NCBI GenBank assembly: GCA_963555825.3
Contig: CAUVXB020000002.1
Location: 1,344,001-1,408,000, forward strand
Direction of reading: 5' to 3'
Length of the DNA stretch: 64,000 nt
DNA from: Alphaproteobacteria bacterium
GTDB taxonomy: Bacteria; Pseudomonadota; Alphaproteobacteria; JAAXGF01
Shown here: positions 1-64,000 of the stretch, piece after piece
How positions within the stretch are numbered: position 1 is the stretch's first letter
How the letters are laid out: the number at the start of each line of letters is the position of its first letter
Program-made: the position numbers and the translations under genes
Notes under the pieces: model-generated
What the model was told of the DNA's origin: nothing
Seen by the model: the letters and a program-made list of their open reading frames with translations, nothing else
The model's database searches: none

Positions 1-520
1 TTTCAAGCCCCGGCCCGAGAGCCGCGACGAAGGCCAGCGCCAGGATCAGGCGCGGAAAGGCCAGGAAGATATCGGTGACGCGCATCAGCACGTTGTCGAC
101 CCAGCCGCCGACATAGCCGGCGATGATGCCGATGATCAGCCCGAGCGGTGCCACGATGATGCCGACCAGCCCGACGATGTAGAGCGTGATCCGCGAGCCC
201 CAGACGATGCGCTCGTAAACGTTGCGCCCGAGTTCGTCGGTGCCGAACCAATGCTCTGCGCTGGGCGGCTGCAAGCGGTCGGCGAGATGTTGCTCGATGC
301 CGTCGCCGGCGGTCAGCAGCGGCGCGAAGGCCGCGCCGAGCACCAAGGTCCCGATGATGAGCAAGCCCGCCATGGCGATCGGGTTGGCACTGAAGACGAG
401 CCAGTTCAGGTACATGCGTTGACAGCGGGCATGCGCCATCGAGCCCGGGGAATTCGACAGCAGCCAGGCCTTCAATCCCTGTTTCTCCGCCGCCGGGACG
501 GTCGTGGTGTTGTCGGTCAT
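1..520 (-). CDS. Peptide/nickel ABC transporter permease (DppC-like), runs off the window edge
   Basis: Manual translation from ATG at 520: MTDNTTT...HWFGTDELGRNVYERIVWGSRITL...GGWVDNVLMRVTDIFLAFPRLILALA; overlaps the stop of the upstream permease. Confidence 0.9.
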   Translation of the reverse strand, partial: MTDNTTTVPAAEKQGLKAWLLSNSPGSMAHARCQRMYLNWLVFSANPIAMAGLLIIGTLVLGAAFAPLLTAGDGIEQHLADRLQPPSAEHWFGTDELGRNVYERIVWGSRITLYIVGLVGIIVAPLGLIIGIIAGYVGGWVDNVLMRVTDIFLAFPRLILALAFVAALGPGLE

Positions 521-1614
521 CGCCGCGCCCTCGGGTCGACCAGGCGATAGAGGACATCGGAGAGCATGTTGATGCCGACGAAACCGATGCCGACCACCAC
601 CGTGCCGCCGATTACCGCGTTCATGTCGGCGTTGAACAGCGATTTGGTGATGTACTGGCCGATGCCCGGCCAGGCGAAGATGGTTTCGGTCAGCACCGAG
701 CCTTCGAGCAGCGAGGCGTACGTCAACCCGATGATGGTGATCAGCTGGATCAGCACGTTGCGGAATGCGTGGCGCCAGATCACCGCGGTTTCCGACAACC
801 CCTTGACGCGGGCGGTGATGACGTATTCCTGATTGAGCTGGTCGAGCATGAAGCTGCGCGTCATGCGCGCGATATAGGCCAGCGCGAAGGTCGCCAGCAT
901 GGCCGACGGCAGGATCAGGTGGGAGACCGCGTTACGGAAGATCTCCCACTCTCCTTGCATGGCGGAATCGATCAGGATGAACCCGGTGACCGGGTCGACG
1001 ATGCCGTCGTAGTAGACCTCGATGCGGCCCGGTCCAGGCAGCCAGCCGAGCTTCGCATAGAAGATCAGCAGCGCGACCAGGCCGAGCCAGAAAATTGGCA
1101 CCGAGTAGCCGAACAAGCCGATGATGCGGACGATGTGGTCGGTCATGCGGCCCTGCCGGACGGCGGCGGCGACGCCCATGGGCACGCCGACCAAGATGCC
1201 GACCAGGGTGGCGACGGAGGCCAACTCCAGCGTTGCCGGAAAATAGGTGATGAGATCGTCGAGCACCGGCCGCGTGGTCATGATCGACTTGCCGAAATCG
1301 CCCTGAACGACGTTGGTCAAATAGATCCAGTACTGCTGAAGCAGCGGCTTATCGAGGCCGAGCTGGAGGTACATCGCCTCGTAGACATCCTTCGACGCGC
1401 GATCGCCGACGATCGCCAACACCGGATCGGCGGGCATCACCCGGCCGATGATGAAGGTGATGGCGGTCAGGCCGACGAAGGTGATGACGATCGTGAACAG
1501 GACGTTGGCGGGCTTGGCGACCGCCTTCGTGAAAGACGCGAATCTGGCGGCCAAAGGATGCCGGGGCGGGCTTTCGCCCGCCCCCGTCACCTTTGTCGAA
1601 TTACCCTCGACCAT
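517..1614 (-). CDS. Peptide/nickel ABC transporter permease (DppB-like)
   Basis: MPADP...GLDKPL...YVITARVKGLS...HAFRN...ETIFAWPGIG motifs. Confidence 0.93.
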   Translation of the reverse strand: MVEGNSTKVTGAGESPPRHPLAARFASFTKAVAKPANVLFTIVITFVGLTAITFIIGRVMPADPVLAIVGDRASKDVYEAMYLQLGLDKPLLQQYWIYLTNVVQGDFGKSIMTTRPVLDDLITYFPATLELASVATLVGILVGVPMGVAAAVRQGRMTDHIVRIIGLFGYSVPIFWLGLVALLIFYAKLGWLPGPGRIEVYYDGIVDPVTGFILIDSAMQGEWEIFRNAVSHLILPSAMLATFALAYIARMTRSFMLDQLNQEYVITARVKGLSETAVIWRHAFRNVLIQLITIIGLTYASLLEGSVLTETIFAWPGIGQYITKSLFNADMNAVIGGTVVVGIGFVGINMLSDVLYRLVDPRARR

Positions 1615-1641
1615 CGTCGTGCGGTACCGAGGGTCGCAGCG

Positions 1642-3249
1642 TTACTTCGTGATCGTCCGGTAGAAGACGAGGTCGAAGTTGGCGCCGCTGACATAGCCCT
1701 TCACATTGCTGCGCAGCGCGGTCTGTTCGCTCTTTTGGAACATGATCGTGAACGGCCCGATCTCCTGCATGCGCTTTTGGAGCTTGAGGTAGATCTGCTC
1801 ACGCTTGACCAGATCGATTTCCGCCGCGCCGGCTTCCGTCAACCCGTTGATTTCGGGATTGAAGAACGAGGTCCGCCACGCCACCTTGCCGGTCAGGCTG
1901 GCTTCCAGCCGGTTGTCCGGGTTGTGGGCGAAGGCATCGGCGTTGGAATGCGGATCGACGTAGTCGGGCGACCACTGAGCGACGATGAGCTCATGCTTGC
2001 GCGCCCGATACATCGGCCACAAGGTTTTGCCCTCGGCCAGGGTGATCTCGGACTCGACACCGATCTTCGACAGGCTCTGCTGAACCGACTGGGCGATCTC
2101 GGGGTAGGGCGACTTGGTCAGGGTATCGATCCTGATCTTGAAGCCGCCACCGGGATAGCCGGCCTCGGCGAGCAGCGCCCTGGCCTTGTCGAGGTCGAGC
2201 GAGAACGGCGTCTCGTCATAGGACGCCCACAGGCCCGACGGCCAGAATGCCTGATGGGTCTTGAACTGGCCGGCGAGGAACGAATTGACCATGCCCTCGT
2301 AGTCGACGATTTAGCGGATCGCCTCGTTCACCTTGGGATTGCCGAGGATCGGATGGGCCTGATTGGCCGCCATGTAGACCAGCGCCGCCTTGGGGTCGTT
2401 GGCGATGACCACGTCCATGTTGCCTTCCAGGCCCTTGATCAGATCGGGCGTCAGGTCACGGGCCATGTCCACGTCGCCCTTCTCGATCAGTAGGCGCTGG
2501 GCGGCCGCCTCGGGAACGTGACGCAGGATGATCCGCTTCATGGCCGGCGCGCCGTGGCGATAGTTCGGGTTGGCCTCGAGAATGACGATCTCGTTCGCCT
2601 TGTAGGTCTTGAGCGAGTACGGACCGGACCCGGCGCTATGGTTCTTCAGCCATTCGTAGCCGAGGTCGCCGTCAACCTCGTGGCTCATCACCAACTTCAT
2701 GTCGATGACCGCACCGACGCCGGCGGACAGGGCGTTCAAAGCCAAGGCCGGTGACAGATCGGAGTTCAGCTTGACGACGACCGTCTCGTCGTCGGGCGCC
2801 GTGACCAAGCTGTCGACGTTGTCGGCGTCCCAGCCGAACTGGGTGAAGATGAAGGCCGGCGTCTTGTTGAGCTTGATGACCCGGCGGCGCGAAAACGCCA
2901 TATCGGCCGCGGTCATCTTGTTGCCCGAATGGAAAACCTGATTGGGCCGGAGCTTCAGGGTGATGGTCTTGCCGTCGTCGCTGATGGTGTAGCTTTCGGC
3001 GGCGCCGCCGACCAGGGTGGTAAGGTCTTCGGCCTCGAACATCATGACCCGGTCATAGATGTTGGCGATGACCTCGCCGCCGGTGAATTCGAACACCTCG
3101 GCGGGATCGAGGACGATGATGTCGTCGATGATCTTGGCCATTATCAGCGTATCGTCCGGCGTGCCGGCCTGGGCCGATCCGACCGCCGATCCCGCCTGGG
3201 CCGCGACGAACGCGAAGCCGGCGAGCAGGGCGAGTTGTTTCAAGTGCAT
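1642..3249 (-). pseudogene. Family 5 ABC substrate-binding protein (DppA-like) with one in-frame TAA at 2311-2313
   Basis: ORFs 2311..3369 and 1642..2292 are in the same frame (NEAIR*IVDYEGMVN); signal peptide MHLKQLALLAGF after GGAGG. Confidence 0.85.
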
Positions 3250-3414
3250 TGATGCATCCTCCAAAATCTCGAATACGATATGTCGTTGACGTGTTGATTG
3301 TCGAGACGACCGCCTGCGTGGCAAATCAAGCCAGCGGCCACTCGACCGTACCCTATTCGAATTCGGCACGCTCAGGAAGCCACTGATGCGGTCGGCAAAA
3401 AATAACCCGCCGCG

Positions 3415-3852
3415 TCATGCCTCGAGCGGGACGTCGGGCACCCAGAGGTAGCCGTCCGCGTCGACGATGTAGACCTCGCGCAGGCCGTGCGGCTTGTCGG
3501 CGGCGCCGTCGAGCACGGTGTAGCCGAGGTCGCGCGCGACCGCTTCGGCGGCGTCCGGATCGCGGCCGTGCAGCCTGATCTCGGCGCCGATGCCGCGCGC
3601 GATGTCGGGGCGCAGGCTGCCGTGCAGCGGGTGCTCGCGATAGGTATGGTCGGCGTGCAGCATCCATTCGGCGTCGCCGCGCCGGACGACCGCGAAATCG
3701 GGATCGTCGTAGACCACCTCGGCGTCGAGCACCTCGCGGTGGAAGGCGAGCGCCGCGGCGACGTCGCGCACCAAGAGGTTGATCGTCAGGCCCTTGAGCG
3801 AGCGCCCGTAGTCGGGCGCCGGCATCCACGGCTCTTTTGTGCTGAGCTTCAT
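3415..3852 (-). CDS. VOC/glyoxalase family protein
   Basis: NLLVRDVAAALAFH...DKPHGLREVYIVDADGYLW pattern. Confidence 0.8.
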   Translation of the reverse strand: MKLSTKEPWMPAPDYGRSLKGLTINLLVRDVAAALAFHREVLDAEVVYDDPDFAVVRRGDAEWMLHADHTYREHPLHGSLRPDIARGIGAEIRLHGRDPDAAEAVARDLGYTVLDGAADKPHGLREVYIVDADGYLWVPDVPLEA

Positions 3853-3877
3853 CGCGTGGCTCGGCTCGATCGGGCGC

Positions 3878-4378
3878 CTAGTTCTTCGGCTGCCAGTCGT
3901 CGGCGAACGCTTCCGCAGCGGCGATCTGATCCTTGGTAACCAGCTTCTCGATCAGGTCGTAGACGTCCATCGCCCGATTGGCGACCGTGATGTCCTCACC
4001 CGTGACGACCAGGTAGAGCCACTTGTACGCCTCGCCGTAATCCTGCTTCACGCCGATGCCGTCGACGTACATCGAACCGAGCGCGACCTGAGCGACCGCG
4101 TCGCCGCGATCGGCGGCCTGCTTGTACCACTTGATCGCCTCGGCGTCATTCTTCACGCCGCTCTCGGGGTCGGAGTATATGCGGCCGAGCATCTGCTGCG
4201 CGCGCGCGTCGCCCTTGCCCGCCAGCGCCTTGAAGCCCTTCACCGCCTCGGCGACCTTGCCGTTCGAATAGGCCTCGAAAACCTTGTCGAAGCCTTGGGC
4301 AAGGGCGCCGGTCGCGATGCCCGCGACCAAGGCGCCGATCAGCGCCACCCGGCGTGCCAACTGCATCATGACAGTCAC
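3878..4378 (-). CDS. Secreted Sel1-like repeat protein
   Basis: Signal peptide; AQxxLGxxYxxGxGVKxDxxEAxKW repeats. Confidence 0.85.
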   Translation of the reverse strand: MTVMMQLARRVALIGALVAGIATGALAQGFDKVFEAYSNGKVAEAVKGFKALAGKGDARAQQMLGRIYSDPESGVKNDAEAIKWYKQAADRGDAVAQVALGSMYVDGIGVKQDYGEAYKWLYLVVTGEDITVANRAMDVYDLIEKLVTKDQIAAAEAFADDWQPKN

Positions 4379-4387
4379 CTCCTGAAC

Positions 4388-4681
4388 CTATTCTAGCCCG
4401 GACTTCTCGCTGTGCACAGGCGCGTCATCGGGCGCCTGGCGCACCGGCTTGGCGTCATCGGGCCCACGGCGGCGACGCAGCCACCACGACTGAACGCGGC
4501 GGCGCTGGCGGCGCAGCCACGGGACGTCGTCCGAGATCAGCACGACGCCGAGCGGCAGCATCCAGAAACCGAGGATCGGCAGGAAGCCGAAAATGCCGTC
4601 GATGATCAACAGGGCGCCGGCGGCGCGCCTGATCCAGGCGTTCGGATGGCGCTTCAGTCGGCTGAAGAATTCACTCGGCAT
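4388..4681 (-). CDS. Small membrane hypothetical protein
   Basis: GIFGFLPILGFWMLPLG hydrophobic segment followed by an Arg-rich tail; start uncertain (next to IS630). Confidence 0.6.
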   Translation of the reverse strand: MPSEFFSRLKRHPNAWIRRAAGALLIIDGIFGFLPILGFWMLPLGVVLISDDVPWLRRQRRRVQSWWLRRRRGPDDAKPVRQAPDDAPVHSEKSGLE

Positions 4682-4758
4682 TGCCGCTACACTTTAGCCG
4701 CCGTCGGACGGAGATCAAACCGCGCCGCGGCCTTGCCAGCGGCCGACGACGGTCCCAT

Positions 4759-5883
4759 CTAGTGTCCCGATTCCGAAGTTCGCATGATTTTCGCCTGCTG
4801 TTCAGCGATTTCGATTGTTCGGAGGCAGAAGCGCTGGATGGCGCCGAGGATGTCATCGGCGGATTTGGTCCATTTGAAGGGTTTGGGGTTCTGGTTTGTC
4901 GTGTCGATGTAGTCGAGGATGGTGCGCTCCAACTCCTTGGTGGAGCGATGGACGCCGCGCCTGATCTGCTTGTCGGTCAGCAGCCCGAACCAGCGCTCGA
5001 CCTGGTTCAGCCAGGAGGCGCTGGTGGGTGTGAAATGGGCCTGCCAGCGCGGCCGTTTGGCGAACCAGTCGCGGATCGCCTTGGTCTTGTGGGTCCCGTA
5101 GTTGTCCATGACGATGTGGATGTCGAGATCAGCAGGGACGTTCGCCTCGACGAGGTCGAGGAATTTGCGGAACTCTCGGGCCCGATGGCGCGGGAAACAT
5201 TTGCCGATGATCTCTCCCGTGGCGATGTCGAGGGCCGCGAAGAGAGAGGTCGTGCCGTGGCGCTTGTAGTCGTGGCTGCGCCGCTCCGCCTGCCCGGGGC
5301 GCATCGGCAAGAGGGGCTGGGAACGGTCCAGGGCCTGGATCTGGCTCTTTTCGTCGACACAGAGAACCAGGGCACGATCCGGCGGCGCCAAATACAGACC
5401 GACGATGTCGCGGACCTTCTCCACGAAGAAGGGATCGCTCGACAGCTTGAAGGTCTCCGAGCGATGCGGCTGCAAGCCGAAGGCCCGCCAGATGCGATGA
5501 ATGGTCGAGGGCGCGTGGCCGCTCGCCCGCGCCATCGAGCGAAGGCTCCAATGGGTCGCGTCCGGCGGCGTCTCTTCCAGCGTCAGCCGGACCGCTTCCG
5601 CGATGGCGTCATCGCCGATTTGACGCGGCGCGCCGGGGCGGGGTTCGTCGTACAGACCGTCGAGGCCCTCCGCCGCATAGCGGCGACGCCACTTGCCCAC
5701 GGTGTCCGCGCTCGCCTCGAGACGAACGGCGATCTCCTTGTTCTCCAACCCTTCCGCCGCCGCCAAGACGATCCGAGCCCGCCGCGCAAGCCCCTGCGAC
5801 GTCTTGCGACGACGAGACAGCGCCTCCAATTCGGCGCGCTCGTCATCGCTCAAAGAGATCGTCACCGCCACTCTCGCCATCAA
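4759..5883 (-). CDS. IS630-family transposase
   Basis: HTH N-terminus; [21 protein letters not shown] motifs. Confidence 0.95.
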
Positions 5884-5943
5884 TCGCGCCTCCTAAAAAC
5901 AAATAGAGACATAATCATATCAATTTATCGATCAGGACACTAG
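4759..5943 (-). mobile_element. IS630-family insertion sequence
   Basis: CTAG at both ends (4759, 5940); TIR GTGTCCCGAT/ATCAGGACAC. Confidence 0.9.
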
Positions 5944-6000
5944 TTTTTCGGGCGGGTTGGTCCAAGGTCACCGAAGGCCACCGACCGGGAGAGGACATCG

Positions 6001-6276
6001 ATGAGCCGGATCGAGATCTATACGTCGCCGTGGTGCGGCTACTGTTACCACGCCAAGGCGATGCTCGCCGACAAGGGCCTCGACTTCGACGAAATCGACG
6101 TCACGGGTCCGCCCGAACACCGGCGCGCGATGGTCGAGCGCTCGGGGCGCTCCAGCGTGCCGCAGATCTTCATCGACGGCGTGCCGATCGGCGGCTCGGA
6201 GGAACTCGCCCAGCTCCATGTCAGCGGCGCTCTCGACCGGCTACGCGACGGTGACGAAGCAAAGGCGGCCGGCTGA
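6001..6276 (+). CDS. grxC: Glutaredoxin 3
   Basis: CGYC, SVPQIFI, IGG motifs; GAGG RBS. Confidence 0.88.
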   Translation: MSRIEIYTSPWCGYCYHAKAMLADKGLDFDEIDVTGPPEHRRAMVERSGRSSVPQIFIDGVPIGGSEELAQLHVSGALDRLRDGDEAKAAG

Positions 6277-6617
6277 CGCCGGCGAAATCGGCCGCGCCGC
6301 GTGATGGGCGTCACATCCGGCGTCAATTTTCCGTGATCCACGCTTGTAACGCCCGCCGGCGTAATCATATCGACACATTCCGGCGGTACGTTAAGGATCG
6401 CCCAGGTCTCAAGAGGACGAAGAGATGCGTAACGAGACATTCCATGCGACAGGCGATCGCGCGACGGCATTGCGTCGACACGCCGGCTGCGGCGAGGCCC
6501 GCGAGGGTAATCACGGCGAGCTCTGCGCGGCGGTCGACGAGTTGATCGCCTTCGCGCCACGCCACTTCGCCGACGCGGCGATCAAGTACATCGTCTAGGT
6601 CCTATTCCGCCGGGCGG

Positions 6618-9600
6618 CTATTCGGCCGCCGGGCGCACCTCGATGCGGCGCAGGCAGCGGTCGATCCACTGCGCCGTCAGCTTCTCCTGCACGGCGTTCT
6701 GCCCGAGCCGCGCGCCGAGCGCCTCGAAATCGACCAGGTCGAGCGGTTGATCCTGGTTGAAGCACGAGAAGACGACGCTCTCTTCGCCGGTTTCCGCATC
6801 GACATGCGGCTGCAGGCACTGGGCGCAGATTTCCTTCATCATGCACTGCATCGGCGAGTTGATCGAACCGATCGCGACGTGATCGGGTTTGAGATAGGGC
6901 TCGAGCACATCGTGGCGCGCCCGCGTCACCGCGGCCATCATACGGTCCGAGCCGATGGTGACGATGCGATCCGCCTCTGACATGTCGATCGGCGTCGCGC
7001 CCAGCTCGCCCCGCGCGTAGGCGACCATCGCCTCGACGATGGTGCCGACGATGCTCGTGTCGCCGTCGCGCGACGGCGCGAAGCCGGGCGCCTCGTCGCA
7101 GGCCCAGACGATGGTGTCGGCGGCCGCCTCGATCTCGGCCACCTTGTAGCGGTCCTCGACCTTCTTGTAGCCGGCGAAGTAGAGCACCCGCGAGCCCGCC
7201 TCGCGGAAGGCGCGGCCGATCGAAAACAGCACCGCGTTGCCGAGCCCGCCGCCGACCAGCACGACGGTCTCGCCGGCCGGCGTCTCGGTCGGCGATCCGG
7301 TCGGCCCCATGACGATCACCGGCTCGCCCGGCGCGAGCAGCGCGCAGAGGTCCGACGAGCCGCCCATCTCGAGCACGATCAGGCTCAACAGGCCGCGGTC
7401 CTTGTCGACCCAGGCGCCGGTCATCGCCAGCCCCTCCATCGCCAGCGTCGTGCCGTCGACCCGCGTGGCGAGCGTTTCATAATTTTGCAGCCGGTAGAAC
7501 TGGCCCGGCGTGAAGGCGCGCGCCGCGGCCGGCGCGTGGACGACGACGTCGACGATAGTCGGCGTCAGGCGCACCACCTCGTGTACCGTCGCACGGTAGT
7601 CGCGGTTGAGCCGGGCGAAGAACGCCTCGGCCGGCGCGTCGTCGGCCGGCGCGATGCGCGCCAGCATGCGCGAGACGACCGGATAGCCCTGCTTGGCGCT
7701 CGCCATCGCCTTGACCACGTTGCCGGCGAAGGACGGATGCACGTCGCCGAAGAAGCTTACGGCCCGGCCGTCCTCGGTCACCGAGGTCAGCACGCGCACC
7801 GCGTCGGGCTTGGCGATGCGCTCGGGCGTGACCGGCCGGCCGTCCTCGTCGACCGCCTCGAAATAGCGGCCGTCGAGTTGGATATGGCCGGGGTCCTCGC
7901 GGCCCAGCACGGTGTTCGGCTGGGTGCCGGCAGCCGCCAGGATGCTGCGCGCGGGCAGCGTCTCGATGGTGTCGCCGGTGATCCAGCCCGAGCCGTCGCG
8001 GACGTGCTGCATGCGGTTGAGCCGGAGCGCCATTGCGTGGCCGTAACCGTCGACAACGACCGACAGCGGCGACAGGCACTCGACGAAGCGCACGCCCTCC
8101 TCGAGCGCCTTGGCGACCTCCTCGTGGTTGAGCGTGTAGCTCGGCGAATCGATCAGCCGCTTGCGGTAGACGATGGTCGAGCCGCCCCAGTCGCCGAGCA
8201 GTTCGCGGATGCGCGGCGCGCGGCCTTGCGCTTGGGCCGCCGCGCGTTCGCCGCGCAGCGCGCGCGCGTGATCGATGAACTCGTCGGCGATCTCGCGTTC
8301 CTCGTCGCTCCACGACGCGCGCACCGCGTCATCGCCGCGCTCGGCCGCGAGCGTCTCGTAGCGCGCCAGGAACTTCTCGACCTGCACCGGATAGTAGGCG
8401 AGCGATTCGGTCGCCGTGTCGATCGCCGTCAGGCCGCCGCCGATCACGACGACGGGCAGCCGGATCTGCAAATTGGCCACCGAATCGGTCTTGGCCGCGC
8501 CGGTCAGCTGCAGCGCCATCAGAAAATCGGACGCCGCGCGCACGCCGCGCGCCAGGCCGTTCGGGATCGGCAGCACGGTCGGCTTGCCGGCGCCGACGGC
8601 AAGCGCGACGTGGTCGAAGCCCATGGCGAGCGCGTCGTCGATCGTGATCGTGCCGCCGAACCGCACGCCGCCGAACATGGCGAATTCGGCGCGCCGTTCG
8701 ATCAGCAGGCGGACCAGCTTGAGGAAATTCTTGTCCCAGCGCACCGTAATGCCGAATTCGGCGACGCCGCCGAAACCCGCCATGACGCGGTCGTCGAGCG
8801 ATTCGTAGAGTTCCGTGACGTCGCGCACGGGCCGGAAGTCGACCCGGTTGCCGGCGGCGTCGACGCCCGAGAGATCGGCCGGCAGCGGTTCGATCTTGAA
8901 GCCGTCGACCGCGGCGACGATATGGCCGTCGTTGATCAGGTGATGCGCCAGCGTGAAGCCGGCCGGCCCGAGCCCGGCGACCAGCACCTTGCGCCCTGTC
9001 GCCGGTAAGGGCAGCGGGCGGGCGATGTCGAGCGGGTTCCAGCGCGTCAGCAGGCTGTAGATCTCGAAGCCCCAGCGCAGACCCAGCACGTCCTTCAGCG
9101 TGCGCGTCTCGGCCTGCGGGATGTCGACCGGGTCCTGCTTCTGGTAGATGCACGACTTCATACAGTCGTTGCAGATGCGATGGCCGGTCGCCGCCACCAT
9201 CGGGTTGTCGACCGTGACGATGGCGAGCGCGCCGATCACGTGGCCCGCCGACTTGGCCAGGTTCATCTCGGAGATCTTCTCCTCGAGCGGACAGCCGGCG
9301 AGCGTGACGCCGAACGGGCTCGAGCGGAAAATCCCGTCGCGGTCCTTGAGCCCGGTCGAGCACGAATCCTTGCCCTGGTTGTGGCAGAAGATGCAGTAGT
9401 TGGCGTGGTCGAGAGCGCCGATCAGGTCGGTACCCGCATCGGTCAGCGCGAAGCCCTCGCGGCGGCGCAGCTTGGCCTCGGGCAGGCGCAGCATCTCGGC
9501 GCCGTGGAACTCGACCGTCTCGGTCTCGATCAGATGCTCGGGGTCGAGCTTGCCGGGTGTATTGAACAGCACGCCGTCGGCGAAACGCGCCCGGCCCGCG

Positions 9601-10121
9601 GCGCTCAGCGTCGCCCAGGCGGCGAACTGCTTGGCGGCATCGAGCGCGGCGGCGTTGGCATCCTCGTCCTCGAGCCAGGCCATCACCGCCTCGGCGAAGG
9701 CGAGTTCGTCGAACGACGTGTCGAGATGTTCGGCGAGCGCGGCCTCGAGCGCGTCGCCGTCGAGCGCGTCGGCCGCCTCGGCGCCGACGCCCTTGACCGC
9801 GCGGCGCTGGACGAACAAGCGCTTGCAACGATAGAGCGGCGCCAGCGCGTGGTGGTGCGCGACAAGGTCCGCGACCTCGTCGGCGATACCGAACAGCGCG
9901 CCGACGAAGTCGTCGAGATGCGGCGCCAGGTCGACCAGCAGCTGGGAATGGTCCTTGCGCTCGAGCGCGTCGGGCGCGACCCGCGCGGCGTCGAGGCGCG
10001 CCGCCAGATCGCCATCGGCGGCCGCCAGATGGTCGCGGAACAGCGCGTCGACGCGGACGAGGCCGTCACGCGCGTAGAGGTCACGGAATGCCAGCCCGTG
10101 CGCCAGATCAAACTCGCTCAT
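6618..10121 (-). CDS. Large Fe-S flavoprotein: GltD/NfnB-like domain fused to a PyrK/NfnA-like domain
   Basis: CIFCH..C..CP, ICNDCMKSC, GLGPAG, IGGGLTAID, GGGLG, CMMKEICAQC; likely start MSEFDL. Confidence 0.85.
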   Translation of the reverse strand: MSEFDLAHGLAFRDLYARDGLVRVDALFRDHLAAADGDLAARLDAARVAPDALERKDHSQLLVDLAPHLDDFVGALFGIADEVADLVAHHHALAPLYRCKRLFVQRRAVKGVGAEAADALDGDALEAALAEHLDTSFDELAFAEAVMAWLEDEDANAAALDAAKQFAAWATLSAAGRARFADGVLFNTPGKLDPEHLIETETVEFHGAEMLRLPEAKLRRREGFALTDAGTDLIGALDHANYCIFCHNQGKDSCSTGLKDRDGIFRSSPFGVTLAGCPLEEKISEMNLAKSAGHVIGALAIVTVDNPMVAATGHRICNDCMKSCIYQKQDPVDIPQAETRTLKDVLGLRWGFEIYSLLTRWNPLDIARPLPLPATGRKVLVAGLGPAGFTLAHHLINDGHIVAAVDGFKIEPLPADLSGVDAAGNRVDFRPVRDVTELYESLDDRVMAGFGGVAEFGITVRWDKNFLKLVRLLIERRAEFAMFGGVRFGGTITIDDALAMGFDHVALAVGAGKPTVLPIPNGLARGVRAASDFLMALQLTGAAKTDSVANLQIRLPVVVIGGGLTAIDTATESLAYYPVQVEKFLARYETLAAERGDDAVRASWSDEEREIADEFIDHARALRGERAAAQAQGRAPRIRELLGDWGGSTIVYRKRLIDSPSYTLNHEEVAKALEEGVRFVECLSPLSVVVDGYGHAMALRLNRMQHVRDGSGWITGDTIETLPARSILAAAGTQPNTVLGREDPGHIQLDGRYFEAVDEDGRPVTPERIAKPDAVRVLTSVTEDGRAVSFFGDVHPSFAGNVVKAMASAKQGYPVVSRMLARIAPADDAPAEAFFARLNRDYRATVHEVVRLTPTIVDVVVHAPAAARAFTPGQFYRLQNYETLATRVDGTTLAMEGLAMTGAWVDKDRGLLSLIVLEMGGSSDLCALLAPGEPVIVMGPTGSPTETPAGETVVLVGGGLGNAVLFSIGRAFREAGSRVLYFAGYKKVEDRYKVAEIEAAADTIVWACDEAPGFAPSRDGDTSIVGTIVEAMVAYARGELGATPIDMSEADRIVTIGSDRMMAAVTRARHDVLEPYLKPDHVAIGSINSPMQCMMKEICAQCLQPHVDAETGEESVVFSCFNQDQPLDLVDFEALGARLGQNAVQEKLTAQWIDRCLRRIEVRPAAE

Positions 10122-10369
10122 GCCCGCTGTCCAGATGCCGCCGAGGATCGTCCTCCCGGGTTCATATAGCTCGCGTGCGGCGGCGCGACAAGTTCGTATG
10201 TATACAAACAATTAGACCGCGCGCTGGGCTGCCCTCGTATGGCCACATTCCTCGGCCAGATTCGGGCCAGGTGTGACGGCCGTCGCTTGACCTCGGACCC
10301 TGAATTGGGCGATTCTGCGCGCCACGCCGACGAAACGATCGCCCGATGGCGACAGAGGGACCTCTTATC

Positions 10370-10819
10370 ATGCGCATACTGTTGATCCTGACGTTCCTGT
10401 TCGCCGTGTCCGCGCCGCCGGTCCAGGCGCAGACCACCGACGTCATCGGCCAGGTGTTCAGCGCGGTCGAGAAGAAGGTAATCGAGGATTTCTTCGGTGA
10501 GCGAGCCGCCGATGCCATCTCGGGCACCAAGAAGGACAAGAAGGACAAGAAGGACAAAGGCAAAAAGAACAAGAATGCCAAGGACAAGGGCAAGAGCGGC
10601 GAGCTGCCGCCCGGCCTCGCCAAACACATCGAGAAGCACGGCAAGCTGCCGCCCGGCCTCGACAAGAAAGAACTGCCGCCCGGCCTCGCCAAGCGCCTGG
10701 GGTCGACCAGAAGCGGTCTCGAGCGGCTGATTGTCGGCGACGACGTGGTGCTCGTCGAGCAAGCGACCGGCGTCGTCCTCGACATCATCAAGGACATCGT
10801 CACCGGGGTCGACAGGTAG
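10370..10819 (+). CDS. Secreted protein with Lys-rich linker and LPPGL(A/D)K repeats
   Basis: Signal peptide; KKDKKDKKDK; three LPPGL repeats. Confidence 0.75.
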   Translation: MRILLILTFLFAVSAPPVQAQTTDVIGQVFSAVEKKVIEDFFGERAADAISGTKKDKKDKKDKGKKNKNAKDKGKSGELPPGLAKHIEKHGKLPPGLDKKELPPGLAKRLGSTRSGLERLIVGDDVVLVEQATGVVLDIIKDIVTGVDR

Positions 10820-10855
10820 TTGTTGTGAGGCAATCGCGACCGCGAATCGCCATAT

Positions 10856-11434
10856 TCAAGTGGATTTTGTTCTTGATCTCCAAGTATCCCAATCAACCTG
10901 CCCGTGCTCGTTAGCGATACTCAGAGCGTCTGGAGGGACACGATCGGTGAACACGACCAGGTTCCGGCATTCCCATCGAGCGCTCGGAGCGATGAGACCC
11001 TCGAAATCGAGAAAATGCGCTGCTTCTCCGATGTCTTGCAAACGCGGGTATTCTTCATGTTTACGGGCGTATTGGAGAGATCCGTACCTACCTCCATCCA
11101 CTCCAAGGACACGAAGCGCCGCTATGTCCGCCAACTCCAGGACCCGGTCGAGCTCGACACGTAGCTCGTAAAGGCGAAACACCATCCGGGATGGGAAGAC
11201 CGGTTGGCCACGCATGATGTGGAAGTATATCTCGGCAAGCGCGCCATCGGACTCGAGCGAGGTGTAAAGGACGTCGAACGTTCCGTCGTCCCATCGCCCG
11301 CCAGGCGACGATGCCTGCAGCGGATCACGATCACCGCGCACGACGCGCCAAACGGAACCCTCGAATTTCGTAGCAGTCGCCGCCTCGATCGCGTCGAGTA
11401 GCGTGTTGTCCCGTACCCTGCGGCGCTGGATCAT
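10856..11434 (-). CDS. RES domain protein (NAD+-targeting toxin family)
   Basis: VWR...GRW...LYTS...ALAE...PSAR...NLVVF. Confidence 0.88.
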   Translation of the reverse strand: MIQRRRVRDNTLLDAIEAATATKFEGSVWRVVRGDRDPLQASSPGGRWDDGTFDVLYTSLESDGALAEIYFHIMRGQPVFPSRMVFRLYELRVELDRVLELADIAALRVLGVDGGRYGSLQYARKHEEYPRLQDIGEAAHFLDFEGLIAPSARWECRNLVVFTDRVPPDALSIANEHGQVDWDTWRSRTKST

Positions 11435-11438
11435 CTAC

Positions 11439-11777
11439 TCAGAGGTACGCGCCGGAGTCCAGCCGTTCGAGCACGTCGAGAATCTCCTCGGACCGTCCGT
11501 CGTTGATGACATCGATCGGTCGCTCGCCGCCGAGCTGTGGATGCCGCGCGAAGAGCCACAATCGAATCTCCTCCGACGTGTAATAATCGCGTAAACGCCC
11601 GACGATGTAATGAAGATCGGACAGAACGAGCTGCGTCCGTGGATGAGGACTGAGCTTGCCCGTTGACCAACGTGAAACCGTCGCGGTCGACACGTCCGCG
11701 ATGTTCGCGATGTCGGTGCCCTTCAGACCACCCTCTTCGCGCAGCTCGTCGATGTATCTCGCGACAGCTCCCACCAT
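11439..11777 (-). CDS. Xre/MbcA/ParS-type antitoxin
   Basis: N-terminal HTH (IANIADVSTATVSRW); WL...LGGERPIDVI C-terminal domain. Confidence 0.85.
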   Translation of the reverse strand: MVGAVARYIDELREEGGLKGTDIANIADVSTATVSRWSTGKLSPHPRTQLVLSDLHYIVGRLRDYYTSEEIRLWLFARHPQLGGERPIDVINDGRSEEILDVLERLDSGAYL

Positions 11778-11782
11778 CTCGA

Positions 11783-13057
11783 TTACGTGCCTCCCCGGCT
11801 ATCGTCCACGGCGTCGACATTACCACGCATCGCGGCCGGTGCGCGGGCGGCGCCGTCGCCGAGCGCCCGATAGAGGTTTTCGAGCACCAATCGTTTCTTC
11901 TCGGTGCGAAGGCTGTGTTCGACCAGTCTTTTTGTTAGTTCGTCATCTCCAGTTTTGAGTTCCTTTACCTGACGCGCCAGCCGATCGGACTGTGCCATAT
12001 CGGTATCGAGGAAATAGCGAATTCGGCTAAAATCCGGCACCTCTTCAAGCGCACGGATTCGGTTGAATCGCTGATTCAAGAAATGCGCCCGCCAGTTTTT
12101 GATCATGTCCTCAAGACCATGCAAACAGCAATTACGGTCGCCGCAAACCACCAGGCGATGGCCACCTCTAGCTTTCGCGAGCAGCTCTAGTTCTTTGATC
12201 TTGACGGACTTATCGAGACCGGGGATTGCAATGCGCGTACTGGCGCCGCCTACACGCCCGTCTGTGTTCATTTTCCTCGGTTTGTCCCATTGTCCGGCGG
12301 AGAACCGCTCATGCTCGCCGACGCCGAACGCGAGACAACTTGCCGCTCCAAAAGCAAGTACGGCTAGACCGGCCAATCCGCCGACGTTGTCTGCGATTAT
12401 CGGTTTTCCCAGGTTGTGCAGGCCTCTCAGGGCGGCAATGTAGCGTCGAATACGCGACGGAGTTGCATCCGAACCGAAACCAGAGGCTCTAACCCAAAGA
12501 AATTCAAATGGTAGATCATTGATTCCCGATAGGAACGCGCCGCGCGTCGCCTCGTCGTGCAGATGCGAGTATGTCGGTATCAAAGTGTAATCGACGGCTA
12601 TTCGTCTCCCGCCTTCACGGTCGAGTGCGTCTCGCAACGCAATGCATGAATTTCGGTCTACATTGAACCATTCGTCCTGATTGCCATTGCGCAGAAAACG
12701 TCCTGGCGAAAGAACCGCGTCGACACCGTGCTCGACGGCAAATCGAGCAATTTGGCCAATTACATCACTTCTGGCGTCAGCAGAAAAATGTTCCGGTCGC
12801 AACGGACCTCCATCACCCGCCGATGCCCAAGGTGCGGATTTCACCTTCCCATCAAAACATGCGAGGACCGAGAGTTCCGCCGCGTCGGTATCGAGAACGA
12901 TCTCCGTACGCGATGCCTTCAACGCAGTCATGAGCTCTTTTTGGAACTTCAGCATGGACGCGGCGACGACTACTCGGCGCGCCGGTACGCGTCCCTCATC
13001 ATGCAATGTCTCAAGAGGGCGATAGACTGGTACGGCCGATTCGCAAGTAAGGGGCAA
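11783..13057 (-). CDS. Uncharacterised protein co-operonic with Xre-RES; 5' end possibly frameshifted
   Basis: 424-aa ORF ending 5 bp before the antitoxin start; lower GC; C-terminal CGDRNCC...H cluster. Confidence 0.75.
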   Translation of the reverse strand: MPLTCESAVPVYRPLETLHDEGRVPARRVVVAASMLKFQKELMTALKASRTEIVLDTDAAELSVLACFDGKVKSAPWASAGDGGPLRPEHFSADARSDVIGQIARFAVEHGVDAVLSPGRFLRNGNQDEWFNVDRNSCIALRDALDREGGRRIAVDYTLIPTYSHLHDEATRGAFLSGINDLPFEFLWVRASGFGSDATPSRIRRYIAALRGLHNLGKPIIADNVGGLAGLAVLAFGAASCLAFGVGEHERFSAGQWDKPRKMNTDGRVGGASTRIAIPGLDKSVKIKELELLAKARGGHRLVVCGDRNCCLHGLEDMIKNWRAHFLNQRFNRIRALEEVPDFSRIRYFLDTDMAQSDRLARQVKELKTGDDELTKRLVEHSLRTEKKRLVLENLYRALGDGAARAPAAMRGNVDAVDDSRGGT

Positions 13058-13240
13058 TCGGTTGGGACGGAACCTGAATGCTCGGCATTGGCAGGATTTT
13101 GGCGTTTATCAAGCTGCCCTAGCGTGGAATTAACGTTTTCATTGCATGAAGTGTATAATATGAAACATAAATGTCAACATCGAAATTCGCTCGCATCGAA
13201 CATTCGGCATCCAAACGTGCGAGCCTAAGCCATGAAAGAC

Positions 13241-13266
13241 AAGGGCCGCCCGGTGGGGCGGCCCTT
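13241..13266 (-). terminator. Hairpin downstream of the acyl-CoA dehydrogenase gene
   Basis: AAGGGCCGCCC-GGTG-GGGCGGCCCTT inverted repeat. Confidence 0.55.
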
Positions 13267-13291
13267 AGTGGTTTGCGCGGTGTAACGCGAC

Positions 13292-14686
13292 TCAGTCGCC
13301 GGCGTCGGCCATGAGCTTCTCGGCGAGCGCCTTCTTGGCGTCGGCGTCGAGCTTCTTGATCTCGTTGTCGAGCACGCGCTGGTTCACGGAAGTGTTCCAA
13401 TAATCGAGCGAATCGAAGCCCAAGAGCGCCGACTTGCCGACGAACTGGCGCAGCACCTCGTTCGACGGGCCCATGACCCAGCCCGCCTTGGCGTCGCGCA
13501 GGTAGCGCTCGATGCCGAGGCCGGGCTTGTAGCCGGTGCCGCCGCAGGCGTGCAGCATCTTGTCCGAGACGTTGGCCACCGTTTTGGCGGCGGTGAACTT
13601 GAGCATCCACATCCAATGCAGCACGCTCGCGCGCGGCAGGTTGCCGACGTCGTCGGCATGGATCGACCAGTCGCAGCCGTTGGTCAGGTCGTCCATCGCC
13701 TTGGCCATCTGGTAGTTCATGGCGCGCGCGGCGTTGGTATCGATGATCGCCTCGCCGACGTAGTCCTGGATCGTCGGGTAGTCGCACACCCGCATGCCGA
13801 CGTCGACGTGCTTCTTGGCCGTGGTGTGACGCTTGGTGATGTCGATCATGCCGAGCGAGATGCCGTTCCAGCAGGCCGACGAGCACATCAGGAAGAACGG
13901 ATCGACCGCCTCGTCGTTCGACGACGCGCCGTCGCCGACCGGGCCGACCATGCGGTCGGCGGGGATGACGATGTTGTCGACCAACAGCGTCCCCGACTGG
14001 TTGCCGCGCAGCCCCATGCCGTCCCATTTGGCGGGCTCGGCCTTGACCTCGTCGCCCATGATCATGAAGCACGACAGGTTCGAATAATCGCCGTCGAAGT
14101 CGGGGCTGGTGGTCTGTACGATGTACCAGTCGGCGAAGCCGCCCGAGGTCGTCCACGACGACTTCTTGAGCACCTTCCAGCCGTCCTCGACACGCTCGGC
14201 GCCCGACGAGAAGGGATACCAGAAGTGGCCGCCGGTCTCGGGGTCGGAGTACGACAGCGTGCCGATGAAGACGTCCTTGTCGAGCCGCTTCATGACGTCC
14301 TGAATGGTCGGGTTGCCATGGGCGCGCAGCATGGCGGCGGCGACCGCGCCGATGTGCATGGTGTAGCACATCGCGGTCGAGGCGCAGCCGTAGCGCGCGA
14401 TGGTCTCGACCGCCATGGTGGCGCAGACATGGTTCTCGCCGAGGCCGCCCCATTCCTTGGGCACCAGAAGACCCATCAGGCCGAGCGAGGCGAGCGCCTC
14501 GAAGTTCTTGCGCGGGAAGATCAGCTTCTTGTCGCTCTCGACTGCGTTGTCGCGGAGCGTGGTCTGGCAGAGCTTGATCAGTTTGGCCTGCAGCTCCTGC
14601 TGCGCCGGGGTGAGCAGCCACTGCGGATCGTATTCGAACCCCAGCCCCCAGAACTCCTCGGACCCCCACATCTTGGTATCAGTCAT
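13292..14686 (-). CDS. Acyl-CoA dehydrogenase family protein
   Basis: VPKEWGGLG, SYSDP, GLRGNQS, HACGGTGY...IERYLRDA. Confidence 0.9.
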   Translation of the reverse strand: MTDTKMWGSEEFWGLGFEYDPQWLLTPAQQELQAKLIKLCQTTLRDNAVESDKKLIFPRKNFEALASLGLMGLLVPKEWGGLGENHVCATMAVETIARYGCASTAMCYTMHIGAVAAAMLRAHGNPTIQDVMKRLDKDVFIGTLSYSDPETGGHFWYPFSSGAERVEDGWKVLKKSSWTTSGGFADWYIVQTTSPDFDGDYSNLSCFMIMGDEVKAEPAKWDGMGLRGNQSGTLLVDNIVIPADRMVGPVGDGASSNDEAVDPFFLMCSSACWNGISLGMIDITKRHTTAKKHVDVGMRVCDYPTIQDYVGEAIIDTNAARAMNYQMAKAMDDLTNGCDWSIHADDVGNLPRASVLHWMWMLKFTAAKTVANVSDKMLHACGGTGYKPGLGIERYLRDAKAGWVMGPSNEVLRQFVGKSALLGFDSLDYWNTSVNQRVLDNEIKKLDADAKKALAEKLMADAGD

Positions 14687-14926
14687 GGTCTCCCCTGAAT
14701 CTGCTTGTTCTGGCCGCCGATCGGCGGCGTTGTCTCAAGGGCGGGATGTTAGAGCATGCCAAAGGACCGGAGCAAGCGCGTCGCCATCTTCCCAGAGTCC
14801 GCTTGACAGCCTCCGTGCCAGCCGATATCCGTTGAAGCAATGAAAATCGACCGCGCGTAACGCGGCCGCCCGCTTATCCGCGCCAAGCCGCGGGGAGCGG
14901 ATCATCGGACCAGGGAGGGAACCGAT

Positions 14927-16201
14927 ATGACGACACGACTGAGCCGCAGGAAATTCATCGCCACGACCGCCGCCGGCGTCGCCGCGGCGAGCGTCGCGCC
15001 GAAGCCCGGCTTCGGCGCCAAGACGGTCAAGATCGGCTTCAACGCGCCGCTGACCGGCGAGGTCGCGGCCTGGGGCCTGCCCGGCCTCAACGGCTGCGAG
15101 ATCTGGGCCGAGCAGGTCAACGCGGCGGGCGGCGTCGACATCGGCGGCGAGGCGCATATGGTCGAGCTGGTGCCGTTCGACAACGAATACCTCAGCGACA
15201 AGGCGCTGCAAGGCGCCAAGAAGCAGGTGCTCGAGGACGACGTCAAGATCATCCTCATGCTGGGCGGCACCGACGCCGCCGGCGCGGTGCCCTGGCTGAC
15301 GCGCAAGAAAATTCTGTCGACGACGCTGTTGCCTTCCGACCTGTCGCCCGAAACCAAGTATCACCTGGCGCCCTGCGAGGTGCACCCGATCTACAACGTG
15401 ACCGGCGTCGAGTGGCTCGCCGAGAACAACCCCAACCTCAAGACCGCGGCGATCTGCGCCCAGGACGACGAGCTCGGCCGGCCCTCGGTGGCGACCTACC
15501 GCGCGGCCTTCGAAGCGGCCGGCATCGACGTCGTCTACGACAAGTTCTTCGGCATCGACACCGCCGACTTCGCGCCGATCGTCACCGCGATGCTGGCGAC
15601 CAAGCCCGACATCCTGTGCCTCGATACGGCTTACGCCGACTTCGTCAACCTGATCACCGAACAGGCCTTCCTGCAGGGCTTCAAGGGGCAGATCATCTCC
15701 TGCACCTTCGATTTCTATCCGCAGGTCATCGAGAAGACGAGCGCGGAATTCTGCGAGGGCTTCGTCTTCCAGTTCCCCGATTTCGACGACGCCGCGCTCA
15801 ACGATCCCAAGATCACCTTCAAGAACCCCGGCGCATTCTTCAAGACCTACAGCGAGCGCTATCCGGGCACCTGGTCGGCGGTCTCGTGGGAATACGTCTC
15901 GATCCTCGATCTGTGGAAGATCGCCGCCGAGACGGCGGGCAGCGTCGAGCCGCTGGACGTCCTCGCGGCGATGAAGCAAGACGGCACCGGCGACCACGCG
16001 TTCGGCAAGTCCAACTGGTGGGGCAAGGAGCTGTTCGGCGTCGACAACGCGTTGGTCGGCGACTGGCCGGTCGTGCAGATCCAGAACGGCAAGGCCAAGA
16101 TCGTCGCGTTCAAGAGCATCCCGGCGTGGTGGGACAAGAACAAGGACATCATGATCAAGCACTTCGAGGCGCTCGGCGAGATGTGGTACCAGCGCAGCTA
16201 G
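14927..16201 (+). CDS. Branched-chain amino acid-type ABC substrate-binding protein, Tat signal
   Basis: SRRKFI twin-arginine signal; KIGFNAPLTG; GGAGG RBS. Confidence 0.9.
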   Translation: MTTRLSRRKFIATTAAGVAAASVAPKPGFGAKTVKIGFNAPLTGEVAAWGLPGLNGCEIWAEQVNAAGGVDIGGEAHMVELVPFDNEYLSDKALQGAKKQVLEDDVKIILMLGGTDAAGAVPWLTRKKILSTTLLPSDLSPETKYHLAPCEVHPIYNVTGVEWLAENNPNLKTAAICAQDDELGRPSVATYRAAFEAAGIDVVYDKFFGIDTADFAPIVTAMLATKPDILCLDTAYADFVNLITEQAFLQGFKGQIISCTFDFYPQVIEKTSAEFCEGFVFQFPDFDDAALNDPKITFKNPGAFFKTYSERYPGTWSAVSWEYVSILDLWKIAAETAGSVEPLDVLAAMKQDGTGDHAFGKSNWWGKELFGVDNALVGDWPVVQIQNGKAKIVAFKSIPAWWDKNKDIMIKHFEALGEMWYQRS

Positions 16202-16251
16202 CCCTGAGGGCCGGCGTCCGAGCCTGGTCCGTCTCGAGCGTCGAAATGACG

Positions 16252-16283
16252 AGAACCGGGGCGCCGCGCGCTCCGGTTCTTTT
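16252..16283 (+). terminator. Intrinsic terminator or stabilising hairpin after the binding-protein gene
   Basis: AGAACCGGGGCG-CCG-CGCGCTCCGGTTCT followed by a T run. Confidence 0.55.
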
Positions 16284-16305
16284 CATATAATGCGGTGACA
16301 AAAAC

Positions 16306-17184
16306 GTGTCCGATCTCGTTTTACAGACCATCGCCAACGCGCTCGTCGCGAGCAGCTTCGCCGCCGTCATGGCGGTCGGGCTGGTGCTGATCTTCGGCGT
16401 CATGAAGGTCATCAACTTCGCCCATGGCGAGCTCTACATGGTCGGCGCCTATTCGGTCTGGTATCTCTACGCGACGCAGGACTGGCCGTTCCTCGTCGCG
16501 GTCGCCGCCGCGATCATCCTGGTCGCGGTGATTGGCATGATGATGGAACGCGCCCTGTTCCGGCCGATGCGCGGCAACCCGCTGGGCGGGCTGATCATGT
16601 CGGTCGGCGCGCTGTTCATCCTCCAGGTGCTGGCCGCCGACTTGTTCGGCGTCGGCCTGATGAAGCACATCCCGCCGGCCTATCCGGGCACCGTCGAGCC
16701 GTTCGGCATGGCGGGCGTCGCGGTGCCCTGGCAGCGCATCGTGGTGATCGCCGCCGCGCCGCTCATCCTTGGCGGGCTGTGGTTGTTCCTGCACCGCACG
16801 CGGACCGGCTGGGCGTTGCGCGCCTGCGCCCAGGACCCCGAGACCGCCGCGCTGCAGGGCATCGGCATCGACAAGACCTCGCTGTTGGCGATGGCGATCG
16901 GCGGCGGGCTGGCGGGCGCCGCGGGTGGCATCATGTCGCCCTTGGTGCAGGTCGATCCCTATATGGGCCACGGCGCCATCATCACCGCCTTCATCGTCAT
17001 CATCGTCGGCGGCATCGGCAGTCTCGAGGGCGCCGTCATCGCGGCCTTCGTCTACATGTTCTTCCACACCTTCGTGACGACCTATTTCGACGGCACCATC
17101 GCCAGCATCCTCGGGCTGGTACTGATGCTGCTCGTGCTCGTGATCCGGCCCCAGGGCCTCTTGGGCACGCGCGAGAAGGTCTGA
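16306..17184 (+). CDS. Branched-chain amino acid ABC permease (LivH-like)
   Basis: GLVLIFGVMKVINFAHG; IVGGIGS; RPQGL. Confidence 0.92.
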   Translation: MSDLVLQTIANALVASSFAAVMAVGLVLIFGVMKVINFAHGELYMVGAYSVWYLYATQDWPFLVAVAAAIILVAVIGMMMERALFRPMRGNPLGGLIMSVGALFILQVLAADLFGVGLMKHIPPAYPGTVEPFGMAGVAVPWQRIVVIAAAPLILGGLWLFLHRTRTGWALRACAQDPETAALQGIGIDKTSLLAMAIGGGLAGAAGGIMSPLVQVDPYMGHGAIITAFIVIIVGGIGSLEGAVIAAFVYMFFHTFVTTYFDGTIASILGLVLMLLVLVIRPQGLLGTREKV

Positions 17185-18176
17185 TGGGCAGCCTCGATGC
17201 CAGGCTCGTCAGAACCGCCGGCGTCGTCGCGCTGATCGCCCTGATGATCGCGCTGCCCTTCTTGGTCAGGCCCTACCTGCACAGCGTGCTGATCGGGCTC
17301 CTGGTCAACGTCATCGTCGTCGTCAGCTACCGGCTGATCACGACGACCGGCGAATGGTCGCTCGGCCATGTCGTCATGATGGGCGTCGGCGGCTACGCCA
17401 GCGCGCTGCTGATGAAGCAGTTCGGCTGGACGTTTTGGGCCAGCGTGCCGGCGGGTGGGGCGATCTCGGCGCTGATGGCTTATCTGTTGAGCTTCCCGCT
17501 GTTCCGCATGAAGGGCTTCTACTTCCTGATCGGCTCGTTCGCGGCGGGCGAGGCGATCCGACTGACCTGGCAGCGTTTCCGCGACCCGTTCGGCGGCGCC
17601 GGCGGCCTGAACAACCTGTTCCCGCCGCTCCTCGAGGTGCCCGGCCTCGGCGAGATCGACCTGCTCGAAGACATCCCCTATTACCAGCTCACCCTGGCGG
17701 TCACCGTGGTCTCGCTCTTGCTCATGTACCGGCTCGAGCGCTCGCGCGTCGGGCTGACGCTGCACGCCATCCACTGGCAGGACGCGCTCGCCGAATCGGT
17801 CGGCGTCGACACCCGGCACTACCGCACGCTCGCCTTTGTTACCGCGTCGTTCTTCGCCGGCATCGCGGGCGCCCTCTTGGCCCATCACCTGGGCACCATC
17901 AACCCCAACCAGTTCTCGCTCTCGATCATGCTCTACGTGCTGGTCTGGGTCATCGTCGGCGGCGCCGCGAGCTTCGCCGGGCCGATCATCGGGGTCGCCG
18001 TGCTGACCATCGTCGACACGTCGCTGCGCGGCCTGCCGGCGGTCGGCGAACACCGCCCGCTGATCTATGGCTTCATCCTGATTTTCACCATGCTTTTCCT
18101 GCCCGACGGCCTCGAGACGCTGCCCGCCAAGCTCAAGGGCTGGCTCCTGCGGCTGCGCCGTGGCGCGGCCTCCTAA
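17184..18176 (+). CDS. Branched-chain amino acid ABC permease (LivM-like)
   Basis: TGEWSLGH; AESVGVD; VIVGG..GP..G; LPDGL; ATG overlaps the upstream stop. Confidence 0.9.
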   Translation: MGSLDARLVRTAGVVALIALMIALPFLVRPYLHSVLIGLLVNVIVVVSYRLITTTGEWSLGHVVMMGVGGYASALLMKQFGWTFWASVPAGGAISALMAYLLSFPLFRMKGFYFLIGSFAAGEAIRLTWQRFRDPFGGAGGLNNLFPPLLEVPGLGEIDLLEDIPYYQLTLAVTVVSLLLMYRLERSRVGLTLHAIHWQDALAESVGVDTRHYRTLAFVTASFFAGIAGALLAHHLGTINPNQFSLSIMLYVLVWVIVGGAASFAGPIIGVAVLTIVDTSLRGLPAVGEHRPLIYGFILIFTMLFLPDGLETLPAKLKGWLLRLRRGAAS

Positions 18177-18187
18177 GGGGAAGCCCC

Positions 18188-18973
18188 ATGGCCGGCGAGG
18201 ACAAGCTCTACGACCGCTACGACGACTCGGTGGTGATCGTTTCCGAGCTGATCTTCGGCGCCGGCCACATGTCGCCCGGCGGGCCCGAGAGCGTGCGCGC
18301 GATCGTCGAAGGCCTCGATCTCGCCGGCAAGACCGTGCTCGACATCGTCTGCGCGATCGGCGGCATCGACGTCCAGCTCGCCTCCGAGTTCGACTGCCGC
18401 GTCGTCGGCGTCGACATCGAGCCCGGATTGGTCGACATCGGGCGCAAGCGCATCGAGGCCGCCGGCCTCGCCGACCGGGTCGATCTGCGCCTCGTCGAGC
18501 CCGGCCCGCTGCCCTTCGACGACGCCGCCTTCGATGTCGTCTTCGGCAAGGACAGCTGGCTCCTGATCGACGACAAGCCGGCCTTATTCGCCGAGCTGCA
18601 CCGCGTTCTCAGGCCCGGCGGCAGCATCGCGGCGAGCGAATGGATGGGCGACGGCGCCCCGCCCAGCGCCGACATGGAAGCCTATTTCGAACTGCGCGGC
18701 ATGGCCTATCACCTCGAGACGGCTGGATCCTACGATGCCATGCTGCGCGCGGCCGGCTTCACGGACATTACGGTTGCCGACACCTCGGACGTGCGCCGCG
18801 GCCAGCCGCGCGCGTGTTGCGACGCCATGGCGGGGCGCCTGCGCGGGCCGATGATCGCGGCGATCGGCGCGGCCCGGCACGAAGGCTTCCTGACCCAGTG
18901 GCGCGCGCTCGCCGGTCTGTTCGAGTCCGGCGAGCTGCGCGCCGGCCACCTACGCGGGGCGAAACCAAATTAG
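18188..18973 (+). CDS. Class I SAM-dependent methyltransferase (N-methyltransferase-like)
   Basis: MSPGG, VLDIVCAIGG, GVDIE, PFDDAAFD, RVLRPGG. Confidence 0.85.
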   Translation: MAGEDKLYDRYDDSVVIVSELIFGAGHMSPGGPESVRAIVEGLDLAGKTVLDIVCAIGGIDVQLASEFDCRVVGVDIEPGLVDIGRKRIEAAGLADRVDLRLVEPGPLPFDDAAFDVVFGKDSWLLIDDKPALFAELHRVLRPGGSIAASEWMGDGAPPSADMEAYFELRGMAYHLETAGSYDAMLRAAGFTDITVADTSDVRRGQPRACCDAMAGRLRGPMIAAIGAARHEGFLTQWRALAGLFESGELRAGHLRGAKPN

Positions 18974-19201
18974 AGGGTCTTATCGGAGCGAAGCGCTTCG
19001 ACGCTTCTGCCAAACGGTCGGGCGCCGCATAGGCCGCTGACCTGTACGCCGTTTCCGCGACACAAGCGCGGCAGGCACATATCTGAGAACGGCAGAGCAA
19101 TAATCCCCCACTGAAGCGGCCGGTCGATCCGGCTGCGGCGGACCAAAATGGGACCGCGTATAGCCTTCTGTCAGGGTTGCTCTGACTGGAAGGCGGGGGG
19201 G

Positions 19202-20701
19202 ATGTATCGGGTGGAGTTGTACGCACGGGTTCGGCGGGCGTGTCATGTCGAGGGGATGAGCACCCGCGAGGCCTCGCGGGTGTTTGGTGTAGACCGCAAG
19301 ACGGTCCGTAAGATGCTGTCGTTCTCGGTGCCGCCAGGGTATCGCCGAAGCGCGCCGCCGAGGCGGCCAAAGCTGGGTCCGTTCACGGGAATCATCGATC
19401 GGATCTTGGAAGACGATCGGACCAGCCACCGCAAGCAACGGCACACTGCGAAGCGCATCTTCGACCGCCTCCGGGACGAGTACGGTTTCACGGGCGGCTA
19501 CACCATCGTGAAGGACTACGTTCGTGAGCAGGGGCTTCGGTCGCGTGAGGTGTTCGTGCCACTCTCCCATTCCCCCGGTCACGCCCAGGCGGACTTCGGC
19601 GAAGCGATGGCGGTGATCGGCGGCGCGTTACGGAAGATCCACTTCCTTGCCTTCGACCTTCCCCACAGTGATGGTTGCTTTGTTGCGGCCTATCCGGCGG
19701 AGACGACCGAAGCATTCTGCGATGGCCACAACGCGGCGTTTGCCTTCTTCGGCGGCGTCCCCCGATCCATCCTGTACGACAACACCAAGCTGGCGGTTGC
19801 CCGGATCCTGGGCGATGGGAAGCGGCAGCGAACGCGCGTCTTCACGGAGCTTCAGTCCCACTATCTGTTCGAGGACAGGTTCGGCCGGCCGGGCAAGGGC
19901 AACGACAAGGGCAAGGTCGAGGGACTGGTCGGCTTCATCCGGCGGAACTTCCTGGTCCCCGTCCCGCGTGCCGAGAGCTTCGCGGCCCTCAACGATGCTC
20001 TCGCCGAACAGTGCCGCCGGCGCCAGGCGGCGCGGCTGCGGGGCCACAAGGAGACCATCGGCGAGCGTCTCGAGCGGGATCGTCAAGTTCTCTTGCCATT
20101 GCCGCCTGCTCCCTATGATGCCTGCGATAAGCGCCCTGGACGGGCGAGTTCGCTGTCGCTGGTGCGTTACCGCAGCAACGACTATTCCGTGCCCGTGGCC
20201 TACGGCCACCGTGAGGTGCTCATCCGGGGCTACGTCGATGAGGTGGTGATCAGCTGCGGGGCCGAGGTGATCGCCCGGCACCGCCGGTCCTACGACAGCG
20301 AGGACCTGATCTTCGACCCGCTGCATTACCTGCCCTTGATCGAGCAGAAGATCGGCGCCCTCGACCAGGCCGCGCCATTGGCGGGCTGGGACCTGCCCGA
20401 GGCCTTCATCACTCTGCGGCGGCTCCTCGAAGCTCGTATGGGCAAGGCAGGCAAGCGCGAGTACGTCCAGGTGCTCCGTCTACTGGAGACCTTCCGGCTC
20501 GAGGAGGTCGAGGGTGCGGTCGGCGACGCCCTGCGGCTCGGCGCAATCGGCTTTGATGCGGTGAAGCACCTGGTACTGTGCCGCATCGAGCGGCGGCCGC
20601 CCAGGCTCAACCTCGACGTCTATCCGTATCTGCCGCGCGCCCGGGTCGCGATGACGTCCGCCAAGTCGTACATGAGCCTGCTGTCGGGGCTCGGCGCATG
20701 A
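19202..20701 (+). CDS. istA: IS21 transposase
   Basis: QADFG, LYDN, KGKVE DDE motifs. Confidence 0.95.
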   Translation: MYRVELYARVRRACHVEGMSTREASRVFGVDRKTVRKMLSFSVPPGYRRSAPPRRPKLGPFTGIIDRILEDDRTSHRKQRHTAKRIFDRLRDEYGFTGGYTIVKDYVREQGLRSREVFVPLSHSPGHAQADFGEAMAVIGGALRKIHFLAFDLPHSDGCFVAAYPAETTEAFCDGHNAAFAFFGGVPRSILYDNTKLAVARILGDGKRQRTRVFTELQSHYLFEDRFGRPGKGNDKGKVEGLVGFIRRNFLVPVPRAESFAALNDALAEQCRRRQAARLRGHKETIGERLERDRQVLLPLPPAPYDACDKRPGRASSLSLVRYRSNDYSVPVAYGHREVLIRGYVDEVVISCGAEVIARHRRSYDSEDLIFDPLHYLPLIEQKIGALDQAAPLAGWDLPEAFITLRRLLEARMGKAGKREYVQVLRLLETFRLEEVEGAVGDALRLGAIGFDAVKHLVLCRIERRPPRLNLDVYPYLPRARVAMTSAKSYMSLLSGLGA

Positions 20702-21462
20702 CCGACACACCGCAAGTGCTGCTCGCCCACCACCTCAAGACGCTGAAGCTGCCGACCTTCCTGCGCGAGTACGACAAGATCGCCCGGCAGTGCGCCTCGG
20801 AAGGCGTCGATCACGTCCGCTACCTGTTGAGACTCGCCGAGCTCGAGCTGATCGACCGCGAGCGCCGCATGGTCGAGCGGCGCATCAAGGCGGCGCGCTT
20901 CCCCGTGGTCAAGAGCCTCGACAGCTTCGACTTCAAGGTCATCCCCTCGCTCAACAAGGCGCTGGTCCTGGAGCTGGCCCGCTGCGAGTACATCGAGCGC
21001 CGCGAGAACCTCATCGCGCTCGGCAACAGTGGGACCGGCAAGACCCACATCGCCCTCGGTCTCGGCCTGGCGGCCTGCCAGAAGGGCCTCTCGGTCGGCT
21101 TCATCACCGCCGCCGCGCTGGTCCACGAACTCATCGAGGCCCGCGATGACAAGCAGCTGCTGAGGTTCCAGAAGAAGCTCGCCACCTACAAGCTTCTGAT
21201 CGTCGACGAACTCGGCTTCGTGCCGCTGTCGAAGACCGGCGCCGAGCTGTTGTTCGAGGTGTTCAGCCAACGCTACGAGCGGGGCTCGACCCTGGTCACC
21301 ACCAATCTGCCCTTCGACGAATGGACCGAGGTGTTCGGCTCCGAGCGCCTCACCGGCGCGCTCCTCGATCGCCTCACCCACCACGTCAACATCCTCGAGA
21401 TGAACGGTGACAGCTACAGGCTCAACCAGAGCCGCAGGCGTCAAACCCCGACTGCTAACTGA
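20698..21462 (+). CDS. istB: IS21 helper ATPase
   Basis: GNSGTGKT, LIVDELG, LDRLTHH. Confidence 0.95.
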   Translation: MTDTPQVLLAHHLKTLKLPTFLREYDKIARQCASEGVDHVRYLLRLAELELIDRERRMVERRIKAARFPVVKSLDSFDFKVIPSLNKALVLELARCEYIERRENLIALGNSGTGKTHIALGLGLAACQKGLSVGFITAAALVHELIEARDDKQLLRFQKKLATYKLLIVDELGFVPLSKTGAELLFEVFSQRYERGSTLVTTNLPFDEWTEVFGSERLTGALLDRLTHHVNILEMNGDSYRLNQSRRRQTPTAN

Positions 21463-21711
21463 ACCGACCACCCAGCCCACGCTTGACCCCGTGGGCCCAC
21501 AGGTCCCTCCCGCGCGCGCCGCCGCGTCAGCCTGTTGAGGGCACGCCGCGTCGCGCGCGGGGCCCTCCCGTGGACTACGGGGACAAGCCCGCAGCCGCCA
21601 AGCGGTCCCTTCTTACACCGCCGAGGTGGTCCCTTTTTGCTCCGCCATTGACACAAACAACGGAATACACCTTAACCGCGCTGCCAAACTGTCCAACAAA
21701 GTGGGACCACC

Positions 21712-21975
21712 TCAGTTGGCTTCGCCGTGCCAATAGACTTTGAATTGACCGCCATGGCGTTTTGTTAACAGTTGATCGAGTATCGAGTTTCGCGAATGGG
21801 TGTTGGTGAGTCGGAAGAAGACGATTCCCCCATAGTCGGGGGATGTTCCGAGAAGGTAGGAAAACAGCATGGACAGGGCCTGCTCGACGCTAGCATAGGC
21901 CTGGATTGCCCGAGCCCGCCAAACATGTAACTCTATGGCATTGGATGGCTGCTGGGTTAGATCAAGAGTTGTCAT
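21712..21975 (-). CDS. Hypothetical protein, possibly truncated or degraded
   Basis: Lower-GC ORF MTTLDLTQQ...AYASVEQAL; ends close to the IS21 end. Confidence 0.4.
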   Translation of the reverse strand: MTTLDLTQQPSNAIELHVWRARAIQAYASVEQALSMLFSYLLGTSPDYGGIVFFRLTNTHSRNSILDQLLTKRHGGQFKVYWHGEAN

Positions 21976-22120
21976 GACCAGACCTCCCGATAAGTCGACA
22001 ACCGAAGAAGTATCGTCCGTCCGCGAAGACGAGGTGCTCCGGCGGATGCTGAACACGCCGCCGAAGCTGCACAAGGATAAGCCGCAGGCACGGAAGCCTA
22101 TGAAACTCAGTCCCGAGTGA
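21974..22120 (+). CDS. Small hypothetical protein (EDEVLRRMLNTPPK)
   Basis: Short basic ORF; resembles, from memory, small ORFs seen near IS1595 elements. Confidence 0.4.
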   Translation: MTRPPDKSTTEEVSSVREDEVLRRMLNTPPKLHKDKPQARKPMKLSPE

Positions 22121-22217
22121 GCCGCGCCCGGTCAGACTACCCCCAACAACCTACTTGCGTCTTGGTCCAGAACTCGGCAAGGTGTATCGCACCCGGTTCC
22201 TTGGACACAAGTTTGTC

Positions 22218-23129
22218 TCATGCGGCGGGCCTGAGTGACATCGCGGTGTGCCACGCCTGACGAGCTTGAGCGGGGCTCAGGTAGCCGTTCTTCTCCACGA
22301 TCCACTGGGCATTGTACTGTTCGACGAACCCGCGGACGGCGTTCCGCAGCTCCGCGATGTTGCGGTAGATGCGGCCATGGATGATCTGTTCCTTGAGCGT
22401 GCGATTGAACCTCTCGGCGACGCCGTTGGTCTGGGGCTGTTCGACGAAGGCGTAGGACGGCTGGATGCCCCAGAACTTGATCTGGTTGGTGAAGTGGTCC
22501 GACAGATACTGGGAGCCGTGATCCATCCGCAAGGCCAGCCCCCGCGCCGCACCGGCGGAGGTCGAGGCATACAGCCTCGCAAGCCCCATGGAGATCGGCT
22601 GAAGGGCGGCGAAGCGGTCGCCTCGCTTGCACACATGCCAGCCGACGCACTCGGCGTTCCAATGCTCGATGGCGGTGAATATCCAGCCCCAGCCGTCGTC
22701 CACCGTGAACACCCGAACGCCGTCCGTGCCCCACATGAGGTTGGGGGCATGGGTGATGATCTCACCGACATGGGGATTTCCGCCACGGCGGCGGCAGCGA
22801 TGGGGCGAGAGCAGGTTGTTCTCGCGCATCACCCGGAGCCCCCGCTTGCGGGAAACACGGATGCCACGACAGACCCGAAGCCGAGCCCAGACCTTGCGGT
22901 GTCCCTCGCCCTCCCAGGGGGATGCCTCCAGGTCGGCCTCGATGGCCACCAGCAGAGCCTCGTCCGAGATCGAGGGCTTCGGTCCCCGGCGCTTTGCTGG
23001 TGGGCGCTCAGCGGTGGCCTGCTGCCGGGATTTCATGGCGTAGAACGAGGAACGGGCAAAACCCCAGGCCGCACAGACCCGCTGGAGGCCGTAGGCCAAA
23101 CCCGTGCCGGGAGAGGTGGCGGCACTCAT
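22218..23129 (-). CDS. DDE integrase-core transposase (OrfB)
   Basis: WGTD, MDHGSQY, NGVAERFNRTLKE. Confidence 0.9.
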   Translation of the reverse strand: MSAATSPGTGLAYGLQRVCAAWGFARSSFYAMKSRQQATAERPPAKRRGPKPSISDEALLVAIEADLEASPWEGEGHRKVWARLRVCRGIRVSRKRGLRVMRENNLLSPHRCRRRGGNPHVGEIITHAPNLMWGTDGVRVFTVDDGWGWIFTAIEHWNAECVGWHVCKRGDRFAALQPISMGLARLYASTSAGAARGLALRMDHGSQYLSDHFTNQIKFWGIQPSYAFVEQPQTNGVAERFNRTLKEQIIHGRIYRNIAELRNAVRGFVEQYNAQWIVEKNGYLSPAQARQAWHTAMSLRPAA

Positions 23130-23536
23130 CGCCGCGACCTCCGCCGCCCCAAAGGGCCGGACGTCTCCGTCTTGGCCTCCAGCAGTTCCACCTGCATGAT
23201 CAACTCCCCGATCCGCTTCATGGCGATGTCCAGTTCCGCCTTCACCGGATCGCCCTTGCGTTCCTTGAGCGAGGCATCGATCCCGGCGATCGCCTTCTCA
23301 CGCCACTGCTCGAGCCGGAAAATCTCCACGCCCAACTGCCGCGACAAAAGTTCCACCGGCTCGCCACGCAAAAGCCGCAGGGCAACCTCACGCTTGCGCG
23401 TCACCGTCCACCGCTGGCCAAGTCCCAGCGGGCCTGCCGGCGAAACCTGGCCCGGGGAAAACGTGGACGAGCCAAGCTCGCCCTCGTTTACCACAGGCCC
23501 ATCAACAGCAACTTTGTTCTCAAAATTGTCGGTCAT
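23126..23536 (-). CDS. Transposase OrfA (HTH)
   Basis: RKREVALRLLRGE...LSRQLGV; ATGA overlap with OrfB. Confidence 0.8.
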   Translation of the reverse strand: MTDNFENKVAVDGPVVNEGELGSSTFSPGQVSPAGPLGLGQRWTVTRKREVALRLLRGEPVELLSRQLGVEIFRLEQWREKAIAGIDASLKERKGDPVKAELDIAMKRIGELIMQVELLEAKTETSGPLGRRRSRR

Positions 23537-23637
23537 GTTCCGGTCCTCCTTGGACACTTCGATTAAGCCAATTCTGTGTCCAAGGAAATCGGGTCCGACT
23601 CAAGAACTCGGCAAGGTACGGTGTCTGAACTTCGGAG

Positions 23638-24036
23638 TTGGGTCGTATGGGGGTGGGCGGAAAATCCGGGGCGTCGGCTGCACAACAGCGCCCGCAGGAC
23701 ATTGAATTCCACTACATAAAGAGCAATCTATTCCGTGCTATTCATGCGGACGGCGCGTATGGCGGTGTCACCGCGCGAGGATACATCCATTTGAGCTTCA
23801 ACAACGAGCGCCGCGCCATTCCCAGGCGCACTATCCTATCTTTGGATGCGGAAACGCAAACGTCACGAGAAACAGTCATTGAAACGCGTGAGGGGGTAGT
23901 TCGAGAGCTTGAAGTTGATGTTCTTATGGATGAGGTGTCGACGGCGGAGTTGATCGATTGGCTCAAGGCCAAGCTCGATCAACTGCGCGCTGTGAAGAAA
24001 CTTTCCAGAGAGTTGCAGGGACAAAAGGAAGAATGA
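23638..24036 (+). CDS. Hypothetical protein
   Basis: 132-aa protein-like ORF (FHYIKSNLFRAIHADG...REGVVRELEV); lower GC. Confidence 0.6.
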   Translation: MGRMGVGGKSGASAAQQRPQDIEFHYIKSNLFRAIHADGAYGGVTARGYIHLSFNNERRAIPRRTILSLDAETQTSRETVIETREGVVRELEVDVLMDEVSTAELIDWLKAKLDQLRAVKKLSRELQGQKEE

Positions 24037-24397
24037 CCGACCGACAGGAAATATCGCCAACCGGTTCAGGCGACGCAATTTGGTGGGATTTACCTGGGCT
24101 TGGCCCATCTTCTCGCGGCGCAACGCGTCAGTATGAGGGCGAATCACACGCAGAGGAACCAACCGCCGCCACTCGCCCAGCTGATTACCCGCGGTATTTG
24201 CCGGCATTGGTGATTATGGCGGCGGCTGTATCGCTAAGTGGGTTTGTGCTATCCATAGTGAGCGGCGCAATTTGGCCTGTGGCGATGTTGGTAGTAGGCC
24301 TATTGATGCTTTGGCTCTTGGCGCTGTCCGCACGGCGAGCAGTAGCTCGCGCGCGCTGGCGCGTTGATCTTGACGTTTGGCAGGGAATACATTGGAC
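24033..24397 (+). pseudogene. Membrane protein interrupted by ISKra4
   Basis: Hydrophobic ORF runs into the IS end; another hydrophobic fragment at 26054-26281 in a different frame. Confidence 0.5.
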
Positions 24398-26051
24398 GGG
24401 TGTGGGTCTGGTATGGAAAATCTAAGTCATTGATTTAGTGCGTTTTTTGTATCGAGACGAACGGCCGAAATCGGCTATTCGTGACAATGGGCCGCTCCAA
24501 GGCAGGATTTTGTCACGACGGCAGGGTCGAGCAGGGGAAGGTGGGAACGCTCCGCACCGCCAGAAGCGGTACGATGCCGTGTCTCGAAACCCAACATCGG
24601 GAGCATTCCCATGGCAGTATCCCCGCCTCCGGCGCCTTCGTCCATCGATCTTTCCGGCCTGCCTCCTCGGGTCGTCGAGGCGGCCGCCCGGGTGCTCGCA
24701 CTGTGTCGCGAGGAGCTTCGTTCCGAGCCGCGCCCCGAGGCGCCCGAGGAGGTCGAGTTGCGGGTGCGTGAGGCCACGAACGAGTTCGCTCGCGATGTCA
24801 TGGGCGCCGTCATCGAGAACCGGGACGATGGCGCTTCCCGGATCGAGCGGGACGGGCAGAGCTGGTTCCGGGTCGCGGTGACGCCGAAGACGATCATGAC
24901 CTCGCTCGGTCCGGTGACCTACCGGCGAGCGCGTTACCGCAGCGGCGCGAGCGGGGCATCGCCGGTGCCGGTCGACGAGAGCCTGGGCCTCGTCGACGAT
25001 TACCTGACGCGGCCGGCGGCCGAGCTCGGTCTGCTGATGATGGGTCACTGCACGGCCCGGGAAGCGGCGGCGTTCTTTGCGAAGACCGGCGCCATGACGC
25101 CGTCGGTGAGCACCCTGCAGCGCCTGACCCTGAGCATGCACGAATGCTGGGAGAGCCTCGGCCCGGAGACGCTGGGCAGCATCCGTGAGGCCGAGGGCAT
25201 ACCGCAGGACGCGACCACCGCCTCGGTCTCCCTCGACGGCGTCATGGTGCCGCTGAGACCCGGCGAGGACGGTCGCGCCAAGGCCTCCTGGCGCGAGGCT
25301 GCCTGCGGCACGGTCTCCTTCCACGACGCCGAGGGCAAGCGCCTGAAGACCCTCTATCTCGGCCGCATGCCGGAGAGCGGCAAGCTCACGCTGAAGGCGC
25401 AGCTTGCAAGCGAAGTCGCACACATCAGGCGAGCACGCCCCGAGATCGGGATCGTCGCTATCGCCGATGGCGCCGCCGACAACTGGACCTTCCTGGAGAC
25501 CCTGTCGCCCGAAACCGAGGTGATCGACTTCTGGCATGCTTGCGAACATCTGCAAACCGCGTCCGACCATGCCGTGGCGCCCGGCTGGTTCGAGAAGTAC
25601 CGCGAGATCCTCCGTCACGATCCCCGTGGCGTCGCCAAGGTGATCCGGGCGCTGCGCCACCTTCGCGATGCCGCCGCTGCGCCGGACCGGGCCGAGACCG
25701 AGCGGGAACTCGCCTTCTTCCGCAAGCATCGCCATCGCATGCGCTACCACGCCCTGAAGGAAGAGGGCATCGCCATCGGCTCAGGCGTGGTCGAAGCTGC
25801 CAACAAGACCCTGGTGACACAGCGCATGAAGCGCTCCGGCATGCGCTGGCGGATCGTCGGCGGACAGGCTGTTCTGACCTTCCGCGCCCTGATCAAATCC
25901 GGCCGCTTCGAGCGGGCATGGAAGGCCCTGATCAGCGCAACCGACACACCGGCCAACGACAACATCAGTCCACGTGCAGCAGCCATGGCAATCGCTGCCT
26001 GAACTCAACGAACCAAGCCGCAGACATCACTGCCATGCGAGACTCGCACCC
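24398..26051 (+). mobile_element. ISKra4-family element with 8-bp TSD
   Basis: TIR GGGTGTGGGTCTGGTATGG/CCATGCGAGACTCGCACCC; CATTGGAC duplicated at 24390 and 26052. Confidence 0.88.
24611..26002 (+). CDS. ISKra4-family transposase
   Basis: SLDG, ADGA, DFWHA, IGSGVVEAANK, RMKRSGMRW. Confidence 0.9.
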   Translation: MAVSPPPAPSSIDLSGLPPRVVEAAARVLALCREELRSEPRPEAPEEVELRVREATNEFARDVMGAVIENRDDGASRIERDGQSWFRVAVTPKTIMTSLGPVTYRRARYRSGASGASPVPVDESLGLVDDYLTRPAAELGLLMMGHCTAREAAAFFAKTGAMTPSVSTLQRLTLSMHECWESLGPETLGSIREAEGIPQDATTASVSLDGVMVPLRPGEDGRAKASWREAACGTVSFHDAEGKRLKTLYLGRMPESGKLTLKAQLASEVAHIRRARPEIGIVAIADGAADNWTFLETLSPETEVIDFWHACEHLQTASDHAVAPGWFEKYREILRHDPRGVAKVIRALRHLRDAAAAPDRAETERELAFFRKHRHRMRYHALKEEGIAIGSGVVEAANKTLVTQRMKRSGMRWRIVGGQAVLTFRALIKSGRFERAWKALISATDTPANDNISPRAAAMAIAA

Positions 26052-26360
26052 CATTGGACCCCGACGACATCATCAAGCTCGCCTCTTCCAGTGGGCCGTA
26101 CGTCGCCGACAGCCTGATTGTCTCGTTGGGCGTTCTCGTTGGTCGCAGCGCGCCGGTCGTCTTGGATGAATTCCAGGTGTTATGGGCGGTCATTGCCACC
26201 CTTGCGGTGGCGCTTGGCTTGTATCGCATCTTAGTGCGCGGCAGCAAGGGCGGCTCGTCCGGTATCAGTGTTCTTGCCTGACTGGAATCAGCCCCTATTG
26301 GAATCTTTCACGTAAGCCAGCCAGCGGATCAGGCGTAGCGTCGCTTGGCGCTTCTGGGCG

Positions 26361-27275
26361 TCACGCCCCTGCGTGAGTCCGCCGATATGTCAGGCGCTTG
26401 CCGGTGATACCGCGTAGCGCCTCTGTGGCGCGTTCGGCGTCCATCACGTCGCGCGTGTTGTAGCGGAAGTCGAACTCGCCGAGATAGCGCTTGAGGTGCT
26501 TCTGGCTGACGTGCTGGTACACGCCATTGATGCCGCGCTTCATGATCTAAAAATAGTTCTCGACGGTGTTGGTGTGCCAGAACTTGCCGCGCACATACTC
26601 GTTAATCGAGTGATTGACGTGACCGTGGCCCGCGAACTCGCGCCCGACCTTGATGTACTGGCCGGCTTCATCCGTCATCAGGTATGACTTGCGGTCGATC
26701 TGGGTAACGAGGATGGGGCGTAGCGTCTTGGCGTTGACGCCAGGGACGTGGAACGAATGAACGCGACCCTCGCGCTCGACCAGTGCGAACACGGCCTCTT
26801 TCTTGGGCGGGGGTCCATAGGCGCTGTTCCTGGCCTTGCCGCCGACGAACGTCTCATCGGCCTCGACAACCTTGTTCTCGCCACCGACAGGGCCGGACAG
26901 GTCGGGGTTGTCGCGCATGGCTTCACGAATGCGATGCGCCATGAACCACGCGGTCTTGTACGTGACGCCCAGCATCCTATGAAGCTGGTGCGCCGACATG
27001 CCTTTCTTGCTCGCACAGATCAGGTGATTGGCGAGCAGCCACTTATGAAGCGGAACCTTGGAACGCTCGAACAACGTGCCGACAGTCACGGTGAACTGCT
27101 TGCGGCAGTCGGCGCAGAACCACAGACCGGGACGTGCCGACTTGCCCTTGATGCGATGCGCGTTATCAATGACGCCGCAGTGCGGGCAGATCGGGCCGTC
27201 AGGCCAGCGAATAGCCTCTAGATGCTTGCGAGCGGCGTTGACGTCGTTGAAGCGTTTGGCGGTTATGTCGTACAT
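26361..27275 (-). pseudogene. IS1595-family transposase with in-frame TAG (ENYF*IMKRG)
   Basis: CPHC/CADC zinc ribbon; EADETFVGG; TDE; NTVEN; YLGEFDFRYN. Confidence 0.9.
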
Positions 27276-27296
27276 GGCGCATCTCCTTGCTATCTA

Positions 27297-27338
27297 TAAG
27301 GTAATGCGTCCTGTGCGTTTGTCAAGTATATAGTCGCC
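27297..27338 (-). promoter_or_regulatory. IS1595 left end with a sigma70-like promoter
   Basis: Minus strand GGCGACTATATAC-TTGACA-16 nt-TACCTT, then AGGAG RBS before the transposase. Confidence 0.55.
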
Positions 27339-28421
27339 CTTGGTAGGGCGCGACAGGTTGGTGACGATGAAACCGACACGGGGAACCAGGTCGCCGGGGT
27401 GCCACTCCACTTTGGCCACGACACGGCGCTTCTTGTTCCACGATCCGGCCTGATAGCTGAAGCTGGCGTGGAAACGGCGAACATGGTCGGGCGGGCGACC
27501 GACAGGTCGCGTAAGCAGATGGGCAATGTTCCGCTGGAGAATCACGTTCGCTTTGAGGCGGATGACGTAGAGTAATCCCTCAGCTTCGAGATATTCGTAT
27601 ATCTCCGGTGAGGCGAAGGCGGCATCGCCACGAAAATACAGCCGCAGCTTCCTTTCCTTATAGCGCATCACCACCGGCTCCAGAACATTCCGCCACCGTC
27701 GGCACTGTGAACATTACCGGGGCGCAGGGAACATCTCTCCAAGTCGCCGAACTGGTTGAACACGAACAGCGGATGATAGCAGGAACACCCGAAGTGCCCG
27801 TTGTAGGCCGTGCCCTCCTGATCGCCATGGGTCGGGCTGACGGAGCTATCCATGTCGAGAATGATCATATTCGGCGGATGGCGGTCATGAACCTTGTCGA
27901 TCCACACCCCGTTCATGTCGGCCAAGGCTTCAACGTTCTCGTCGGTGGCCAATAGCTCCGTCTCGAAGCGTCCCATCTGGCTGGTGGAAGCGGCCTGTCT
28001 TTCGATGGCCTTGCCGCCGACAATCCAGCGCATGGCGGGATCACGACCCAGACGATCGGCATCGTTCACATCGTCATAGCCGCCAAGACGGCCAAAGACG
28101 GACTGAAGGAACTGCTCCGTTATGCCGTGCCATCCGTTCTTGCCGGTACGGCTGTCGTGGAAAACACCCTCGGCCATCTCAGTCAGGCCGAGGGCATCGT
28201 CAAGCTCCCGGTAGGCGAGCAACCCGGCATCAGAGGTGATCTTGGAACCGTGGAATTCAAGCTTCAAGCGACGGTCAAAAACGACCCGAAGGCACCCCTG
28301 TTTCGATTCACCCATCGGGTGTGCCATATCCGCCGCTCCATGCATGCTACAACTTCATGATTCTTATAGCAGAATAGCCTTCTCGCCGCACTGAATATCG
28401 ACGCTACTTGGGAAATGCGGG
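27339..28421 (-). mobile_element. Truncated, frameshifted IS1380-family element interrupted by IS1595
   Basis: TSDAGLL, LDMDSS, RGDAAF motifs; frameshift near 27695; end CCCGCATTTCCC; 3' part missing. Confidence 0.85.
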
Positions 28422-28475
28422 ATGAAGATGTTACCGAGTTCTCAATGCCTCGAAAGTCCGCTTCGGGTCCAGACT

Positions 28476-29088
28476 GTTCTCTAACTCGGGGGTTGGTTGT
28501 CAAGCTCTCCGTGACGTACCTGCCGGGTTCACTGTTCTCTCCGCGGTAGGGGCTCGGCCCTCCGCATGATGGCGTTGGAGGACGTTGGCGGATCAATGTG
28601 TGAAGCGCGCTTGCCTCGGTGAGGCATCGCAAAGCCTGGATCGATCTCGCCGACGCCGCCGTCCCGACAGGGACATCGGTTCTCTAACTCGGGGGTTGGT
28701 TGTCAAGCTCTCCGTGACGTACCTGCCGGGTTCACTGTTCTCTCCGCGGTAGGGGCTCGGCCCTCCGCATGATGGCGTTGGAGGACGTTGGCGGATCAAT
28801 GTGTGAAGCGCGCTTGCCTCGGTGAGGCATCGCAAAGCCTGGATCGATCTCGCCGACGCCGCCGTCCCGACAGGGACATCGGTTCTCTAACTCGGGGGTT
28901 GGTTGTCAAGCTCTCCGTGACGTACCTGCCGGGTTCACTGTTCTCTCCGCGGTAGGGGCTCGGCCCTCCGCATGATGGCGTTGGAGGACGTTGGCGGATC
29001 AATGTGTGAAGCGCGCTTGCCTCGGTGAGGCATCGCAAAGCCTGGATCGATCTCGCCGACGCCGCCGTCCCGACAGGGACATCGGTTC
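28476..29088. repeat. Three tandem 203-bp direct repeats
   Basis: Units start at 28476, 28679, 28882; GTTC microhomology at 29085. Confidence 0.97.
28905..29085 (-). ncRNA. Putative bridge/seekRNA (also in the other two repeat units); boundaries approximate
   Basis: Two hairpin-split loops whose flanks match target (TGTGTGAA, AGCCTGG) and donor (TGTTCTCT, ATGGCG). Confidence 0.7.
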
Positions 29089-29119
29089 CGCTCTCGCGGA
29101 ATGCTTGGACGTTGTTTCC

Positions 29120-30151
29120 CTATGCGGCCGCCTCCTTGGTTGACCAGATGAAGTCCGTTCCATCACGCCACATGCGATGGAGGATGACCGCCAGCTTCCG
29201 TGCCACGGCGATCTTGGCCTTCTTGAAGCCGATGCGTTTCCACAACCTGTGACCCCAGGCCTTGAGCGCGCACCATCGCGGCACCCGGGTGAGCAGCACG
29301 CCGGCCGCCTCGAAGAGGTAGGTCCTGAGCATTCGATCGCCGCATTTGGAGATCCGCCCCGTCCAATCGACCTCGCCGGAAGCATGGCGGCGCGGCGTCA
29401 GCCCGATGTACGCGCCGACACTCCGGGAACGTCGGAAGCGGCTCGGCTCGTCGATCGCCGAGTGGAAGGCCAAGGCGGTGATCGGCCCGATGCCTGGAAC
29501 CGTCATGGAACGTCTGCTGTCCTCGTCGTTCCGCGCCAGGCCCAGCAGCTTGCGATAGAGCGCGGCGATCTCTCGGCCGACCTTCTCGCGGACTTCCAGA
29601 AGGGGCCGAACGGCCTCCGACAAAAGACCCTGCCCGCCAAGCAGCTCTTCGACCCGGCGACGGAAGACATTGCCGCCCGCCTTGCCGATGACGAGGCCGA
29701 GGTTCTTGAGCAAGCCACGGATCTGGTTCTCGAGATCACGCTTGATCTTGACCAACTGGGCCCGGCTGTTCAGGACGGCCCGTATCTCGTGGCACGCCAC
29801 GCTCTTGACTTGGACCTCCTTGTACCAACCGCACTGCATGATCCGCGCGATCCCGGCGGCATCGTTCCGGTCGCTCTTGTTGATCTGCATCGACAGCGCC
29901 GCCTTGGCATGACGCGCATCGATGCAGATCACCGGCAAGCCGAGCGCCCTGAGCTCATGCCACAGCCAGGTCGTCGTCGGACCGGTCTCCAGACCGATGC
30001 GCTTTGCGTGCGGCGCCGTTGTCCTGATATACGCCGCGATTGCCGCCGGCTCCGAGATCACCACGCCCTCGGACACGATCTCGCCGTTGTCATCGACCAC
30101 GCAGATCGAGGTCTCCTTGAGCGATACATCCATTCCAACATACAGTTCCAT
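29120..30151 (-). CDS. IS110-family DEDD recombinase/transposase
   Basis: VGMDVS, GLE, KSDRNDA, PGIG, GLTP...ASG, ISKCGD, VARKL. Confidence 0.95.
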   Translation of the reverse strand: MELYVGMDVSLKETSICVVDDNGEIVSEGVVISEPAAIAAYIRTTAPHAKRIGLETGPTTTWLWHELRALGLPVICIDARHAKAALSMQINKSDRNDAAGIARIMQCGWYKEVQVKSVACHEIRAVLNSRAQLVKIKRDLENQIRGLLKNLGLVIGKAGGNVFRRRVEELLGGQGLLSEAVRPLLEVREKVGREIAALYRKLLGLARNDEDSRRSMTVPGIGPITALAFHSAIDEPSRFRRSRSVGAYIGLTPRRHASGEVDWTGRISKCGDRMLRTYLFEAAGVLLTRVPRWCALKAWGHRLWKRIGFKKAKIAVARKLAVILHRMWRDGTDFIWSTKEAAA

Positions 30152-30652
30152 AGCTGCTCTCCTGCTCTTTCAGTGTGCTCGCCCGGCCCATGCCGGTCGT
30201 TGCTACATTAAGGAGAGCAGTGCCCGATCCCCGAGTTACGCCATGTGTGAAAACGCCGGCGAATGCTACTAGCGAGGGAGTGTTCAGCATAATGTTCTAA
30301 ATCACCCTATTATAAGATGTTGATTTTGTTGAACTTGAAAATTCGAGAATCCAGAGAAAATCACGCCAAGAGCGCTCGGGAGCAGTTTTCACACAGCCTG
30401 GGTCAACAGCAGACCTCGGCGGCGTCATCACGCGGTGTCCGCTTTCGAGCGGTAAGCCGACGTCGAACGCCTTGTCCCGCGATCCAGCGTCTTTAAGGTC
30501 TGCTAACGAGCGGGAAGCGGACGCCGACGATCAGCCTCTCGTATGTCTGCTCATAGCCATCACCAGACATGCGGCATGCAGAGCGAGTTTGATTCGCGGG
30601 CCGGAACGGATATTCTGAGGCGCGGAACCAGTGGTCTTGCGGGGAACGTCCG

Positions 30653-31810
30653 ATGAAGACGTTCGTGCTTCCCGATCTCGGTGAGGGTCTGCACGAGGCG
30701 GAGATCGTCGCGTGGCACGTCAGCGCGGGCGACAGCGTCGTCGAGGACGACGTGATCGTCTCCGTCGAGACGGACAAGGCCGTGACCGAGGTGCCCGCCC
30801 CGTGGTCGGGGACGATCGCGCGGCTGTGCGCGGAGGTGGGCGACGTCATCAAGGTGGGCGACGCGATCGTCGCATACGCCGGCGACGACGACGACGATGG
30901 GGCCGTGCCGGAAGCGCGCCCGTCCGATGCGCGCTGGACGGTCGCCGGCGCCGGGACGCGCGTCGCCGCGCCGCAGCCGGGCGCGGGCGTCGCTGTCATG
31001 CCCGCCGTGCGGCTTCTTGCGGCAGAGTTCGACGTCGCGCTTGACGGTGTGACCGGCACCGGGCCCGACGGCGCGATCCTGGCGCGCGACGTCGCGCAAG
31101 CGGCCAAGACGCGCGCGACCCACGACACCGTTGCCGCCGGCGCCGAGCCGGGTGCCCCCGAGACGGTCGAGGAAGCGGCCGACTGGGAGCCACTGAGCGG
31201 GCCGCGCCGGACGATGGCGCGCAACATGGCGCGGGCGCATGCCGAGGTGGTTCCCGCCACGGTCCACGAGGAGGCGGACATCGGCGCGTGGGCTTCGGAC
31301 GAGGACGTGACGGTGAGGTTGGTCCGCGCGCTGTTGGCCGGCGTCGCCGCGGAACCGGCGCTCAATTGCTGGTTCGACGCGCAAAGAGGCCGCCTGGTGC
31401 ACGAGACGGTGGACGTCGGCATCGCGGTTGACACGCCGGCCGGCCTTTTTGTGCCGCCGCTTCGGGGCACCCAGGGCCTTGCCCCGAGCGCGCTGCGCGG
31501 CGAGCTGGACCGCCTCGTGTCGGGTGCGCGGAACCGTTCGCTTTCGGCGGGCGAGCTCAAGGGTGCGACGATCACGCTCAGCAACTATGGCGCCATTGCC
31601 GGGCTTCACGCGACGCCGGTCGTGATGCCGCCCCAGGTCGCGATCCTCGGCGCCGGCCGATCGCGCGCGCAGGTGATTGCCGGCGACGACGGGCCCGTCG
31701 TCGGCCGCGTGCTGCCACTATCGCTCAGCTACGACCATCGTGCCGTGACGGGCGGCGAGGCGGCCCGGTTCATCCGCGCCGTCGTCGCGGATCTGACAAT
31801 GGCGGACTAG
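30653..31810 (+). CDS. 2-oxoacid dehydrogenase E2 (dihydrolipoamide acyltransferase)
   Basis: Lipoyl ETDKA; GTGPDG; TLSNYG; YDHR. Confidence 0.9.
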   Translation: MKTFVLPDLGEGLHEAEIVAWHVSAGDSVVEDDVIVSVETDKAVTEVPAPWSGTIARLCAEVGDVIKVGDAIVAYAGDDDDDGAVPEARPSDARWTVAGAGTRVAAPQPGAGVAVMPAVRLLAAEFDVALDGVTGTGPDGAILARDVAQAAKTRATHDTVAAGAEPGAPETVEEAADWEPLSGPRRTMARNMARAHAEVVPATVHEEADIGAWASDEDVTVRLVRALLAGVAAEPALNCWFDAQRGRLVHETVDVGIAVDTPAGLFVPPLRGTQGLAPSALRGELDRLVSGARNRSLSAGELKGATITLSNYGAIAGLHATPVVMPPQVAILGAGRSRAQVIAGDDGPVVGRVLPLSLSYDHRAVTGGEAARFIRAVVADLTMAD

Positions 31811-31863
31811 GCCCGGCGACGCGGCCGTGTCGCGTTGAAACTGAAACGTTGGAGGAAGATGCC

Positions 31864-32595
31864 ATGGCCAAATATCACGTACGCAACGCCGATACCTACG
31901 GCCACGCCATAGGGATTCTGCTGCTCGACTACCGCGGACCGTTCATCCCCGGCGACGTCGGCAACGCGACGACCTACGACTACCCCGTGCTGTACAAGCT
32001 GGTTAAGGGGTTGACGCTCGACCGCGTCCTGGCGGGCGACCCGGAATGCGGCGCCGATATCGTCGAGGCGGCCAAGGAACTGGAGGAATTCGGCGTCCGG
32101 GGCATCTCGAGCGATTGCGGCTTCCTGGTGCAGTACCAGGCGTTGGTCACGCGGGCGGTCAAGGTGCCGGTCTTCATGTCGAGCCTGCTTCAGATCCCGT
32201 TCCTTTCCAAGATGTTCGATGCGTCGCGACCAGTCGGCTGCATCACGGCGACGCGCAAGAAGCTCGGCAACCGCGTCCTCGAACTGGCCGGCATAACCAG
32301 CGACATCAACGTCGTCGTCAAAGGCATGGAGGATTATCCCCATTTCAAGGAATCGATCCTCGAAGAGTGCGGCGATCTCGACTCGGAGGTGATCGAGCAG
32401 GAAACCGTCGAGGCCGCTCGCGAGCTCCAGTCGCGGCATCCGGACCTGGGCGCCATCGTGCTGGAATGCTCGCTCCTGCCGCCCTACGCCAACGCGGTGC
32501 AGGACGCGACCGGGCTGCCGGTCTTCGACTTCGTCACCATGATCAACTACTTCTACGAGGGCACGCACCGGCGGGCCTATCAGGGCTATTACTGA
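31864..32595 (+). CDS. Aspartate/glutamate racemase family protein
   Basis: PGDVGNATTY, SSDCGF, VLECSLLPPY. Confidence 0.85.
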   Translation: MAKYHVRNADTYGHAIGILLLDYRGPFIPGDVGNATTYDYPVLYKLVKGLTLDRVLAGDPECGADIVEAAKELEEFGVRGISSDCGFLVQYQALVTRAVKVPVFMSSLLQIPFLSKMFDASRPVGCITATRKKLGNRVLELAGITSDINVVVKGMEDYPHFKESILEECGDLDSEVIEQETVEAARELQSRHPDLGAIVLECSLLPPYANAVQDATGLPVFDFVTMINYFYEGTHRRAYQGYY

Positions 32596-32625
32596 GCGCT
32601 GGCAAACGCGGAAGGCAACCGACCG

Positions 32626-33717
32626 ATGATTGACGGTTCCGACAAGGTCGTCGCCGCCTTCGAAATCCGGCGGCGGCAATTCCTCGACATCGACGGCTCA
32701 CCGGTCGCGGCGCTCCCGCCCTGCGCCGAGGATGCGGAATTCGCGCGCAAGCTCTATCGCGGCATGCTGTTCGCGCGCGCCTTCGACGCCAAATGCGTCA
32801 ACCTGCAACGCACCGGCCGTCTCGGCACCTTTTCGACGGCGGCCGGCCAGGAGGCGGTGCCGATCGGGATCGCGTCCGCCATGCGCCGCGACGACGTGTT
32901 CGTCCCCGCCTATCGGGAGGGCTCGGCCCAGATCGCGCGCGGCGTCCGCATCGACGAACTGCTCACCTTTTGGGGCGGCGACGAGCGGGGCAACCGTTAC
33001 GCCGATCCCGCGGTGGCGGACGACCTGCCGGTATGCATCACGGTCGGCAATCACGCGCTCCATGCCGCGGGCGTCGCGACGGCGCTGCAGATCAAGGGTG
33101 AAGACCGCGCCGCGCTTTGCGTCTTCGGCGACGGCGCGACGTCGAAAGGCGACGTCTACGAAGCGCTCAACGTCGCCGGCGTCTGGTCCCTTCCGGTGGT
33201 CTTCGTGATCGCCAATAACCAATGGGCAATCTCCACGCCGCTGAAACACCAGACCGCCGCCCAAACGCTGGCGCAGAAGGGGCTCGCGGGCGGCATCGAG
33301 GTGCTGCAGGTCGACGGCAGCGACGTCATCGCCGTCTATGACGCCGTGTCGCAAGCGCTCGAACGGGCGCGGGGCGGCGGCGGCGCCACGCTCGTCGAAT
33401 GCTTGGCATACCGTCTCCACGATCACAATACCGCCGACGACTCGACGCGATACCGTGATCCGGAAGAGGTCGAACGACAGTGGGCGCATTGCCCGCTGAA
33501 ACGCATGAGAGGATTTCTCGAAAGCAGGGGGTGGTGGGGCGACGAGCGCGAGGCGGCCGCGAAGGCGGCGATCGACGCCGAACTCGAGGCGGCCGTGGCT
33601 TCCTATCTCGCCAGGGAGCCGGACGGCGCCGCCGCCATGTTCGACCACCTGTTCGCGACGCTGCCCGCCGCCTACGCCGATCAGCGCGACGAGGCGATAA
33701 GGTATGAGGATGCCTGA
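32626..33717 (+). CDS. pdhA: 2-oxoacid (pyruvate) dehydrogenase E1 alpha
   Basis: GQEA, GDGATS...NN TPP motif, YRLHDH. Confidence 0.88.
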   Translation: MIDGSDKVVAAFEIRRRQFLDIDGSPVAALPPCAEDAEFARKLYRGMLFARAFDAKCVNLQRTGRLGTFSTAAGQEAVPIGIASAMRRDDVFVPAYREGSAQIARGVRIDELLTFWGGDERGNRYADPAVADDLPVCITVGNHALHAAGVATALQIKGEDRAALCVFGDGATSKGDVYEALNVAGVWSLPVVFVIANNQWAISTPLKHQTAAQTLAQKGLAGGIEVLQVDGSDVIAVYDAVSQALERARGGGGATLVECLAYRLHDHNTADDSTRYRDPEEVERQWAHCPLKRMRGFLESRGWWGDEREAAAKAAIDAELEAAVASYLAREPDGAAAMFDHLFATLPAAYADQRDEAIRYEDA

Positions 33718-34690
33718 ACTGAATCTGGTTCAGGCCGTCAACCAAGCCCTGGCCCGAGCCCTCGAGGATGACCCGGCGGTCGTCGTGCTGGGGCAGGACA
33801 TCGGCATTCACGGCGGCGTGTTTCGGGCGACCGACGGGCTCTATCAGCGATTCGGCGGCACGCGCGTGCGCGACACGCCGCTCGCCGAAACGGCGCTGGG
33901 CGGCCTGACGCTCGGCATGGCGACGCAGGGACTCAAGCCGGTCTGCGAGATTCAGTTCCTCGGCTTCATCTATCCGGTGCTCGACAACCTCGCCAATCAC
34001 GCCTCGCGCATGCGCAACCGCACGCGCGGCCGGCTGACCTGCCCGATGGTCGTTCGCGTGACGCATGGCGGTGGCGTGCGCGCGCCCGAACATCATTCCG
34101 AGGCGCTCGAGTCGATGCTCGCGCATATTCCCGGGCTCAGGGTGGTCATCCCGTCTTCGCCCACGAAAGCCTATGGCCTGCTGCTGAGCGCGATCCGCGA
34201 CCCCGACCCGGTGGTCTTCCTGGAGCCGACCCGGCTTTACCGCGCGTTCAAGGAGCCGGTCGAGGACGACGGCGCGGGGGCCCCGCTCGATCGCTGCTTC
34301 GTCGTCCGCGAGGGAACGGATATCACGCTGGTCGCCTGGGGCGCGATGATGAAGGAGACGTTGGAGGCGGCCGCGCTCCTCGAGGAGCGCGGCGTGTCGG
34401 CCGAGGTGATCGACATCGCGACGATCACGCCGTTCGACGCGGAAACCGTCATCGCATCGGTCGGCAGGACCGGCCGGTGCGTCATCGTGCACGAGGCCGC
34501 GCGGACTGCCGGCTTCGGGGCGGAGATCGCCGCAACGCTCGCCGAACGGGCGATACTGGCCCTCCTCGCGCCGATCGAACGGGTAACCGGCTACGACGTG
34601 GTCATGCCGTTGCCGCGGCTCGAGAAGCATAACATTCCCTCGCCGCAGCGAATATTGGCGGCATGCGAGCGCAGCCTGAGGTTCGGTTGA
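33710..34690 (+). CDS. pdhB: 2-oxoacid (pyruvate) dehydrogenase E1 beta
   Basis: GGVFRATDGL, DTPLAE, EHHSE, VHEA. Confidence 0.88.
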   Translation: MPELNLVQAVNQALARALEDDPAVVVLGQDIGIHGGVFRATDGLYQRFGGTRVRDTPLAETALGGLTLGMATQGLKPVCEIQFLGFIYPVLDNLANHASRMRNRTRGRLTCPMVVRVTHGGGVRAPEHHSEALESMLAHIPGLRVVIPSSPTKAYGLLLSAIRDPDPVVFLEPTRLYRAFKEPVEDDGAGAPLDRCFVVREGTDITLVAWGAMMKETLEAAALLEERGVSAEVIDIATITPFDAETVIASVGRTGRCVIVHEAARTAGFGAEIAATLAERAILALLAPIERVTGYDVVMPLPRLEKHNIPSPQRILAACERSLRFG

Positions 34691-34825
34691 AGGCCCGGCC
34701 GATCGCCGTCACAGGCCGTCACATCACGCCGAAATCTCGAGTCATTCAAATTCCAACCCCGGTCGGGCAGGCAAGACTAACTCGCAATCGTCCAATGCAG
34801 CCCGCCGCGACTTCGGCTCGGGGTC

Positions 34826-36337
34826 CAGACTGTGTAAGAACGTTTGCTGCGTGATCTGTACGGCGCGTCTTTGGCTTCGATGATCCGTCGCGGCGGGTAT
34901 TCCGGGATTAAGGATTTTCGCCACTCGTGCGGACCTGTCGGCCGGCTGGCGCCGGTGTGAGCTGCGATTTGGCCGGATATGGGCGCAATTTGCGGCGCAG
35001 AGAGGCCTATGCGGTCCTCATCGCCGCGATCAGCGGGTCGATGCCCGTGATGTTCATGACGCGCTTGAGATTGTAGGCCAGCACGTGCAGGGCCATCTCG
35101 GTCCTCACCCGTTTCAGCGTCTTCGTCTGGAAATGCGTCGCGCCCATCCAGGACTTGATGGTGCCGAAGGGATGCTCGGCCGTCTCGCGCCGCCGACGCA
35201 TCGCCTCCGGGTGCTCGTCGAGCCGCCTCTCGACGGCCTCGAGAACATGCTCGTGCTGCCAGCGGGTGATGCGGCGCTGCTTGGCCGTGGTGCAGCGATG
35301 CTTGATGGCGCATCCCTGACAGGCGTTGGTCCAGTAGCGCCGCATGCTCAGCCCCCTCTCCTGGCTGGTGAAGCGGTAGACCAAACGCTCGCCGGCCGGG
35401 CAGCGATAGACATCGTCGGCGGCCAGATAGACGAAGTCCTGTTTGCCGAAGCGGCCCTTGGCCTTGGCTCCAGAGGTCAGCGGCTTAGGCAATGTGACGG
35501 TGATGCCGGCCTCATCGCAGGCCAGAATCTCCTTGCCGTTGTAGTAGCCGCGATCGGCAACGACATCCAACTCGTCGGTCTCCAGAGCCGCCTTGGTCCG
35601 CTTCGCCATGGCTGAGAGCTGGGCGCGGTCGGTGCCCTGATTGGTCACCTCGTGGGCGACGATCAGGTGGTGCTTGGTGTCGACGGCGGCCTGAACGTTG
35701 TAGCCGACCACGCCGGAACCCCGGCCGCTCGTCGCCATCGAGCGGGCATCGGGATCGCTCAGAGAGATCTGCTGGTCCGGGCTCGCACGCCGCTCGACTT
35801 CAAGCGCCTTCAGGCGCCGCATCTCCTCCTTGAGGATCGCGATCTTGTCGGCCAGACGAGTCGTCTTGGTCGTGCGCGCCAGCGACGGCTCTTGCCGGTC
35901 GGCGCTGTCCAACTGGTCCAGATAGCGCGCAACGCTCTCCTCGATCTGCGCCACCCGCCGCGCCATCTTGGCCCGCGTGAAGTTCCTGTCCCGGCTGTTG
36001 ACCGCCTTGAACTTCGAGCCATCGATCGCCACGCTCGCCTCGGCGAACAGCCCGAGTTGCCGGCACAGCGCGACGAACCGGGCGCAGACCTTGCGGATCG
36101 CACGGCCGTTGTCCTTGCGGAAGTCGGCGATCGTCTTGTGATCCGGCGCCAGCCGGCCGACCAGCCACATCACTTCCACATTGCGCCCGGCCTCCCTCTC
36201 GAGCCGACGGCTCGACTGAACCCGGTTGAGATAGCCGTAGATGTAGAGCTTCAACAAATCGCAAGGATGATAGGCCGGCCTGCCGGTCGCCAGCGGCTCG
36301 ACCCGGTCGAACCCGAGGCCGCCAAGATCGAGCTCAT
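34826..36337 (-). mobile_element. IS1182-family element; 5' end removed by IS21 (transposase 35007-36337)
   Basis: IDGSK, DPDAR, GYNVQ, ADRGYY, EHPFGTIK; end CAGACTGTGTAAGAAC. Confidence 0.9.
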
Positions 36338-38907
36338 TGTCAATGGCGGAGCAAAAAGGGACCACCTCGGCGGTGTAAGAAGGGACCGCTTGGCGGCTGC
36401 GGGCTTGTCCCCGTAGTCCACGGGAGGGCCCCGCGCGCGACGCGGCGTGCCCTCAACAGGCTGACGCGGCGGCGCGCGCGGGAGGGACCTGTGGGCCCAC
36501 GGGGTCAAGCGTGGGCTGGGTGGTCGGTTCAGTTAGCAGTCGGGGTTTGACGCCTGCGGCTCTGGTTGAGCCTGTAGCTGTCACCGTTCATCTCGAGGAT
36601 GTTGACGTGGTGGGTGAGGCGATCGAGGAGCGCGCCGGTGAGGCGCTCGGAGCCGAACACCTCGGTCCATTCGTCGAAGGGCAGATTGGTGGTGACCAGG
36701 GTCGAGCCCCGCTCGTAGCGTTGGCTGAACACCTCGAACAACAGCTCGGCGCCGGTCTTCGACAGCGGCACGAAGCCGAGTTCGTCGACGATCAGAAGCT
36801 TGTAGGTGGCGAGCTTCTTCTGGAACCTCAGCAGCTGCTTGTCATCGCGGGCCTCGATGAGTTCGTGGACCAGCGCGGCGGCGGTGATGAAGCCGACCGA
36901 GAGGCCCTTCTGGCAGGCCGCCAGGCCGAGACCGAGGGCGATGTGGGTCTTGCCGGTCCCACTGTTGCCGAGCGCGATGAGGTTCTCGCGGCGCTCGATG
37001 TACTCGCAGCGGGCCAGCTCCAGGACCAGCGCCTTGTTGAGCGAGGGGATGACCTTGAAGTCGAAGCTGTCGAGGCTCTTGACCACGGGGAAGCGCGCCG
37101 CCTTGATGCGCCGCTCGACCATGCGGCGCTCGCGGTCGATCAGCTCGAGCTCGGCGAGTCTCAACAGGTAGCGGACGTGATCGACGCCTTCCGAGGCGCA
37201 CTGCCGGGCGATCTTGTCGTACTCGCGCAGGAAGGTCGGCAGCTTCAGCGTCTTGAGGTGGTGGGCGAGCAGCACTTGCGGTGTGTCGGTCATGCGCCGA
37301 GCCCCGACAGCAGGCTCATGTACGACTTGGCGGACGTCATCGCGACCCGGGCGCGCGGCAGATACGGATAGACGTCGAGGTTGAGCCTGGGCGGCCGCCG
37401 CTCGATGCGGCACAGTACCAGGTGCTTCACCGCATCAAAGCCGATTGCGCCGAGCCGCAGGGCGTCGCCGACCGCACCCTCGACCTCCTCGAGCCGGAAG
37501 GTCTCCAGTAGACGGAGCACCTGGACGTACTCGCGCTTGCCTGCCTTGCCCATACGAGCTTCGAGGAGCCGCCGCAGAGTGATGAAGGCCTCGGGCAGGT
37601 CCCAGCCCGCCAATGGCGCGGCCTGGTCGAGGGCGCCGATCTTCTGCTCGATCAAGGGCAGGTAATGCAGCGGGTCGAAGATCAGGTCCTCGCTGTCGTA
37701 GGACCGGCGGTGCCGGGCGATCACCTCGGCCCCGCAGCTGATCACCACCTCATCGACGTAGCCCCGGATGAGCACCTCACGGTGGCCGTAGGCCACGGGC
37801 ACGGAATAGTCGTTGCTGCGGTAACGCACCAGCGACAGCGAACTCGCCCGTCCAGGGCGCTTATCGCAGGCATCATAGGGAGCAGGCGGCAATGGCAAGA
37901 GAACTTGACGATCCCGCTCGAGACGCTCGCCGATGGTCTCCTTGTGGCCCCGCAGCCGCGCCGCCTGGCGCCGGCGGCACTGTTCGGCGAGAGCATCGTT
38001 GAGGGCCGCGAAGCTCTCGGCACGCGGGACGGGGACCAGGAAGTTCCGCCGGATGAAGCCGACCAGTCCCTCGACCTTGCCCTTGTCGTTGCCCTTGCCC
38101 GGCCGGCCGAACCTGTCCTCGAACAGATAGTGGGACTGAAGCTCCGTGAAGACGCGCGTTCGCTGCCGCTTCCCATCGCCCAGGATCCGGGCAACCGCCA
38201 GCTTGGTGTTGTCGTACAGGATGGATCGGGGGACGCCGCCGAAGAAGGCAAACGCCGCGTTGTGGCCATCGCAGAATGCTTCGGTCGTCTCCGCCGGATA
38301 GGCCGCAACAAAGCAACCATCACTGTGGGGAAGGTCGAAGGCAAGGAAGTGGATCTTCCGTAACGCGCCGCCGATCACCGCCATCGCTTCGCCGAAGTCC
38401 GCCTGGGCGTGACCGGGGGAATGGGAGAGTGGCACGAACACCTCACGCGACCGAAGCCCCTGCTCACGAACGTAGTCCTTCACGATGGTGTAGCCGCCCG
38501 TGAAACCGTACTCGTCCCGGAGGCGGTCGAAGATGCGCTTCGCAGTGTGCCGTTGCTTGCGGTGGCTGGTCCGATCGTCTTCCAAGATCCGATCGATGAT
38601 TCCCGTGAACGGACCCAGCTTTGGCCGCCTCGGCGGCGCGCTTCGGCGATACCCTGGCGGCACCGAGAACGACAGCATCTTACGGACCGTCTTGCGGTCT
38701 ACACCAAACACCCGCGAGGCCTCGCGGGTGCTCATCCCCTCGACATGACACGCCCGCCGAACCCGTGCGTACAACTCCACCCGATACATCCCCCCCGCCT
38801 TCCAGTCAGAGCAACCCTGACAGAAGGCTATACGCGGTCCCATTTTGGTCCGCCGCAGCCGGATCGACCGGCCGCTTCAGTGGGGGATTATTGCTCTGCC
38901 GTTCTCA
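36338..38907 (-). mobile_element. IS21-family element, copy 2 (istA 37290-38789, istB 36529-37293)
   Basis: Reverse complement of 19084-21653; identical ORF translations. Confidence 0.95.
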
Positions 38908-39955
38908 CCTCGATCAGACACCCAGGAGCCTTGGCGACGTTCGCCCCTTCGACACTGCGGAGGCGTTCCTGCTCTACGACGCCATCTTTGCTCCCACCGA
39001 ACCGTTGCTCGAAGGTGTCCGCCACGTCTTCGTCGTGCCCGACGGGGCGCTACAGAGCTTGCCTGTTTGTGTCCTGGTGACGAAGGAGCCCGAGCACCGC
39101 GTGCGCAAGCTCGAGGACTACGCCGATGTGCCGTGGCTCGCTAAGCGGTATGCAATGACGGTGCTGCCCTCGGTGTCGTCGCTGCGCGCGCTGCGTCAGT
39201 TCGCCAAGGCGGCGCGGGCCACGTACCCCTTCGTCGGTTTTGGCGACCCGCTGCTCGAGGGCGATCCCGGTCGTGGGCGCGGTTTCGACGTCGCTGCCCT
39301 ATTCACCCGTGGCGCGGTAGCCGATGTCGACGGTGTCCGCAAACTTCCACGCCTGCCCGACACCGCCGACGAGTTGCGGGCGCTAGCTCAGAGCCTCGGG
39401 GTCGAGGACGAAATGGTGTTCCTAGGCGAGCGAGCGACAGAGACATTGGTGCGCTCGGAAGACCTCTCCCGTTACCGCGTCCTCGCCTTCGCTACCCACG
39501 GCCTCGTCGCCGGTGATCTCAAGGGCGTCGCCGAGCCGGCGCTCGTATTTACGCCGCCGGAGACTGGGTCCGAGGCGGACGACGGGCTCCTCACCGCAAG
39601 TGAGATCGCCACGCTGAACCTCGACGCTGATTGGGTCATCCTTTCCGCCTGCAACACTGCTGCGGCCGACGGCACACCGGGGGCCGAAGGCCTCTCTGGG
39701 CTCGCCAAGGCATTCTTCTACGCCGGCGCGCGAGCGCTCCTGGTGTCGCATTGGTCAGTGGTCTCGGATGCAGCGGTCAAGCTTACGACGACAATGTTCG
39801 ATGAAATGCGTGATGATCCCGACATAGGCCGCGCCGAGGCGCTGCGACGTGCAAGGCTCAAGCTGATGACCGACGTGGAGAAACCCTACTTCGCCCATCC
39901 CATGTTCTGGGCTCCATTCGTGGTCGTCGGAGAGGGCGGCGTACCGCAAGGGTAG
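38908..39955 (+). pseudogene. CHAT (caspase-like) domain protein, N-terminus cut off by IS21
   Basis: VPDGAL, FATHG, LSACNT, SHWSV, HPMFWAPF; no start codon after the IS end. Confidence 0.85.
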
Positions 39956-40322
39956 TGCGAGGCGGCTCTCGCACGACCGTCGCCCGGATCAGCATGATCG
40001 CCATCGCCTGATGAGAGTTCCGATATGGGACCCATATCCACCTCCTCGGATGGGACCCGCTGGCTACCAGAAAAACCGACCTTGGAACGAGAGATCGCCG
40101 ACATACAGCATGAACCTGATGGGACCCACCGCCGTCGCGATGTACCCCTCCCCCCGGGGTCCGAACATGTGCGGCCGATCTTGGTCCGATTGCCTGGCCT
40201 CCAACTTGACGCCCAGATCACCAGTCGAGCGGTGGCATCATGGGAAACCAGAGAGGATTGCAGCCACCGAGGGCCGCGAGGGCGACGATGACCCGGTGAC
40301 CAGCAACGCGATGATGATCCAA

Positions 40323-40979
40323 TCACGCCCTGTCTTGTCCGTCATACGCCTCGCTCCCCCGTTTCGGCGCCGGCAGCGTGCCACGCTTCGGTAGTCGGGT
40401 CACGTTGAAGGCGTCGTCGAGCTCGTCATCCCGTTCCCATTGCGCGATGCGCTCGGCGATCGGCAGGATGCTACCATCACTCTCGCCTTCGCCGCCGTAG
40501 GCTTCGAGACCGTGGGCGATGCGCTCGATGGTGACAAGCTCCTTGAGCGCCGCCGTCAGGGACCGCGCGACCGCCGCCCTGGCCGGCAACGCCGCCGTCA
40601 CCACGCGGTCAAGCCGATGCTGGATGCGGTTCAATCCCGACATATCCTCTTTGCCGTCGGCAATCGCCCGAAGGTCGGTCAGCAAGGTCTCCACCTCGGC
40701 AGCGCGTTCGTGTTCGGTCGACAGCTCGGTGAACAGCCTGCACACCAGCTCTTGAGCGCGTGCCACGATGGTACGGTGATCGCGCACCACCTCGGACTGG
40801 TCGCGGCCGGCGAGTGCCTGGAGCTCGTCGTCGGTCAGCGCGCGGGCGTGAAAGGGCGTCTTCGACGCGGCTGCTAGGCCGTCCACATCCCCAAACGACA
40901 CATCATCGCCTTCAACCTGGTTGGTATCGCCAGGTTGACGGGGAGAGAATTCGCCGTGGTCGGTGAAGCTATCTGGCAT
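40323..40979 (-). CDS. Hypothetical protein, possibly phage-related
   Basis: Helical ORF next to the tRNA island boundary; no recognised motif. Confidence 0.45.
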   Translation of the reverse strand: MPDSFTDHGEFSPRQPGDTNQVEGDDVSFGDVDGLAAASKTPFHARALTDDELQALAGRDQSEVVRDHRTIVARAQELVCRLFTELSTEHERAAEVETLLTDLRAIADGKEDMSGLNRIQHRLDRVVTAALPARAAVARSLTAALKELVTIERIAHGLEAYGGEGESDGSILPIAERIAQWERDDELDDAFNVTRLPKRGTLPAPKRGSEAYDGQDRA

Positions 40980-41387
40980 GGTTCGTCGCTTCGCTCCCGA
41001 TGATGTTTTGAGGTGAGGTGCCACCAGCCAGGTTCGCCGGTAGCTCGGTGGGTGAGACCGATGGAGTTTCAGCTTGGCGGCGTTCCTGGCTGGCGGCTGG
41101 CGCTTTTATCACGTCGCTAGGGGGTCCAGGGTGATCGTGCGCCATAGTCGTCTCGCGCGCGTTCCGTTCACAGCTCTACGAGGTGAGACCCAGCCCATAC
41201 GACGTGAACCTAGTGGGACCCGCCACCGTCGCAATGTACCCTTCCCCCCCACCTGGTTCCTTATCGTCAGAGTCGGTTGGTCCAATCAGCATGGGGACAT
41301 TAGCACGGATTGGGGCAATTCCCTACCCCGTTCCCTACCCAAGATCAAATTCTGGAGATTTGGGAACAGATAAGTCATTGATTTAAT

Positions 41388-41463
<76 letters not shown>

Positions 41464-41674
41464 ACCGAGGCCCGGCGATATATCAGAGCCTTTGTGCTTT
41501 GTCGATAGCCGCCCACGCGTCGCTGGTTCGTGTCAGTCGCGCGTGCCGTTGCAAGGCTCGGTGATCCTGATCGGCGAGACGCGAACTTCAATGTCAACGG
41601 CCTCGACTCGGGCCTGCACCGGTTCAACATCAGCGTCAGCCTCGACCGGGTCCCCCGGCGGCGTGGGCGGCGGC

Positions 41675-42685
41675 TTAGCGCTGGCGGCGTGAGCGGCGGC
41701 GGAGCGCGCTGCCGGCGACCGGCGCCTTGATCGCCGCGGCGACCGGGCCCAGCGCGTCCTCGATGGCATCGAGGTCGGGCGCGTCCACAGGTGCATAGCC
41801 CTCGATCGCGTTGACGATAGCCCTCAAATGCACCGGCGTCGCGCCGCAGCAGGCACCGATGATGCGCGCGCCCGAATCGCGCGCCATGCGGCCATAGCGC
41901 GCCATCACCTCGGGCGTGCCGTCATATATGATCTTGCCGTCGATGTAGTCGGGCACGCCGCAGTTGCTCTTGGCGACCAGCACATCGTCGGGCCCGGCGA
42001 CACGCGCCAGGCCGGTCAGCACGTTGACCAACTCGGCCGGGCCGTTGCCGCAGTTGGCGCCGTAGGCGATCGGCGTCGGCGTGAGACCCTGGCAAAATGC
42101 CGCTGCCTGCGCCGGCGTCACGCCCATCATGGTGCGCCCGACGGTGTCGAAGGTCATCGTGCAGACCACCGGCAGGCCCGTCGTCGGGGCGCCGGCGGCG
42201 GCCGCGGCGACCTCCTCCTCGGACGACATGGTCTCGATCCAGATGACGTCGGCGCCGCCCGCCGCCAGCGCCTGGGCCTGGGCGGTGAAGGCCGCGACGC
42301 CGTCGGCCATCGACAGCGCGCCGAGCGGCGCGAACAGCTCGCCCGTCGGGCCGATATCGCCGGCGACGACAATCGGTCGGTCGGCCGCGTCGGCGACGCC
42401 GCGCGCGACACGCGCGCCCGCCTCGTTGAGCTCGGCGACCCGGTCTGCCATCTGGTGGAGCTTGAGCCGGTACGCGTTGGCGCCGAAGGTATTGGTCAGG
42501 ATGATGTCGGCGCCGGCATCGACGAAACCCTGGTGGACCAGGGCGATGCGGTCGGCATGATCGACGTTCCATTGCTCGGGCGAGCCGCCGGTCTCGAGGC
42601 CGAGCGCGAACAGGCTGGTGCCCATGCCGCCGTCGGAAACCAGATAGGGTTTGTGATCGAGCAGCCTGCGCAGCACATCGGTCAT
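41675..42685 (-). CDS. bmt: Betaine-homocysteine S-methyltransferase family protein
   Basis: DGGMGT, TNTFG, IETMS, GANCG, GACCG. Confidence 0.85.
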   Translation of the reverse strand: MTDVLRRLLDHKPYLVSDGGMGTSLFALGLETGGSPEQWNVDHADRIALVHQGFVDAGADIILTNTFGANAYRLKLHQMADRVAELNEAGARVARGVADAADRPIVVAGDIGPTGELFAPLGALSMADGVAAFTAQAQALAAGGADVIWIETMSSEEEVAAAAAGAPTTGLPVVCTMTFDTVGRTMMGVTPAQAAAFCQGLTPTPIAYGANCGNGPAELVNVLTGLARVAGPDDVLVAKSNCGVPDYIDGKIIYDGTPEVMARYGRMARDSGARIIGACCGATPVHLRAIVNAIEGYAPVDAPDLDAIEDALGPVAAAIKAPVAGSALRRRSRRQR

Positions 42686-42728
42686 CGGACGGCCAGTTCC
42701 CACTCTCGTATTATGTCGCTTGGGCGCA

Positions 42729-42971
42729 CTATGTCGCCCGGGCGCCCGACGCCCGGGCCCGGCCGCGACGGGTCTGGCGCCGGGCCGGCAGACCGATCGC
42801 CTGGCGCCGTTCGTGCAACCGCTCGAGCACCGCGCGCTTGCCATCGTAGTCGAGCGACGACCAGCCGGCGATTTCGTCGGTGGTGCGCAGGCAGCCCTGG
42901 CACCAGCCGTTCACCGGGTCCAGCGTGCAGACGCTGACACAGGGCGACACCAAATCGAACCGATCACTCAT
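42729..42971 (-). CDS. DUF1289-type small Cys-rich protein
   Basis: SPCVSVC...CQGCLRTTDEIAGW. Confidence 0.85.
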   Translation of the reverse strand: MSDRFDLVSPCVSVCTLDPVNGWCQGCLRTTDEIAGWSSLDYDGKRAVLERLHERRQAIGLPARRQTRRGRARASGARAT

Positions 42972-43041
42972 GTACCACCCCGTGACGAACCCACCGCAAA
43001 GGTAACGCCGGCGGCGTGGATGTAAAGCGCCGAAAACATTG

Positions 43042-43854
43042 CTAACCCTTGGTATGACCTTGGCGCGCCGCGATCAGCGTCTCGGCGAACTCGGCGAAGC
43101 CGTGGCCGCCGCGTCGGCGCGTCACCCAGGCGGGCTCGGCGTCGAGGCGGCCCGCGAAATCGGCGACGTTGGCGACGCCGACCGCGTCGGGAAAGTAGGC
43201 GAACATCGGCGCGTCGTTGGGCGAATCGCCGACGAAGACGGTCGCCTCGCGCACTGCGTCCAGCGCGACGCCGAATAACTCATCGAACATGCGGCGCGTC
43301 ATCTTGAGCTTGTCGTAATCGCCGAACCAGCCGTTGACGTGGATCGAACTGACCTTGGCATGGGCGCCCGCGGCCCGGAAAATCGCGACGATGCGCGCCA
43401 CTTCGGTCTCGTCGAGCGGCGTGACGTCCTCGCGAAAATCGATCGCCAGGTCGGCCTCGCGGTACGCCTGATCGGCGGCGACGGCCGCGCCGGGCACTTC
43501 GGCGAGAATTTGCGCCTCGATCTCGGCCAGCCGGCGGCGGTCGGCCGCCCGCGCCGCCGCGTCCTGCCAATAGCGCCGGCGCATGGTCCGCGCCGCATCG
43601 TCGTAATGAAAATAAAACGCACCGTTCTCGCCGACCACGCCGTCGACCGGCCACATGCGCGCGATGTGGTCGCACCAGCCCGCCGGGCGACCGGTGACCG
43701 GCACGACGACGAGACCCGCCGCGCGCAATTGCGCCATGGCGGCGAACGCCTCGGCGGGTATGCGGCCGTCGAGCGTCAACGTGTCGTCGATGTCGGTGAG
43801 CAGATAGCGCACGGCGCGGCGGCGGGCGGGCGGGAACGCGCTAATTGGACGCAT
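43042..43854 (-). CDS. HAD-IIB family hydrolase
   Basis: TDIDDT, VTGR, ENGA, GDSPND. Confidence 0.88.
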   Translation of the reverse strand: MRPISAFPPARRRAVRYLLTDIDDTLTLDGRIPAEAFAAMAQLRAAGLVVVPVTGRPAGWCDHIARMWPVDGVVGENGAFYFHYDDAARTMRRRYWQDAAARAADRRRLAEIEAQILAEVPGAAVAADQAYREADLAIDFREDVTPLDETEVARIVAIFRAAGAHAKVSSIHVNGWFGDYDKLKMTRRMFDELFGVALDAVREATVFVGDSPNDAPMFAYFPDAVGVANVADFAGRLDAEPAWVTRRRGGHGFAEFAETLIAARQGHTKG

Positions 43855-43953
43855 GATCAGCGGCAACACGGCACGGTGCACGCCCTGGCATGCGCGGCGC
43901 CCGGCTCCTTCGTCGTCAGCGGATCGACGAGCGGCCGCGTGGCCGCGGTTTCG

Positions 43954-44163
43954 TCACTCGACGAGCGACAGGTTCTCCGCCGAGCTGCGCCCCCGGTCGT
44001 CGGAGACCAGCTCGAATTCGACCTTCTGCCCTTCGCGCAGACCATCCAGCCCCGCGGCCTCGACGGCCGAGATATGCACGAAGGCGTCTTTGTCGCCGTC
44101 ATCCGGCTGGATAAACCCGTAACCCTTGACCCGGTTGAACCATTTCACAGTACCGACAGTCAT
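43954..44163 (-). CDS. cspA: Cold-shock protein
   Basis: GTVKWFN..KGYGFI, FVHISA. Confidence 0.93.
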   Translation of the reverse strand: MTVGTVKWFNRVKGYGFIQPDDGDKDAFVHISAVEAAGLDGLREGQKVEFELVSDDRGRSSAENLSLVE

Positions 44164-44504
44164 CGTTCGAATCTCAGTGCGTATGTTTGTGGTATCCGCG
44201 TGAATAGCACGATCCGCGAGCTCTGGAAACTACTGTCATTGCACAACGCCCCCGCTCATGGATGGGGTTTCAGGGGAAGGTCCTGGACCTTCCCCTGACC
44301 CTGATACCGCCATGGCGGCGTTCGCTTGGGCGGGTGAGGACATGCTCCGCGCATACGCGGCCCTCGGCCACGGTCGCTACGCATCCTCCCCCGTGCCCCC
44401 TCCCGTTCGCTTGGGCAGCATCGCCATTAGTTCGAGGAAGGTCGGGGCCGGGCGCTGGACTTGCTATGATGGCCCGTCGAAAGGGCATCGGGGAGCGCCG
44501 GGTC

Positions 44505-44792
44505 ATGGACGAGGGGCCACGCGTCGAGATCACCTATTGCCGGCAGTGCCGTTGGCTGCTGCGCGCCACATGGACCGCGCAGGAGCTGCTGACCACGTTC
44601 GACGGTGAACTCGCCGAGGTCGCGCTCAGGCCGGGCACCGGGGGCGTCTTCGAGGTCCGCGTCGGCGACGCGCTGCTCTGGTCGCGCGCCGCCGAAGGCC
44701 GCTTTCCGGAGATCAAGGAGCTCAAGCAGCGCCTGCGCGACGTGATCGCCCCGGACAAGCCGCTCGGCCATTCGGACGCACCCGAAAGATGA
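44505..44792 (+). CDS. SelT/SelW/SelH (Rdx) family protein
   Basis: ITYCRQC, AQELL, GGVFEV, FPEIKELK. Confidence 0.88.
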   Translation: MDEGPRVEITYCRQCRWLLRATWTAQELLTTFDGELAEVALRPGTGGVFEVRVGDALLWSRAAEGRFPEIKELKQRLRDVIAPDKPLGHSDAPER

Positions 44793-44813
44793 CGGCTAAA
44801 GACGTACCAATGG

Positions 44814-45767
44814 ATGGGGTTTCAGGGCAAGGTCCGAGACCTTCCCCTGACCCTGACGCCGCCATGGCGGCGTTCGCGGCGGGGGAGAATTCATCCTCCC
44901 CCGCGCCCCCACCTGTCAGTACGGTGGTCCTCGCTGCCCTCGCCGCTCTCGGCGCTATCGATCGCCGCACCGGCGCCGGCCGGCACGCCGGTCGAGCTCG
45001 AGCTGGTCCTGGCGGTCGATGCCTCGAGCAGCGTCGACGACGCCGAGTTCGCGCTGCAGATGCGGGGTATCGCGGCGGCGTTCCGTGACGCAGACGTGCA
45101 GGCGGCGATCGACGGCGCCGGTGGCCGAGGCATCGCCGTCGCCCTGATCCAGTGGTCCGATTTCGTCGGCCAGCGGAAGACGGTCGATTGGACCTTGGTG
45201 CGCGACGCCGCGGGCGCCGCCGCGCTGGCCGACGACATCGCCGCCGCCGGCCGCGCGATCCCGGGCGGCGGCACGGCAATATACGGCGTCGTCAACTTCA
45301 CGCTGCACGAGCTCGACGTCAACGGCTACGACGGGCGGCGCCGGGTGATCGACGTGTCGGGAGACGGCCGCTCCGACCTCCTGGTGCCGACCACCGCGGC
45401 GCGCGACCGTGCGGTCCGCCGCGGCGTCGTGGTCAACGGGCTCGCCATCCTCGACGACGAGCCGATGCTGGACGAATATTACCGTCGCTACGTGATCGGC
45501 GGCCCGGGCGCATTCGTCATGACCGCGGCCGACTACGACGCCTTCGCCGAGGCCATCGCCGCCAAGCTGATCCGCGAAATCGCCGGTCCTCGCGTGGCAA
45601 AAAGACGGCCCGACGACCCGCACATGGATGGGGTCGCAGGGGAAGGACTGAGTCCTTCCCCTGGTTCTGACGCCGCCTTGGCGGCGTTCGCGGTGGGGGA
45701 GGATTCATCCTCCCCCACGCCCCCACCTGTCAGTTCGGTGGACACAAATCCCTATCGAGGTTCGTGA
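44814..45767 (+). CDS. vWA-fold DUF1194-like protein; both ends overlap repeats, start uncertain
   Basis: LVLAVDASSS, GGTAI, IDVSGDG, VIGGPGAF, KLIREIA. Confidence 0.8.
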   Translation: MGFQGKVRDLPLTLTPPWRRSRRGRIHPPPRPHLSVRWSSLPSPLSALSIAAPAPAGTPVELELVLAVDASSSVDDAEFALQMRGIAAAFRDADVQAAIDGAGGRGIAVALIQWSDFVGQRKTVDWTLVRDAAGAAALADDIAAAGRAIPGGGTAIYGVVNFTLHELDVNGYDGRRRVIDVSGDGRSDLLVPTTAARDRAVRRGVVVNGLAILDDEPMLDEYYRRYVIGGPGAFVMTAADYDAFAEAIAAKLIREIAGPRVAKRRPDDPHMDGVAGEGLSPSPGSDAALAAFAVGEDSSSPTPPPVSSVDTNPYRGS

Positions 45768-46179
45768 TCATCGGATCGCGGCACGCTGCCAGATGGATCA
45801 AGGCGTCGTTGGCGTGCATCCGGGCGCGAAAATCGCCCGGCGCCGCGGCGCGGCGCAAGGCCGCCTCGCCATCGGCGCCCAGCAACACCAGAAGCGCGCC
45901 GGCCGCGACCGCGACGGTGCCGCGTTGGTCGGTGAGCATACGTTCGAGGACCGCCGCATCGGCGACACCGATCGCGGGGCGCGCGTCCTTGATCGTGTCG
46001 GCGGTGACCGCCCAGGTGAAGTGGCGGCCGAAATGCAGGTTGTCCTCGACCAGATCGGCGATCACGTCATAACGGCCACCGTGCCGCGGCGCCGTGTCGC
46101 GGGCGATGAACCACGCCAGCCCGCCAAGCGCGATCACGGCAGCAGCGATCCAACAGTATCTCGATGATAAGAACTGCAT
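45730..46179 (-). CDS. Hypothetical membrane-anchored protein
   Basis: N-terminal hydrophobic helix; stop codon lies in repeat copy 3. Confidence 0.5.
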   Translation of the reverse strand: MQFLSSRYCWIAAAVIALGGLAWFIARDTAPRHGGRYDVIADLVEDNLHFGRHFTWAVTADTIKDARPAIGVADAAVLERMLTDQRGTVAVAAGALLVLLGADGEAALRRAAAPGDFRARMHANDALIHLAACRDPMITNLDRDLCPPN

Positions 46180-46308
46180 GATGTGAATGGTACACGGTTG
46201 ACTGGAGACGGCGCACTATTGGATGGGGTCACAGGGGAAGGCCCGAGGCCTTCCCCGGACCCCCACCAAGTGGGGCCGGAGCACCATGATCAATCCAATT
46301 CAAAAATC

Positions 46309-46384
46309 TGGCGTCCCCAGGGGGAGTCGAACCCCCGTTTTCGGCGTGAGAGGCCGATGTCCTAGGCCACTAGACGATGGGGAC
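46309..46384 (-). tRNA. tRNA-Glu (CTC)
   Basis: GTCCCCATCGTCTAGTGGCCTAGGAC...CTCTCAC...GTTCGACTCC...GACGCCA. Confidence 0.96.
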
Positions 46385-46450
46385 GTCGGGCCGGGGCGAA
46401 GTCATATCCCAGGCGGGCGGGCGCGGTCAACCATCGGTTAAAACCAAGCC

Positions 46451-47500
46451 TCAGGCCGCCGCCTCGCCATGGCGCGTCGCGGCGTCGACGAAGGCGGCGA
46501 TCTCCGCCTCGCCGGTGTCGAAAGCGGTGACCAGGCGTATGACGGTCGCGTCCGCCACGCTCTCGGGCCAACGGTAAAACAAGAAGCCATCGGCGATCAG
46601 CGCCTCGATGGTCGCCCCGGGCAGACGAGCGAAAAGCTGGTTGCCGTCGACCGGGTGGGCCAGCCCGGCGCCGGGCACGGCGCCGAGGCCCTGGGCGAGG
46701 CGTTGCGCCATGGCGTTGGCGTGCGCCGCGTTGCGCAGCCACAGCTCGTCTGTCAGATAGGCCTCGAGCTGAGCCGAGACGAAACGCATCTTCGACAAGA
46801 GATGACCCGCGCGCTTGCGCCGGTACGCCATCTCGACGGCGAGTGCGGGCGTGAACACGACGACCGCCTCGGCCGCCCAGGCGCCGTTCTTGGTGGCGCC
46901 GAACGACAGGATGTCGACGCCGGCGCGCCAGGTCATCTCGGCCGGCGTGCAGCCCAGGCCGACCAGCGCATTGGTAAAACGCGCGCCGTCCATGTGCACG
47001 CGCAGCCCATGGCCCCGGGCCACTTCGGCCAACGCAGCGATCTCGTCGACGCGGTATGCGGTACCGCATTCGGTGAGCTGAGCCAGGCTCAATGTTGCGG
47101 GCTGAAACCGGTGGACGTCGCCGGTGCCGTCCGCAGCGAGCACGGCGGCGAGGTCGGCGGCGGCGATCTTGCCGTCCGCCCCTTCGACCGGCACCAGCCT
47201 GGCGCCGCCGGCGTAGAACTCGGGCGCGCCGCATTCGTCGACCAGAATATGTGCCTCGGCGTGGCAATAGACCGCGCCGAAGGGCGGCGTCATGACCGCA
47301 AGCGCGAGCGCGTTGGCCGCCGTGCCGGTGACCACCGGGAAGACCGTGACCTCGTGTTCGAAAATTTCGGCGAAGCGCGCCTCGAGCCGCTTGGTCGCCG
47401 TGTCGTCGCCATAGGAGGTCTCGGTTCCCGTGTTGGCGGCGGCCAGTGCGGCGGCGATCTCGGGCGACGCGCCGTGGGTGTTGTCGCTGCGAAAATCCAT
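46451..47500 (-). CDS. ltaE: Low-specificity L-threonine aldolase
   Basis: FRSDN, GTAAN, HMDGARF, FGATKNG. Confidence 0.88.
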   Translation of the reverse strand: MDFRSDNTHGASPEIAAALAAANTGTETSYGDDTATKRLEARFAEIFEHEVTVFPVVTGTAANALALAVMTPPFGAVYCHAEAHILVDECGAPEFYAGGARLVPVEGADGKIAAADLAAVLAADGTGDVHRFQPATLSLAQLTECGTAYRVDEIAALAEVARGHGLRVHMDGARFTNALVGLGCTPAEMTWRAGVDILSFGATKNGAWAAEAVVVFTPALAVEMAYRRKRAGHLLSKMRFVSAQLEAYLTDELWLRNAAHANAMAQRLAQGLGAVPGAGLAHPVDGNQLFARLPGATIEALIADGFLFYRWPESVADATVIRLVTAFDTGEAEIAAFVDAATRHGEAAA

Positions 47501-47523
47501 AGTGAGAATTCCGAGTTGATTGA

Positions 47524-47847
47524 TTATTGGGAGTCGAATTCGAGCACGCCGAGCGTCGCGCCGGTCCGCCGGTCGACCGTCACGACGCGTTGGCGACCCT
47601 GCGCGTCCTCGACCAGGAACGACAGCGCGTCGCCCTCGCCGGTCATGCCGAGCACCCGCTCGCCAGCGGCGAGCGGTACCGCGACAGTGACGGCACCGTC
47701 TGGCGTGGCGTCGCCCATCGATCCGGCGCGGCGCACGATTTCATACGCCACCATGGTCGCGGCGCCGACGATCAGCACGCCGAGGATGATGACGACGGCC
47801 TTGAGCGCACGGGTGCTTTGGGTCCAGTCTTGGGTCATGACCGCCAA
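47524..47847 (-). CDS. Small membrane-anchored hypothetical protein
   Basis: ALKAVVIILGVLIV helix; divergent from rluD. Confidence 0.6.
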   Translation of the reverse strand: MAVMTQDWTQSTRALKAVVIILGVLIVGAATMVAYEIVRRAGSMGDATPDGAVTVAVPLAAGERVLGMTGEGDALSFLVEDAQGRQRVVTVDRRTGATLGVLEFDSQ

Positions 47848-48820
47848 GGGTGAAGTTCGTTACGTCGTCGACACGGGACCTGGCGACGCCGGCGCGCGGC
47901 TCGACAAGCTGCTCGCCGGCGCGCTGCCCGATCTGTCGCGCAGCCGCATCAAGGCGCTCGTCCTCGCGGGCAGCCTGGTCGCGGGCGGCGAGACCATAAC
48001 CGACCCGTCATACCGGGTCAAACCCGGCCAGCGTTTCGCGCTGACCGTGCCCGAGCCGGTGCCGGCGACGCCCGTGGGCCAGGACATCGCGCTTACCGTG
48101 GTCTACGAGGACGCCGACCTGATCGTCATCGACAAGCCCGCCGGACTGGTCGTCCACCCGGCCGCCGGCAACCACGATCGCACGCTGGTCAACGCGCTGA
48201 TCGCCCATTGCGGCGCGTCGCTCTCGGGCATCGGTGGCGTGCTCCGGCCGGGCATCGTGCACCGGCTCGACAAGGACACCTCGGGACTGATCGTCGCCGC
48301 CAAGAACGACGTCGCCCACACCTCGCTCGCCGCCCAGTTCGCCGACCGCAGCCTGACGCGCGTATACCGCGCGCTGGTCTGGGGCCTGCCGTCGCCGCCG
48401 GTTGGCGAGATCGAGGGCGCCATCGGGCGCTCGCCGCGCAACCGCAAGAAGATGGCGGTGATGACGCGCAGCGGTAAGCCCGCGCTGACCCGCTATCGAC
48501 TGATCGAGGCGTTCGGCGTGGCGGCGAGCCTGGTCGAATGCCGGCTCGCGACCGGCCGCACGCACCAGATCCGCGTCCACATGACGCATCGCGGCCACCC
48601 GGTGATCGGCGATGCGCTCTATGGCCGCGGCGGCCGGCGCACGGCGATGGTCGACGATCGGGTCCAGGGCGCGATCGCCGGCCTCGGCCGTCAGGCGCTT
48701 CACGCCCATTTGATGACGCTCCGCCACCCGAGAAGCGGCCTGGAACTCAGCTTCGAAAGCGAATTACCCGTGGATATCAATGAATTGATCGAGGTTTTCA
48801 GAAACGCGACCCCGATTTGA
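47837..48820 (+). CDS. rluD: RluA/RluD-family pseudouridine synthase
   Basis: S4 domain; DKPAGLVVHP; HRLDKDTSG; TGRTHQIRVH. Confidence 0.92.
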   Translation: MTAKGEVRYVVDTGPGDAGARLDKLLAGALPDLSRSRIKALVLAGSLVAGGETITDPSYRVKPGQRFALTVPEPVPATPVGQDIALTVVYEDADLIVIDKPAGLVVHPAAGNHDRTLVNALIAHCGASLSGIGGVLRPGIVHRLDKDTSGLIVAAKNDVAHTSLAAQFADRSLTRVYRALVWGLPSPPVGEIEGAIGRSPRNRKKMAVMTRSGKPALTRYRLIEAFGVAASLVECRLATGRTHQIRVHMTHRGHPVIGDALYGRGGRRTAMVDDRVQGAIAGLGRQALHAHLMTLRHPRSGLELSFESELPVDINELIEVFRNATPI

Positions 48821-48954
48821 CGGGTTCGGAACAAAGTGTGAATATTCTTGATTTTTCGCGCCCGATGCTTATATATACCCACAAGATTGGAGCAATACCA
48901 ATGAGGCCGAGCGCGTGGGCGCCCGGCCGTGTCGTCTTAAGGGTGTCGGTATTC

Positions 48955-49848
48955 ATGGCTGAAATTACGTTGCCGTCGGTGTCCTCCGAGGGCGGGCTGT
49001 CCCGCTACCTCGCCGAAATCCGTACGTTCCCGATGCTCGAGCGCGACGAGGAGTTCATGCTCGCCAAGCGTTGGCGCGAGGACGGCGATTCGGACGCCGC
49101 GCACCGGCTGGTGACCAGCCATCTGCGCCTGGTCGCCAAGATCGCCATGGGCTATCGCGGCTACGGCCTGCCGATCGGCGAGCTGATCTCGGAAGGCAAC
49201 GTCGGCATGATGCAGGCGGTCAAGCGCTTCGAGCCCGACCGCGGCTTCCGGCTCGCGACCTATGCCATGTGGTGGATCCGCGCGTCGATCCAGGAGTACA
49301 TCCTGCACTCGTGGTCGCTGGTCAAGATCGGCACCACGGCGGCGCAGAAGAAGCTGTTCTTCAACCTGCGCAAGCTCAAGGCCAAGCTGCATGCCTTCGA
49401 CGAGGGTGACATGCACCCCGCGACGGTGGCCGAGATCGCCCAGCAGTTGGGCGTGCCCGAGGTCGAGGTCGTCAACATGGACCGCCGGCTGGCCTCGAAG
49501 GACCACTCTTTGAACGCGCCGATCGGCGGCCTCGACGGCGAAGGCGCCGACTGGCAGGACCTGCTGGTCGACGAGACGGCCGAGGACCAGGAGACTGCGT
49601 TCGCCGCCCGCGAGGAGCTCGCCCAGCGCCGCGCGCTGCTGAGCAACGCGATGGGCGTCTTGAACGACCGCGAGCGCCACATCTTCACCGAGCGCCGCCT
49701 CGAGGACAAACCGAAGACCCTTGAGCAGCTCTCCAAGGTCTACGACATCTCCCGCGAACGCGTCCGCCAGATCGAAGTCCGCGCCTTCGAGAAGGTCGAG
49801 AAGGCGGTCAAGGCGGCGATGGCGGAGCCGACCCCCGCCGAGGCTTAA
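48955..49848 (+). CDS. rpoH: RNA polymerase sigma-32 factor
   Basis: RpoH box QKKLFFNLRK; SRERVRQIE. Confidence 0.96.
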   Translation: MAEITLPSVSSEGGLSRYLAEIRTFPMLERDEEFMLAKRWREDGDSDAAHRLVTSHLRLVAKIAMGYRGYGLPIGELISEGNVGMMQAVKRFEPDRGFRLATYAMWWIRASIQEYILHSWSLVKIGTTAAQKKLFFNLRKLKAKLHAFDEGDMHPATVAEIAQQLGVPEVEVVNMDRRLASKDHSLNAPIGGLDGEGADWQDLLVDETAEDQETAFAAREELAQRRALLSNAMGVLNDRERHIFTERRLEDKPKTLEQLSKVYDISRERVRQIEVRAFEKVEKAVKAAMAEPTPAEA

Positions 49849-49851
49849 CGT

Positions 49852-50584
49852 CAGGGGGCGCGGGGGACGAGTCCCCCGCCCCTTCCAGCCGCTGTCAGGC
49901 GGCCCACTCCCTCGTTCGCGAACACCAATTAAATGTATACTGCTTACGTTTAGTAGTGGCAGCCACCCAATGCGCGCCACCCCATTAAATGTAAGCAGTA
50001 TACATTTTCCGGGACGGGCGACCGCCCGCAGGCGGCGTCGCGGCGTTAGGCGACGGAACGCCCTGCATTCCAGCCCTCGGGCCCGAAGACATGCGGCCCG
50101 AGCGCGGGATCGGCGCTGTAACGCGGCACCAGATGCATATGGAGCTGGTGGTCGTCGACGTCGCCGATGAGCAGCAGGTAGAACCGCTCGACGTCGGTCG
50201 CGGCGCGCGTCTCGGCGGCGAATTTGGACACCAGCGACCCGACGGCGCGCCATTCCTCGGGCGTGACGTCCTCGAGCCGGCCCTTGTGGGCGGTCGTCAT
50301 GACCACCGCGTGGCCGTCGAACTGGGGTGTCGGAAAGGCGACGATCCGCGCCAATCCGGTCTCGTCGGTGGCGAGCGTCGGCGCGGCGCACAAGCGGCAA
50401 TCGGTCATCGGCCCTCTCTCCGCAATTCAACGATAGAATGTATACTGCTTAGGTTATTATCTAGGTTATTATCGGACGCCTAACGAACAGGGGGCGCGGG
50501 GGACGAGTCCCCCGCCCCTTCCAGCCGCCGCCAGGCGGCCCACTACCTCGTCCGCGAACACCAATTAAATATATACTGCTTACG
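49852..50584 (+). repeat. Two direct repeats of about 97 bp (49852-49949, 50488-50584) bracketing the HIT gene
   Basis: CAGGGGGCGCGGGGGACGAGTCCCCCGCCCCTTCCAGCCGC...TATACTGCTTACGT in both. Confidence 0.9.
50046..50408 (-). CDS. HIT family protein
   Basis: CRLC N-terminus; HQLHMHLVPR. Confidence 0.8.
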   Translation of the reverse strand: MTDCRLCAAPTLATDETGLARIVAFPTPQFDGHAVVMTTAHKGRLEDVTPEEWRAVGSLVSKFAAETRAATDVERFYLLLIGDVDDHQLHMHLVPRYSADPALGPHVFGPEGWNAGRSVA

Positions 50585-50607
50585 TATAATAGTCGGCTTA
50601 CGTTTAA

Positions 50608-51900
<1,293 letters not shown>

Positions 51901-51914
51901 CTATCCGTGCCCCA

Positions 51915-53069
51915 TCATTCGTCGAGAGCGACGATAGCGCCGTCCGCAAGGACATGGCTACAGCCTTGGCGGCGCGCCTCCGCCCGGGCGTCGTCGCAGG
52001 GCTCCAGCGCGGCGGCTACGCGCCAGCCCTCGGCGCGCAGCCGGGCGACGTCGACGGCATCGACACCGACCGGCGCGAACAGACGCGATGCCGGCGCCGG
52101 GGCCGGCAAGGCGCGCAGCAGGCTGTCCATGTAAAGCGTGAATCCGGTCGCCGGCTCGCCGTCGCCGTCGTCACCGCCGGCGTGATAGCGTCCGCCGCGC
52201 CCGAGCTCGCCGCGCACGCCGAGGCCGAACACCGTGAAGCTGACACCGGTCTGGTATTCGAAGCCGCGGTGCTCGACCGGATCGACGGTGAGGCCGATGC
52301 CGGACGTGTCGGCGGCAACCAGCGACGCGACCTCGGCCAGGCCGTCGCGCATCGCCGCGGCGGCCGGCGGCAGCTCGAGCGCCGCCAGCGCGGCGAGCGC
52401 CGCCTCGTGCGGCCCGGCGGCGCGCAACATGGCGCCCAGGAGTTCGGCGGCCCGGCCACCGACCGCGGCGACCGCGGCGGCGTCCTTGCGGTCCAACGCG
52501 GCGCGCGCTTCGGCCGTCGCGTCGTCGTCGAGGCCGAGGCCCTCGCAGACCGCGGAAACCAGCGTCGGCAGCGTCAGATCGATACTCAGCCTGCCGGCGC
52601 CGACGGCGGCCAGCGCCCGCGCCGCCAGCAAGATGACCTCGGCGTCGCCACGGGCCGCTTGGCTGCCGATCAGCTCGGCACCGACCTGGACAAACTCGCG
52701 CTCGACGCGCAGCTGGCCGGCGGCGACACACAGCACCTCGCCGGCATAGCTCAAGCGCAGTGGTCGCGGCGCCGTGGCCAGCCGCGTGGCGGCGATGCGC
52801 GCGATTTGCGGCGTGATGTCGGCGCGTACCCCCATCATGCGCTGCGAGGCCGGGTCCATCAGCCGGAAGGTGGCGCCTGCCATCGCCGCGCCGGCGCCGG
52901 CGAACAGGCTCTCCTCGAACTCGACGAGCGGCGGCTTGACGCGCTCGTAGCCATGGGACGCGAAGCTTTCGAGCAGACGCGTGACGACGCCGGCCTCGAA
53001 CTCGGCATCGGGCGGCAGCGCATCGCCGAGGCCCGGCGGCAGCAGCGCGCGGTTGGGGGTCTTGTTCAT
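51915..53069 (-). CDS. hisZ: ATP phosphoribosyltransferase regulatory subunit
   Basis: RADITPQIAR, QVGAELIG, GRGGRY; adjacent to purA. Confidence 0.92.
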   Translation of the reverse strand: MNKTPNRALLPPGLGDALPPDAEFEAGVVTRLLESFASHGYERVKPPLVEFEESLFAGAGAAMAGATFRLMDPASQRMMGVRADITPQIARIAATRLATAPRPLRLSYAGEVLCVAAGQLRVEREFVQVGAELIGSQAARGDAEVILLAARALAAVGAGRLSIDLTLPTLVSAVCEGLGLDDDATAEARAALDRKDAAAVAAVGGRAAELLGAMLRAAGPHEAALAALAALELPPAAAAMRDGLAEVASLVAADTSGIGLTVDPVEHRGFEYQTGVSFTVFGLGVRGELGRGGRYHAGGDDGDGEPATGFTLYMDSLLRALPAPAPASRLFAPVGVDAVDVARLRAEGWRVAAALEPCDDARAEARRQGCSHVLADGAIVALDE

Positions 53070-53088
53070 GACGGGTCCGCTTGATCCT

Positions 53089-54666
53089 TTAGAAGTTCAG
53101 CGCCGCGGCCTGGTGGACGCCGTCGATGGCGCGCACCTTGGCGAGCACGTCTTCGGGCAGCGCGCCGTCGACTTCGATCAGCGCGATGGCGTCGCCGCCG
53201 GCTTCGGCGCGGCCCAAGTGGAAAGTCGCGATGTTGACGCCGCCGTCGGCCAGCGCCATGCCGAGATGGCCGATGATGCCCGGCTTGTCCTCGTTGGTGA
53301 TGTAGAGCATGTGATGGCCCAGCTCGGCCTCGATGTTGATGCCCTTGATCTCGACGACGCGCGGCTTGTTGTCGCCAAACAGCGTGCCGGCGATCGACCG
53401 CGAGCGCCGTTCGGTGGTCACCGTGATGCGGATCAGCGATTGATAGTCGCCCCGGCGCGCGTGGCTGGTCTCGCTGACCGCGATGTTGCGCTCCCTGGCG
53501 ACCAGCGGCGCGTTGACCATGTTGACCGAATCCATCAACGGCGCGAGTAGGCCGGCGAGCGCGGTGGCGGTCAGCGCGCGGGTGTTGAGCTCGGCCGCGT
53601 GACCCTCGTACTCGACCGTCACCGCCACCAGCCCGGTCGCCGTGAGCTGACCGGCGAAACCACCGAGCTGCTCGGCGAGCCGCATGTAGGGCCTGAGCTT
53701 GGGCGCCTCCTCGGCGGTGACCGACGGCATGTTGAGCGCGTTGGTCACGGCGCCGGTCAACAGGAAATCCGACATCTGTTCGGCGATCTGGCGCGCCACG
53801 TTCTCTTGCGCCTCAGTCGTCGAGGCGCCGAGATGTGGCGTCACGATGACTTGGTCGAACGCGAACAGCGGGTTGTCGGTCGCCGGTTCCTCGGTGAAGA
53901 CGTCGAACGCGGCGCCCGCGACATGGCCGCTCTCGAGCGCCGCCACGAGGTCCGCCTCGACCACCAGGCCGCCGCGCGCGCAGTTGATGACGCGCACCCC
54001 CGGCTTGGTCTTGGCGAGTGCCGCGGCATCGATCATGCCGCGCGTCGCGTCGGTCAGCGGGACGTGGAGCGAGATGAAGTCAGCGCGCGCCAAAAGCTCG
54101 TCCAGCTCGACCTTCTCGACACCGAGCTCCTCGGCGCGTTGGGTCGAAACGAAGGGGTCGTAGGCCAGCACGCGCATCTTGAGACCCTGGGCGCGATTGG
54201 CGACGATCGCGCCGATATTGCCGCAGCCGACCAGGCCCAAGAGCTTGCCGGCGACCTCGGTGCCCATGAAGCGCGCCTTTTCCCACTTGCCGGCGCGCGT
54301 CGAGGCGTCGGCCGCCGGGATGCGTCGGGTGAGCGCCATGATCATGGCGATGGCGTGCTCGGCGGTGGTGATCGCGTTGCCGAACGGCGCATTCATGACG
54401 ACCACGCCGCGCGCCGTCGCGGCGGCGACGTCGACGTTGTCGACGCCCGAGCCGGCGCGGCCGACCACCTTGAGCGCATCGGCGGCGGCCAGCAGCTCGG
54501 CACTCACTTGGGTCGACGAGCGCACGACGAGGCCGTCGATGTCGGTCAGTTCGGCAGCCAGATCGTCCGCCGCCAGCCCGGTCGCCACCACGGCGTCGAT
54601 GCCGTTGGCGGTGAACACTTGCGCCGCGATGTCGCTCATCTCATCGGCGATCAATACCTTCGGCAT
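53089..54666 (-). CDS. serA: D-3-phosphoglycerate dehydrogenase
   Basis: GRAGSGVDNVD, GCGNIG, NCARGG, PHLGAST, ACT domain. Confidence 0.96.
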   Translation of the reverse strand: MPKVLIADEMSDIAAQVFTANGIDAVVATGLAADDLAAELTDIDGLVVRSSTQVSAELLAAADALKVVGRAGSGVDNVDVAAATARGVVVMNAPFGNAITTAEHAIAMIMALTRRIPAADASTRAGKWEKARFMGTEVAGKLLGLVGCGNIGAIVANRAQGLKMRVLAYDPFVSTQRAEELGVEKVELDELLARADFISLHVPLTDATRGMIDAAALAKTKPGVRVINCARGGLVVEADLVAALESGHVAGAAFDVFTEEPATDNPLFAFDQVIVTPHLGASTTEAQENVARQIAEQMSDFLLTGAVTNALNMPSVTAEEAPKLRPYMRLAEQLGGFAGQLTATGLVAVTVEYEGHAAELNTRALTATALAGLLAPLMDSVNMVNAPLVARERNIAVSETSHARRGDYQSLIRITVTTERRSRSIAGTLFGDNKPRVVEIKGINIEAELGHHMLYITNEDKPGIIGHLGMALADGGVNIATFHLGRAEAGGDAIALIEVDGALPEDVLAKVRAIDGVHQAAALNF

Positions 54667-54671
54667 GTCCC

Positions 54672-55832
54672 CTACTCCGCCGCCGCGCGTTGCCTGATCT
54701 CGCGGTAGGCCCAATCGAGCCACGGCAGGAGCGCTTCGATGTCGGCCGTCTCGACCGTCGCGCCGCCCCAGATGCGCAGCCCCGGCGGCGCCGCGCGGTA
54801 GGCGCCGATGTCGTGCGCCACGCCCTCGGCGTCGAGCAGTACGGCGACCCGCTTGGCGGCGGCCGCCCGTTCGGCGTCGTCCAGCGTGGCGAACCAGGCG
54901 TCGGCGAAACGCAGGCAGATCGAGGTGCAGGAGCGTGTTTCGGGCGTCTGGGCCAGGAAGTCGGCCCAGTCGCTCGCCGCGACCCAGCGCGCGACGGCCG
55001 CGAGGTTGGCTTCGGCGCGGGCGATCAGCGCATCGAGCCCGCCGATCGCCTCGGCCCAGCGCAGCGCGTCGAGCACGTCCTCGACGCAGAGCATCGACGG
55101 CGTGTTGATCGTCGCGCCCTCGAACAGCGCCGCGTCGAGCTTGCCGCCCGACGTCATGCGGAAGAGCTTGGGCAGCGGCCAGGGCGGCGCGTAGCTTTCC
55201 AGGCGGGCGACCGCGCGGGGCGACAGGACGATCATGCCGTGCGCCGCCTCGCCGCCGAGCACCTTCTGCCAGGAGAAGGTGGCGACGTCGAGCTTGTCCC
55301 ACGGCAGGGCCATGGCGAAGGCCGCCGAGGTCGCGTCGCAGATCGTCAGGCCGGCGCGGTCGGCGGCGATCCAGTCGCCGTTCGGCACGCGCACGCCCGA
55401 GGTCGTGCCGTTCCAGACGAAGACGACGTCACGCTCGAAGTCGGCGTCGGCGAGGTCGGGCAGCGCGCCGTAGCCGGCCTTGAGCAGGCGCAGATCCTCG
55501 ATGCCGAGCTGTTCGGTGACATCGGTGATCCAGGTCTGGCCGAAGCTCTCCCAGGCAAGGACGTCGACGCCGCGCGCGCCCAGCAGCGACCACAGCGCCA
55601 TCTCGACGGCGCCGGTGTCCGACGCCGGCACGATGGCGACGCGGTGGTCATCGGGCACGCCGAGCAGCGCGCGCGTCCGGGCGATCACTTCGGCGAGCTT
55701 GGCCTTGCCCGGCGCGGCGCGATGCGAGCGACCGAGCAATGCGCCGTCGAGCACGGCCGGCGTCCAGCCGGGCCGCTTGGCGCAGGGACCGGACGAGAAC
55801 AGCGGGTTTTGCGGGCGGACCGATGGCTTCAC
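54672..55832 (-). CDS. serC: Phosphoserine aminotransferase
   Basis: [28 protein letters not shown]; GTG start inferred. Confidence 0.94.
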
Positions 55833-55969
55833 GGGACGCGGGCCTTGGTTGTTTGTGGGTTCCCCCGCGCCGGCGGGGGCGTGACGGTTGCGCAGTTTAG
55901 GCCCGCAGACGGCCGCGTCAACGTTCGTGTTGCGCTGCAGCACGCGGACGAAGCATCGGGCGAGGCGGC

Positions 55970-56374
55970 CTATTGCTTGTCGAGCTGCCTGACGGCTGCG
56001 AGTTCCATCGCCCAGGGCTGCGCCGAGCGGCACCAGTACTGGAACTTCGGCTGGAGCTGGTCGCGCTGGCGCGCGGTACCGAGGCGGAGGTTGAGGGTTT
56101 TCGGCCCGTCGCCGACCGAGAACGAATAGAGCGGCGAGGCACATTCTGGGCAGAAGACCTGATGGTTCGTCGCGCCGCTCTCGGCCGTCTTGACGTGGGT
56201 CTTGGGCGTGCCCGAGAGCAGCTCGAAGTTCGCTTCGGGCGTATGCACCGCCCAACGAAACGCCGAGCCGGTGATCGACTGGCAGTCGGTACAATGGCAG
56301 ACGTAGACCCTGTCGGGATCAACCTCGGCCCGATACGTGATGTGCCCGCAGTGGCACGACCCGTCGATTTTCAT
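55970..56374 (-). CDS. GFA (CENP-V) family protein
   Basis: GSCHCG, CHCTDC, FCPEC. Confidence 0.88.
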
Positions 56375-56510
56375 GTTCCCACTCCTTGCTGATGCCCACC
56401 GACGATCCAATCGGCAGGCCCAGATTATCAAACGTCGACCGGTGTTGCCTCGGTTAAGATGCGACAGGGGACCCGGCCCGGAGTTCCCACCGATTGCCCG
56501 AGGAAAACCA

Positions 56511-57281
56511 ATGTTGGGCGCCATTGCCGGCGACATCGTCGGCTCGATCTACGAGCACCGCAACATCAAGACCAAGGACTTTGCGCTGTTCGGCGCGCGC
56601 TGCGATTTCACCGACGACACCGTCTGCACGGTCGCCGTCGCCGACTGCCTGATCGCCGGTGGTGATTTCGCCGACTACCTGCGCCGCTATGCCCTGGCGT
56701 ATCCCAACCGGGGCTACGGCGGCATGTTCCAACAATGGGCGATGACCGGCGGCGGGCCCTACAACAGCTGGGGCAACGGCTCGGCCATGCGGGTCAGCCC
56801 GGTCGCCCACGCCGCGCGCGACGAGCACGACGCCCTCGAGCTCGCCCGGCGATCATCGGCGGTGACCCACGACCACCCGGACGCGGTCGCCGGCGCCCAG
56901 GCGGTCGCGCTCGCCATGTGGCTGGCGCGCGCGGGCGCCGACGCGCTGGCGATTCGCCGCGAGATCGCCGCCCGCTTCGGTTACGATCTCGCGCCGAGCG
57001 TCGACGACATCCGGCCGCATTACCGCTTCGACGTGTCGGCCGCCGGCACGGTGCCCCAGGCGATCACCTGCGCGCTCGAGGCGACCGGTTACGAGGACGC
57101 GCTGCGCAACGCGATCTCGATCGGCGGCGATTCCGACACGCTCGCCTGCATCACCGGCGGCATCGCCGAGCTCCTGTTCGGCCTGCCCGACGACATCGCC
57201 GAAACCGCGCGGCGCCACCTCACCGACGATCTGCGCGCCGTGGTCGACCGGTTTACCGACGCCGTCCAGACCGCCGAGTAG
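56511..57281 (+). CDS. ADP-ribosylglycohydrolase family protein
   Basis: GAIAGD, TDDT, GNGSAMR, GGDSDT. Confidence 0.92.
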   Translation: MLGAIAGDIVGSIYEHRNIKTKDFALFGARCDFTDDTVCTVAVADCLIAGGDFADYLRRYALAYPNRGYGGMFQQWAMTGGGPYNSWGNGSAMRVSPVAHAARDEHDALELARRSSAVTHDHPDAVAGAQAVALAMWLARAGADALAIRREIAARFGYDLAPSVDDIRPHYRFDVSAAGTVPQAITCALEATGYEDALRNAISIGGDSDTLACITGGIAELLFGLPDDIAETARRHLTDDLRAVVDRFTDAVQTAE

Positions 57282-57291
57282 CGCGCGTGGC

Positions 57292-58741
57292 GGCGATGTC
57301 CCTATCTCTGTTGAAATTCGTGGGGCAGGCGTCGCTGGTTGATGATGCTATGCTGCCTTCATGATGGTTTCAATGGCACTGTCGGCCTGAGCCTTTCTCA
57401 AGTGTTCCTGGAGAGCATTTCGGAGGATGGGCAGCTGACGATAGGCCTTGAGGCGACGGAAGGTTTTCTGGGCCTCCAGCAGGCCGGCGGCGGTCCATCT
57501 GAGCGCCATCTCGGCGTGTCTCCAGCGTTTGACGTTGCGGGTGACCTGGCGCACCGTGCCGAGCGCGTTCTCGACGATGTTGGTGCAGGCGAGCGAGCGC
57601 CGGAGTTCGTGCGGCAGGCCGAGGCGGATGACGGTGAGGATCTCGTCCAGCCCCTCCAGGATGCTGCCCGAGACGCCCGGTTCCTCATGCTCCAGACGCC
57701 GGGCCAGGTTGCGCAGCAGCCGTTCGGCCTTGTCTGCGTCGTCCTGGTCCCAGGCCTGACGGAGCGCCTTCTTGACGCTCGCATGCAAATGCAGGGGCAG
57801 GCGCTCGATGATGTTACGGCCCTTGTGGACCTGGCAGCGCTGGATGGCGGCGGCCACACCGAAGGTGTTGCGGATCGCTTTGCTGAGCGCCTTCGCGCCA
57901 TCGACGATGAACAGCCGGGGCAGCGTCGGATCGAGCCCCCTGGCGAGGAGATTGTCGAGCAAGGCCTGGACGACGACAGTGTTCTCCGTCGCCCCCTCGA
58001 CCACGGCCAGGACATGCTTGTCGCCGTTGCCATCGACGCCGATCGCCGCCACCAAGACATGGTCGCCGACATGCAGACCGTCGATCTGGATGACCAGCAG
58101 GTCGAGCTCCGAGAGGTCCGAGGCGAGCCAGGCCTTCATCTTCTTGCGCGACAGCGCCACAAAGCGCCGGGAAACGGCCGACTTCGAGGTGCCGTCGCCA
58201 CGCGCTTTCGCCAGGTCGCCCTCGGGCAGACGGACCGCGCGGTGGTACTTGCGGGTCGACACGTTCAGGACCATCAGGTTGAGCGCCCACTCGAGCAACA
58301 GGTTGCCGTCGCGCAGCACCTGCCAGCTCTCCAAACCCACCTCCTTGCCAGCATGGTCGCGAACCCGTGGCCGCTGCACTTTCACGCGGCCGCCGTGGTA
58401 GCCGATCTCGCTCTGCGTATGGCCCCAGCGATAACCCCGACGGTTCCCATGGCGACGATGTCGGGCCCCGCACACGGTCGTGGCGTCCTCCTCCATCATC
58501 TCGGCCAAGGCCTCGACCCCGGCCAGGAGACAGAACCGATCCACGCTGAGACGGACTGCGTCCATCGCGTCTGCCAGCGGCGGCATAGGAAACGAGGTGG
58601 CAAGGGCTTTCGGGCTACTGGAACTACGGATATTCTTTCCCATGGTGTCGTTCTCCCTCTTGGGTTTGCAGCACCCGGAGCCTAACGGCTCCAGGAGAGC
58701 GACACCTACCTCAACTTTTCAACATCGACCGGGACATCTCC
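57292..58741 (-). mobile_element. IS256-family element (transposase 57348-58643), 8-bp TSD
   Basis: TIR GGCGATGTCCC/GGGACATCTCC; CGCGTGGC duplicated; IDG, VDG, CQVH, TNIVE. Confidence 0.92.
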
Positions 58742-58802
58742 CGCGTGGCGCGCTGACAGCGGCCACGCATCCGCCAGGCCCCGACAAAGGGCCGGGAGCC
58801 AA

Positions 58803-59073
58803 CATGTGTGGACGGCTCCCTGTTGGCAAGAGATTTTGTGACGTTGATGCAAGCTGGTCGGGTGCTGCCATGTGTGGACGGCTCCCTGTTGGCAAGAGAT
58901 TTTGTGACGTTGATGCAAGCTGGTCGGGTGCTGCCATGTGTGGACGGCTCCCTGTTGGCAAGAGATTTTGTGACGTTGATGCAAGCTGGTCGGGTGCTGC
59001 CATGTGTGGACGGCTCCCTGTTGGCAAGAGATTTTGTGACGTTGATGCAAGCTGGTCGGGTGCTGCCATGTGT
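58803..59073. repeat. Four tandem 66-bp repeats of the IS110 end
   Basis: Units start at 58803, 58869, 58935, 59001; CATGTGT microhomology at 59067. Confidence 0.97.
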
Positions 59074-60744
59074 CCGGCCTTTTGGTGCGGCGTACATGGC
59101 CGCTGGCCCTAATGCGATCCGCGGGGTCGGGTCCCAGTCATAAGCACGCGCTCGAGGCGCCGTGGCTATAGCGGGTTTTCCCGATCCTCGGTTCGACCGA
59201 TTTTGCATTACGTCACTTACACTCCGCCAAACTCGTGAACGCCTTGTTTTCGTCGGCCTAGGCCGTCGCGGGCCTGCGATAGGTTCCGCCATGTCTCAGA
59301 AGCGCCCAGGCAATGCGGGCGTTCTTGTTGGCCAGCGCCACGGCCGCGACCTTGGTCGGCTTGTCGGCGATGATGTTGGCAAGCCATGGATCGGTCGTGC
59401 CGCGTCGCTTGGCGTGGCGGATGACCGTCATGGCGCCGGCGACCAGCAGCCAGCGCAGGTATTGATCGCCCTGCTTGGAGATCCGCCCCATGCGCTCCTT
59501 GCCACCGGTCGAGTTCTGTCTTGGCACCAGCCCGATCCAAGCGGCCATTGAGCGGCCCGATTTGAAGATCGACGGATTGGCAATCGAAGATGCCAGCGCG
59601 CTCGCCGTGATCGGTCCGATGCCGGGTGTGGTTTCGAGACGCAGGCTCTCTTCGTTCGTCCGGTGCCAGGCGTGGATACGCCTCTCAGCGCCGACGATCT
59701 CCCGCTCCAGCGACAGCAACTGCCGCGCCAGCCCTTCCAGGCAAGTCCGCGCCAGGGGCGGAATGCGCTCATCCGCCTCATCGCTGATCACCGCGAGCAG
59801 CTCCTTGACCTGCGGCAACCCGGTTCGCGCCACCACCCCGAACTCCGCCATGTGCGCCCGCGTAGCGTTGACCATGTGTGGACGGCTCCCTGTTGGCAAG
59901 AGATTTTGTGACGTTGATGCAAGCTGGTCGGGTGCTGCCATGTGTCCGGCCTTTTGGTGCGGCGTACATGGCCGCTGGCCCTAATGCGATCCGCGGGGTC
60001 GGGTCCCAGTCATAAGCACGCGCTCGAGGCGCCGTGGCTATAGCGGGTTTTCCCGATCCTCGGTTCGACCGATTTTGCATTACGTCACTTACACTCCGCC
60101 AAACTCGTGAACGCCTTGTTTTCGTCGGCCTAGGCCGTCGCGGGCCTGCGATAGGTTCCGCCATGTCTCAGAAGCGCCCAGGCAATGCGGGCGTTCTTGT
60201 TGGCCAGCGCCACGGCCGCGACCTTGGTCGGCTTGTCGGCGATGATGTTGGCAAGCCATGGATCGGTCGTGCCGCGTCGCTTGGCGTGGCGGATGACCGT
60301 CATGGCGCCGGCGACCAGCAGCCAGCGCAGGTATTGATCGCCCTGCTTGGAGATCCGCCCCATGCGCTCCTTGCCACCGGTCGAGTTCTGTCTTGGCACC
60401 AGCCCGATCCAAGCGGCCATTGAGCGGCCCGATTTGAAGATCGACGGATTGGCAATCGAAGATGCCAGCGCGCTCGCCGTGATCGGTCCGATGCCGGGTG
60501 TGGTTTCGAGACGCAGGCTCTCTTCGTTCGTCCGGTGCCAGGCGTGGATACGCCTCTCAGCGCCGACGATCTCCCGCTCCAGCGACAGCAACTGCCGCGC
60601 CAGCCCTTCCAGGCAAGTCCGCGCCAGGGGCGGAATGCGCTCATCCGCCTCATCGCTGATCACCGCGAGCAGCTCCTTGACCTGCGGCAACCCGGTTCGC
60701 GCCACCACCCCGAACTCCGCCATGTGCGCCCGCGTAGCGTTGAC
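59001..60744. repeat. 872-bp tandem duplication (IS110 non-coding end plus 3' part of the transposase)
   Basis: 59001-59872 equals 59873-60744; duplicated ORF translations. Confidence 0.95.
59900..60070 (-). ncRNA. Putative bridge/seekRNA (second copy near 59030-59200); boundaries approximate
   Basis: Loops carrying CATGTGT/ATGCG (donor-like) and CATAAGCA/TGGCT (target-like). Confidence 0.55.
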
Positions 60745-61152
60745 CAGCATGGTTCTCTGGCGGACCAGAAGCTCGCGCGTTCGGTGCAGCATCAGAACGC
60801 TCTGCTGCTCGACGCTCTTCACCGCGACAAAGCGCATCGTCGGGCGCGTGACGGCCTCGCAAATAGCCTCCGCATCGGCAGCGTCATTCTTGTTCCGCTT
60901 CACGTAGGGCTTCACATAGCGCGGCGGCATCAGCTTGACCTCATGCCCAAGCGCCGCGATCTCCCGCGCCCAGTAATGCGCGGTCGCACATGCCTCCATA
61001 CCAACCAGGCAGGGCGGCTGTTTCTCGAAGAAGGCCAGCACCTGACGCCGCCTCAACTGACGGCGGACGACCACGGTTCCCTCGGCGTCAACGCCATGCA
61101 CCTGAAATACGTTCTTCGCAAGATCAACACCGATCGTGATAACTTCGTTCAT
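60130..61152 (-). CDS. IS110-family DEDD recombinase/transposase
   Basis: GVDLAK, MEAC, KNDAADA, GLVPRQNSTGG, ANKNAR. Confidence 0.95.
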   Translation of the reverse strand: MNEVITIGVDLAKNVFQVHGVDAEGTVVVRRQLRRRQVLAFFEKQPPCLVGMEACATAHYWAREIAALGHEVKLMPPRYVKPYVKRNKNDAADAEAICEAVTRPTMRFVAVKSVEQQSVLMLHRTRELLVRQRTMLVNATRAHMAEFGVVARTGLPQVKELLAVISDEADERIPPLARTCLEGLARQLLSLEREIVGAERRIHAWHRTNEESLRLETTPGIGPITASALASSIANPSIFKSGRSMAAWIGLVPRQNSTGGKERMGRISKQGDQYLRWLLVAGAMTVIRHAKRRGTTDPWLANIIADKPTKVAAVALANKNARIAWALLRHGGTYRRPATA

Positions 61153-61319
61153 GGACGGCTCCTATTTCCCTGTGGTTCATCGAAACCACCATTTTGGCAC
61201 CTAGATGCCTGCGGGTGGGAGCCGTCCACCGCATCATGAGCAGACATTCCGAGGATTCCCTCCGCGCATAGATTCTTCCACTGCGACTCGCTAATCTCGC
61301 TGGCAAGGGAGGACGTCAC

Positions 61320-61658
61320 ATGAAGCGCCGCCTCGCGGCCATACTCGCTGTCGACGTGGTGGGCTACTCACGCCTCATGGAGGCGGACGAGGAGGCGACG
61401 CTCACGGCGCTAAACGCCTACCGCGAGGTCATCGACGGACTGATCGCGAACCACCGTGGCCGCGTGTTCGGCAGCGCCGGGGATAGCGTCGTTGCTGAAT
61501 TCCCAAGCTCGGTTGAGACGGTGCATTGTGCGGTCGATATGCTCGTAACCGAACGGTTGCCGCCCGACCTCGGCGCGGAACACGCGCAAGCCGACGTCGA
61601 GGTCGTCGAGGCCGGGACCGCTGCGCGGGATGGCCAGGATCCGGGACCGGCGCCGTGA
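61320..61658 (+). pseudogene. Truncated class III adenylate/guanylate cyclase
   Basis: RRLAAILAVDVVGYSRLM...AGDSVVAEF; similarity is lost before the second half of the domain. Confidence 0.75.
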
Positions 61659-62521
61659 ATCCGCTCCAAGCCGATCCTGGCGAACGCGGGGTCGTGGACC
61701 CCTCGAGCGCTATCGAACGAATTCGAGGCCTGTCCTGTTGGCGGTCACCGCCCCGAATCCGAGCGATCTCCGACGGCCGGACGAACCAAAACTATTTCGT
61801 CCACGCCGGGGATCGAACCTTCTTCGCGCGCCTCGGCGTCGATCTCCCGCATCACGGCATCACGCGCGCCAATGAGGTTCGCTGTTGCCGCCTCGCCGCG
61901 GTCGCGGACATCGCGCCGAAGGTGGTCTTCGCCGCCGAGGGCGTTCTGGTCACGGAGTTCATCGACGGCCGGACACTGGTTCAGGGTGAACCGATCTCAG
62001 ACGAAATTCTCGTTCGATTGGCCCACGGCTTAAGGTGTCTGCACGAATCCGAGGTGCCCGCTGACCTAGCGCCCTTCGATCCCGTGGAAAGATGCCGGCG
62101 CCAGCTCGCGGCGTTGCCGATTTCCGCCGTGCCGCCCACGCGCCGCCGGCGGGTCCTGGAAATTCTCCAGCGCGCGCCAAGACGCGAGGCGCGCAGCCTC
62201 ATTCACGGCGACCTGATACCCGAGAACGTCATCGTCCGGGACGATGCGCTGTTTCTAGTGGATTGGGAATACGCGGGACTTGGCGACCCTTTGGTGGATT
62301 TGGCCATGGTCGGCGTGCATTTCGGATTGCCGGAGCGACGGCGGCAAAACTTCTATTCCAGCTATGGCGATGTCGATCCCGATGCGGTGGCGCGCTTGGT
62401 GCCGGCAATCGCGGCGCGCGAGGCGGTCTGGTGCGCGACTCAAATTCATTTCGTCGGCCTCGCCGGCGATCTCGATGATTATGCGCGGCTGTGTTGGGAT
62501 CGGATCGAGGTGGAGCCGTGA
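61655..62521 (+). CDS. Choline/ethanolamine kinase-like phosphotransferase
   Basis: GRTNQNY, HGDLIPEN, VDWEYAG. Confidence 0.85.
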   Translation: MNPLQADPGERGVVDPSSAIERIRGLSCWRSPPRIRAISDGRTNQNYFVHAGDRTFFARLGVDLPHHGITRANEVRCCRLAAVADIAPKVVFAAEGVLVTEFIDGRTLVQGEPISDEILVRLAHGLRCLHESEVPADLAPFDPVERCRRQLAALPISAVPPTRRRRVLEILQRAPRREARSLIHGDLIPENVIVRDDALFLVDWEYAGLGDPLVDLAMVGVHFGLPERRRQNFYSSYGDVDPDAVARLVPAIAAREAVWCATQIHFVGLAGDLDDYARLCWDRIEVEP

Positions 62522-63912
62522 CCCAAACGGACTTCCAAGTCGCGGTCATCGGCGGCGGCGTGGTCGGTTGCGCGGTGCTGCGCGCCTTCGCGCTGGCTGG
62601 CGCGCGCGCCATCCTGATCGAGCGCGGGCCCGACATCCTTTCGGGTGCCAGCAAGGCCAACAGCGCCCTTCTGCATACCGGATACGACGCACCGACGGGC
62701 AGCCTGGAACTCGCGTGCGTGCGCGAGGGATACGACGCCTATCTGGAAATCCGGGAGCGTCTCAACCTGCCGCTGGTCGAGACCTCGGCCCTCATGGTTG
62801 CCTGGACTGAGGCCGAACGCGCGCGTTTGCCCGAACTGCTCGCCCACGCCGAGGCCAACGGAGTCGAAGGTGCAATCGCGCTCGATCGGCGCGAGGTTCT
62901 ACGCCGCGCCCCCGGTCTCAATCCCGAGGTGCGGGGTGCGATGCTGATCCCGGGCGAGCATGTCATCGATCCCTGGTCTGCACCGCTCGCCTATGCGCTG
63001 CAAGCGATCGCCAACGGTGCCATCGTGCAGCGGAACCGCGAGGTCACGGGCGGGGAGTTCGATGGCAGCCACTGGCGCCTAGAGACGACCCGGGGGCCGA
63101 TCGGCGCGGAGATTGTCATCAACTGCGCCGGTTTATTCGGCGACCTCGTGGAATCCATCATCCGCGACCCGCCGTTTCGCATCAACCCGCGCAAGGGTCA
63201 GTTCGTGGTCTTCGATAAGTCCGCGGCATCACTTGTGGATACGATCATCCTGCCGGTGCCGACCGAGGCGACGAAGGGCGTGTTGGTCGCGCCGACCGCC
63301 TTCGGCAACGTGTTGGTCGGACCTACCGCCGAGGAGCAGGACGATCGCGAGATGGCCGCCGTCGACACGGCAACGCTGAAGATGCTGGTCCGGCGCGCGG
63401 CGGAGATCGTTCCTGCACTCGCCAAACATCCGGTCACGGCGACCTATGCGGGCCTGCGCCCGGCTACCCAGTTCAAGGACTATCAGATCGAGGCACTCAC
63501 TGAACGTCAGTGGATAACGGTCGGTGGCATCCGCTCGACCGGCTTGACTGGCGCGCTCGGGATTGGCGCCCATGTCCGCCGGCTCTACGAGCAGAACTTC
63601 GCGCCGCTCGAAGACATTGCGGATCCGGTGTGGACGCCGGTGCCAAACCTGGCCGAGGCCCGGCCGAGGCCCTATCAGCAGGGCGGCTCGGGCGAGATCG
63701 TCTGTCACTGCGAATGGGTGACCCGCGGTGAGATTGAATCGGCGCTAGCGGGACCGCTGCCGGCTACCGACTTGAGCGGCCTCAAACGGCGCACCCGCTG
63801 CATGATGGGCCGCTGCCAGGGTTTCTATTGTGCTTGGCGCGTCGCCCAACTCGCGGCCGGACACATCGACATTCCGCCCGCCGCGGGAGACGTTGGGAGA
63901 GACGCCGCGTGA
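62518..63912 (+). CDS. FAD-dependent oxidoreductase (GlpA/LhgO-like) with BFD-like [2Fe-2S] domain
   Basis: IGGGVVG, ASKANS, AGLRP, CHCE...GRCQGFYC. Confidence 0.88.
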   Translation: MTQTDFQVAVIGGGVVGCAVLRAFALAGARAILIERGPDILSGASKANSALLHTGYDAPTGSLELACVREGYDAYLEIRERLNLPLVETSALMVAWTEAERARLPELLAHAEANGVEGAIALDRREVLRRAPGLNPEVRGAMLIPGEHVIDPWSAPLAYALQAIANGAIVQRNREVTGGEFDGSHWRLETTRGPIGAEIVINCAGLFGDLVESIIRDPPFRINPRKGQFVVFDKSAASLVDTIILPVPTEATKGVLVAPTAFGNVLVGPTAEEQDDREMAAVDTATLKMLVRRAAEIVPALAKHPVTATYAGLRPATQFKDYQIEALTERQWITVGGIRSTGLTGALGIGAHVRRLYEQNFAPLEDIADPVWTPVPNLAEARPRPYQQGGSGEIVCHCEWVTRGEIESALAGPLPATDLSGLKRRTRCMMGRCQGFYCAWRVAQLAAGHIDIPPAAGDVGRDAA

Positions 63913-64000
63913 GCCGGCACGACGCCATCATCGTCGGCGGCGGCCCAGCCGGGCTCTCCGCCGCTCGGGCGCTGCGCGAGGCGGGCGTGGACGACGTGGT
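63909..64000 (+). CDS. NAD(P)/FAD-dependent oxidoreductase, partial
   Basis: GTG start; IIVGGGPAGLSAA. Confidence 0.75.
   Translation, partial: MSRHDAIIVGGGPAGLSAARALREAGVDDV

Follow-up and report, generated by a model that had tools for sequence, protein, structure and literature searches.

An IS1111-group insertion sequence in the terminal repeat of an IS1182-derived MITE, with a triplicated end and guide segments that covary with insertion sites across relatives

The window, that is, the whole stretch of 64,000 nucleotides of alphaproteobacterial DNA that was analysed, carries on its minus strand at 28478-30246 an insertion sequence of the IS1111 group of the IS110 family, a known kind of element, which measures 1769 bp here against 1361-1363 bp in the copies of the same genome that have a single right-end unit. 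Its insertion point is 8 bp into the terminal inverted repeat (TIR) of a MITE 162 bp long, and an IS1380 remnant lies nearby, at about 28350. The features of the locus are the following:

28456-28469, no strand: left arm of a REP-like palindrome (GTCCGC...) and the 4-bp GGTC duplication made by the MITE
28470-28477, plus: outer 8 bp of the left TIR of the MITE, CAGACTGT, ending in GT, the proposed crossover core
28478-30246, minus: IS1111-group insertion sequence, delimited by coordinates and by comparison of the genome copies
28478-28680, minus: putative seekRNA/right-end unit 3, the outermost, with the true right end and the subterminal repeat TAACTCGGGG at 28482-28491
28681-28883, minus: putative seekRNA/right-end unit 2, identical to units 1 and 3
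28884-29086, minus: putative seekRNA/right-end unit 1, adjoining the transposase gene
28533-28540, again 28736-28743 and 28939-28946, minus: predicted donor-loop 3' guide, RNA AGAGAACA, the right end plus core
28569-28574, again 28772-28777 and 28975-28980, minus: predicted donor-loop 5' guide, RNA CGCCAU, complementary to the left-end start ATGGCG
28597-28604, again 28800-28807 and 29003-29010, minus: predicted target-loop 3' guide, RNA UUCACACA, with the sequence of the left target half and the core
28633-28639, again 28836-28842 and 29039-29045, minus: predicted target-loop 5' guide, RNA CCAGGCU, complementary to the right target half AGCCTGG
29086-29101, minus: conserved hairpin UUCCGC-GAGA-GCGGAA just 3' of the transposase stop codon, outside the repeated unit
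29120-30151, minus: transposase of 343 aa with a DEDD/RuvC-like N-terminal domain and Transposase_20, containing GLTPRRHASG (translation, Pfam)
30152-30246, minus: left end of 95 bp; subterminal repeat CCCCGAGTTA at 30229-30238, core copy GT at 30245-30246
30247-30400, plus: rest of the MITE, including its right TIR GTTTTCACACAGCCTG at 30385-30400
30401-30414, no strand: second GGTC copy and the right palindrome arm AACAGCAGAC

The transposase matches PF01548 with 60.9 bits (cut-off 29, E 1.7e-16) and PF02371 with 80 bits (cut-off 21.3, E 1.8e-22), and so has both the DEDD (RuvC-like) N-terminal domain and the IS116/IS110/IS902 C-terminal domain that mark the IS110 family. Its length of 343 aa and the motif GLTPRRHASG, read in the translation, agree with the 330-350 aa and the GL-P----S(t)G motif of the IS1111 group (Siddiquee et al. 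2024, PMC11187229), as does the distribution of non-coding DNA, which in single-unit copies amounts to 236 nt 3' of the transposase gene and 95 nt 5' of it. The 10-bp subterminal inverted repeats lie 4-5 nt in from each tip and are kept in relatives; such repeats span 7-17 bp in IS1111 elements (Durrant et al. 2024, PMC11208160). An earlier reading of the window made from the letters alone (hereafter the sequence-only reading) had named the same family, and the two Pfam domains, the 3' non-coding region and the subterminal repeats bear it out. The hairpin that follows the stop codon has compensatory variants among relatives, as read by eye.

The host element is an IS1182-derived MITE. TGT stands at 28475-28477 and again at 30244-30246, and deleting 28478-30246 gives CAGAC-TGT-GTGAAAAC, the inverted partner, at 15 of 16 positions, of the right TIR at 30385-30400. 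The duplication made by the MITE is GGTC, at 28466-28469 and 30401-30404, and the palindrome GTCYGC...GCRGAC around the MITE/IS1182 is kept on the outward side of 84 TIR sites, with GTCYGC at -13 to -8 in the flank logo. The MITE, of about 162 bp and devoid of a transposase gene, has 11 matches in the genome. Its TIRs, its 4-bp GGTC/GACC duplication and its palindromic insertion site recur in some 30 full-length IS1182 elements there; GGTC or GACC is found on either side of the full IS1182 copies and of the empty MITEs. Its ends match, over 17-18 nt each, only the genome's 1686-bp elements, whose proteins are about 70% identical to an NF033551-positive transposase, while the window's own IS1182 copy encodes DUF772 and DDE_Tnp_1; within the IS1182 family, ISPse1 offers a comparison with IR 16/16 and DR 4 (PMC3281130). 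As for the host elements in relatives, all of the upstream ORFs tested (7/7) score above the NF033551 cut-off for IS1182, and a partner TIR lies 144-224 nt upstream at 18 of 67 foreign loci, which indicates that the hosts there are MITEs.

The restoration of the TIR on removal of the element, the GGTC duplication within a palindrome and the IS1182 type of the host had all been put forward by the sequence-only reading and agree with these results. Its proposal of a three-nucleotide shared core, TGT, fared less well: in the alignment of relatives the third base travels with the target and not with the element, and it is more likely that only the dinucleotide GT on the plus strand (AC in the transposase orientation) is exchanged, the extra base probably being paired by the guide. 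The genome contains six full copies of the element, which all interrupt the TIR at the same point, in sites of the CAGGCTGT/GTAAAAAC type. The sequence entered and the orientation are constant, and nothing but the shared core is duplicated. Because the position in the TIR is common to all six copies and the palindrome is conserved around the 84 TIR sites, the choice of site is more than chance.

The putative RNA-coding end of the element forms a perfect tandem array (28476-29088, period 203, 100% matches, three units; TRF), which was absent from the sequence-only reading. Each guide segment recurs at +203 and +406, and the repeat boundary of unit 1 lies at an internal ...GGAAC/C site. Tandem duplications anchored on the right end occur in four of the six genome copies and measure 203 bp x 3 here and 23, 122 and 630 bp in the others. 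All four of their junctions, as well as one at the foreign locus L074, hold AC, a dinucleotide with a frequency of 0.048 in the element, and one junction falls directly after the DNA encoding the guide TTCAC-ACA. In a second IS1111-type family (32% aa identity) there are 16 such junctions at 6 internal sites, all with that family's own core, TG, and with duplications of 75 to 876 bp. L074 is the only one of the 67 foreign loci with a right-end-anchored duplication; extra right-end motifs at L055, L060 and L100 were considered as duplications and rejected as chance matches.

Since the junctions always hold the core dinucleotide, the recombinase is indicated as the source of the duplications. 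We tentatively read them, here and in the second family, as natural scars of one-ended or alternative-end IS1111 reactions that would have joined the right end to nearby core-dinucleotide sites, an interpretation to which we give slightly less than even odds; in it, the DNA encoding the element's own target guide would be one such joining site, mimicking the left junction. A clearly less probable explanation, which we nevertheless take seriously, is that the array and the other right-end duplications are an assembly artefact or the outcome of slippage or unequal crossing-over at microhomology. The array is unconfirmed in reads; the junction microhomologies are only 2-4 nt; the step from two units to three could be due to plain unequal crossing-over; and the assembly holds 95 tandem-repeat rows with a period of at least 60, including perfect arrays of an IS630-like element (1181 bp x 4) and of other elements, as well as one internal duplication with no anchor at an end. 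However, the four duplications here, the one in L074 and the 16 junctions of the second family begin exactly at the right end and share the core dinucleotide proper to each family (AC here, TG there), and there is no reason why slippage or an assembler should single out an IS terminus and its core.

If the duplications are indeed scars of the recombinase, the multi-copy seekRNA array could raise the dosage of the guide and supply RNA in trans to frameshifted copies, and the genome would hold a record that bears on the debate between copy-out and direct transfer. They would also represent, if real, natural off-target activity in which one end is joined to sites with nothing but the core, which bears on the mechanism and also on how safe engineered versions are. 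A tandem duplication of a right-side module is also found in the IS110-family system ISPpu9/MITEPpu9, with its modular circles and tandem ssr9 copies (Pares-Guillen et al. 2025, PMC12288879), whose recombinase uses alternative end combinations with the crossover always at the core dinucleotide AG. There, however, the module is a MITE-like unit with both end boxes and Ssr9 is not needed for transposition, whereas the repeated unit here would consist of the guide RNA gene with the true right end, and would stop on its other side at various internal sites with no more than the core in common. The junction type is the same as that formed by the direct transfer of an LD-RT junction to a new right target, which yields a right-end/core/new-right-flank junction without a circle (Sun et al. 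2025, 10.1101/2025.10.25.684509). That reaction was demonstrated, in vitro and in E. coli, with IS110-type elements on proper targets, while the junctions described here are deduced from genomic scars only, belong to IS1111-type elements and lie at poorly matched internal sites.

Regarding the RNA itself, we propose that the four segments are the target and donor guides of a seekRNA or bridge RNA, made from and read on the transposase strand and presumably bound by the recombinase. The corresponding strings on the plus strand are TGTGTGAA (28597-28604), AGCCTGG (28633-28639), TGTTCTCT (28533-28540) and ATGGCG (28569-28574). The sequence-only reading was right about the positions of these segments and their match to target and donor, and wrong about the strand that it listed; as the RNA would be read on the minus strand, the guides are the reverse complements of these strings. 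In the predicted fold, CCAGGCU and UUCACACA flank the TGCCTC/GAGGCA hairpin (28612-28617/28621-28626) inside a stem and are complementary to opposite strands of the target, with an overlap at the insertion point. The donor loop would read the joined ends, CGCCAU pairing with ATGGCG of the left end and AGAGAACA being equal to the right end plus core, and in L040 it displays one compensating change (guide C to T with left end G to A); CGCC is partly buried in an invariant helix of the predicted fold, and the shape of this loop is not settled.

The choice of strand is supported by the energy of the minus-strand fold (z = -2.88, with 0/200 shuffles as good). The structure is supported by the proportion of paired cells (85.5%, against 36-48% with the partners slid) and by compensatory changes at 11 pairs, against 4-9 with the partners slid. 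A guide RNA read from the plus strand, antisense to the transposase and in the IS621 geometry, with the core 5' in both guides and the donor loop first, is very improbable. It is true that the four strings listed at first lie on that strand and, by our own derivation, formally fit an IS621-like pairing, and that the plus-strand fold is stable in absolute terms (-99.5 kcal/mol), but this fold is no better than its shuffles (z = -0.27, 73/200), and the many G-U pairs of the conserved helices, which exist on the minus strand only, would turn into C-A on the plus strand. The plus-strand reading is also at odds with the IS1111 seekRNAs, which map downstream of tnp and have a guide order reversed relative to the IS110 types (PMC11187229). 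On the transposase strand, the match to the top strand stands 5' of the match to the bottom strand, the order reported for IS1111 seekRNAs. A scan of 28300-30500 against Rfam returned 0 matches at E <= 1 on both strands, and no curated model covers this RNA. Contigs from RNA libraries span the non-coding region and part of the transposase gene, with strand and ends not visible in them and DNA carry-over possible.

Across relatives, the guides covary with the insertion sites, which agrees with the role in targeting that the sequence-only reading had given to these segments and is the opposite of the outcome that it had named as refuting. Over 58 non-redundant rows (including L106, which is misaligned in the guide columns and slightly lowers the means), the 5' guide agrees on average with its own flank at 6.43 out of 9 positions and with other flanks at 4.60, and the 3' guide scores 7.79 against its own flank and 6.16 against others; in a permutation test that ignores kinship, 0/10,000 permutations reach the observed match for either guide. 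Tests corrected for kinship mostly point in the same direction and are underpowered, with 3-6 independent pairs per trait and a best p of 0.125, none being below 0.05. In L028, the nearest relative, whose gene is 88% identical at the nucleotide level, the guides are different and the flank differs in a corresponding way. Mismatches between guide and flank number 1-3 in several relatives. Among 40 other genomes there was no near-identical copy, the best foreign matches being partial (64-91%).

Within the genome, the occupied sites stand apart from the look-alikes: a G at TIR base 5 is found at 5/6 occupied sites and at 16/84 unoccupied look-alike sites (Fisher p 0.0023), the copy in the window being the exception with an A, which gives a G-T wobble with the guide. 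The pairing is also imperfect here, a C-A mismatch in the 3' guide occurring in 5/6 genome copies. Ten perfect CCAGGCTGTGTAAAAAC sites in the genome are empty, and the right TIR of the MITE matches both target guides perfectly, yet is unoccupied. The genome also contains a solo remnant that carries other guides, and its site matches them. Direct recognition of the TIR or the palindrome by the recombinase protein, with incidental complementarity in the non-coding region, would suit the palindromic, structured DNA of the targets and the short (6-9 nt) and imperfect guide matches, but it is the least credible of the explanations, given that the guides change with the flanks while the proteins remain 69-90% identical and that the RNA dependence of IS1111-family transposition has been shown by experiment (PMC11187229).

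Taken as a whole, the locus is best explained by RNA-guided insertion of an IS1111-group element into the TIR of an IS1182-derived MITE by its DEDD recombinase, with the array most likely a by-product of the same recombinase, a reading that we hold with a probability of about 0.88. The region 3' of the transposase gene would give rise to a seekRNA or bridge RNA from the transposase strand with two internal loops. In the target loop, CCAGGCU would pair with the top strand at the right target half and UUCACACA with the bottom strand at the left target half and core; the exchange would most likely take place inside the 2-nt core (GT on the plus strand, read as AC along the transposase gene), and the donor would probably be a circle. 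To form the array, the recombinase may have joined the right end to an internal core-dinucleotide site, either between sister copies or by way of a nested insertion or minicircle.

The closest known systems are ISEc11, ISPa11 and ISKpn4, IS1111 elements with seekRNAs (Siddiquee et al. 2024, PMC11187229), which share with the present element a DEDD transposase of 330-350 aa with GL-P----S/TG, a long 3' non-coding region, subterminal inverted repeats, and two RNA segments that match the top and bottom target strands in the IS1111 order; for IS1111 elements, bridge RNAs have likewise been predicted at the right end (Durrant et al. 2024, PMC11208160). Natural retargeting among close relatives through guide changes is common to the known IS1111 seekRNA elements and to this clade. 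Unlike them, this clade (69-90% aa identity) targets the TIRs of IS1182 and its MITEs and follows the TIR variants, and the putative RNA-coding end is tandemly triplicated here. An element of IS110 type, ISEc21, targets an IS3 transposase gene (PMC11187229). No description of an IS1111 clade on IS1182 TIRs was found in the literature searched, with ISfinder and the supplements of papers lying outside that search and the target logos of PMC11187229 possibly including relatives of the clade.

The clade lives on another family of transposons, IS1182 with its MITEs, and tracks the variants of that family's ends. IS4321 and IS5075, of the IS1111 family, reportedly target the TIRs of Tn21-family transposons. 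What they share with the present element is that the inverted repeat of another element is entered at a fixed position and in a fixed orientation, which splits that end; the hosts differ, being of Tn21 type for IS4321 and IS5075 and of the IS1182 family, with a 16-17-bp TIR, for the present element. The TIR of Tn21-type transposons is 38 bp long. RNA-guided recombinases of the IS110 and IS1111 groups are under development as programmable DNA insertion tools, and the guide rules of the IS1111 type are based on few tested elements. The clade offers a ready specificity table of tolerated mismatches, wobbles and core width, made up of some 58 natural pairs of guide and target that share a scaffold and, from one genome, of 6 sites that are occupied and 84 look-alikes that are not.

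In the contigs of four sequencing runs, which drop rare forms, both the circle junction and the unit-to-unit junction were absent. The bins at 28732-28875 had no cover, which carries no weight, as such pieces fit several places. One low-depth X1 contig joins 28512 to 30214 (depth 7 against about 400) and was rejected as probably chimeric, its two parts having the GGAGAGC/GCTCTCC blocks in common. A promoter scan of 28300-30500 gave 0 sigma-70-like sites. In 55/58 aligned rows the hexamer TTGACA, whose first three columns are invariant, is found some 20 nt from the right end; it is a possible -35 box of a junction promoter.

Read from its sequence, the insertion within 28456-30414 is an IS1111-family element, apparently RNA-guided and programmed against IS1182-type ends; the sequence-only reading, which had made this claim, proved real and correctly read, with guides that covary with the flanks. 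RNA-guided IS1111 elements are, as a kind, already known from 2024 papers, and what this case adds is a natural guide/target series, a clade that lives in the ends of another transposon, and core-matched, right-end-anchored duplications, which here form a triple seekRNA (guide RNA) array. Three nested layers can be read in the window:

REP-like palindrome, GTCCGC...GCAGAC: outermost layer, within 28456-30414
MITE, 162 bp, inside the palindrome: terminal inverted repeats (TIRs) CAGACTGTGTGAAAAC / GTTTTCACACAGCCTG, GGTC duplication
IS1111 element, 28478-30246, 1769 bp: 8 bp inside the left TIR of the MITE
Transposase ORF, 29120-30151, minus strand: 343 aa

All strings and coordinates of the earlier reading were correct when re-read in the window sequence. 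Both Pfam domains typical of the IS110 transposase family are present in the 343-aa ORF, and its length and GL-P----SG motif fit those described for IS1111-family transposases (PMC11187229, section 6). The element also has subterminal inverted repeats of 10 bp and a long non-coding region 3' of the gene, both of which are IS1111 traits. To its left (26547-28430), an IS1595-family transposase gene (26547-27275, minus) adjoins an IS1380-family (DDE_Tnp_1_4) gene lying in two frames (27294-27674 and 27668-28345, minus); several runs have contig breaks at about 28421-28426, where this multi-copy element probably ends. The first gene past the palindrome (30653-31810, plus) begins with a lipoyl-domain-like sequence, judged by eye from the translation, and is suggestive of the E2 component of a 2-oxo acid dehydrogenase.

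The genome (6.04 Mb, two contigs) holds six full copies of the IS1111 element, all six at the same position and in the same orientation of a MITE TIR (CCAGGCTGT-element-GTAAAAAC; the window copy's site reads CCAGACTGT...GTGAAAAC). The transposase gene is intact in three, a 2-nt deletion is common to two, and one has a 34-nt insertion. The MITE, with 11 matches in the genome, shares its TIRs with a 1686-bp element of about 30 copies, whose protein shows about 70% identity to an IS1182 transposase above the NCBIfam cut-off, and which has the same 4-bp GGTC/GACC duplication within the same palindrome; the name "IS1182-type MITE" is therefore right. A table in PMC3281130 lists an IS1182 family member whose repeats are 16 bp and whose duplication is 4 bp. 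MITE and full element have the terminal 17-18 bases alone in common, and in this genome none of the approximately 30 full-length IS1182 copies is occupied by the IS1111 element. One such copy lies at 34825-36510 (C2:1378825...; ORF 35109-36347, minus, DUF772 and DDE_Tnp_1; TIR CCAGACTGTGTAAGAAC).

The fold of the non-coding region beats 200 of 200 shuffles on the minus strand (z = -2.88) and is not better than shuffles on the plus strand (z = -0.27). The predicted RNA comprises, 5' to 3' on the minus strand:

1, a conserved hairpin
2, a stem around an internal loop whose 5' side holds CCAGGCU and whose 3' side holds UUCACACA, with an apical hairpin between them
3, a second module, in which a hairpin lies between CGCCAU (5') and AGAGAACA (3')

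In the right target half, CCAGGCU is the complement of the top-strand sequence AGCCTGG. UUCACACA is identical to the left half's top strand plus ACA and so pairs with the bottom strand. This order, with the top-strand match 5' of the bottom-strand match, is that of IS1111 seekRNAs and the reverse of that in an IS110-type element (PMC11187229, sections 9, 12). In the second module the geometry is the same and what is read is the joined ends: CGCCAU is complementary to the left-end sequence ATGGCG, and AGAGAACA is identical to the right end with ACA added. The guide RNA of the IS1111 element is covered by no Rfam model; bridge RNAs with target and donor loops had been predicted for IS1111 right ends (PMC11208160). 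In the consensus structure, 85.5% of cells are paired, against 36-48% with partners slid, with compensatory change in 11 pairs and many G-U pairs, the latter existing on the minus strand only. About 20 nt from the right end, TTGACA occurs in 55 of 58 aligned relatives with its first three columns invariant (window 28500-28512; alignment columns 201-206), and an adjoining GGAGAGC block forms an inverted-repeat pairing with GCTCTCC of the left end. TTGACA is a candidate -35 half for a promoter at the junction; in the 203-bp array it faces the next seekRNA unit.

Relatives were sought by scanning one genome per species, and the best 80 of 229 (69-90% aa identity) were kept, for the most part from Alphaproteobacteria MAGs and Bradyrhizobium; 67 foreign loci and the six own copies allowed both ends to be located. 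Across these, stems, donor guides and ends are conserved, and both target guides vary in step with the flanks.

Examples of target guides and their sites (5' guide; 3' guide; left half-core-right half)
CCGAGGCU; UCUUCAACA; TCTTCA-ACA-GCCTCGG
CCGAUUUU; UUGCAACA; TTGCA-ACA-AAATCGG
CAGAUUUU; UUGCAACA; ...AAATCTG
UCGAUGCU; UUUCGACA; TTTCG-ACA-GCATCGA
UCUUGGCU; UUCACACA; ...GCCAAGA

Across the 58 non-redundant rows, agreement with the own flank is 6.43 of 9 positions for the 5' guide (other flanks, 4.60) and 7.79 for the 3' guide (other flanks, 6.16), values reached by 0 of 10,000 permutations, a test that kinship inflates. Guide states change 26 and 17 times on a tree of the coding parts; kin-independent pairs that agree with the covariation are far commoner than pairs that go against it (e.g., 4/4 for one trait), but each trait offers just 3-6 pairs and significance is reached in no single test. 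With that limit, homolog sites do covary with the segments, the point on which the sequence-only reading had staked its guides. In the closest relative (L028, 88% nt identity) guides and flank both differ, in corresponding ways, and a decayed solo right end in the source genome carries L028-like guides and sits at a GGCCGAGGCTGT site. Solo right-end/seekRNA remnants at C2:2842357-2842537 (181 nt) and C2:840560-840643 (84 nt), 88-90% identical, come from a sister element with other target guides, which fit their GCCGAGGC-type TIR sites.

A 3-nt shared core (TGT) had been proposed, of which GT (AC on the minus strand) most likely stands and the third base does not. The left junction has ACA in 73 of 73 rows, under a search pattern that expected ACA with one change allowed, and the right junction has ACC or ACG in 7 of 67 foreign rows, so that the third base is the target's at the right and the element's at the left. 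In three of the seven (L060, L093, L105) the flank further out remains target-like, and in L105 the last guide base is C and the flank G. The shared core is most likely AC, judging from these few cases.

In the foreign loci the host element's body lies upstream of each insertion. A partner TIR is found 144-224 nt upstream in 18 of 67, whose hosts are thus MITEs, and in 7 of 7 loci picked for absence of a nearby partner TIR the upstream ORF is an IS1182-family transposase (288.9-443.1 bits, cut-off 270). Both results argue that the whole clade lives in IS1182-family element ends, the TIR variants of which it tracks; a search of article full texts returned no paper describing this. Within the source genome 84 unoccupied sites lie at most 3 mismatches from the target. 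The 5' guide reads TIR base 5, which is G in 5/6 occupied and 16/84 unoccupied sites (Fisher p = 0.0023). At the window's site it is A, giving a G-T wobble, and this is the only occupied site with a perfect 3' guide match, the other five having one C-A mismatch. In full-length IS1182 copies C or A predominates at base 5, which may be why only MITEs are hit. The MITE's other TIR (30385-30400, minus reading CCAGGCTGTGTGAAAAC) is matched perfectly by both target guides, yet is unoccupied. A MITE with both TIRs filled occurs at copy C (C1:1664415-1664825), where the second holds a 74%-identity remnant.

The non-coding region and right end form a perfect 3 x 203-bp tandem array (28476-29088, 100% matches), absent from the sequence-only reading, so each of the four guide strings is present three times. 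Duplications starting exactly at the right end occur in four of the six copies (23, 122, 203 (twice, in the window) and 630 nt), and one of the 67 foreign loci has a 142-nt right-end duplication. All five internal junction sites hold AC (ACA, ACA, ACC, ACG, ACG), a dinucleotide at 4.8% of element positions. The 122-nt junction directly follows TTCAC-ACA, the DNA of the 3' target guide, which mimics an inserted element's left junction; at the other internal sites the guides match poorly. Slippage or an assembler fits such duplications ill, since an endpoint fixed on the terminus and a family-specific dinucleotide point to the recombinase as their maker. Reads did not confirm this array, and the assembly has other perfect long arrays (IS630-like, 1181 bp x 4; one internal duplication without an end anchor), so that some doubt about the assembly remains. 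If the recombinase made the duplications, the right junction of one sister copy could be exchanged with an internal core site of the other, yielding the junction type of "LD-RT to nRT" transfer (preprint 10.1101/2025.10.25.684509, section 8); a circle might insert in an internal pseudo-target, followed by homologous deletion; or use of an alternative left end could give minicircles, as in ISPpu9 (PMC12288879, sections 15, 18). The 1181-bp unit, encoding a 373-aa protein called IS630-like by eye from its N-terminus, forms perfect head-to-tail arrays of 2-4 copies at C1:235249-239976, C1:1422086-1425632, C2:2331984-2336710 and C1:621700-624065. Further perfect arrays in the genome have periods of 1414, 1421, 910 and 277 bp, and a 980-bp IS, in the order of 100 copies, recurs at about 1178-bp spacing.

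A second IS1111-type element (about 1365 bp) has one copy in the window, 59872-61236, with a 340-aa transposase (60130-61152, minus) 32% identical to the first and subterminal repeats GTGGACGGCTCCC/GGGAGCCGTCCAC. Its loci are window 58803-61236 (C2:1402803-1405236), C1:169591-171415, C1:2233726-2235911 and C2:2096591-2099650. On a larger scale it repeats the pattern of the first element, with 16 right-end junctions at six internal sites and units of 75-876 nt, and 16 of 16 share TG with its own end, ...CACACA-TG. Its right-end-anchored partial units lie 3' of the gene, in the window one of 876 nt and three of about 75 nt. Judging from its flanks, it seems to land in the REP-like palindrome used by IS1182 and the MITE, between ...ATGTCTGCTCA and TG..., and it sometimes sits directly beside a MITE tip (C2:1506302, C2:2409231).

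Follow-up and report, generated by a model that had tools for sequence, protein, structure and literature searches.

Recombinases guided by bridge RNAs or seekRNAs are under development as programmable genome editors, and recombination at half-matched sites is the main known source of their off-target products. In a recent study of IS621, substrates that matched the bridge RNA over the core and one arm were recombined (Xie et al. 2026, 10.64898/2026.08.31.748434). A survey of IS110 loci described 468 cases of tandem non-coding units beside the transposase in which the donor arm LD is kept, the units being defined as repeats of at least 50 bp and at least 95% identity that adjoin each other on one strand, in at least two copies, next to a transposase gene (Hu et al. 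2026, 10.64898/2026.08.14.744561). The junctions that remain after insertion are named LT–RD and LD–RT (10.64898/2026.08.14.744561; 10.64898/2026.08.31.748434), and on our reading of this naming LD is the right end, which is the arm kept in the array described here. The term IS1111 has 0 occurrences in the main text of the Hu et al. survey, figures and supplements apart. In the IS1111 group, whose transposases have 330–350 aa and the motif GL-P----S(T)G, the seekRNA carries its match to the top strand of the target 5′ of its match to the bottom strand (PMC11187229). A further precedent is ISPpu9, which excises at alternative core dinucleotides and has tandem ssr9 modules (Pares-Guillen et al. 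2025, PMC12288879). Two other reports, PMC13626964 and 10.1101/2025.10.25.684509, concern excision and copy-out, and what they describe leaves our reading of the array unchanged.

Here we analyse a tandem array in a 64,000-nucleotide stretch of an alphaproteobacterial genome (the window), which a sequence-only reading had described as three complete bridge-RNA-like units.

The host element and its triplicate right end

The array forms the right side of an insertion sequence that lies within a MITE-like target element. The features of the locus are as follows, with the strand given where a feature has one.

28452..28475: left flank, the outer half of the MITE-like element's terminal inverted repeat, which forms the left half of the insertion target (...GTCCGCTTCGGGTCCAGACT)
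28476..28678, minus strand: unit 1, outermost, 203 bp, with right end (RE), subterminal inverted repeat (IR), donor-binding loop, target-binding loop and hairpin 2
28679..28881, minus strand: unit 2, no difference from unit 1 in the repeat comparison
28882..29084, minus strand: unit 3, the final 203 bp of the canonical 1365-bp IS and the single copy common to all other genomic copies
29085..29088: GTTC found both at the IS terminus and at the internal breakpoint; GT at 29085–29086 is the core dinucleotide of the junction
29086..29101, minus strand: hairpin 1 (TTCCGC-TCTC-GCGGAA), present once only, outside the repeat, just past the stop codon
29120..30151, minus strand: transposase/recombinase gene, 343 aa, intact, with DEDD_Tnp_IS110 and Transposase_20 domains and the motif GLTPRRHASG
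30224..30246: left end, with subterminal IR (30224–30238), CGCCAT and core GT (30245–30246)
30247..30420: remainder of the MITE-like target element (GTGAAAACGCC ... GCAGTTTTCACAC AGCCTGGGTCA), whose far end is an unoccupied target copy

The 343-aa ORF matches PF01548 (E 1.7e-16, 60.9 bits, cut-off 29) and PF02371 (E 1.8e-22, 80 bits, cut-off 21.3) in Pfam, and both its length and its motif (...YIGLTPRRHASGEV...) are those of the IS1111 group. Six full copies of the element are present in the source genome, and their alignment sets the ends at window positions 28882 and 30246, giving a canonical element of 1365 bp that has one 203-bp unit and is bordered by GT at each junction. In the canonical copy the non-coding region from the stop codon (29120) to the right end (28882) is 238 nt and that from the left end to the start codon 95 nt; the longer non-coding region is thus the one downstream of the transposase gene, as in the IS1111 group. 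The sequence TAACTCGGGGGTTGG, found in every unit, pairs with CCGATCCCCGAGTTA at 30224–30238 as a subterminal inverted repeat (15 nt, 87%, with a perfect 10-nt core). Both repeats are placed 6 nt from their respective element ends, the unit copy reading TAACTCGGGG.

The element shares with the group a specific target and a core dinucleotide that is duplicated at both junctions. In all six copies the sequence on one side is ...AGGCT (..GGGTCCAGGCT at four of them and, at the window copy, GGGTCCAGACT) and that on the other GTGT[A/G]AAAAC, GT standing at either end; their common site type is ...GGGTCCAGGCT-GT-GTAAAAAC... The longer motif ..GTC.GC....GGGTCCAGGCT stands beside four of the five other genomic copies, and the fifth retains just ...AGGCT. 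This target is the terminal inverted repeat both of a MITE-like element of ~170 bp and of an IS of 1.7 kb whose DDE transposase is of the IS5/IS1182 type; the genome holds 66 target-like sites at four or fewer mismatches, and two exact sites are unoccupied. By these characters of transposase, ends and target, the window element is an IS1111-type member of the IS110 family.

Tandem Repeats Finder reported 28476–29088 as a tandem repeat of period 203 with 3.0 copies, 100% matches, 0% indels and a score of 1226, and a repeat search of the window returned three 207-nt copies at 100% identity and 203-bp spacing. The difference between 207 and 203 nt is a 4-nt overlap, GTTC, which opens every unit and is also found after the last one. 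Unit-to-unit joints read ...GACATCG followed by GTTCTCTAAC, and the sequence past unit 3 reads ...GACATCG followed by GTTCCGCTC. Each unit opens with GTTCTCTAACTC, which is also the exact start of the element's five other genomic copies. A unit boundary has the exact right terminus on one side, and its inner side shares with that terminus only the core and 2 nt (together GTTC). In these respects the sequence-only reading is borne out by the assembled sequence: it had claimed a 3 × 203-bp array of units that look identical, that start at the IS end and that share GTTC alone as microhomology at their junctions. The array begins 31 nt from the transposase stop codon, 3′ of the gene, and falls within the tandem rule of Hu et al. 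(203 bp, 100% identity, 3.0 copies, adjoining the transposase gene). The count of three units is given as assembled; the true number (2, 3 or more) could differ even if the junction is real.

Guide segments in each unit

We aligned the non-coding region of this element with those of 44 relatives (45 sequences). Relatives had been found by their transposase (229); 80 loci were kept and gave 66 distinct regions, 14 being dropped either as duplicates or for having no right-end motif in range. The fold predicted by RNAalifold comprises hairpin 2, a long stem interrupted by an internal loop and closed by an apical hairpin, and a second stem, also with an internal loop. Over the 45 sequences it has 42 pairs in 7 helices, and 98.9% of cells are paired versus 40–45% when partners are slid by 1–3 columns; compensatory changes occur at 5 pairs versus 1.8 ± 0.8 in shuffles, and 0 of 500 shuffles were as high. 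A two-loop, seekRNA- or bridge-RNA-like structure is therefore supported by covariation. The strands of the loops are the variable parts of the fold, and they match the flanks and the IS ends.

29037..29049 (copies 28834–28846 and 28631–28643), minus strand: target guide 1 (RNA ..GAUCCAGGCUUU..), matches the left-flank motif TCCAGGCT
29000..29013 (copies 28797–28810 and 28594–28607), minus strand: target guide 2 (RNA ..CUUCACACAUUG..), matches the left-end flank (TTTCACAC-AT)
28975..28984 (copies 28772–28781 and 28569–28578), minus strand: donor guide (RNA ..CCAACGCCAU..), in the internal loop of helix 5/6
28938..28948 (copies 28735–28745 and 28532–28542), minus strand: donor guide (RNA ..GGAGAGAACAG..)

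Guide 1 (RNA UCCAGGCU) equals the left-flank motif and pairs with the flank of the right end, whose top strand there reads AGCCTGGA. In the relatives, guide 1 and the flank vary together: the longest match between them averages 5.55 nt, versus 4.14 ± 0.20 nt (maximum 4.89 in 500 shuffles) when the pairing is shuffled. Guide 2 (UUCACAC) has the same sequence as the flank of the left end, read on the top strand. Among the donor guides, ACGCCAU is the complement of the left end's first bases (ATGGCGT) and AGAGAAC has the same sense as the right end's last bases. The loops thus match both target strands and both element ends, in the order found in the IS1111 group, and these matches together with the conserved fold make each 203-bp unit a full two-loop guide module joined to a subterminal repeat and a right end.

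The inverted repeat and the four guide-like segments were located in every unit, for which the sequence-only reading had named the repeat and two predicted loops. Its description of the units as complete holds for both loops, the repeat and the right end; it fails for hairpin 1, which stands singly outside the repeat and covaries in relatives (TTCCGCGAGAGCGGAA, TCCCGCC..GGCGGGA and TCCTGCC..GGCAGGA, as read by eye from the alignment and unscored). Rfam gave 0 matches at E ≤ 1 in 27500–31000. A scan of 28300–30400 returned no promoter-like site and three terminator-like sites, all of which lie outside the units.

Sister copies share a breakpoint rule

Tandem partial copies on the right-end side are present at four of the six genomic copies of the element, and their lengths are all different.

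C1:1666187: 23-bp duplication
C1:936503: 122-bp duplication
Window copy: 203 bp, two extra units
C1:345594: 630-bp duplication, reaching into the transposase gene

At all four duplicated loci the outer breakpoint is IS base 1 and the inner breakpoint is a GT. Since GT occurs at 66 of the 1365 positions, the chance of finding it at four of four inner breakpoints is 5.5e-6. Microhomology at the junctions amounts to just 2 nt in three of the four loci. The 630-bp partial copy at C1:345594 has A198 and C254 where the adjoining full copy has G198 and T254, the T254 allele being found in another copy too; the two parts therefore come from different copies, which excludes single-copy slippage or equal-sister exchange at that locus. 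Duplications were found at all three copies with an intact transposase gene and at neither of the two that share a 2-bp frameshift. The sixth copy, in which a 34-bp insert breaks the transposase gene, carries the 122-bp duplication.

We scored all 64 usable GT sites of the element for likeness to either half of the target and to each of the two element ends. Beyond the core, the inner sites are unlike the target or the ends. The 23, 203 and 630 sites are unremarkable, and the 203 site ranks low in each of these comparisons, the fraction of GT sites that score at least as high being 0.89 for the target and 0.98 for the left-end junction. The 122 site alone stands out: it reads CAAT-GT-GTGAAGCG, compared with CCAT-GT-GTGAAAAC at the left-end junction, and is first of the 64 in its likeness to that junction. 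The most target-like GT sites, at positions 886 and 596, are unused as breakpoints. Self-targeting by a full guide match was rejected on these grounds, and with that reading dropped, recognition of the core and one arm is preferred.

The same data bear on the idea that the unit is a separate miniature mobile module of the MITEPpu9/ssr9 kind, which would consist of a left-end-like box and the true right end, form a minicircle and re-insert beside the IS. There is a precedent in ISPpu9, for which minicircles of ssr9 only and tandem ssr9 copies are described (PMC12288879); partial circles that reuse one terminus and re-integrate have been reported at IS110 loci, and by eye the inner boundary of the unit bears a weak, gapped resemblance to the left end (CCGTCCCGA versus CCGATCCCCGA). 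However, when the 10 nt on the left side of the 203 site were compared with the left end without gaps, 0 of 10 were identical, and no solo 203-bp unit is present in the genome at 95% identity or above, all 100% matches lying at IS copies; the only solo fragments are remnants of another variant, 88–91% identical. The 23-bp unit, moreover, is too short to have been a circle, which rules out that intermediate at C1:1666187, yet it obeys the same junction rule. We consider a separate mobile module unlikely.

A second element and other genomes

We scanned 2.5 kb around each of the 46 PF01548 matches in the genome for tandem repeats (Tandem Repeats Finder, period of at least 20, at least 90% matches). 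Tandems were found at eight of these loci, of which four are copies of the window element and four are copies of a second IS1111-type element, here called IS-B; the other 38 IS110-family transposase matches have no tandem nearby. The IS-B copy in the window is laid out as follows.

58803..61236, minus strand: IS-B, IS1111-type, with the full copy at 59872–61236 and a 340-aa transposase ORF at 60130–61152

IS-B is 1365 bp long and its transposase is 32% identical to that of the window element. It is present in five genomic copies, four of them with arrays of right-end units, so that duplications affect 8 of the 11 copies of the two elements in this one genome. The window copy consists of the full copy, one partial copy of ~874 bp and three 66-bp right-end units, with TG at every joint; another array runs full + 136 + 136 + 96 + 96. 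The units of these arrays measure 66–140 bp, some of them being too short for any target guide. In 16 of 16 parsed junctions, a count that leaves out some shorter units (22–26 nt), the exact right end (...CCACACATG) is joined to an internal site preceded by the core TG. These junctions use six distinct sites and, with TG at 96 of 1366 positions, the probability of this by chance is about 1e-7.

Among relatives the structure recurs once. In L095, an uncultured alphaproteobacterium represented by a long contig, a transposase 71% identical to that of the window element is accompanied by a 142-bp right-end duplication in 2.0 copies, 100% identical and with the same core. It is the only one of 63 relatives with an IS-internal right flank (63 of the 66 distinct regions have a flank of at least 30 nt). 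A match at 84% between the flank of L098 and the body of L069 was set aside as no tandem, since it is inverted. A search of 40 relatives of the same family met mostly fragmented assemblies without the element. In metagenomes, a search with the 21-nt right end gave 108 stretches, and among the 80 listed, each with a single match, no left flank (0/80) matched the IS, which is a weak test for 203-bp arrays because only 22 of the 80 contigs extend at least 250 nt into the IS. The left flanks of the listed stretches are target-like, with variants of the motif's last bases (...AGGCT, ...AGGGT, ...AGACT). A single contig of run X18 runs from element base 127 into the target's right arm, and fits bases 1–124 joined at the next GT. 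Contigs of run X18 have depth in bins around 28642–28723 of the window. Tandem right-end duplications are found at eight loci in this genome and are rare among the relatives, where L095 is the one case (1/63).

The unit lengths bear on the proposal, put forward in the sequence-only reading, of an amplified guide-RNA array, with the triplication kept by selection for seekRNA dose or as spare copies free to diverge. Each unit does contain both guide loops, and all three intact-transposase copies carry some duplication; guide dose from tandem units does not figure in the main text of 10.64898/2026.08.14.744561, where 'dosage' and 'multiple bRNA' have 0 occurrences. Nevertheless, the three units show none of the guide divergence that diversification predicts, being 100% identical, and the duplications of sister copies are often too small for the role: units of 23 and 122 bp cannot encode the full guide set, the 66–140-bp units of IS-B are without the target loop, and the 142-bp unit of L095 is without guide 1. 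Within the window array, the extra units lack hairpin 1 and the units contain no promoter-like or terminator-like site. Of the 24 sequencing runs found to contain the stretch, none is recorded as RNA. A different length at every locus argues for independent accidents as opposed to the spread of a favoured form. A selected guide array is accordingly very unlikely in our estimation; a function in dose or diversification is not supported, and any function of the array is putative.

A process independent of the recombinase, namely replication slippage or microhomology template switching at GTTC followed by unequal crossing-over, would account for the 4-nt junction microhomology of the window array and, if the event was recent, for the perfect identity of its units. 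It would not lead one to expect the exact IS terminus at four of four loci, in L095 and at 16 of 16 parsed IS-B junctions, with the core always at the other breakpoint; nor does it sit well with a homology of merely 2 nt in three of the four loci or with the different alleles in the two parts at C1:345594. We regard such an origin as highly improbable.

There is also the prospect that the array is an assembly artefact, with a single unit at the true locus. The copy number of a tandem is a typical assembler error, and the assembled contigs of runs X1, X15, X17 and X18 that match the window are short pieces without joints, none of them demonstrably bridging a unit junction. Against this, the genome is assembled in 2 contigs (6.04 Mb) at 99.3% completeness, a similar structure is present in the independent long-contig assembly of L095, and at least 11 distinct junctions in two unrelated elements all combine the exact terminus with the core, a pattern that an assembler would have no reason to produce. 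An artefact is, in our judgement, quite improbable.

Origin of the array

The anatomy of the array, the exact-terminus rule and the core rule are plain in the assembled sequence. The array itself is probably a by-product of the element's recombinase, which, through half-match recombination, would have duplicated the guide-encoding right end twice in place. This reading is based on the one-unit canonical form, on the duplication of four of six copies at the exact terminus and a GT, and on the same rule in IS-B; the two rules, the allele difference and their recurrence in a second, distant element implicate the recombinases of the elements themselves and speak against slippage or the assembler.

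From these patterns we infer both the agent and a set of candidate routes. The normal reaction would be recombination at the two-base core (GT) between a donor arm and a target arm. In the event that gave rise to the array, an authentic right-end arm and core would instead have been joined to a GT that lies 203 bp inside the element, in a one-armed 'half-match'. This could have come about by exchange, the right-end junction in one copy or sister recombining with an internal core site in another; by a circle that inserted in an internal site, after which the long repeats underwent homologous recombination; by deletion from a tandem dimer; or by re-entry of a partial circle or a second copy into the occupied right-end junction. 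The exchange and re-entry routes would yield the product [1..203][1..1365], and the third unit would reflect either a second such event or unequal crossing-over among the repeats of 203 bp. Several observations count against a half-match origin: beyond the core the inner sites resemble neither the target nor the ends, and the 203 site ranks low; such structures are rare elsewhere (one of 63 right flanks and none of the 80 listed metagenome contigs); and the step from two to three units may be ordinary homologous recombination.

Whatever its origin, the array may have side effects. It would offer three alternative right ends for excision, and the suggestion in the sequence-only reading of alternative excision points is made plausible by the extra right end that each unit brings. 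A transcript that reads through from the transposase promoter might, in addition, carry up to three guide modules.

A more tentative extension of the half-match reading is that the guide-RNA gene is its own off-target. A seekRNA guide is copied from DNA, and that DNA would constitute a perfect half-site (core plus one arm) for the element's own ribonucleoprotein; the guide template would then be a set of built-in self-targets, with no PAM-like protection, from which right-end arrays could be seeded. In keeping with this, the 122-bp duplication at another copy breaks at the core-equivalent GT inside target guide 2, and the 66-bp units of IS-B break inside GGACACATG, a segment that mimics the right end CCACACATG. 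We consider this possible but doubtful. If it is true, growth of arrays would be an intrinsic 'autoimmunity' of bridge- and seek-RNA elements, and the rate of 8 in 11 copies seen in this genome would point to a missing safeguard of the host or of the element. The single contig of run X18, from another organism, would fit a joint of element bases 1–124 with the target's right arm at the neighbouring GT.

Discussion

The genome described here is a compact natural record of what would be the half-match reaction in the less studied IS1111 branch. At no fewer than 10 independent junctions, spread over two distant elements, what is kept is the exact right end with the core and nothing more, and some of these junctions fall in guide-encoding DNA. 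Several questions thereby become testable, namely how the second site is selected, why it is the right (LD) arm that is duplicated in place, and why some hosts accumulate arrays.

The expanded IS110 loci of Hu et al. and Xie et al. (10.64898/2026.08.14.744561; 10.64898/2026.08.31.748434) are the closest described counterparts. As in the window array, their units lie directly beside the transposase gene and have one authentic donor arm (LD), the other side being unrecognisable; the core is required, and the loci are read as in-place duplication by the resident recombinase, as we propose here. Compared with the loci of Hu et al. (10.64898/2026.08.14.744561), the window units are whole two-loop guide modules, and the phenomenon affects two elements with 32% identical transposases in 8 of 11 copies.

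ISPpu9 and MITEPpu9 of Pseudomonas putida (PMC12288879) resemble the window element in belonging to the IS110 family, in being inserted in repeated palindromic elements, and in having, downstream of the transposase gene, a small-RNA module capable of tandem duplication. ISPpu9 recombines at an invariant dinucleotide and uses alternatives when its ends are altered (PMC12288879). Unlike the window unit, ssr9 is a separate module that has copies of both end boxes, occurs solo and is dispensable for transposition (PMC12288879). The window unit, for its part, belongs to the element's own guide region and has neither a left-end-like box nor solo copies, and so lacks both of the characters, two end boxes and solo occurrence, by which a MITEPpu9-like module would be recognised.

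Among IS1111-group elements, ISEc11, ISPa11 and ISKpn4 (Siddiquee et al. 2024, PMC11187229) share with the window element a DEDD transposase of 330–350 aa with the motif GL-P----S/TG, subterminal inverted repeats, a long downstream non-coding region, two short guides in the same strand order and a target in a repeated element. They are described with one non-coding region, whereas the window element has its last 203 bp three times; RNA, circles and activity have been shown for them (PMC11187229) and are putative for the window element.

CRISPR arrays are, like the window array, tandem repeats tied to an RNA-guided system. However, they consist of short repeats with unique spacers, and the window units abut without spacers, are 203 bp long and each comprise a whole guide module and a transposon end; the sequence-only reading was right to set the array apart from CRISPR.

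IS4321 and IS5075, of the IS1111 family, are reported to use the terminal inverted repeats of Tn21-family transposons as insertion sites (Partridge and Hall 2003). The window element likewise has another mobile element's terminal inverted repeat as its target, namely that of the IS5/IS1182-like 1.7-kb IS and its MITE derivatives, although the target sequence and the host elements are unlike those of IS4321 and IS5075. We know of no tandem ends in those two elements. Taken together, these comparisons suggest that the window array is best read not as a new kind of system but as an example of the recently described half-match by-product, now on the seekRNA side of the family, in IS1111-type elements.

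Target sites of the IS1111-type element and repeated insertion

The motif that the IS1111-type element targets is present in the terminal inverted repeats of a 1.7-kb IS and of its ~170-bp MITE-like derivatives. In the host genome, which comprises contigs C1 and C2, we found this 1.7-kb IS, with an IS5/IS1182-type transposase (PF13751, PF05598, PF01609), at C1:853840–855534 (locus L237), together with about ten more pairs, 1694 bp apart; one end lies at ~34820 of the window. The same genome holds 66 target-like sites at four or fewer mismatches.

Diverged, older remnants (75–91% identity) of related IS1111-type elements adjoin present copies at C1:1664380–1664810 and C1:346225–346600, in one of the two cases at the other end of the MITE that holds the present copy; these appear to be sites that have been hit repeatedly by IS1111-type elements. 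Two solo right-end fragments were also detected, at C2:2842355–2842537 (88% identity to IS bases 1–183) and C2:840560–840645 (91% to bases 1–86). These fragments, which are flanked by ...GCCGAGGCT/GCCGAGGCC, derive from a variant whose target guide differs. In the assembled public sequencing run X18, a contig from another organism passes, at window place 28602, from IS base 127 into the right arm of the target (TGAAAACTGCTTCC...), an arrangement consistent with a GT junction between IS bases 1–124 and a target that is otherwise unoccupied.

Transposase genes of the sister copies

Only two of the six genomic copies lack a right-end duplication (C2:3487056 and C2:2018216), and these two share a 2-bp deletion (positions 924–925) that truncates the transposase at 137 amino acids. 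In the C1:936503 copy the transposase gene is broken by a 34-bp insert (C1:935247–935280). Because these 34 bp correspond to the terminal segment of another element, found 39 more times in the genome, the insert looks like a footprint or one-ended event of that repeated element.

Neighboring mobile elements and a second right-end array

The surroundings of the window IS (26547–28426) form a nest of broken mobile elements, and the window holds a second IS1111-type element:

26547–27275, IS1595-type gene, cutting the IS1380-type transposase gene
27294–27674 and 27668–28345, IS1380-type (DDE_Tnp_1_4) transposase gene, split in two frames
58803–61236, second IS1111-type element with its right-end array
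60130–61152, 340-aa transposase ORF of the second element, 32% identical to the transposase of the first

Contigs of public sequencing runs matched to the window reach very high depth over the IS1380-like part, which ends near 28421–28427.

After the right end of the second element's window copy come one ~874-bp partial copy and then three 66-bp right-end units, with TG at every junction, that of the partial copy included. Three further genomic copies of the second element, at C1:169.6–171.4 kb, C1:2233.7–2235.9 kb and C2:2096.6–2099.7 kb, carry arrays more complex than that in the window.

Follow-up and report, generated by a model that had tools for sequence, protein, structure and literature searches.

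Two composite insertion sequences of the IS110 family

The window, that is, the whole 64,000-nt stretch analysed here from contig C2 of the studied genome (G000), contains two composite insertion sequences, IS-A and IS-B, whose features are collected in Table 1. The PF01548 and PF02371 domains of their transposases score above the curated cut-offs (60.9 and 80 bits, respectively, in IS-A; 60.8 and 90.7 bits in IS-B), and the two proteins share 32% identity over 292 aligned residues; thus, the original prediction correctly described them as two divergent IS110 elements. The features of the IS1111 group are present in both: (i) subterminal inverted repeats of 10 bp in IS-A and 13 bp in IS-B; (ii) a long non-coding region (NCR) downstream of the transposase gene and a short one upstream (238 vs. 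~92 nt in IS-A, 257 vs. ~85 nt in IS-B), as given for this group in the available text of PMC11187229; and (iii) a transposase of 330-350 aa with the motif GL-P----S(t)G, which reads IGLTPRRHASG in IS-A (343 aa) and IGLVPRQNSTG in IS-B (340 aa). The flanks of IS-A match 25 uninterrupted copies of one motif, as in site-specific insertion at a core, and the empty site of IS-B is provided by a contig of run X5 that joins 58805 to 61238, which fixes the outer boundaries and indicates scarless insertion. A search of both NCRs against Rfam gave no match, and their predicted folds have z-scores of -2.8 and -2.5. IS-A and IS-B are evidently active IS1111-type members of the IS110 family.

Table 1. Features of IS-A and IS-B (positions in the window).
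Element	Feature	Position	Strand	Remarks
IS-A	Composite: canonical IS1111-type element plus two extra 203-bp right-end (RE) units	28476..30246	-	
IS-A	Canonical element	28882-30246	-	Includes left copy of core AC at 30245-30246; left boundary set by comparison with uninterrupted target copies
IS-A	Extra 203-bp unit	28476-28678	-	Ends at RE terminus
IS-A	Extra 203-bp unit	28679-28881	-	Ends at RE terminus
IS-A	Transposase	29120..30151	-	343 aa, DEDD/IS110 family, PF01548 + PF02371
IS-A	Subterminal inverted repeat, right arm TAACTCGGGG	28482..28491		Partner 30229-30238; read from sequence
IS-A	Internal motif TTCACACA	29003..29010	-	Equals left target flank plus core
IS-A	Internal motif AGAGAAC	28940..28946	-	Equals RE end plus core; then AG(T) as in right flank
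IS-A	Uninterrupted target motif copy, TTTCACAC followed by AGCCTGG	30387..30401	+	G000:C2:1374387
IS-B	Composite: canonical element plus one 872-bp unit and three 66-bp units	58803..61237	-	
IS-B	Canonical element	59873-61237	-	
IS-B	Three extra 66-bp units (58803, 58869, 58935)	58803..59000	-	Each ends at RE terminus
IS-B	872-bp unit, final 872 nt of IS-B	59001..59872	-	Junction at internal TG
IS-B	Transposase	60130..61152	-	340 aa, DEDD/IS110 family, PF01548 + PF02371
IS-B	Subterminal inverted repeat, right arm GTGGACGGCTCCC	58808..58820		Partner 61217-61229; 13-nt complementary match
IS-B	Internal motif ACACATG (transposase strand)	59939..59945	-	Equals last 7 nt of element

Repeat search, TRF, and direct reading agree on the tandem units that extend both elements at the right end. 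In IS-A, a 203-bp unit is present in 3.0 copies at 28476-29088 with 100% identity; each extra unit equals the final 203 nt of the element (reference positions 1188-1390, twice), which make up most of the 238-nt NCR, and the right arm of the subterminal inverted repeat is present again in every unit. In IS-B, a 66-bp unit is present in 4.1 copies at 58803-59073 with 100% identity, and a direct duplication, also at 100% identity, relates 59001-59872 to 59873-60744. The latter 872-bp unit holds a truncated transposase copy (ORF 59258-59941, PF02371 only), and the whole composite amounts to 2432 bp relative to the empty site. Since both transposase genes lie on the minus strand, the units start, on the plus strand, at the terminus downstream of the transposase; this holds for every extra unit, as originally predicted, with three such ends in IS-A (28476, 28679, and 28882) and five in IS-B (58803, 58869, 58935, 59001, and 59873). 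The predicted unit sizes of 203, 66, and 872 bp were likewise recovered, at 100% identity.

Recurrence of the arrays within the genome and in relatives

Extra units are present in 8 of the 12 copies of IS-A and IS-B in the genome (4/6 for either element): besides the pair in the window, six further loci have the same RE-array anatomy, and the longest array contains 15 termini. The last base of the element is the end of every extra unit of both IS-A and IS-B in this genome. Counts of 25-nt probes from the middle, the left end (LE), and the RE are 6/7/12 for IS-A and 6/5-7/29-31 for IS-B, and comparison of the LE and RE counts reveals no left-end-anchored arrays of either element in the genome. 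In other assemblies, three loci of relatives (L093, L126, and L129) display the same anatomy, with units of 98 nt in L093 and 192 nt in L126/L129; these begin behind an internal TG and extend to the conserved terminus. The start site in L093 is homologous to that of a 94-bp unit of IS-B, and L068, a sister copy of L093, is canonical. L126 and L129 have one common unit at two insertion sites; therefore, the composite was transposed intact. Across the survey of relatives, tandem repeats were found downstream of the transposase at 5/65 loci and upstream of it at 0/63 loci.

Long-read mis-assembly can inflate the ends of a repeated element, and the 100% identity of the units and the richness of the genome in IS copies (~85 of one 1421-bp IS) are in line with such an artefact; moreover, unit numbers are those of the assembled sequence, in which short-read contigs bridge no internal array junction. 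An artefact is nevertheless extremely improbable, given that eight loci with differing unit sizes all obey the terminus-plus-core rule described below, that the same anatomy occurs in independent assemblies, that the genome is closed to 2 contigs, that the outer boundaries agree with an empty site in another run, and that the same phenomenon is reported in the available text of a published survey (10.64898/2026.08.14.744561).

Junctions and internal sites

In each of the 11 clean junction types, the exact RE terminus is fused to a position inside the element that follows the terminal dinucleotide. Where the junction is preceded by an intact terminus, the dinucleotide before the internal site is AC in 4/4 cases for IS-A and TG in 7/7 cases for IS-B, the background share of such positions being 4.8% and 7.0%, respectively. 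The shared dinucleotide is as expected of the core where IS110-family recombinases exchange strands. The anticipated enrichment of breakpoints at IS110 termini was also borne out, one side of every junction being the exact RE terminus and not a generic position. Replication slippage or microhomology-mediated duplication at short direct repeats, neither of which needs the recombinase, would fit the 66-, 94-, and 203-bp units, whose junctions have overlaps of 7 nt (ACACATG), 4 nt, and 4 nt (GAAC, core AC included), the 66-bp unit being flanked by 7-nt repeats; in addition, from two copies on, the number of units can vary by slippage or unequal crossing-over without the transposase. As the origin of the arrays, however, slippage is very unlikely. 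The overlap beyond the core is merely 0-5 nt and totals 2 nt in 6/11 junction types, and is therefore too short for homology-driven slippage to hit the exact terminus each time; this terminus is common to all junctions of both elements, whose sequences are unrelated, and to those found in other assemblies, and arrays unlinked to IS in the whole-genome TRF list (83 rows, period of at least 20, at least 90% matches) are without such anchoring.

The internal sites are concentrated near the right end, as 8/11 used sites lie in the last 260 nt compared with 29/156 core-bearing positions (P = 6.5e-5). For the arms we adopted the strand convention of IS621 (LT-RD and LD-RT), under which the RE corresponds to LD, as is assumed here for IS1111-type elements. 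Used core-bearing sites are not enriched in LD similarity (P = 0.32 for IS-B, 0.97 for IS-A), and clear junction mimics account for only 2/11 internal sites; both results count against an origin by the recombinase, as does the right-junction mimic AGAGAAC of IS-A, which is the start of no unit in the genome. In their right halves, the internal sites do not resemble RD (P = 0.998 for IS-B, 0.78 for IS-A). In this convention, the junction copies would comprise an LD-core-RT copy located 66 nt inside the terminus of IS-B, and an LT-core-RD and an LD-core-RT copy that both lie in the NCR of IS-A. The 66-bp unit of IS-B starts at the ACACATG motif, and a 122-bp unit of IS-A at G000:C1:936380 starts at TTCACACA. 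In 22/25 relatives, including 11/14 with a different terminus, the internal motif corresponding to ACACATG is identical to the final 7 nt of the element itself, and in 22/25 relatives the 2 nt after it match the 2 nt that open the right flank; for both measures, 0/10,000 shuffles reached the observed value. Because the motif co-varies with the terminus, it is likely guide-coding, and ACACATG of IS-B is thus probably part of the DNA encoding a seekRNA/bridge RNA.

Other IS families and other IS110 loci

The window also carries an IS630, two IS21, an rve-type IS, an IS1595, an IS1380-like fragment, an IS1182/IS5-like element, and an IS256. TRF analysis of the whole window gave 7 rows, five of which lie outside IS-A and IS-B with periods of 9-26 bp, and none of these five is located within another IS. 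The claim that no other IS family shows the pattern thus holds in the window; genome-wide, it holds apart from single cases in two DDE families, namely left-end-anchored partial copies of an rve-type IS at G000:C2:40127-43372 and one 64-bp end-anchored duplication of the 1421-bp IS at C2:3458458. These end-anchored partial copies arise without a bridge recombinase and, as isolated cases, count against a role of the recombinase in the arrays. IS630 in this genome forms whole-element tandems. Arrays were found in 0/27 other IS110-family transposase loci in the genome, close relatives of IS-B included; therefore, the chemistry alone does not make the reaction inevitable, and even in this genome arrays are not shared by IS110 elements in general.

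Proposed mechanism and significance

The arrays are best read as the result of RE-anchored recombination driven by the recombinase, and we consider this probable. The sequences directly show the anatomy of the arrays, their recurrence, the core rule, the asymmetry of the ends, and the co-variation of the internal motif; the recombinase dependence, the nature of the partner molecule, and the succession of steps, as we infer them, would be the following. A DEDD recombinase guided by an RNA from the long NCR downstream of the transposase would normally exchange strands at the two-base core (AC in IS-A, TG in IS-B), and the arrays would be its by-products. The right-end junction (LD donor arm plus core) would recombine with an internal site of its own element, mostly in the NCR, for which little would be required beyond a matching core dinucleotide; a sister copy probably supplies the partner, or the route may involve a small excised circle. 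In the product, the element would be trailed by a repeat of the whole stretch between the internal site and the terminus; further rounds, along with unequal homologous exchange, would generate arrays. At least two internal sites copy the element's own junctions because guide-coding DNA would share sequence with the site that the guide recognises, and array-bearing elements remain mobile because the outermost terminus is intact.

The originally proposed re-insertion of one end at core-like sites is favoured by the exact terminus and core in 11/11 junction types, by recurrence at six loci in G000 and three in other assemblies, and by the lack of upstream arrays (0/63); its one-ended character is shared in outcome by another route, in which a full excised circle inserts itself at a weak pseudo-target x in a resident copy to give IS[1..x]-IS[1..L]-IS[x+1..L], and a RecA deletion between the [1..x] repeats leaves IS[1..L]-IS[x+1..L]. 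This route involves no special one-ended reaction and predicts exactly the sequence seen, and its product is the same as that of an in-place half-site exchange. It would explain the persistence of short units near the right end, because the long left repeat collapses fast, and it would equally explain the pattern of the rve-type IS. In addition, used IS-B sites resemble the target a little more than other TG sites do, in both flanks, a weak enrichment (P = 0.044 and 0.029, uncorrected, n = 7), the site of the IS-A 122-bp unit copies the left target flank plus core, and IS110 elements are described as lacking target immunity in the available text of 10.64898/2026.08.14.744561. We nonetheless find self-insertion followed by collapse unlikely: no nested IS[1..x]-IS-IS[x+1..L] arrangement of IS-A or IS-B occurs among the 41 BLAST segments listed (of 73 rows; at least 85% identity), which cover 12 full copies; the 872- and 630-bp units need collapse of the shorter repeat; left-end-anchored products, the alternative outcome of collapse, are absent; and the array at C2:2096597, with its units of 22-26 nt, implies many full insertions, each then collapsed.

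Under a bolder version of RE-anchored recombination, which we put forward tentatively and deem rather unlikely, the recombinase would 'self-target' its own guide gene, as the guide of IS1111-type elements is encoded at the right end by DNA that copies the junctions recognised by the guide; right-end arrays and orphan guide modules, with MITE-like satellites in the long run, would be an intrinsic and predictable by-product of 3'-encoded guides, with internal-site usage set by the guide and not by chance core dinucleotides.

The points left open in the available text of 10.64898/2026.08.14.744561, namely the recognition of the non-donor boundary and the involvement of the LD arm only, are narrowed by these data: one junction partner is always the right terminus, and the other needs just the core dinucleotide, sometimes in a guide-coding mimic. 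Bridge (IS110/IS1111) recombinases are under development as programmable genome editors, for which off-target and side reactions still pose an unresolved problem, and here two unrelated, evidently active elements have a frequent side reaction that is readable at base-pair resolution. IS-A and IS-B thereby offer a simple test system for the core, the internal mimic, and the guide. Arrays are carried along when the element moves and may release orphan right-end modules, from which MITE-like satellites could arise.

Comparison with known systems

IS91 offers a parallel to the RE arrays, in that its ends are functionally asymmetric and its one-sided reactions can duplicate neighbouring DNA or take it up. 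IS91 encodes a rolling-circle HUH transposase, unlike the RNA-guided DEDD recombinase. The closest precedent is a survey (10.64898/2026.08.14.744561; bioRxiv, Aug 2026), the available text of which cites one-ended transposition of IS91 in its discussion and reports tandem non-coding units beside IS110 transposases (n = 468), with boundaries that match almost only LD (right end). The suggestion that the arrays might be an undescribed behaviour of bridge recombinases is thus superseded. The authors speculate on an in-place, one-sided, recombinase-linked duplication, and describe the sequences recognised at the other boundaries as 'yet to be defined'. IS-A and IS-B contain tandem units as defined there (at least 2 adjacent same-strand units of at least 50 bp and at least 95% identity beside the transposase), and, with the RE taken as LD, their unit boundaries match LD and not RD; common to both data sets are near-identical, mostly non-coding tandem units adjoining the transposase with an LD-only boundary. 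In IS-A and IS-B, 11/11 internal breakpoints follow the core dinucleotide and two fall on junction mimics, whereas IS1111-type elements, the core, and guide mimics do not appear in the available text of the survey.

A biochemical basis for a right-end-only reaction and off-target joints is offered by the half-match, donor-arm-only recombination of IS621, which, in the available text of 10.64898/2026.08.31.748434, requires a match to just one half of the bridge RNA sites, down to ~5 bp. This work concerns an IS110-type element with an upstream bridge RNA, and excision and off-target insertion in a cell-free system, not tandem duplication or IS1111-type elements. The IS1111 family described by Siddiquee et al. 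2024 (PMC11187229) shares subterminal inverted repeats, the long downstream NCR, a transposase of 330-350 aa, GL-P----S(t)G, and, putatively, short NCR matches to the target strands; tandem right-end arrays are not described in the available text, where the word 'tandem' occurs 0 times. Finally, in the ISPpu9/MITEPpu9 system, as presented in the available text of PMC12288879, the IS110-family element has an additional module downstream that is flanked by copies of its ends, the transposase forms circles of this module alone, and tandem modules exist in some strains; moreover, ISPpu9 with mutated ends recombines at other suitably placed AG dinucleotides and forms module-only circles. The ssr9 module of ISPpu9 has A' and B' ends and a distinct sRNA gene, whereas the units of IS-A and IS-B are plain copies of the tail with the right end only.

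Features of the Two IS1111-Type Elements

Both IS110-family elements in the window, IS-A and IS-B, lie on the minus strand and encode transposases that share 32% identity over 292 aligned residues. Each element possesses subterminal inverted repeats (IS-A, TAACTCGGGG, 10 bp; IS-B, GTGGACGGCTCCC, 13 bp), short non-coding DNA upstream of the transposase gene (~92 and ~85 nt, respectively), long non-coding DNA downstream of it (238 and 257 nt), and the GL-P----S(t)G motif in the transposase. These traits are shared with the IS1111 group as characterized in passages of Siddiquee et al. (PMC11187229), where the guide (seekRNA) of this group is placed downstream of the transposase. The non-coding regions of IS-A and IS-B fold better than shuffled sequences (z = -2.8 and -2.5), and an Rfam scan of both elements gave no match to a bridge/seekRNA family; the weak matches to a bZIP intron and mir-9318 (E = 0.1-0.3) were dismissed as chance.

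In both elements, the tail downstream of the transposase gene is repeated head to tail, and the plus-strand start of each repeat copy is the element terminus. Direct repeat mapping confirmed to the nucleotide the original prediction of three such termini in IS-A and five in IS-B, with units of 203, 66, and 872 bp.

Coordinates and content of IS elements and repeat arrays (positions without a contig prefix refer to the window; C1 and C2 are the contigs of the source genome)
Feature	Location	Strand	Content
IS-A transposase, 343 aa	29120-30151	-	PF01548 + PF02371
IS-B transposase, 340 aa	60130-61152	-	PF01548 + PF02371
Canonical IS-A	28882-30246	-	From comparison of all genomic copies and flanks
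Canonical IS-B	59873-61237	-	From comparison of all genomic copies and flanks
IS-A array	28476-29088		203-bp unit x3.0, copies 100% identical
IS-B array	58803-59073		66-bp unit x4.1, copies 100% identical
IS-B direct duplication	59001-59872 = 59873-60744		872 bp, 100% identical
IS-B, window copy			Units 872 + 66 x 3
IS-B copy	C1:170052		Units 134 x 2 + 94 x 2
IS-B copy	C1:2234568		Scrambled array, final units ...134, 94
IS-B copy C2:2096597, largest array (L036)	C2:2097962-2099656		15 right termini in ~1.7 kb, units 22-296 nt
IS630 arrays	C1:235249-239976 (L025), C1:1422086, C2:2331984, C1:310753, C1:621700, C2:2031481
IS630 element, single copy	4759-5883

A contig from sequencing run X5 joins window position 58805 to 61238 and represents the empty site of IS-B, thus, compared with a related strain, IS-B and its complete array (2432 bp) have inserted without leaving a scar. 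The read check rested on short-read contigs, and among those listed none crosses the 872-bp junction or gives the number of 66-bp units; two joints, 58805 to 58867 (run X16, side 27) and 58805 to 58999 (run X1, side 21), are too short-sided and ambiguous inside a tandem repeat to be informative. An IS256-family (Mutator) transposase gene (57348-58643) is separated by ~160 bp from the IS-B unit that lies outermost, and beside it lies a 42-bp repeat (58700-58742) that occurs at no fewer than 20 sites of the genome.

The IS-A target motif, ...TTTTTACAC/AG(C/T)CTGG..., is found in 25 uninterrupted copies genome-wide, including one at window positions 30387-30401, and the flank site of IS-A itself is at 28465-28475. 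In its form ...GTTTTTACAC/AGYCTGGGTC, the target is a terminal sequence common to several different repeat/IS families. IS4321 and IS5075 target the inverted repeats of transposons, and the insertion of IS-A into conserved ends of repeat families recalls these elements by analogy.

Recurrence of Right-End Arrays in the Source Genome

The source genome (6.04 Mb, two contigs) contains six full copies of each element. Additional units are present at the right end of four IS-A copies (630 bp; 122 bp; 23 bp; 203 bp twice), and four IS-B copies carry arrays. Counts of 25-nt probes from the middle, left end and right end were 6, 7, and 12 for IS-A and 6, 5-7, and 29-31 for IS-B, so that in both elements the surplus is confined to the right end. 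Successive units of the largest IS-B array measure 296, 296, 209, 138, 138, 26, 165, 24, 138, 40, 24, 22, 106, and 71 nt; units of 100% identity are interspersed with units of 83-94%, and a search elsewhere in the genome found no exact donor for the diverged ones. The genome encodes 39 IS110-family transposase loci, and arrays occur only in IS-A and IS-B; none was present at 27 other loci, including six copies with 76-80% protein identity to IS-B.

Four orphan right-end fragments of IS-A/IS-B (C2:840560-840645, C2:2842355-2842537, C2:2633437-2633510, and C1:1638212-1638261) are 50-183 nt long with 86-91% identity, run up to the terminus and lack a neighboring transposase. Excision of the main element from an inner terminus may have left such units in place. 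At C2:524028-525627, an IS-B copy adjoins, tail to tail, an IS1111-type element that is 80% related to it; the junction is at the right terminus of the latter, which looks as though it had been used as an IS-B target.

Anatomy of the Junctions

We scored 11 junction types that have an intact terminus in front. The internal breakpoint always falls directly after the terminal dinucleotide of the element, namely AC for IS-A (4 of 4 cases) and TG for IS-B (7 of 7); these dinucleotides account for 4.8 and 7.0% of positions, respectively. The overlap at the junction is 2 nt in six types and 3, 4, 4, 4, and 7 nt in the others. The final 260 nt contain eight of the 11 used sites, compared with 29 of the 156 positions that bear the core (P = 6.5e-5). 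Such a pattern, in which one constant terminus is linked to differing partners that all contain the crossover dinucleotide, is characteristic of a site-specific recombinase and would not arise by slippage. Scoring of the internal sites against the left and right donor arms (LD, RD) and target arms (LT, RT) gave weak or absent signals, the LT test for IS-A being approximate owing to a one-base offset in the LT strings of four copies; compared with other core sites, the used sites are no more similar to LD and are weakly target-like.

When the terminal 200 nt of 26 members of the family, 25 of them scorable, were aligned, an internal copy of the junction became apparent. In 22 of 25 members, a motif located ~66 nt inward from the terminus reproduces exactly the final 7 nt of the same element, a match retained in 11 of the 14 members whose terminus differs from ACACATG. 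The 2 nt after the motif are also the same as those that open the right flank in 22 of 25. Neither count was attained in any of 10,000 shuffled pairings. The motif thus probably represents a guide-coding segment. The 66-bp unit of IS-B begins exactly at this motif. In IS-A, the motif TTCACACA(T) is identical to the left junction and marks where the 122-bp unit begins, and the motif AGAGAAC-AG is identical to the right junction; no unit starting at AGAGAAC-AG was found in this genome.

Proposed Mechanism

We consider it likely that the recombinase mediates an exchange of the right junction (LD plus core) with a core-bearing site inside the element, thereby duplicating the segment between them. 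The exchange could proceed by a half-site reaction in place, perhaps between sister copies; by re-integration of small circles comprising positions x+1 to L; or by insertion of a full circle into a resident copy, after which the long left repeat would collapse by homology. All three routes give an identical product. Neither a nested IS-in-IS intermediate (among the matches listed) nor, by probe counts, a left-end-anchored product of IS-A or IS-B was found in this genome, which mildly favors the first two routes over the third. The one-ended recombinase mechanism of the original prediction agrees with current thinking and is partly supported here, but it is not new.

Related Elements in Other Assemblies

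From other assemblies, we collected 80 loci whose genes encode relatives of the IS-B transposase and recorded tandem repeats (period of at least 20, at least 90% matches). Of the eligible loci, 5 of 65 had such repeats within 1.5 kb downstream of the gene, and 0 of 63 had them upstream. Three of the five are terminus-anchored (L093, L126, and L129), L126 and L129 representing one event. In all three, an internal TG precedes the start of the unit, and the unit ends with the conserved terminus ...CCGTCCA(C/T)ACATG. A single additional 98-nt unit distinguishes L093 from its sister copy L068, and the L093 site is homologous to that of the 94-bp unit of IS-B. The same 192-nt unit occurs in L126 and L129 at two different insertion sites, thus a composite can transpose in one piece. 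The other two repeats, 62 bp at the start of the downstream non-coding region (L076) and 21 bp outside the element (L113), are unanchored and were rejected. Relatives were found in 11 of 31 genomes including the source genome, most of these being fragmented MAGs unsuited to array scoring. A gene-less, MITE-like sequence in a relative genome (G001:C97:2324-2634, L050) consists of the first ~222 nt and last ~90 nt of an IS-B-like element.

Arrays in Other IS Families

The original statement that other IS families lack the pattern holds within the window; genome-wide it has exceptions, for an rve-type IS and a 1421-bp IS both have end-anchored copies. The rve-type (DDE) IS at C2:40127-43372 (L031) is arranged as segments 1..1002, 1..900, and the full element, each from the left terminus; end anchoring is thus seen here in a family that has no bridge recombinase. 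The 1421-bp IS has ~85 near-identical copies (e.g., C2:1334883-1337725, L032), a longest ORF of 477 aa with no Pfam match, one 64-bp end-anchored duplication (C2:3458458), and one whole-element tandem pair. An IS630-family element (DDE_3, 1181 bp) forms perfect head-to-tail arrays of 2-4 whole copies. Adjacent copies share the TA of the CTAG target, and CTAG is re-created by the element ends, thus repeated insertion into the element's own end junction would explain these arrays. The source genome is in massive IS expansion, and its DNA is also present in sponge-metagenome runs.

Comparison with Known Systems

The behavior was originally proposed as possibly undescribed for bridge recombinases; however, tandem units of this kind already appear in a 2026 preprint (bioRxiv 10.64898/2026.08.14.744561), parts of which speculate on LD-initiated in-place duplication and term the asymmetry unresolved. 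We found no earlier description in the literature outside subscription journals. The main-text passages of that preprint mention neither IS1111-type elements nor a core dinucleotide at the internal boundary. Donor-arm-only "half-match" recombination is described for IS621 in sections of another preprint (10.64898/2026.08.31.748434), and portions of a study on ISPpu9 (PMC12288879) report the use of other core dinucleotides when the ends are mutated, as well as module-only circles. Tandem cargo repeats were obtained in 3 of 96 excision colonies in a CazIS110 preprint. Against this background, the IS-A and IS-B arrays are a real, well-resolved and unusually rich case of a recently described bridge-recombinase side reaction, to which they may add the finding that each internal breakpoint obeys the core rule, the coincidence of some breakpoints with putative guide-coding copies of the junction, and evidence of arrays carried along on transposition.

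Follow-up and report, generated by a model that had tools for sequence, protein, structure and literature searches.

The right end of an insertion element of the IS110 family has been duplicated head to tail many times over in the genome analysed here, and the arrays that resulted are probably the scars of one-sided 'half-match' recombination, carried out at the core dinucleotide by the RNA-guided recombinase of the element itself. The window considered is a stretch of 64,000 nucleotides (G000:C2:1344001-1408000) from a genome assembled in two contigs of 2.41 and 3.63 Mb. The anatomy of the arrays, the rule that their junctions obey, the assignment of the guides, the confinement to one end and the recurrence in other genomes are shown directly; the dependence on recombinase and bridge RNA, and the exact pathway, we infer solely from the junction rule. 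The features of the window and the arrays at other copies of the element are collected in Table 1; here and below, a slash marks a junction.

Table 1. Features of the window element and its arrays, and arrays at other copies in the genome (C1 and C2 are the two contigs)
Feature	Position	Strand	Basis or remark
Core dinucleotide CA (TG in element orientation), outermost junction with chromosomal flank	58803..58804	.	six-copy alignment
Three additional 66-bp units, terminus to left-donor-guide core	58805..59002	(-)	junctions 58870/58871, 58936/58937, 59002/59003
872-bp unit	59003..59874	(-)	letter-for-letter duplicate of 59875-60746; joins the terminus of the complete copy at 59874/59875
Junction-made 227-aa open frame, predicted	59258..59941	(-)	starts in 66-bp segment, runs into C-terminal (Transposase_20) half of transposase
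Complete IS1111-type IS110-family element, 1362 bp	59875..61236	(-)	boundaries set by six near-identical copies
Right end, left-donor arm (LD)	59875
Right-end subterminal inverted repeat GTGGACGGCTCCC	59878..59890	(+)	repeat search; partner 61217-61229
Predicted bridge/seek RNA gene, the 255-nt non-coding region downstream of the transposase	59875..60129	(-)	alignment of subfamilies and relatives, RNAalifold
Left-donor guide DNA (RNA GGACACA-UG-GC)	59937..59947	(-)	covaries with element end; second copy 59065-59075
Right-donor guide DNA (RNA AUCGCAUUA)	59982..59990	(-)	inferred pairing with left-end top strand, G-U pair at core
Left-target guide DNA (RNA GUGCUUA-UG)	60011..60019	(-)	matches left-target flanks of the copies
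Right-target guide DNA (RNA CUAUAGCCA)	60035..60043	(-)	reverse complement TGGCTATAG matches right flanks TGGCT... in 4/6 copies
Transposase/recombinase gene, 340 aa	60130..61152	(-)	Pfam
One CA core copy, counted within the element	61235..61236
Left end, right-donor arm (RD)	61236
Array, window copy			66 x 3 extra + 872
Array, copy C1:170054			94 x 2 + 134 x 2
Array, copy C1:2234568			94, 134, then ~600 bp degenerate mosaic
Array, copy C2:2097959			~1.7 kb; units 24, 138, 94, 296; outer units degenerate

Six near-identical copies of the element (hereafter, subfamily A) are present in the genome, with a protein that is 100% identical in five of them and 99.4% identical in one. Alignment of their edges places the element between TGTGTGG... 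(59875, reference position 1) and ...CGCATCA (61236). In every copy a CA stands just outside the right end (..CA/TGTGTGG) and the left end closes as ..CGCATCA/flank; since CA lies on both sides of all copies, it is taken as the core dinucleotide (TG in element orientation), and the six insertion sites share a target consensus with the CA core on each side. A preliminary description of this DNA had correctly begun the repeated unit at the end of the element, except that the terminus proper falls on the T of TGTGTGG (58805 and 59875) and the CA before it is the core, shared with the flank.

The transposase carries an N-terminal DEDD (RuvC-like) domain (Pfam DEDD_Tnp_IS110, PF01548, E 1.7e-16) and a C-terminal Transposase_20 domain (PF02371, E 7.9e-26), both above the cut-offs, and the IS110 family named in the preliminary description is thereby confirmed. 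Within the family the element is, by its sequence features, of the IS1111 type and lies on the minus strand. The placement follows from a 13-bp perfect pair of subterminal inverted repeats, set in 3 and 7 nt from the ends, from a non-coding region of 255 nt downstream of the transposase gene versus about 84 nt upstream, and from the motif GLVPRQNSTG, which as read in the translation fits the IS1111 motif GL-P----S/TG. The available text of PMC11187229 describes the IS1111 group by this motif, by a transposase of 330-350 aa and by a long non-coding region downstream of tnp.

Tandem Repeats Finder returned a single array at 58803-59073, with a period of 66, 4.1 copies, 100% matches and no indels, and a script identified 58803-59066 as four identical 66-mers. 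The unit spans the DNA from the element end, (CA)TGTGTGG, to an internal (CA)TGTGTCC, as the preliminary description had proposed for its four-fold amplified end and internal CATGTGT. The right-end inverted repeat recurs within the units at 58808, 58874, 58940 and 59006. The 872-bp duplication into the transposase gene was likewise recovered exactly: its junction reads ..GCGTAGCGTTGAC-CA/TGTGTGGACGG, where the intact gene continues ..GTTGAC-CA/GCATGG. The unit contains a right end, transposase codons 132-340 and, at 59003-59257, the claimed second full non-coding region; by tblastn the truncated gene corresponds to residues 132-340 (the 3' 209 codons), with Transposase_20 as its only Pfam domain.

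The window holds other mobile elements. An IS256/Mutator-family element (57293-58749), 52 bp from the array, encodes a 431-aa transposase (Pfam Transposase_mut) between imperfect terminal inverted repeats, is flanked by what looks like an 8-bp target duplication, GCGTGGCG, and sits right after an ADP-ribosylglycohydrolase gene. Another IS110-family transposase gene is found at 29255-29998 on the minus strand (32% identical over residues 50-299, with three more copies in the genome), which is presumably what the preliminary description counted as the first IS110. At G000:C2:960740-960830, a 28-nt left-end remnant is followed by a near-copy of the window element's left-end-side flank (61237 onward); this flank is itself a repeated sequence.

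Arrays of right-end fragments lie outside the right end in four of the six subfamily A copies and outside the left end in none. Their units measure 24, 66, 94, 134, 138, 296 and 872 bp. Every unit starts at the LD terminus and maps to right-end positions 1 to p, with no left-end (RD) pieces adjacent. A census of junctions flanked by at least 14 exact bases on either side gave 24 clean junctions, of which 18, in seven classes, have an internal CA on one side and on the other exactly the terminus, reference position 1. One further junction, 94/67, joins site 94 to left-donor-guide coding DNA with a 4-nt overlap; it belongs to a 28-bp internal tandem duplication (reference 67-94) at G000:C2:2098930-2099100, in the array of the C2:2097959 copy, where the guide-coding DNA stands in for the terminus as a surrogate end. 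The remaining five are other internal deletions, off the terminus. A second 296 junction is visible besides these; a base change in it kept it out of the census.

All seven junction classes fall directly after CA, a dinucleotide found at 7% of element positions (~8e-9 under independence). The sites used are also strongly clustered: the element holds 95 CA sites, 13 of them in the first 300 bp, and six of these 13 serve as breakpoints against one of the 82 further in (Fisher 1.3e-5). Because the same terminus has been re-joined at three other element copies in the genome and the CA rule holds in all seven classes, the duplications in the window are not a product of chance.

The same observations bear on the possibility, allowed for in the preliminary description, that the array is an assembly artefact of a repeat-rich region. 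The public runs that cover 58700-59140 are short-read contigs, which are unable to give a copy number; none of the contigs listed spans the array, bins of X5, X17 and X1 that have no cover do not speak for its absence, and no run with the stretch is on record as RNA. Four loci with different units nevertheless obey one junction rule, analogous duplications occur in unrelated assemblies (below), and in X1, a metagenome run of independent origin, one contig has 28 letters of the transposase end directly before the terminus, corresponding to the junction of position 296 with position 1 in the C2:2097959 array. The two-contig genome is, moreover, consistent with long reads. An artefact is therefore very unlikely.

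The outer or middle parts of two arrays (G000:C1:2233960-2234570 and C2:2099390-2099660) are degenerate mosaics of 76-93% identity with microhomology deletions, beside elements that are themselves 100% identical; either these arrays predate the resident copy or they are subject to a mutagenic process. No clean CA-junction product of a reciprocal deletion was found in the genome. A solo left-end fragment at G000:C2:1617119-1617255 was considered as such a product and rejected, its start not lying after CA in the reference, and solo right-end pieces were set aside as degenerate.

Two related subfamilies are present in the genome: B, with six copies at ~76-80% DNA identity to A, and C, with five copies at ~57% protein identity. 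A scan allowing up to two mismatches to the repeat of A found one right-end repeat in each of these 11 copies and an array in none. One 97% copy (L006, G000:C2:1504945-1506302) is a hybrid, with the right end and RNA gene of subfamily A and a left end and insertion site that match copy B_2409 (C2:2409232), which suggests homologous exchange between subfamilies. Right ends of subfamily B stand directly beside an inverted A-type right terminus (..ACATAGCCA/TGTGTGGACGG..) at two loci, G000:C2:525360-525640 and C2:1018376-1018420; the junction beside one element's end thus looks like the right target of the other.

The non-coding region downstream of the transposase is predicted to encode a bridge/seek RNA with two loops, the target-binding loop lying 5' and the donor-binding loop 3' in the aligned regions. 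RNAalifold, applied to 14 aligned non-coding regions (ten of them from other genomes), gave 31 pairs, 11 with compensatory changes. An Rfam scan of 56000-64000 at E<=1 returned no bridge-RNA family and only three chance matches, to eukaryotic families. The guides were assigned by covariation with flanks and ends across the three subfamilies. Guide core and end core change together, being TG in A, TA in B and AG/GG in C; the left-target guide of copy B_2409 is identical to its own flank over 8 nt; and the right-target guides of B_1069 and B_1013 differ exactly where their flanks differ. The left-donor guide, which holds the breakpoint of the 66-bp unit, combines 5 nt of the end with the core and with 2 nt that agree with the usual flank. 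For the window copy itself, the right flank at 58805 (TG/TTGGCTCC, element orientation) has nothing but the core in common with the right-target guide, while the left flank matches at 7/9; its own insertion looks like a half-match event.

The comparison was extended to 80 related loci from public genomes, with a recognisable right end in 71 and an inverted-repeat pair in 70. In 66 of the 71, the terminal 7-mer (5 nt plus core) is repeated 61-69 nt upstream, in seven co-varying versions, and the match mostly continues 2-3 nt into the flank, an extension that fits the handshake dinucleotides described in the accessible part of PMC13626964. The covariation with the end in three subfamilies and in these 66 relatives identifies CATGTGT as left-donor-guide coding DNA, and the preliminary description had thus placed it correctly in the donor-binding loop. 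The order of the guide matches also agrees with that given in PMC11187229, where, in the text available, the top-strand match of IS1111 seekRNAs lies 5' of the bottom-strand match.

Breakpoint 66 coincides with the core of the left-donor guide and breakpoint 138, used at another copy, with that of the left-target guide; guide cores are hit by these two of the seven breakpoint classes only. Breakpoint 296 resembles the left-target arm (5/7 plus core). For breakpoints 24, 94, 134 and 872, comparison by eye of both arms with the four guide arms found no similarity beyond the core. In these half-site comparisons the match of 138 to the left-target guide is identical by definition, and the 13 CA sites of the first 300 bp are too few for statistics. 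In the folding model, site 94 is found at the apex of the donor-loop hairpin, in its apical loop. Two other accounts were rejected: that arrays are confined to subfamily A through the G-U pair at the right-donor guide core, as copy B_2409 has this pair too; and that the units were templated by 3' fragments of the bridge RNA, as the 296 and 872 units reach into the transposase gene and the junctions are all at the core.

The preliminary description had seen a built-in hotspot in a guide identical to the element's own end. Guide DNA has indeed been used, both as partner (66) and as surrogate end (the 94/67 junction). As a general cause, however, guide identity is not supported: it is universal in the clade and none of the relatives examined has the guide duplication, subfamilies B and C have no arrays, and five of the seven classes lie off the guide cores. 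The hotspot thus appears to be the left-donor end together with any nearby core dinucleotide, and not guide identity as such.

Slippage, which the preliminary description had offered beside self-recombination, could in a more general form have made tandem duplications by microhomology with no recombinase, CATGTGT (7 nt) and other short repeats serving as slip points. The overlap is 7 nt at the 66-bp junction and 4 nt at the 94 junction, and these two could have arisen in this way; growth from two to four identical 66-bp units needs no site-specific enzyme, and microhomology internal deletions occur in the older arrays. As the origin of the arrays, slippage is nonetheless unlikely. It leaves unexplained why 18 of the 24 junctions have the exact terminus as one partner and why the left end has no arrays. 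Two further observations argue against it: the overlap is limited to the 2-nt core in two of five classes (3 to 7 nt in the rest), and the guide/end repeats of B and C, which have no arrays, are 7-10 nt long (10 nt in B, longer than that of A). Nor is a 66-type duplication, at the left-donor guide, found in any of the relatives examined, even though 66 of the 71 carry the built-in repeat and some have the same or a longer guide/end identity.

End duplications of the same kind do recur in other genomes. A second right-end repeat within 200 bp was detected in three of the 70 loci with an inverted-repeat pair, and a second left-end repeat in none of them. In one of the three (L080, 67% aa identity) the duplicated right-end segment measures 98 bp, and its breakpoint, CA/TG, lies in the same donor-loop hairpin as site 94. 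The other two (L113 and L116), which occupy separate sites in a single genome, have a 192/193-bp right-end duplication in common, so the duplication travels with the element. When the 300-bp end was compared with G000 and 40 other genomes (12 of these 41 from the same family), the closest copy elsewhere was no nearer than 86%. In a 1902-nt contig from another organism's run (X5), the chromosomal flank 58742-58805 is followed by unrelated sequence, and the X5 strain thus has a different arrangement at the 58805 site, as judged from this contig.

These relatives also bear on a nested origin, in which an excised circle inserts into an internal pseudo-target of a resident copy, followed either by loss of one duplicated half or by excision of the composite via alternative ends and its re-insertion. 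Insertion at an internal site would yield the right-end junction seen here, there is a resemblance to the left-target arm at sites 138 and 296, elements bearing the duplication move as units (L113/L116), and the order 94-134 is common to two loci. Such an insertion would also require a junction of the left end with internal sequence, and this was found at none of the six copies and none of the 70 related loci; two steps would be needed every time. We regard this origin as improbable.

One-sided recombination by the element's own recombinase, the reading preferred here, would proceed as follows. In the normal cycle the right-end junction (LD - core TG - flank) recombines with the left-end junction. 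In the case of the arrays, the right-end junction would instead have been exchanged at the core with a TG inside the element, a short way upstream, which would set the terminus beside internal sequence as a junction of LD, core and 'new right target'. As the terminus is moved next to internal sequence, the terminal 24 to 872 bp would become duplicated head to tail. The exchange may have taken place between sister copies, or a small excised circle may have re-entered at the LD junction. Recognition would involve the LD arm, through the left-donor guide, and the core, and the partner would need little beyond a TG and nearness to the end; sites that copy a guide, in left-donor guide DNA (66) and left-target guide DNA (138), would be among such partners. 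From two units on, unequal crossing-over or slippage could alter the copy number, as in the four 66-bp units here, and elements with an array would still be able to transpose from the outermost end. Several points count against this scheme. For classes 24, 94, 134 and 872, the 'half-match' on the partner side has no support beyond the core, and other processes also act, given the five junctions off the terminus and the degenerate outer parts of two arrays. To these are added the failure to find a clean reciprocal deletion product, the overlaps by which slippage could have made the 66 and 94 junctions, and the presence of arrays in subfamily A but not in B and C.

Tandem units on the LD side of IS110 loci are already in print, in a preprint of August 2026 (bioRxiv 10.64898/2026.08.14.744561). 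In the part of that survey available, tandem non-coding units (n = 468) have boundaries with LD-only matches, and the authors suggest LD-initiated reactions that are resolved in place. The arrays described here are alike in the tandem units beside the transposase, the LD-only boundaries, the asymmetry of LD and RD and the half-match reading, and the values that the preprint uses (same strand, at least 50 bp, at least 95% identity, at least two copies, LD only) are reached by the 66-bp units (four copies at 100%) and the 872-bp units (two copies). The survey gives statistics on IS110 loci in general, and the term 'IS1111' is absent from its available text. Here, in comparison, every junction was mapped to the core and two of the partner sites are guide-coding DNA; the figures and supplements of the survey may show likewise. 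Since the element is of the IS1111 type, the LD side holds the bridge RNA gene, parts of which make up the amplified units. Our literature search found no description of such arrays for IS1111-type elements, and none with guide-coding DNA as partner.

Half-match recombination has been described for IS621 in vitro and in E. coli (bioRxiv 10.64898/2026.08.31.748434, as far as its accessible text goes). IS621 recombines substrates that match one arm and the core, LD-only sites included; donor-loop recognition alone can drive excision, and recognition between two donor-binding loops (DBL-DBL) is proposed. The sufficiency of core and one arm, the LD-only sites and the proposed recognition are shared with the present case. 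IS621 has its bridge RNA at the left end and a CT core, whereas here the record is a natural one, the element is of the IS1111 type with TG as its core, and the partner is internal to the element. For CazIS110-1, the text available (bioRxiv 10.1101/2025.10.25.684509) reports that LD-RT can be transferred directly to a new right target to give LD-nRT, the same type of junction as in all units here. There it is the second step of full transposition to a proper target; here it would stand alone, with an internal 'target'.

ISPpu9 and its derivatives ssr9/MITEPpu9 (PMC12288879, in the portion available) belong to the same family and recombine at a conserved dinucleotide (AG in ISPpu9), forming sub-element circles, one of which consists of ssr9 and a 3' tnp fragment. 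Copies of both end boxes (A'/B') delimit the ISPpu9 modules, whereas the units here have the right end only; they likewise differ from MITE-like mini IS110 elements, in which both ends bound the unit. ISEc11, ISKpn4 and ISPa11 resemble the element in having subterminal inverted repeats and a non-coding region downstream of tnp, and in the order of RNA matches; end amplification is not among the features described for them in the accessible text of PMC11187229.

A bolder reading is that the bridge RNA recognises its own gene, and that self-recombination there and at nearby core sites is a regular, perhaps regulated, outcome in IS1111-type elements. With the bridge RNA gene at the LD end, the DNA of the left-donor and left-target guides is by necessity a half-site with the correct core, and the RNA could thus recognise the gene that encodes it. 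We consider this rather doubtful. If true, self-recombination would raise the number of usable ends and amplify bridge-RNA genes, either whole or reduced to the donor loop, and it may change RNA dosage, make decoy donor-loop RNAs or set the boundaries at which the element is excised. It would constitute a form of self-targeting for which no safeguard is known.

Genome editors are being developed from bridge/seek-RNA recombinases, and active study is devoted to the off-target and one-sided reactions of these enzymes. The genome described here holds a natural record of about twenty one-sided events at single-base resolution, from one active IS1111-type element. As read from its junctions, the record shows that the left-donor end and the core dinucleotide are enough for the reaction, that the partner is chosen mostly by its nearness to the end, and that the element's own guide-coding DNA can be a partner or a surrogate end; it also shows that elements with such duplications still move. 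For the design of editors it carries a warning, in that a guide cassette placed beside a donor arm is a potential recombination site.
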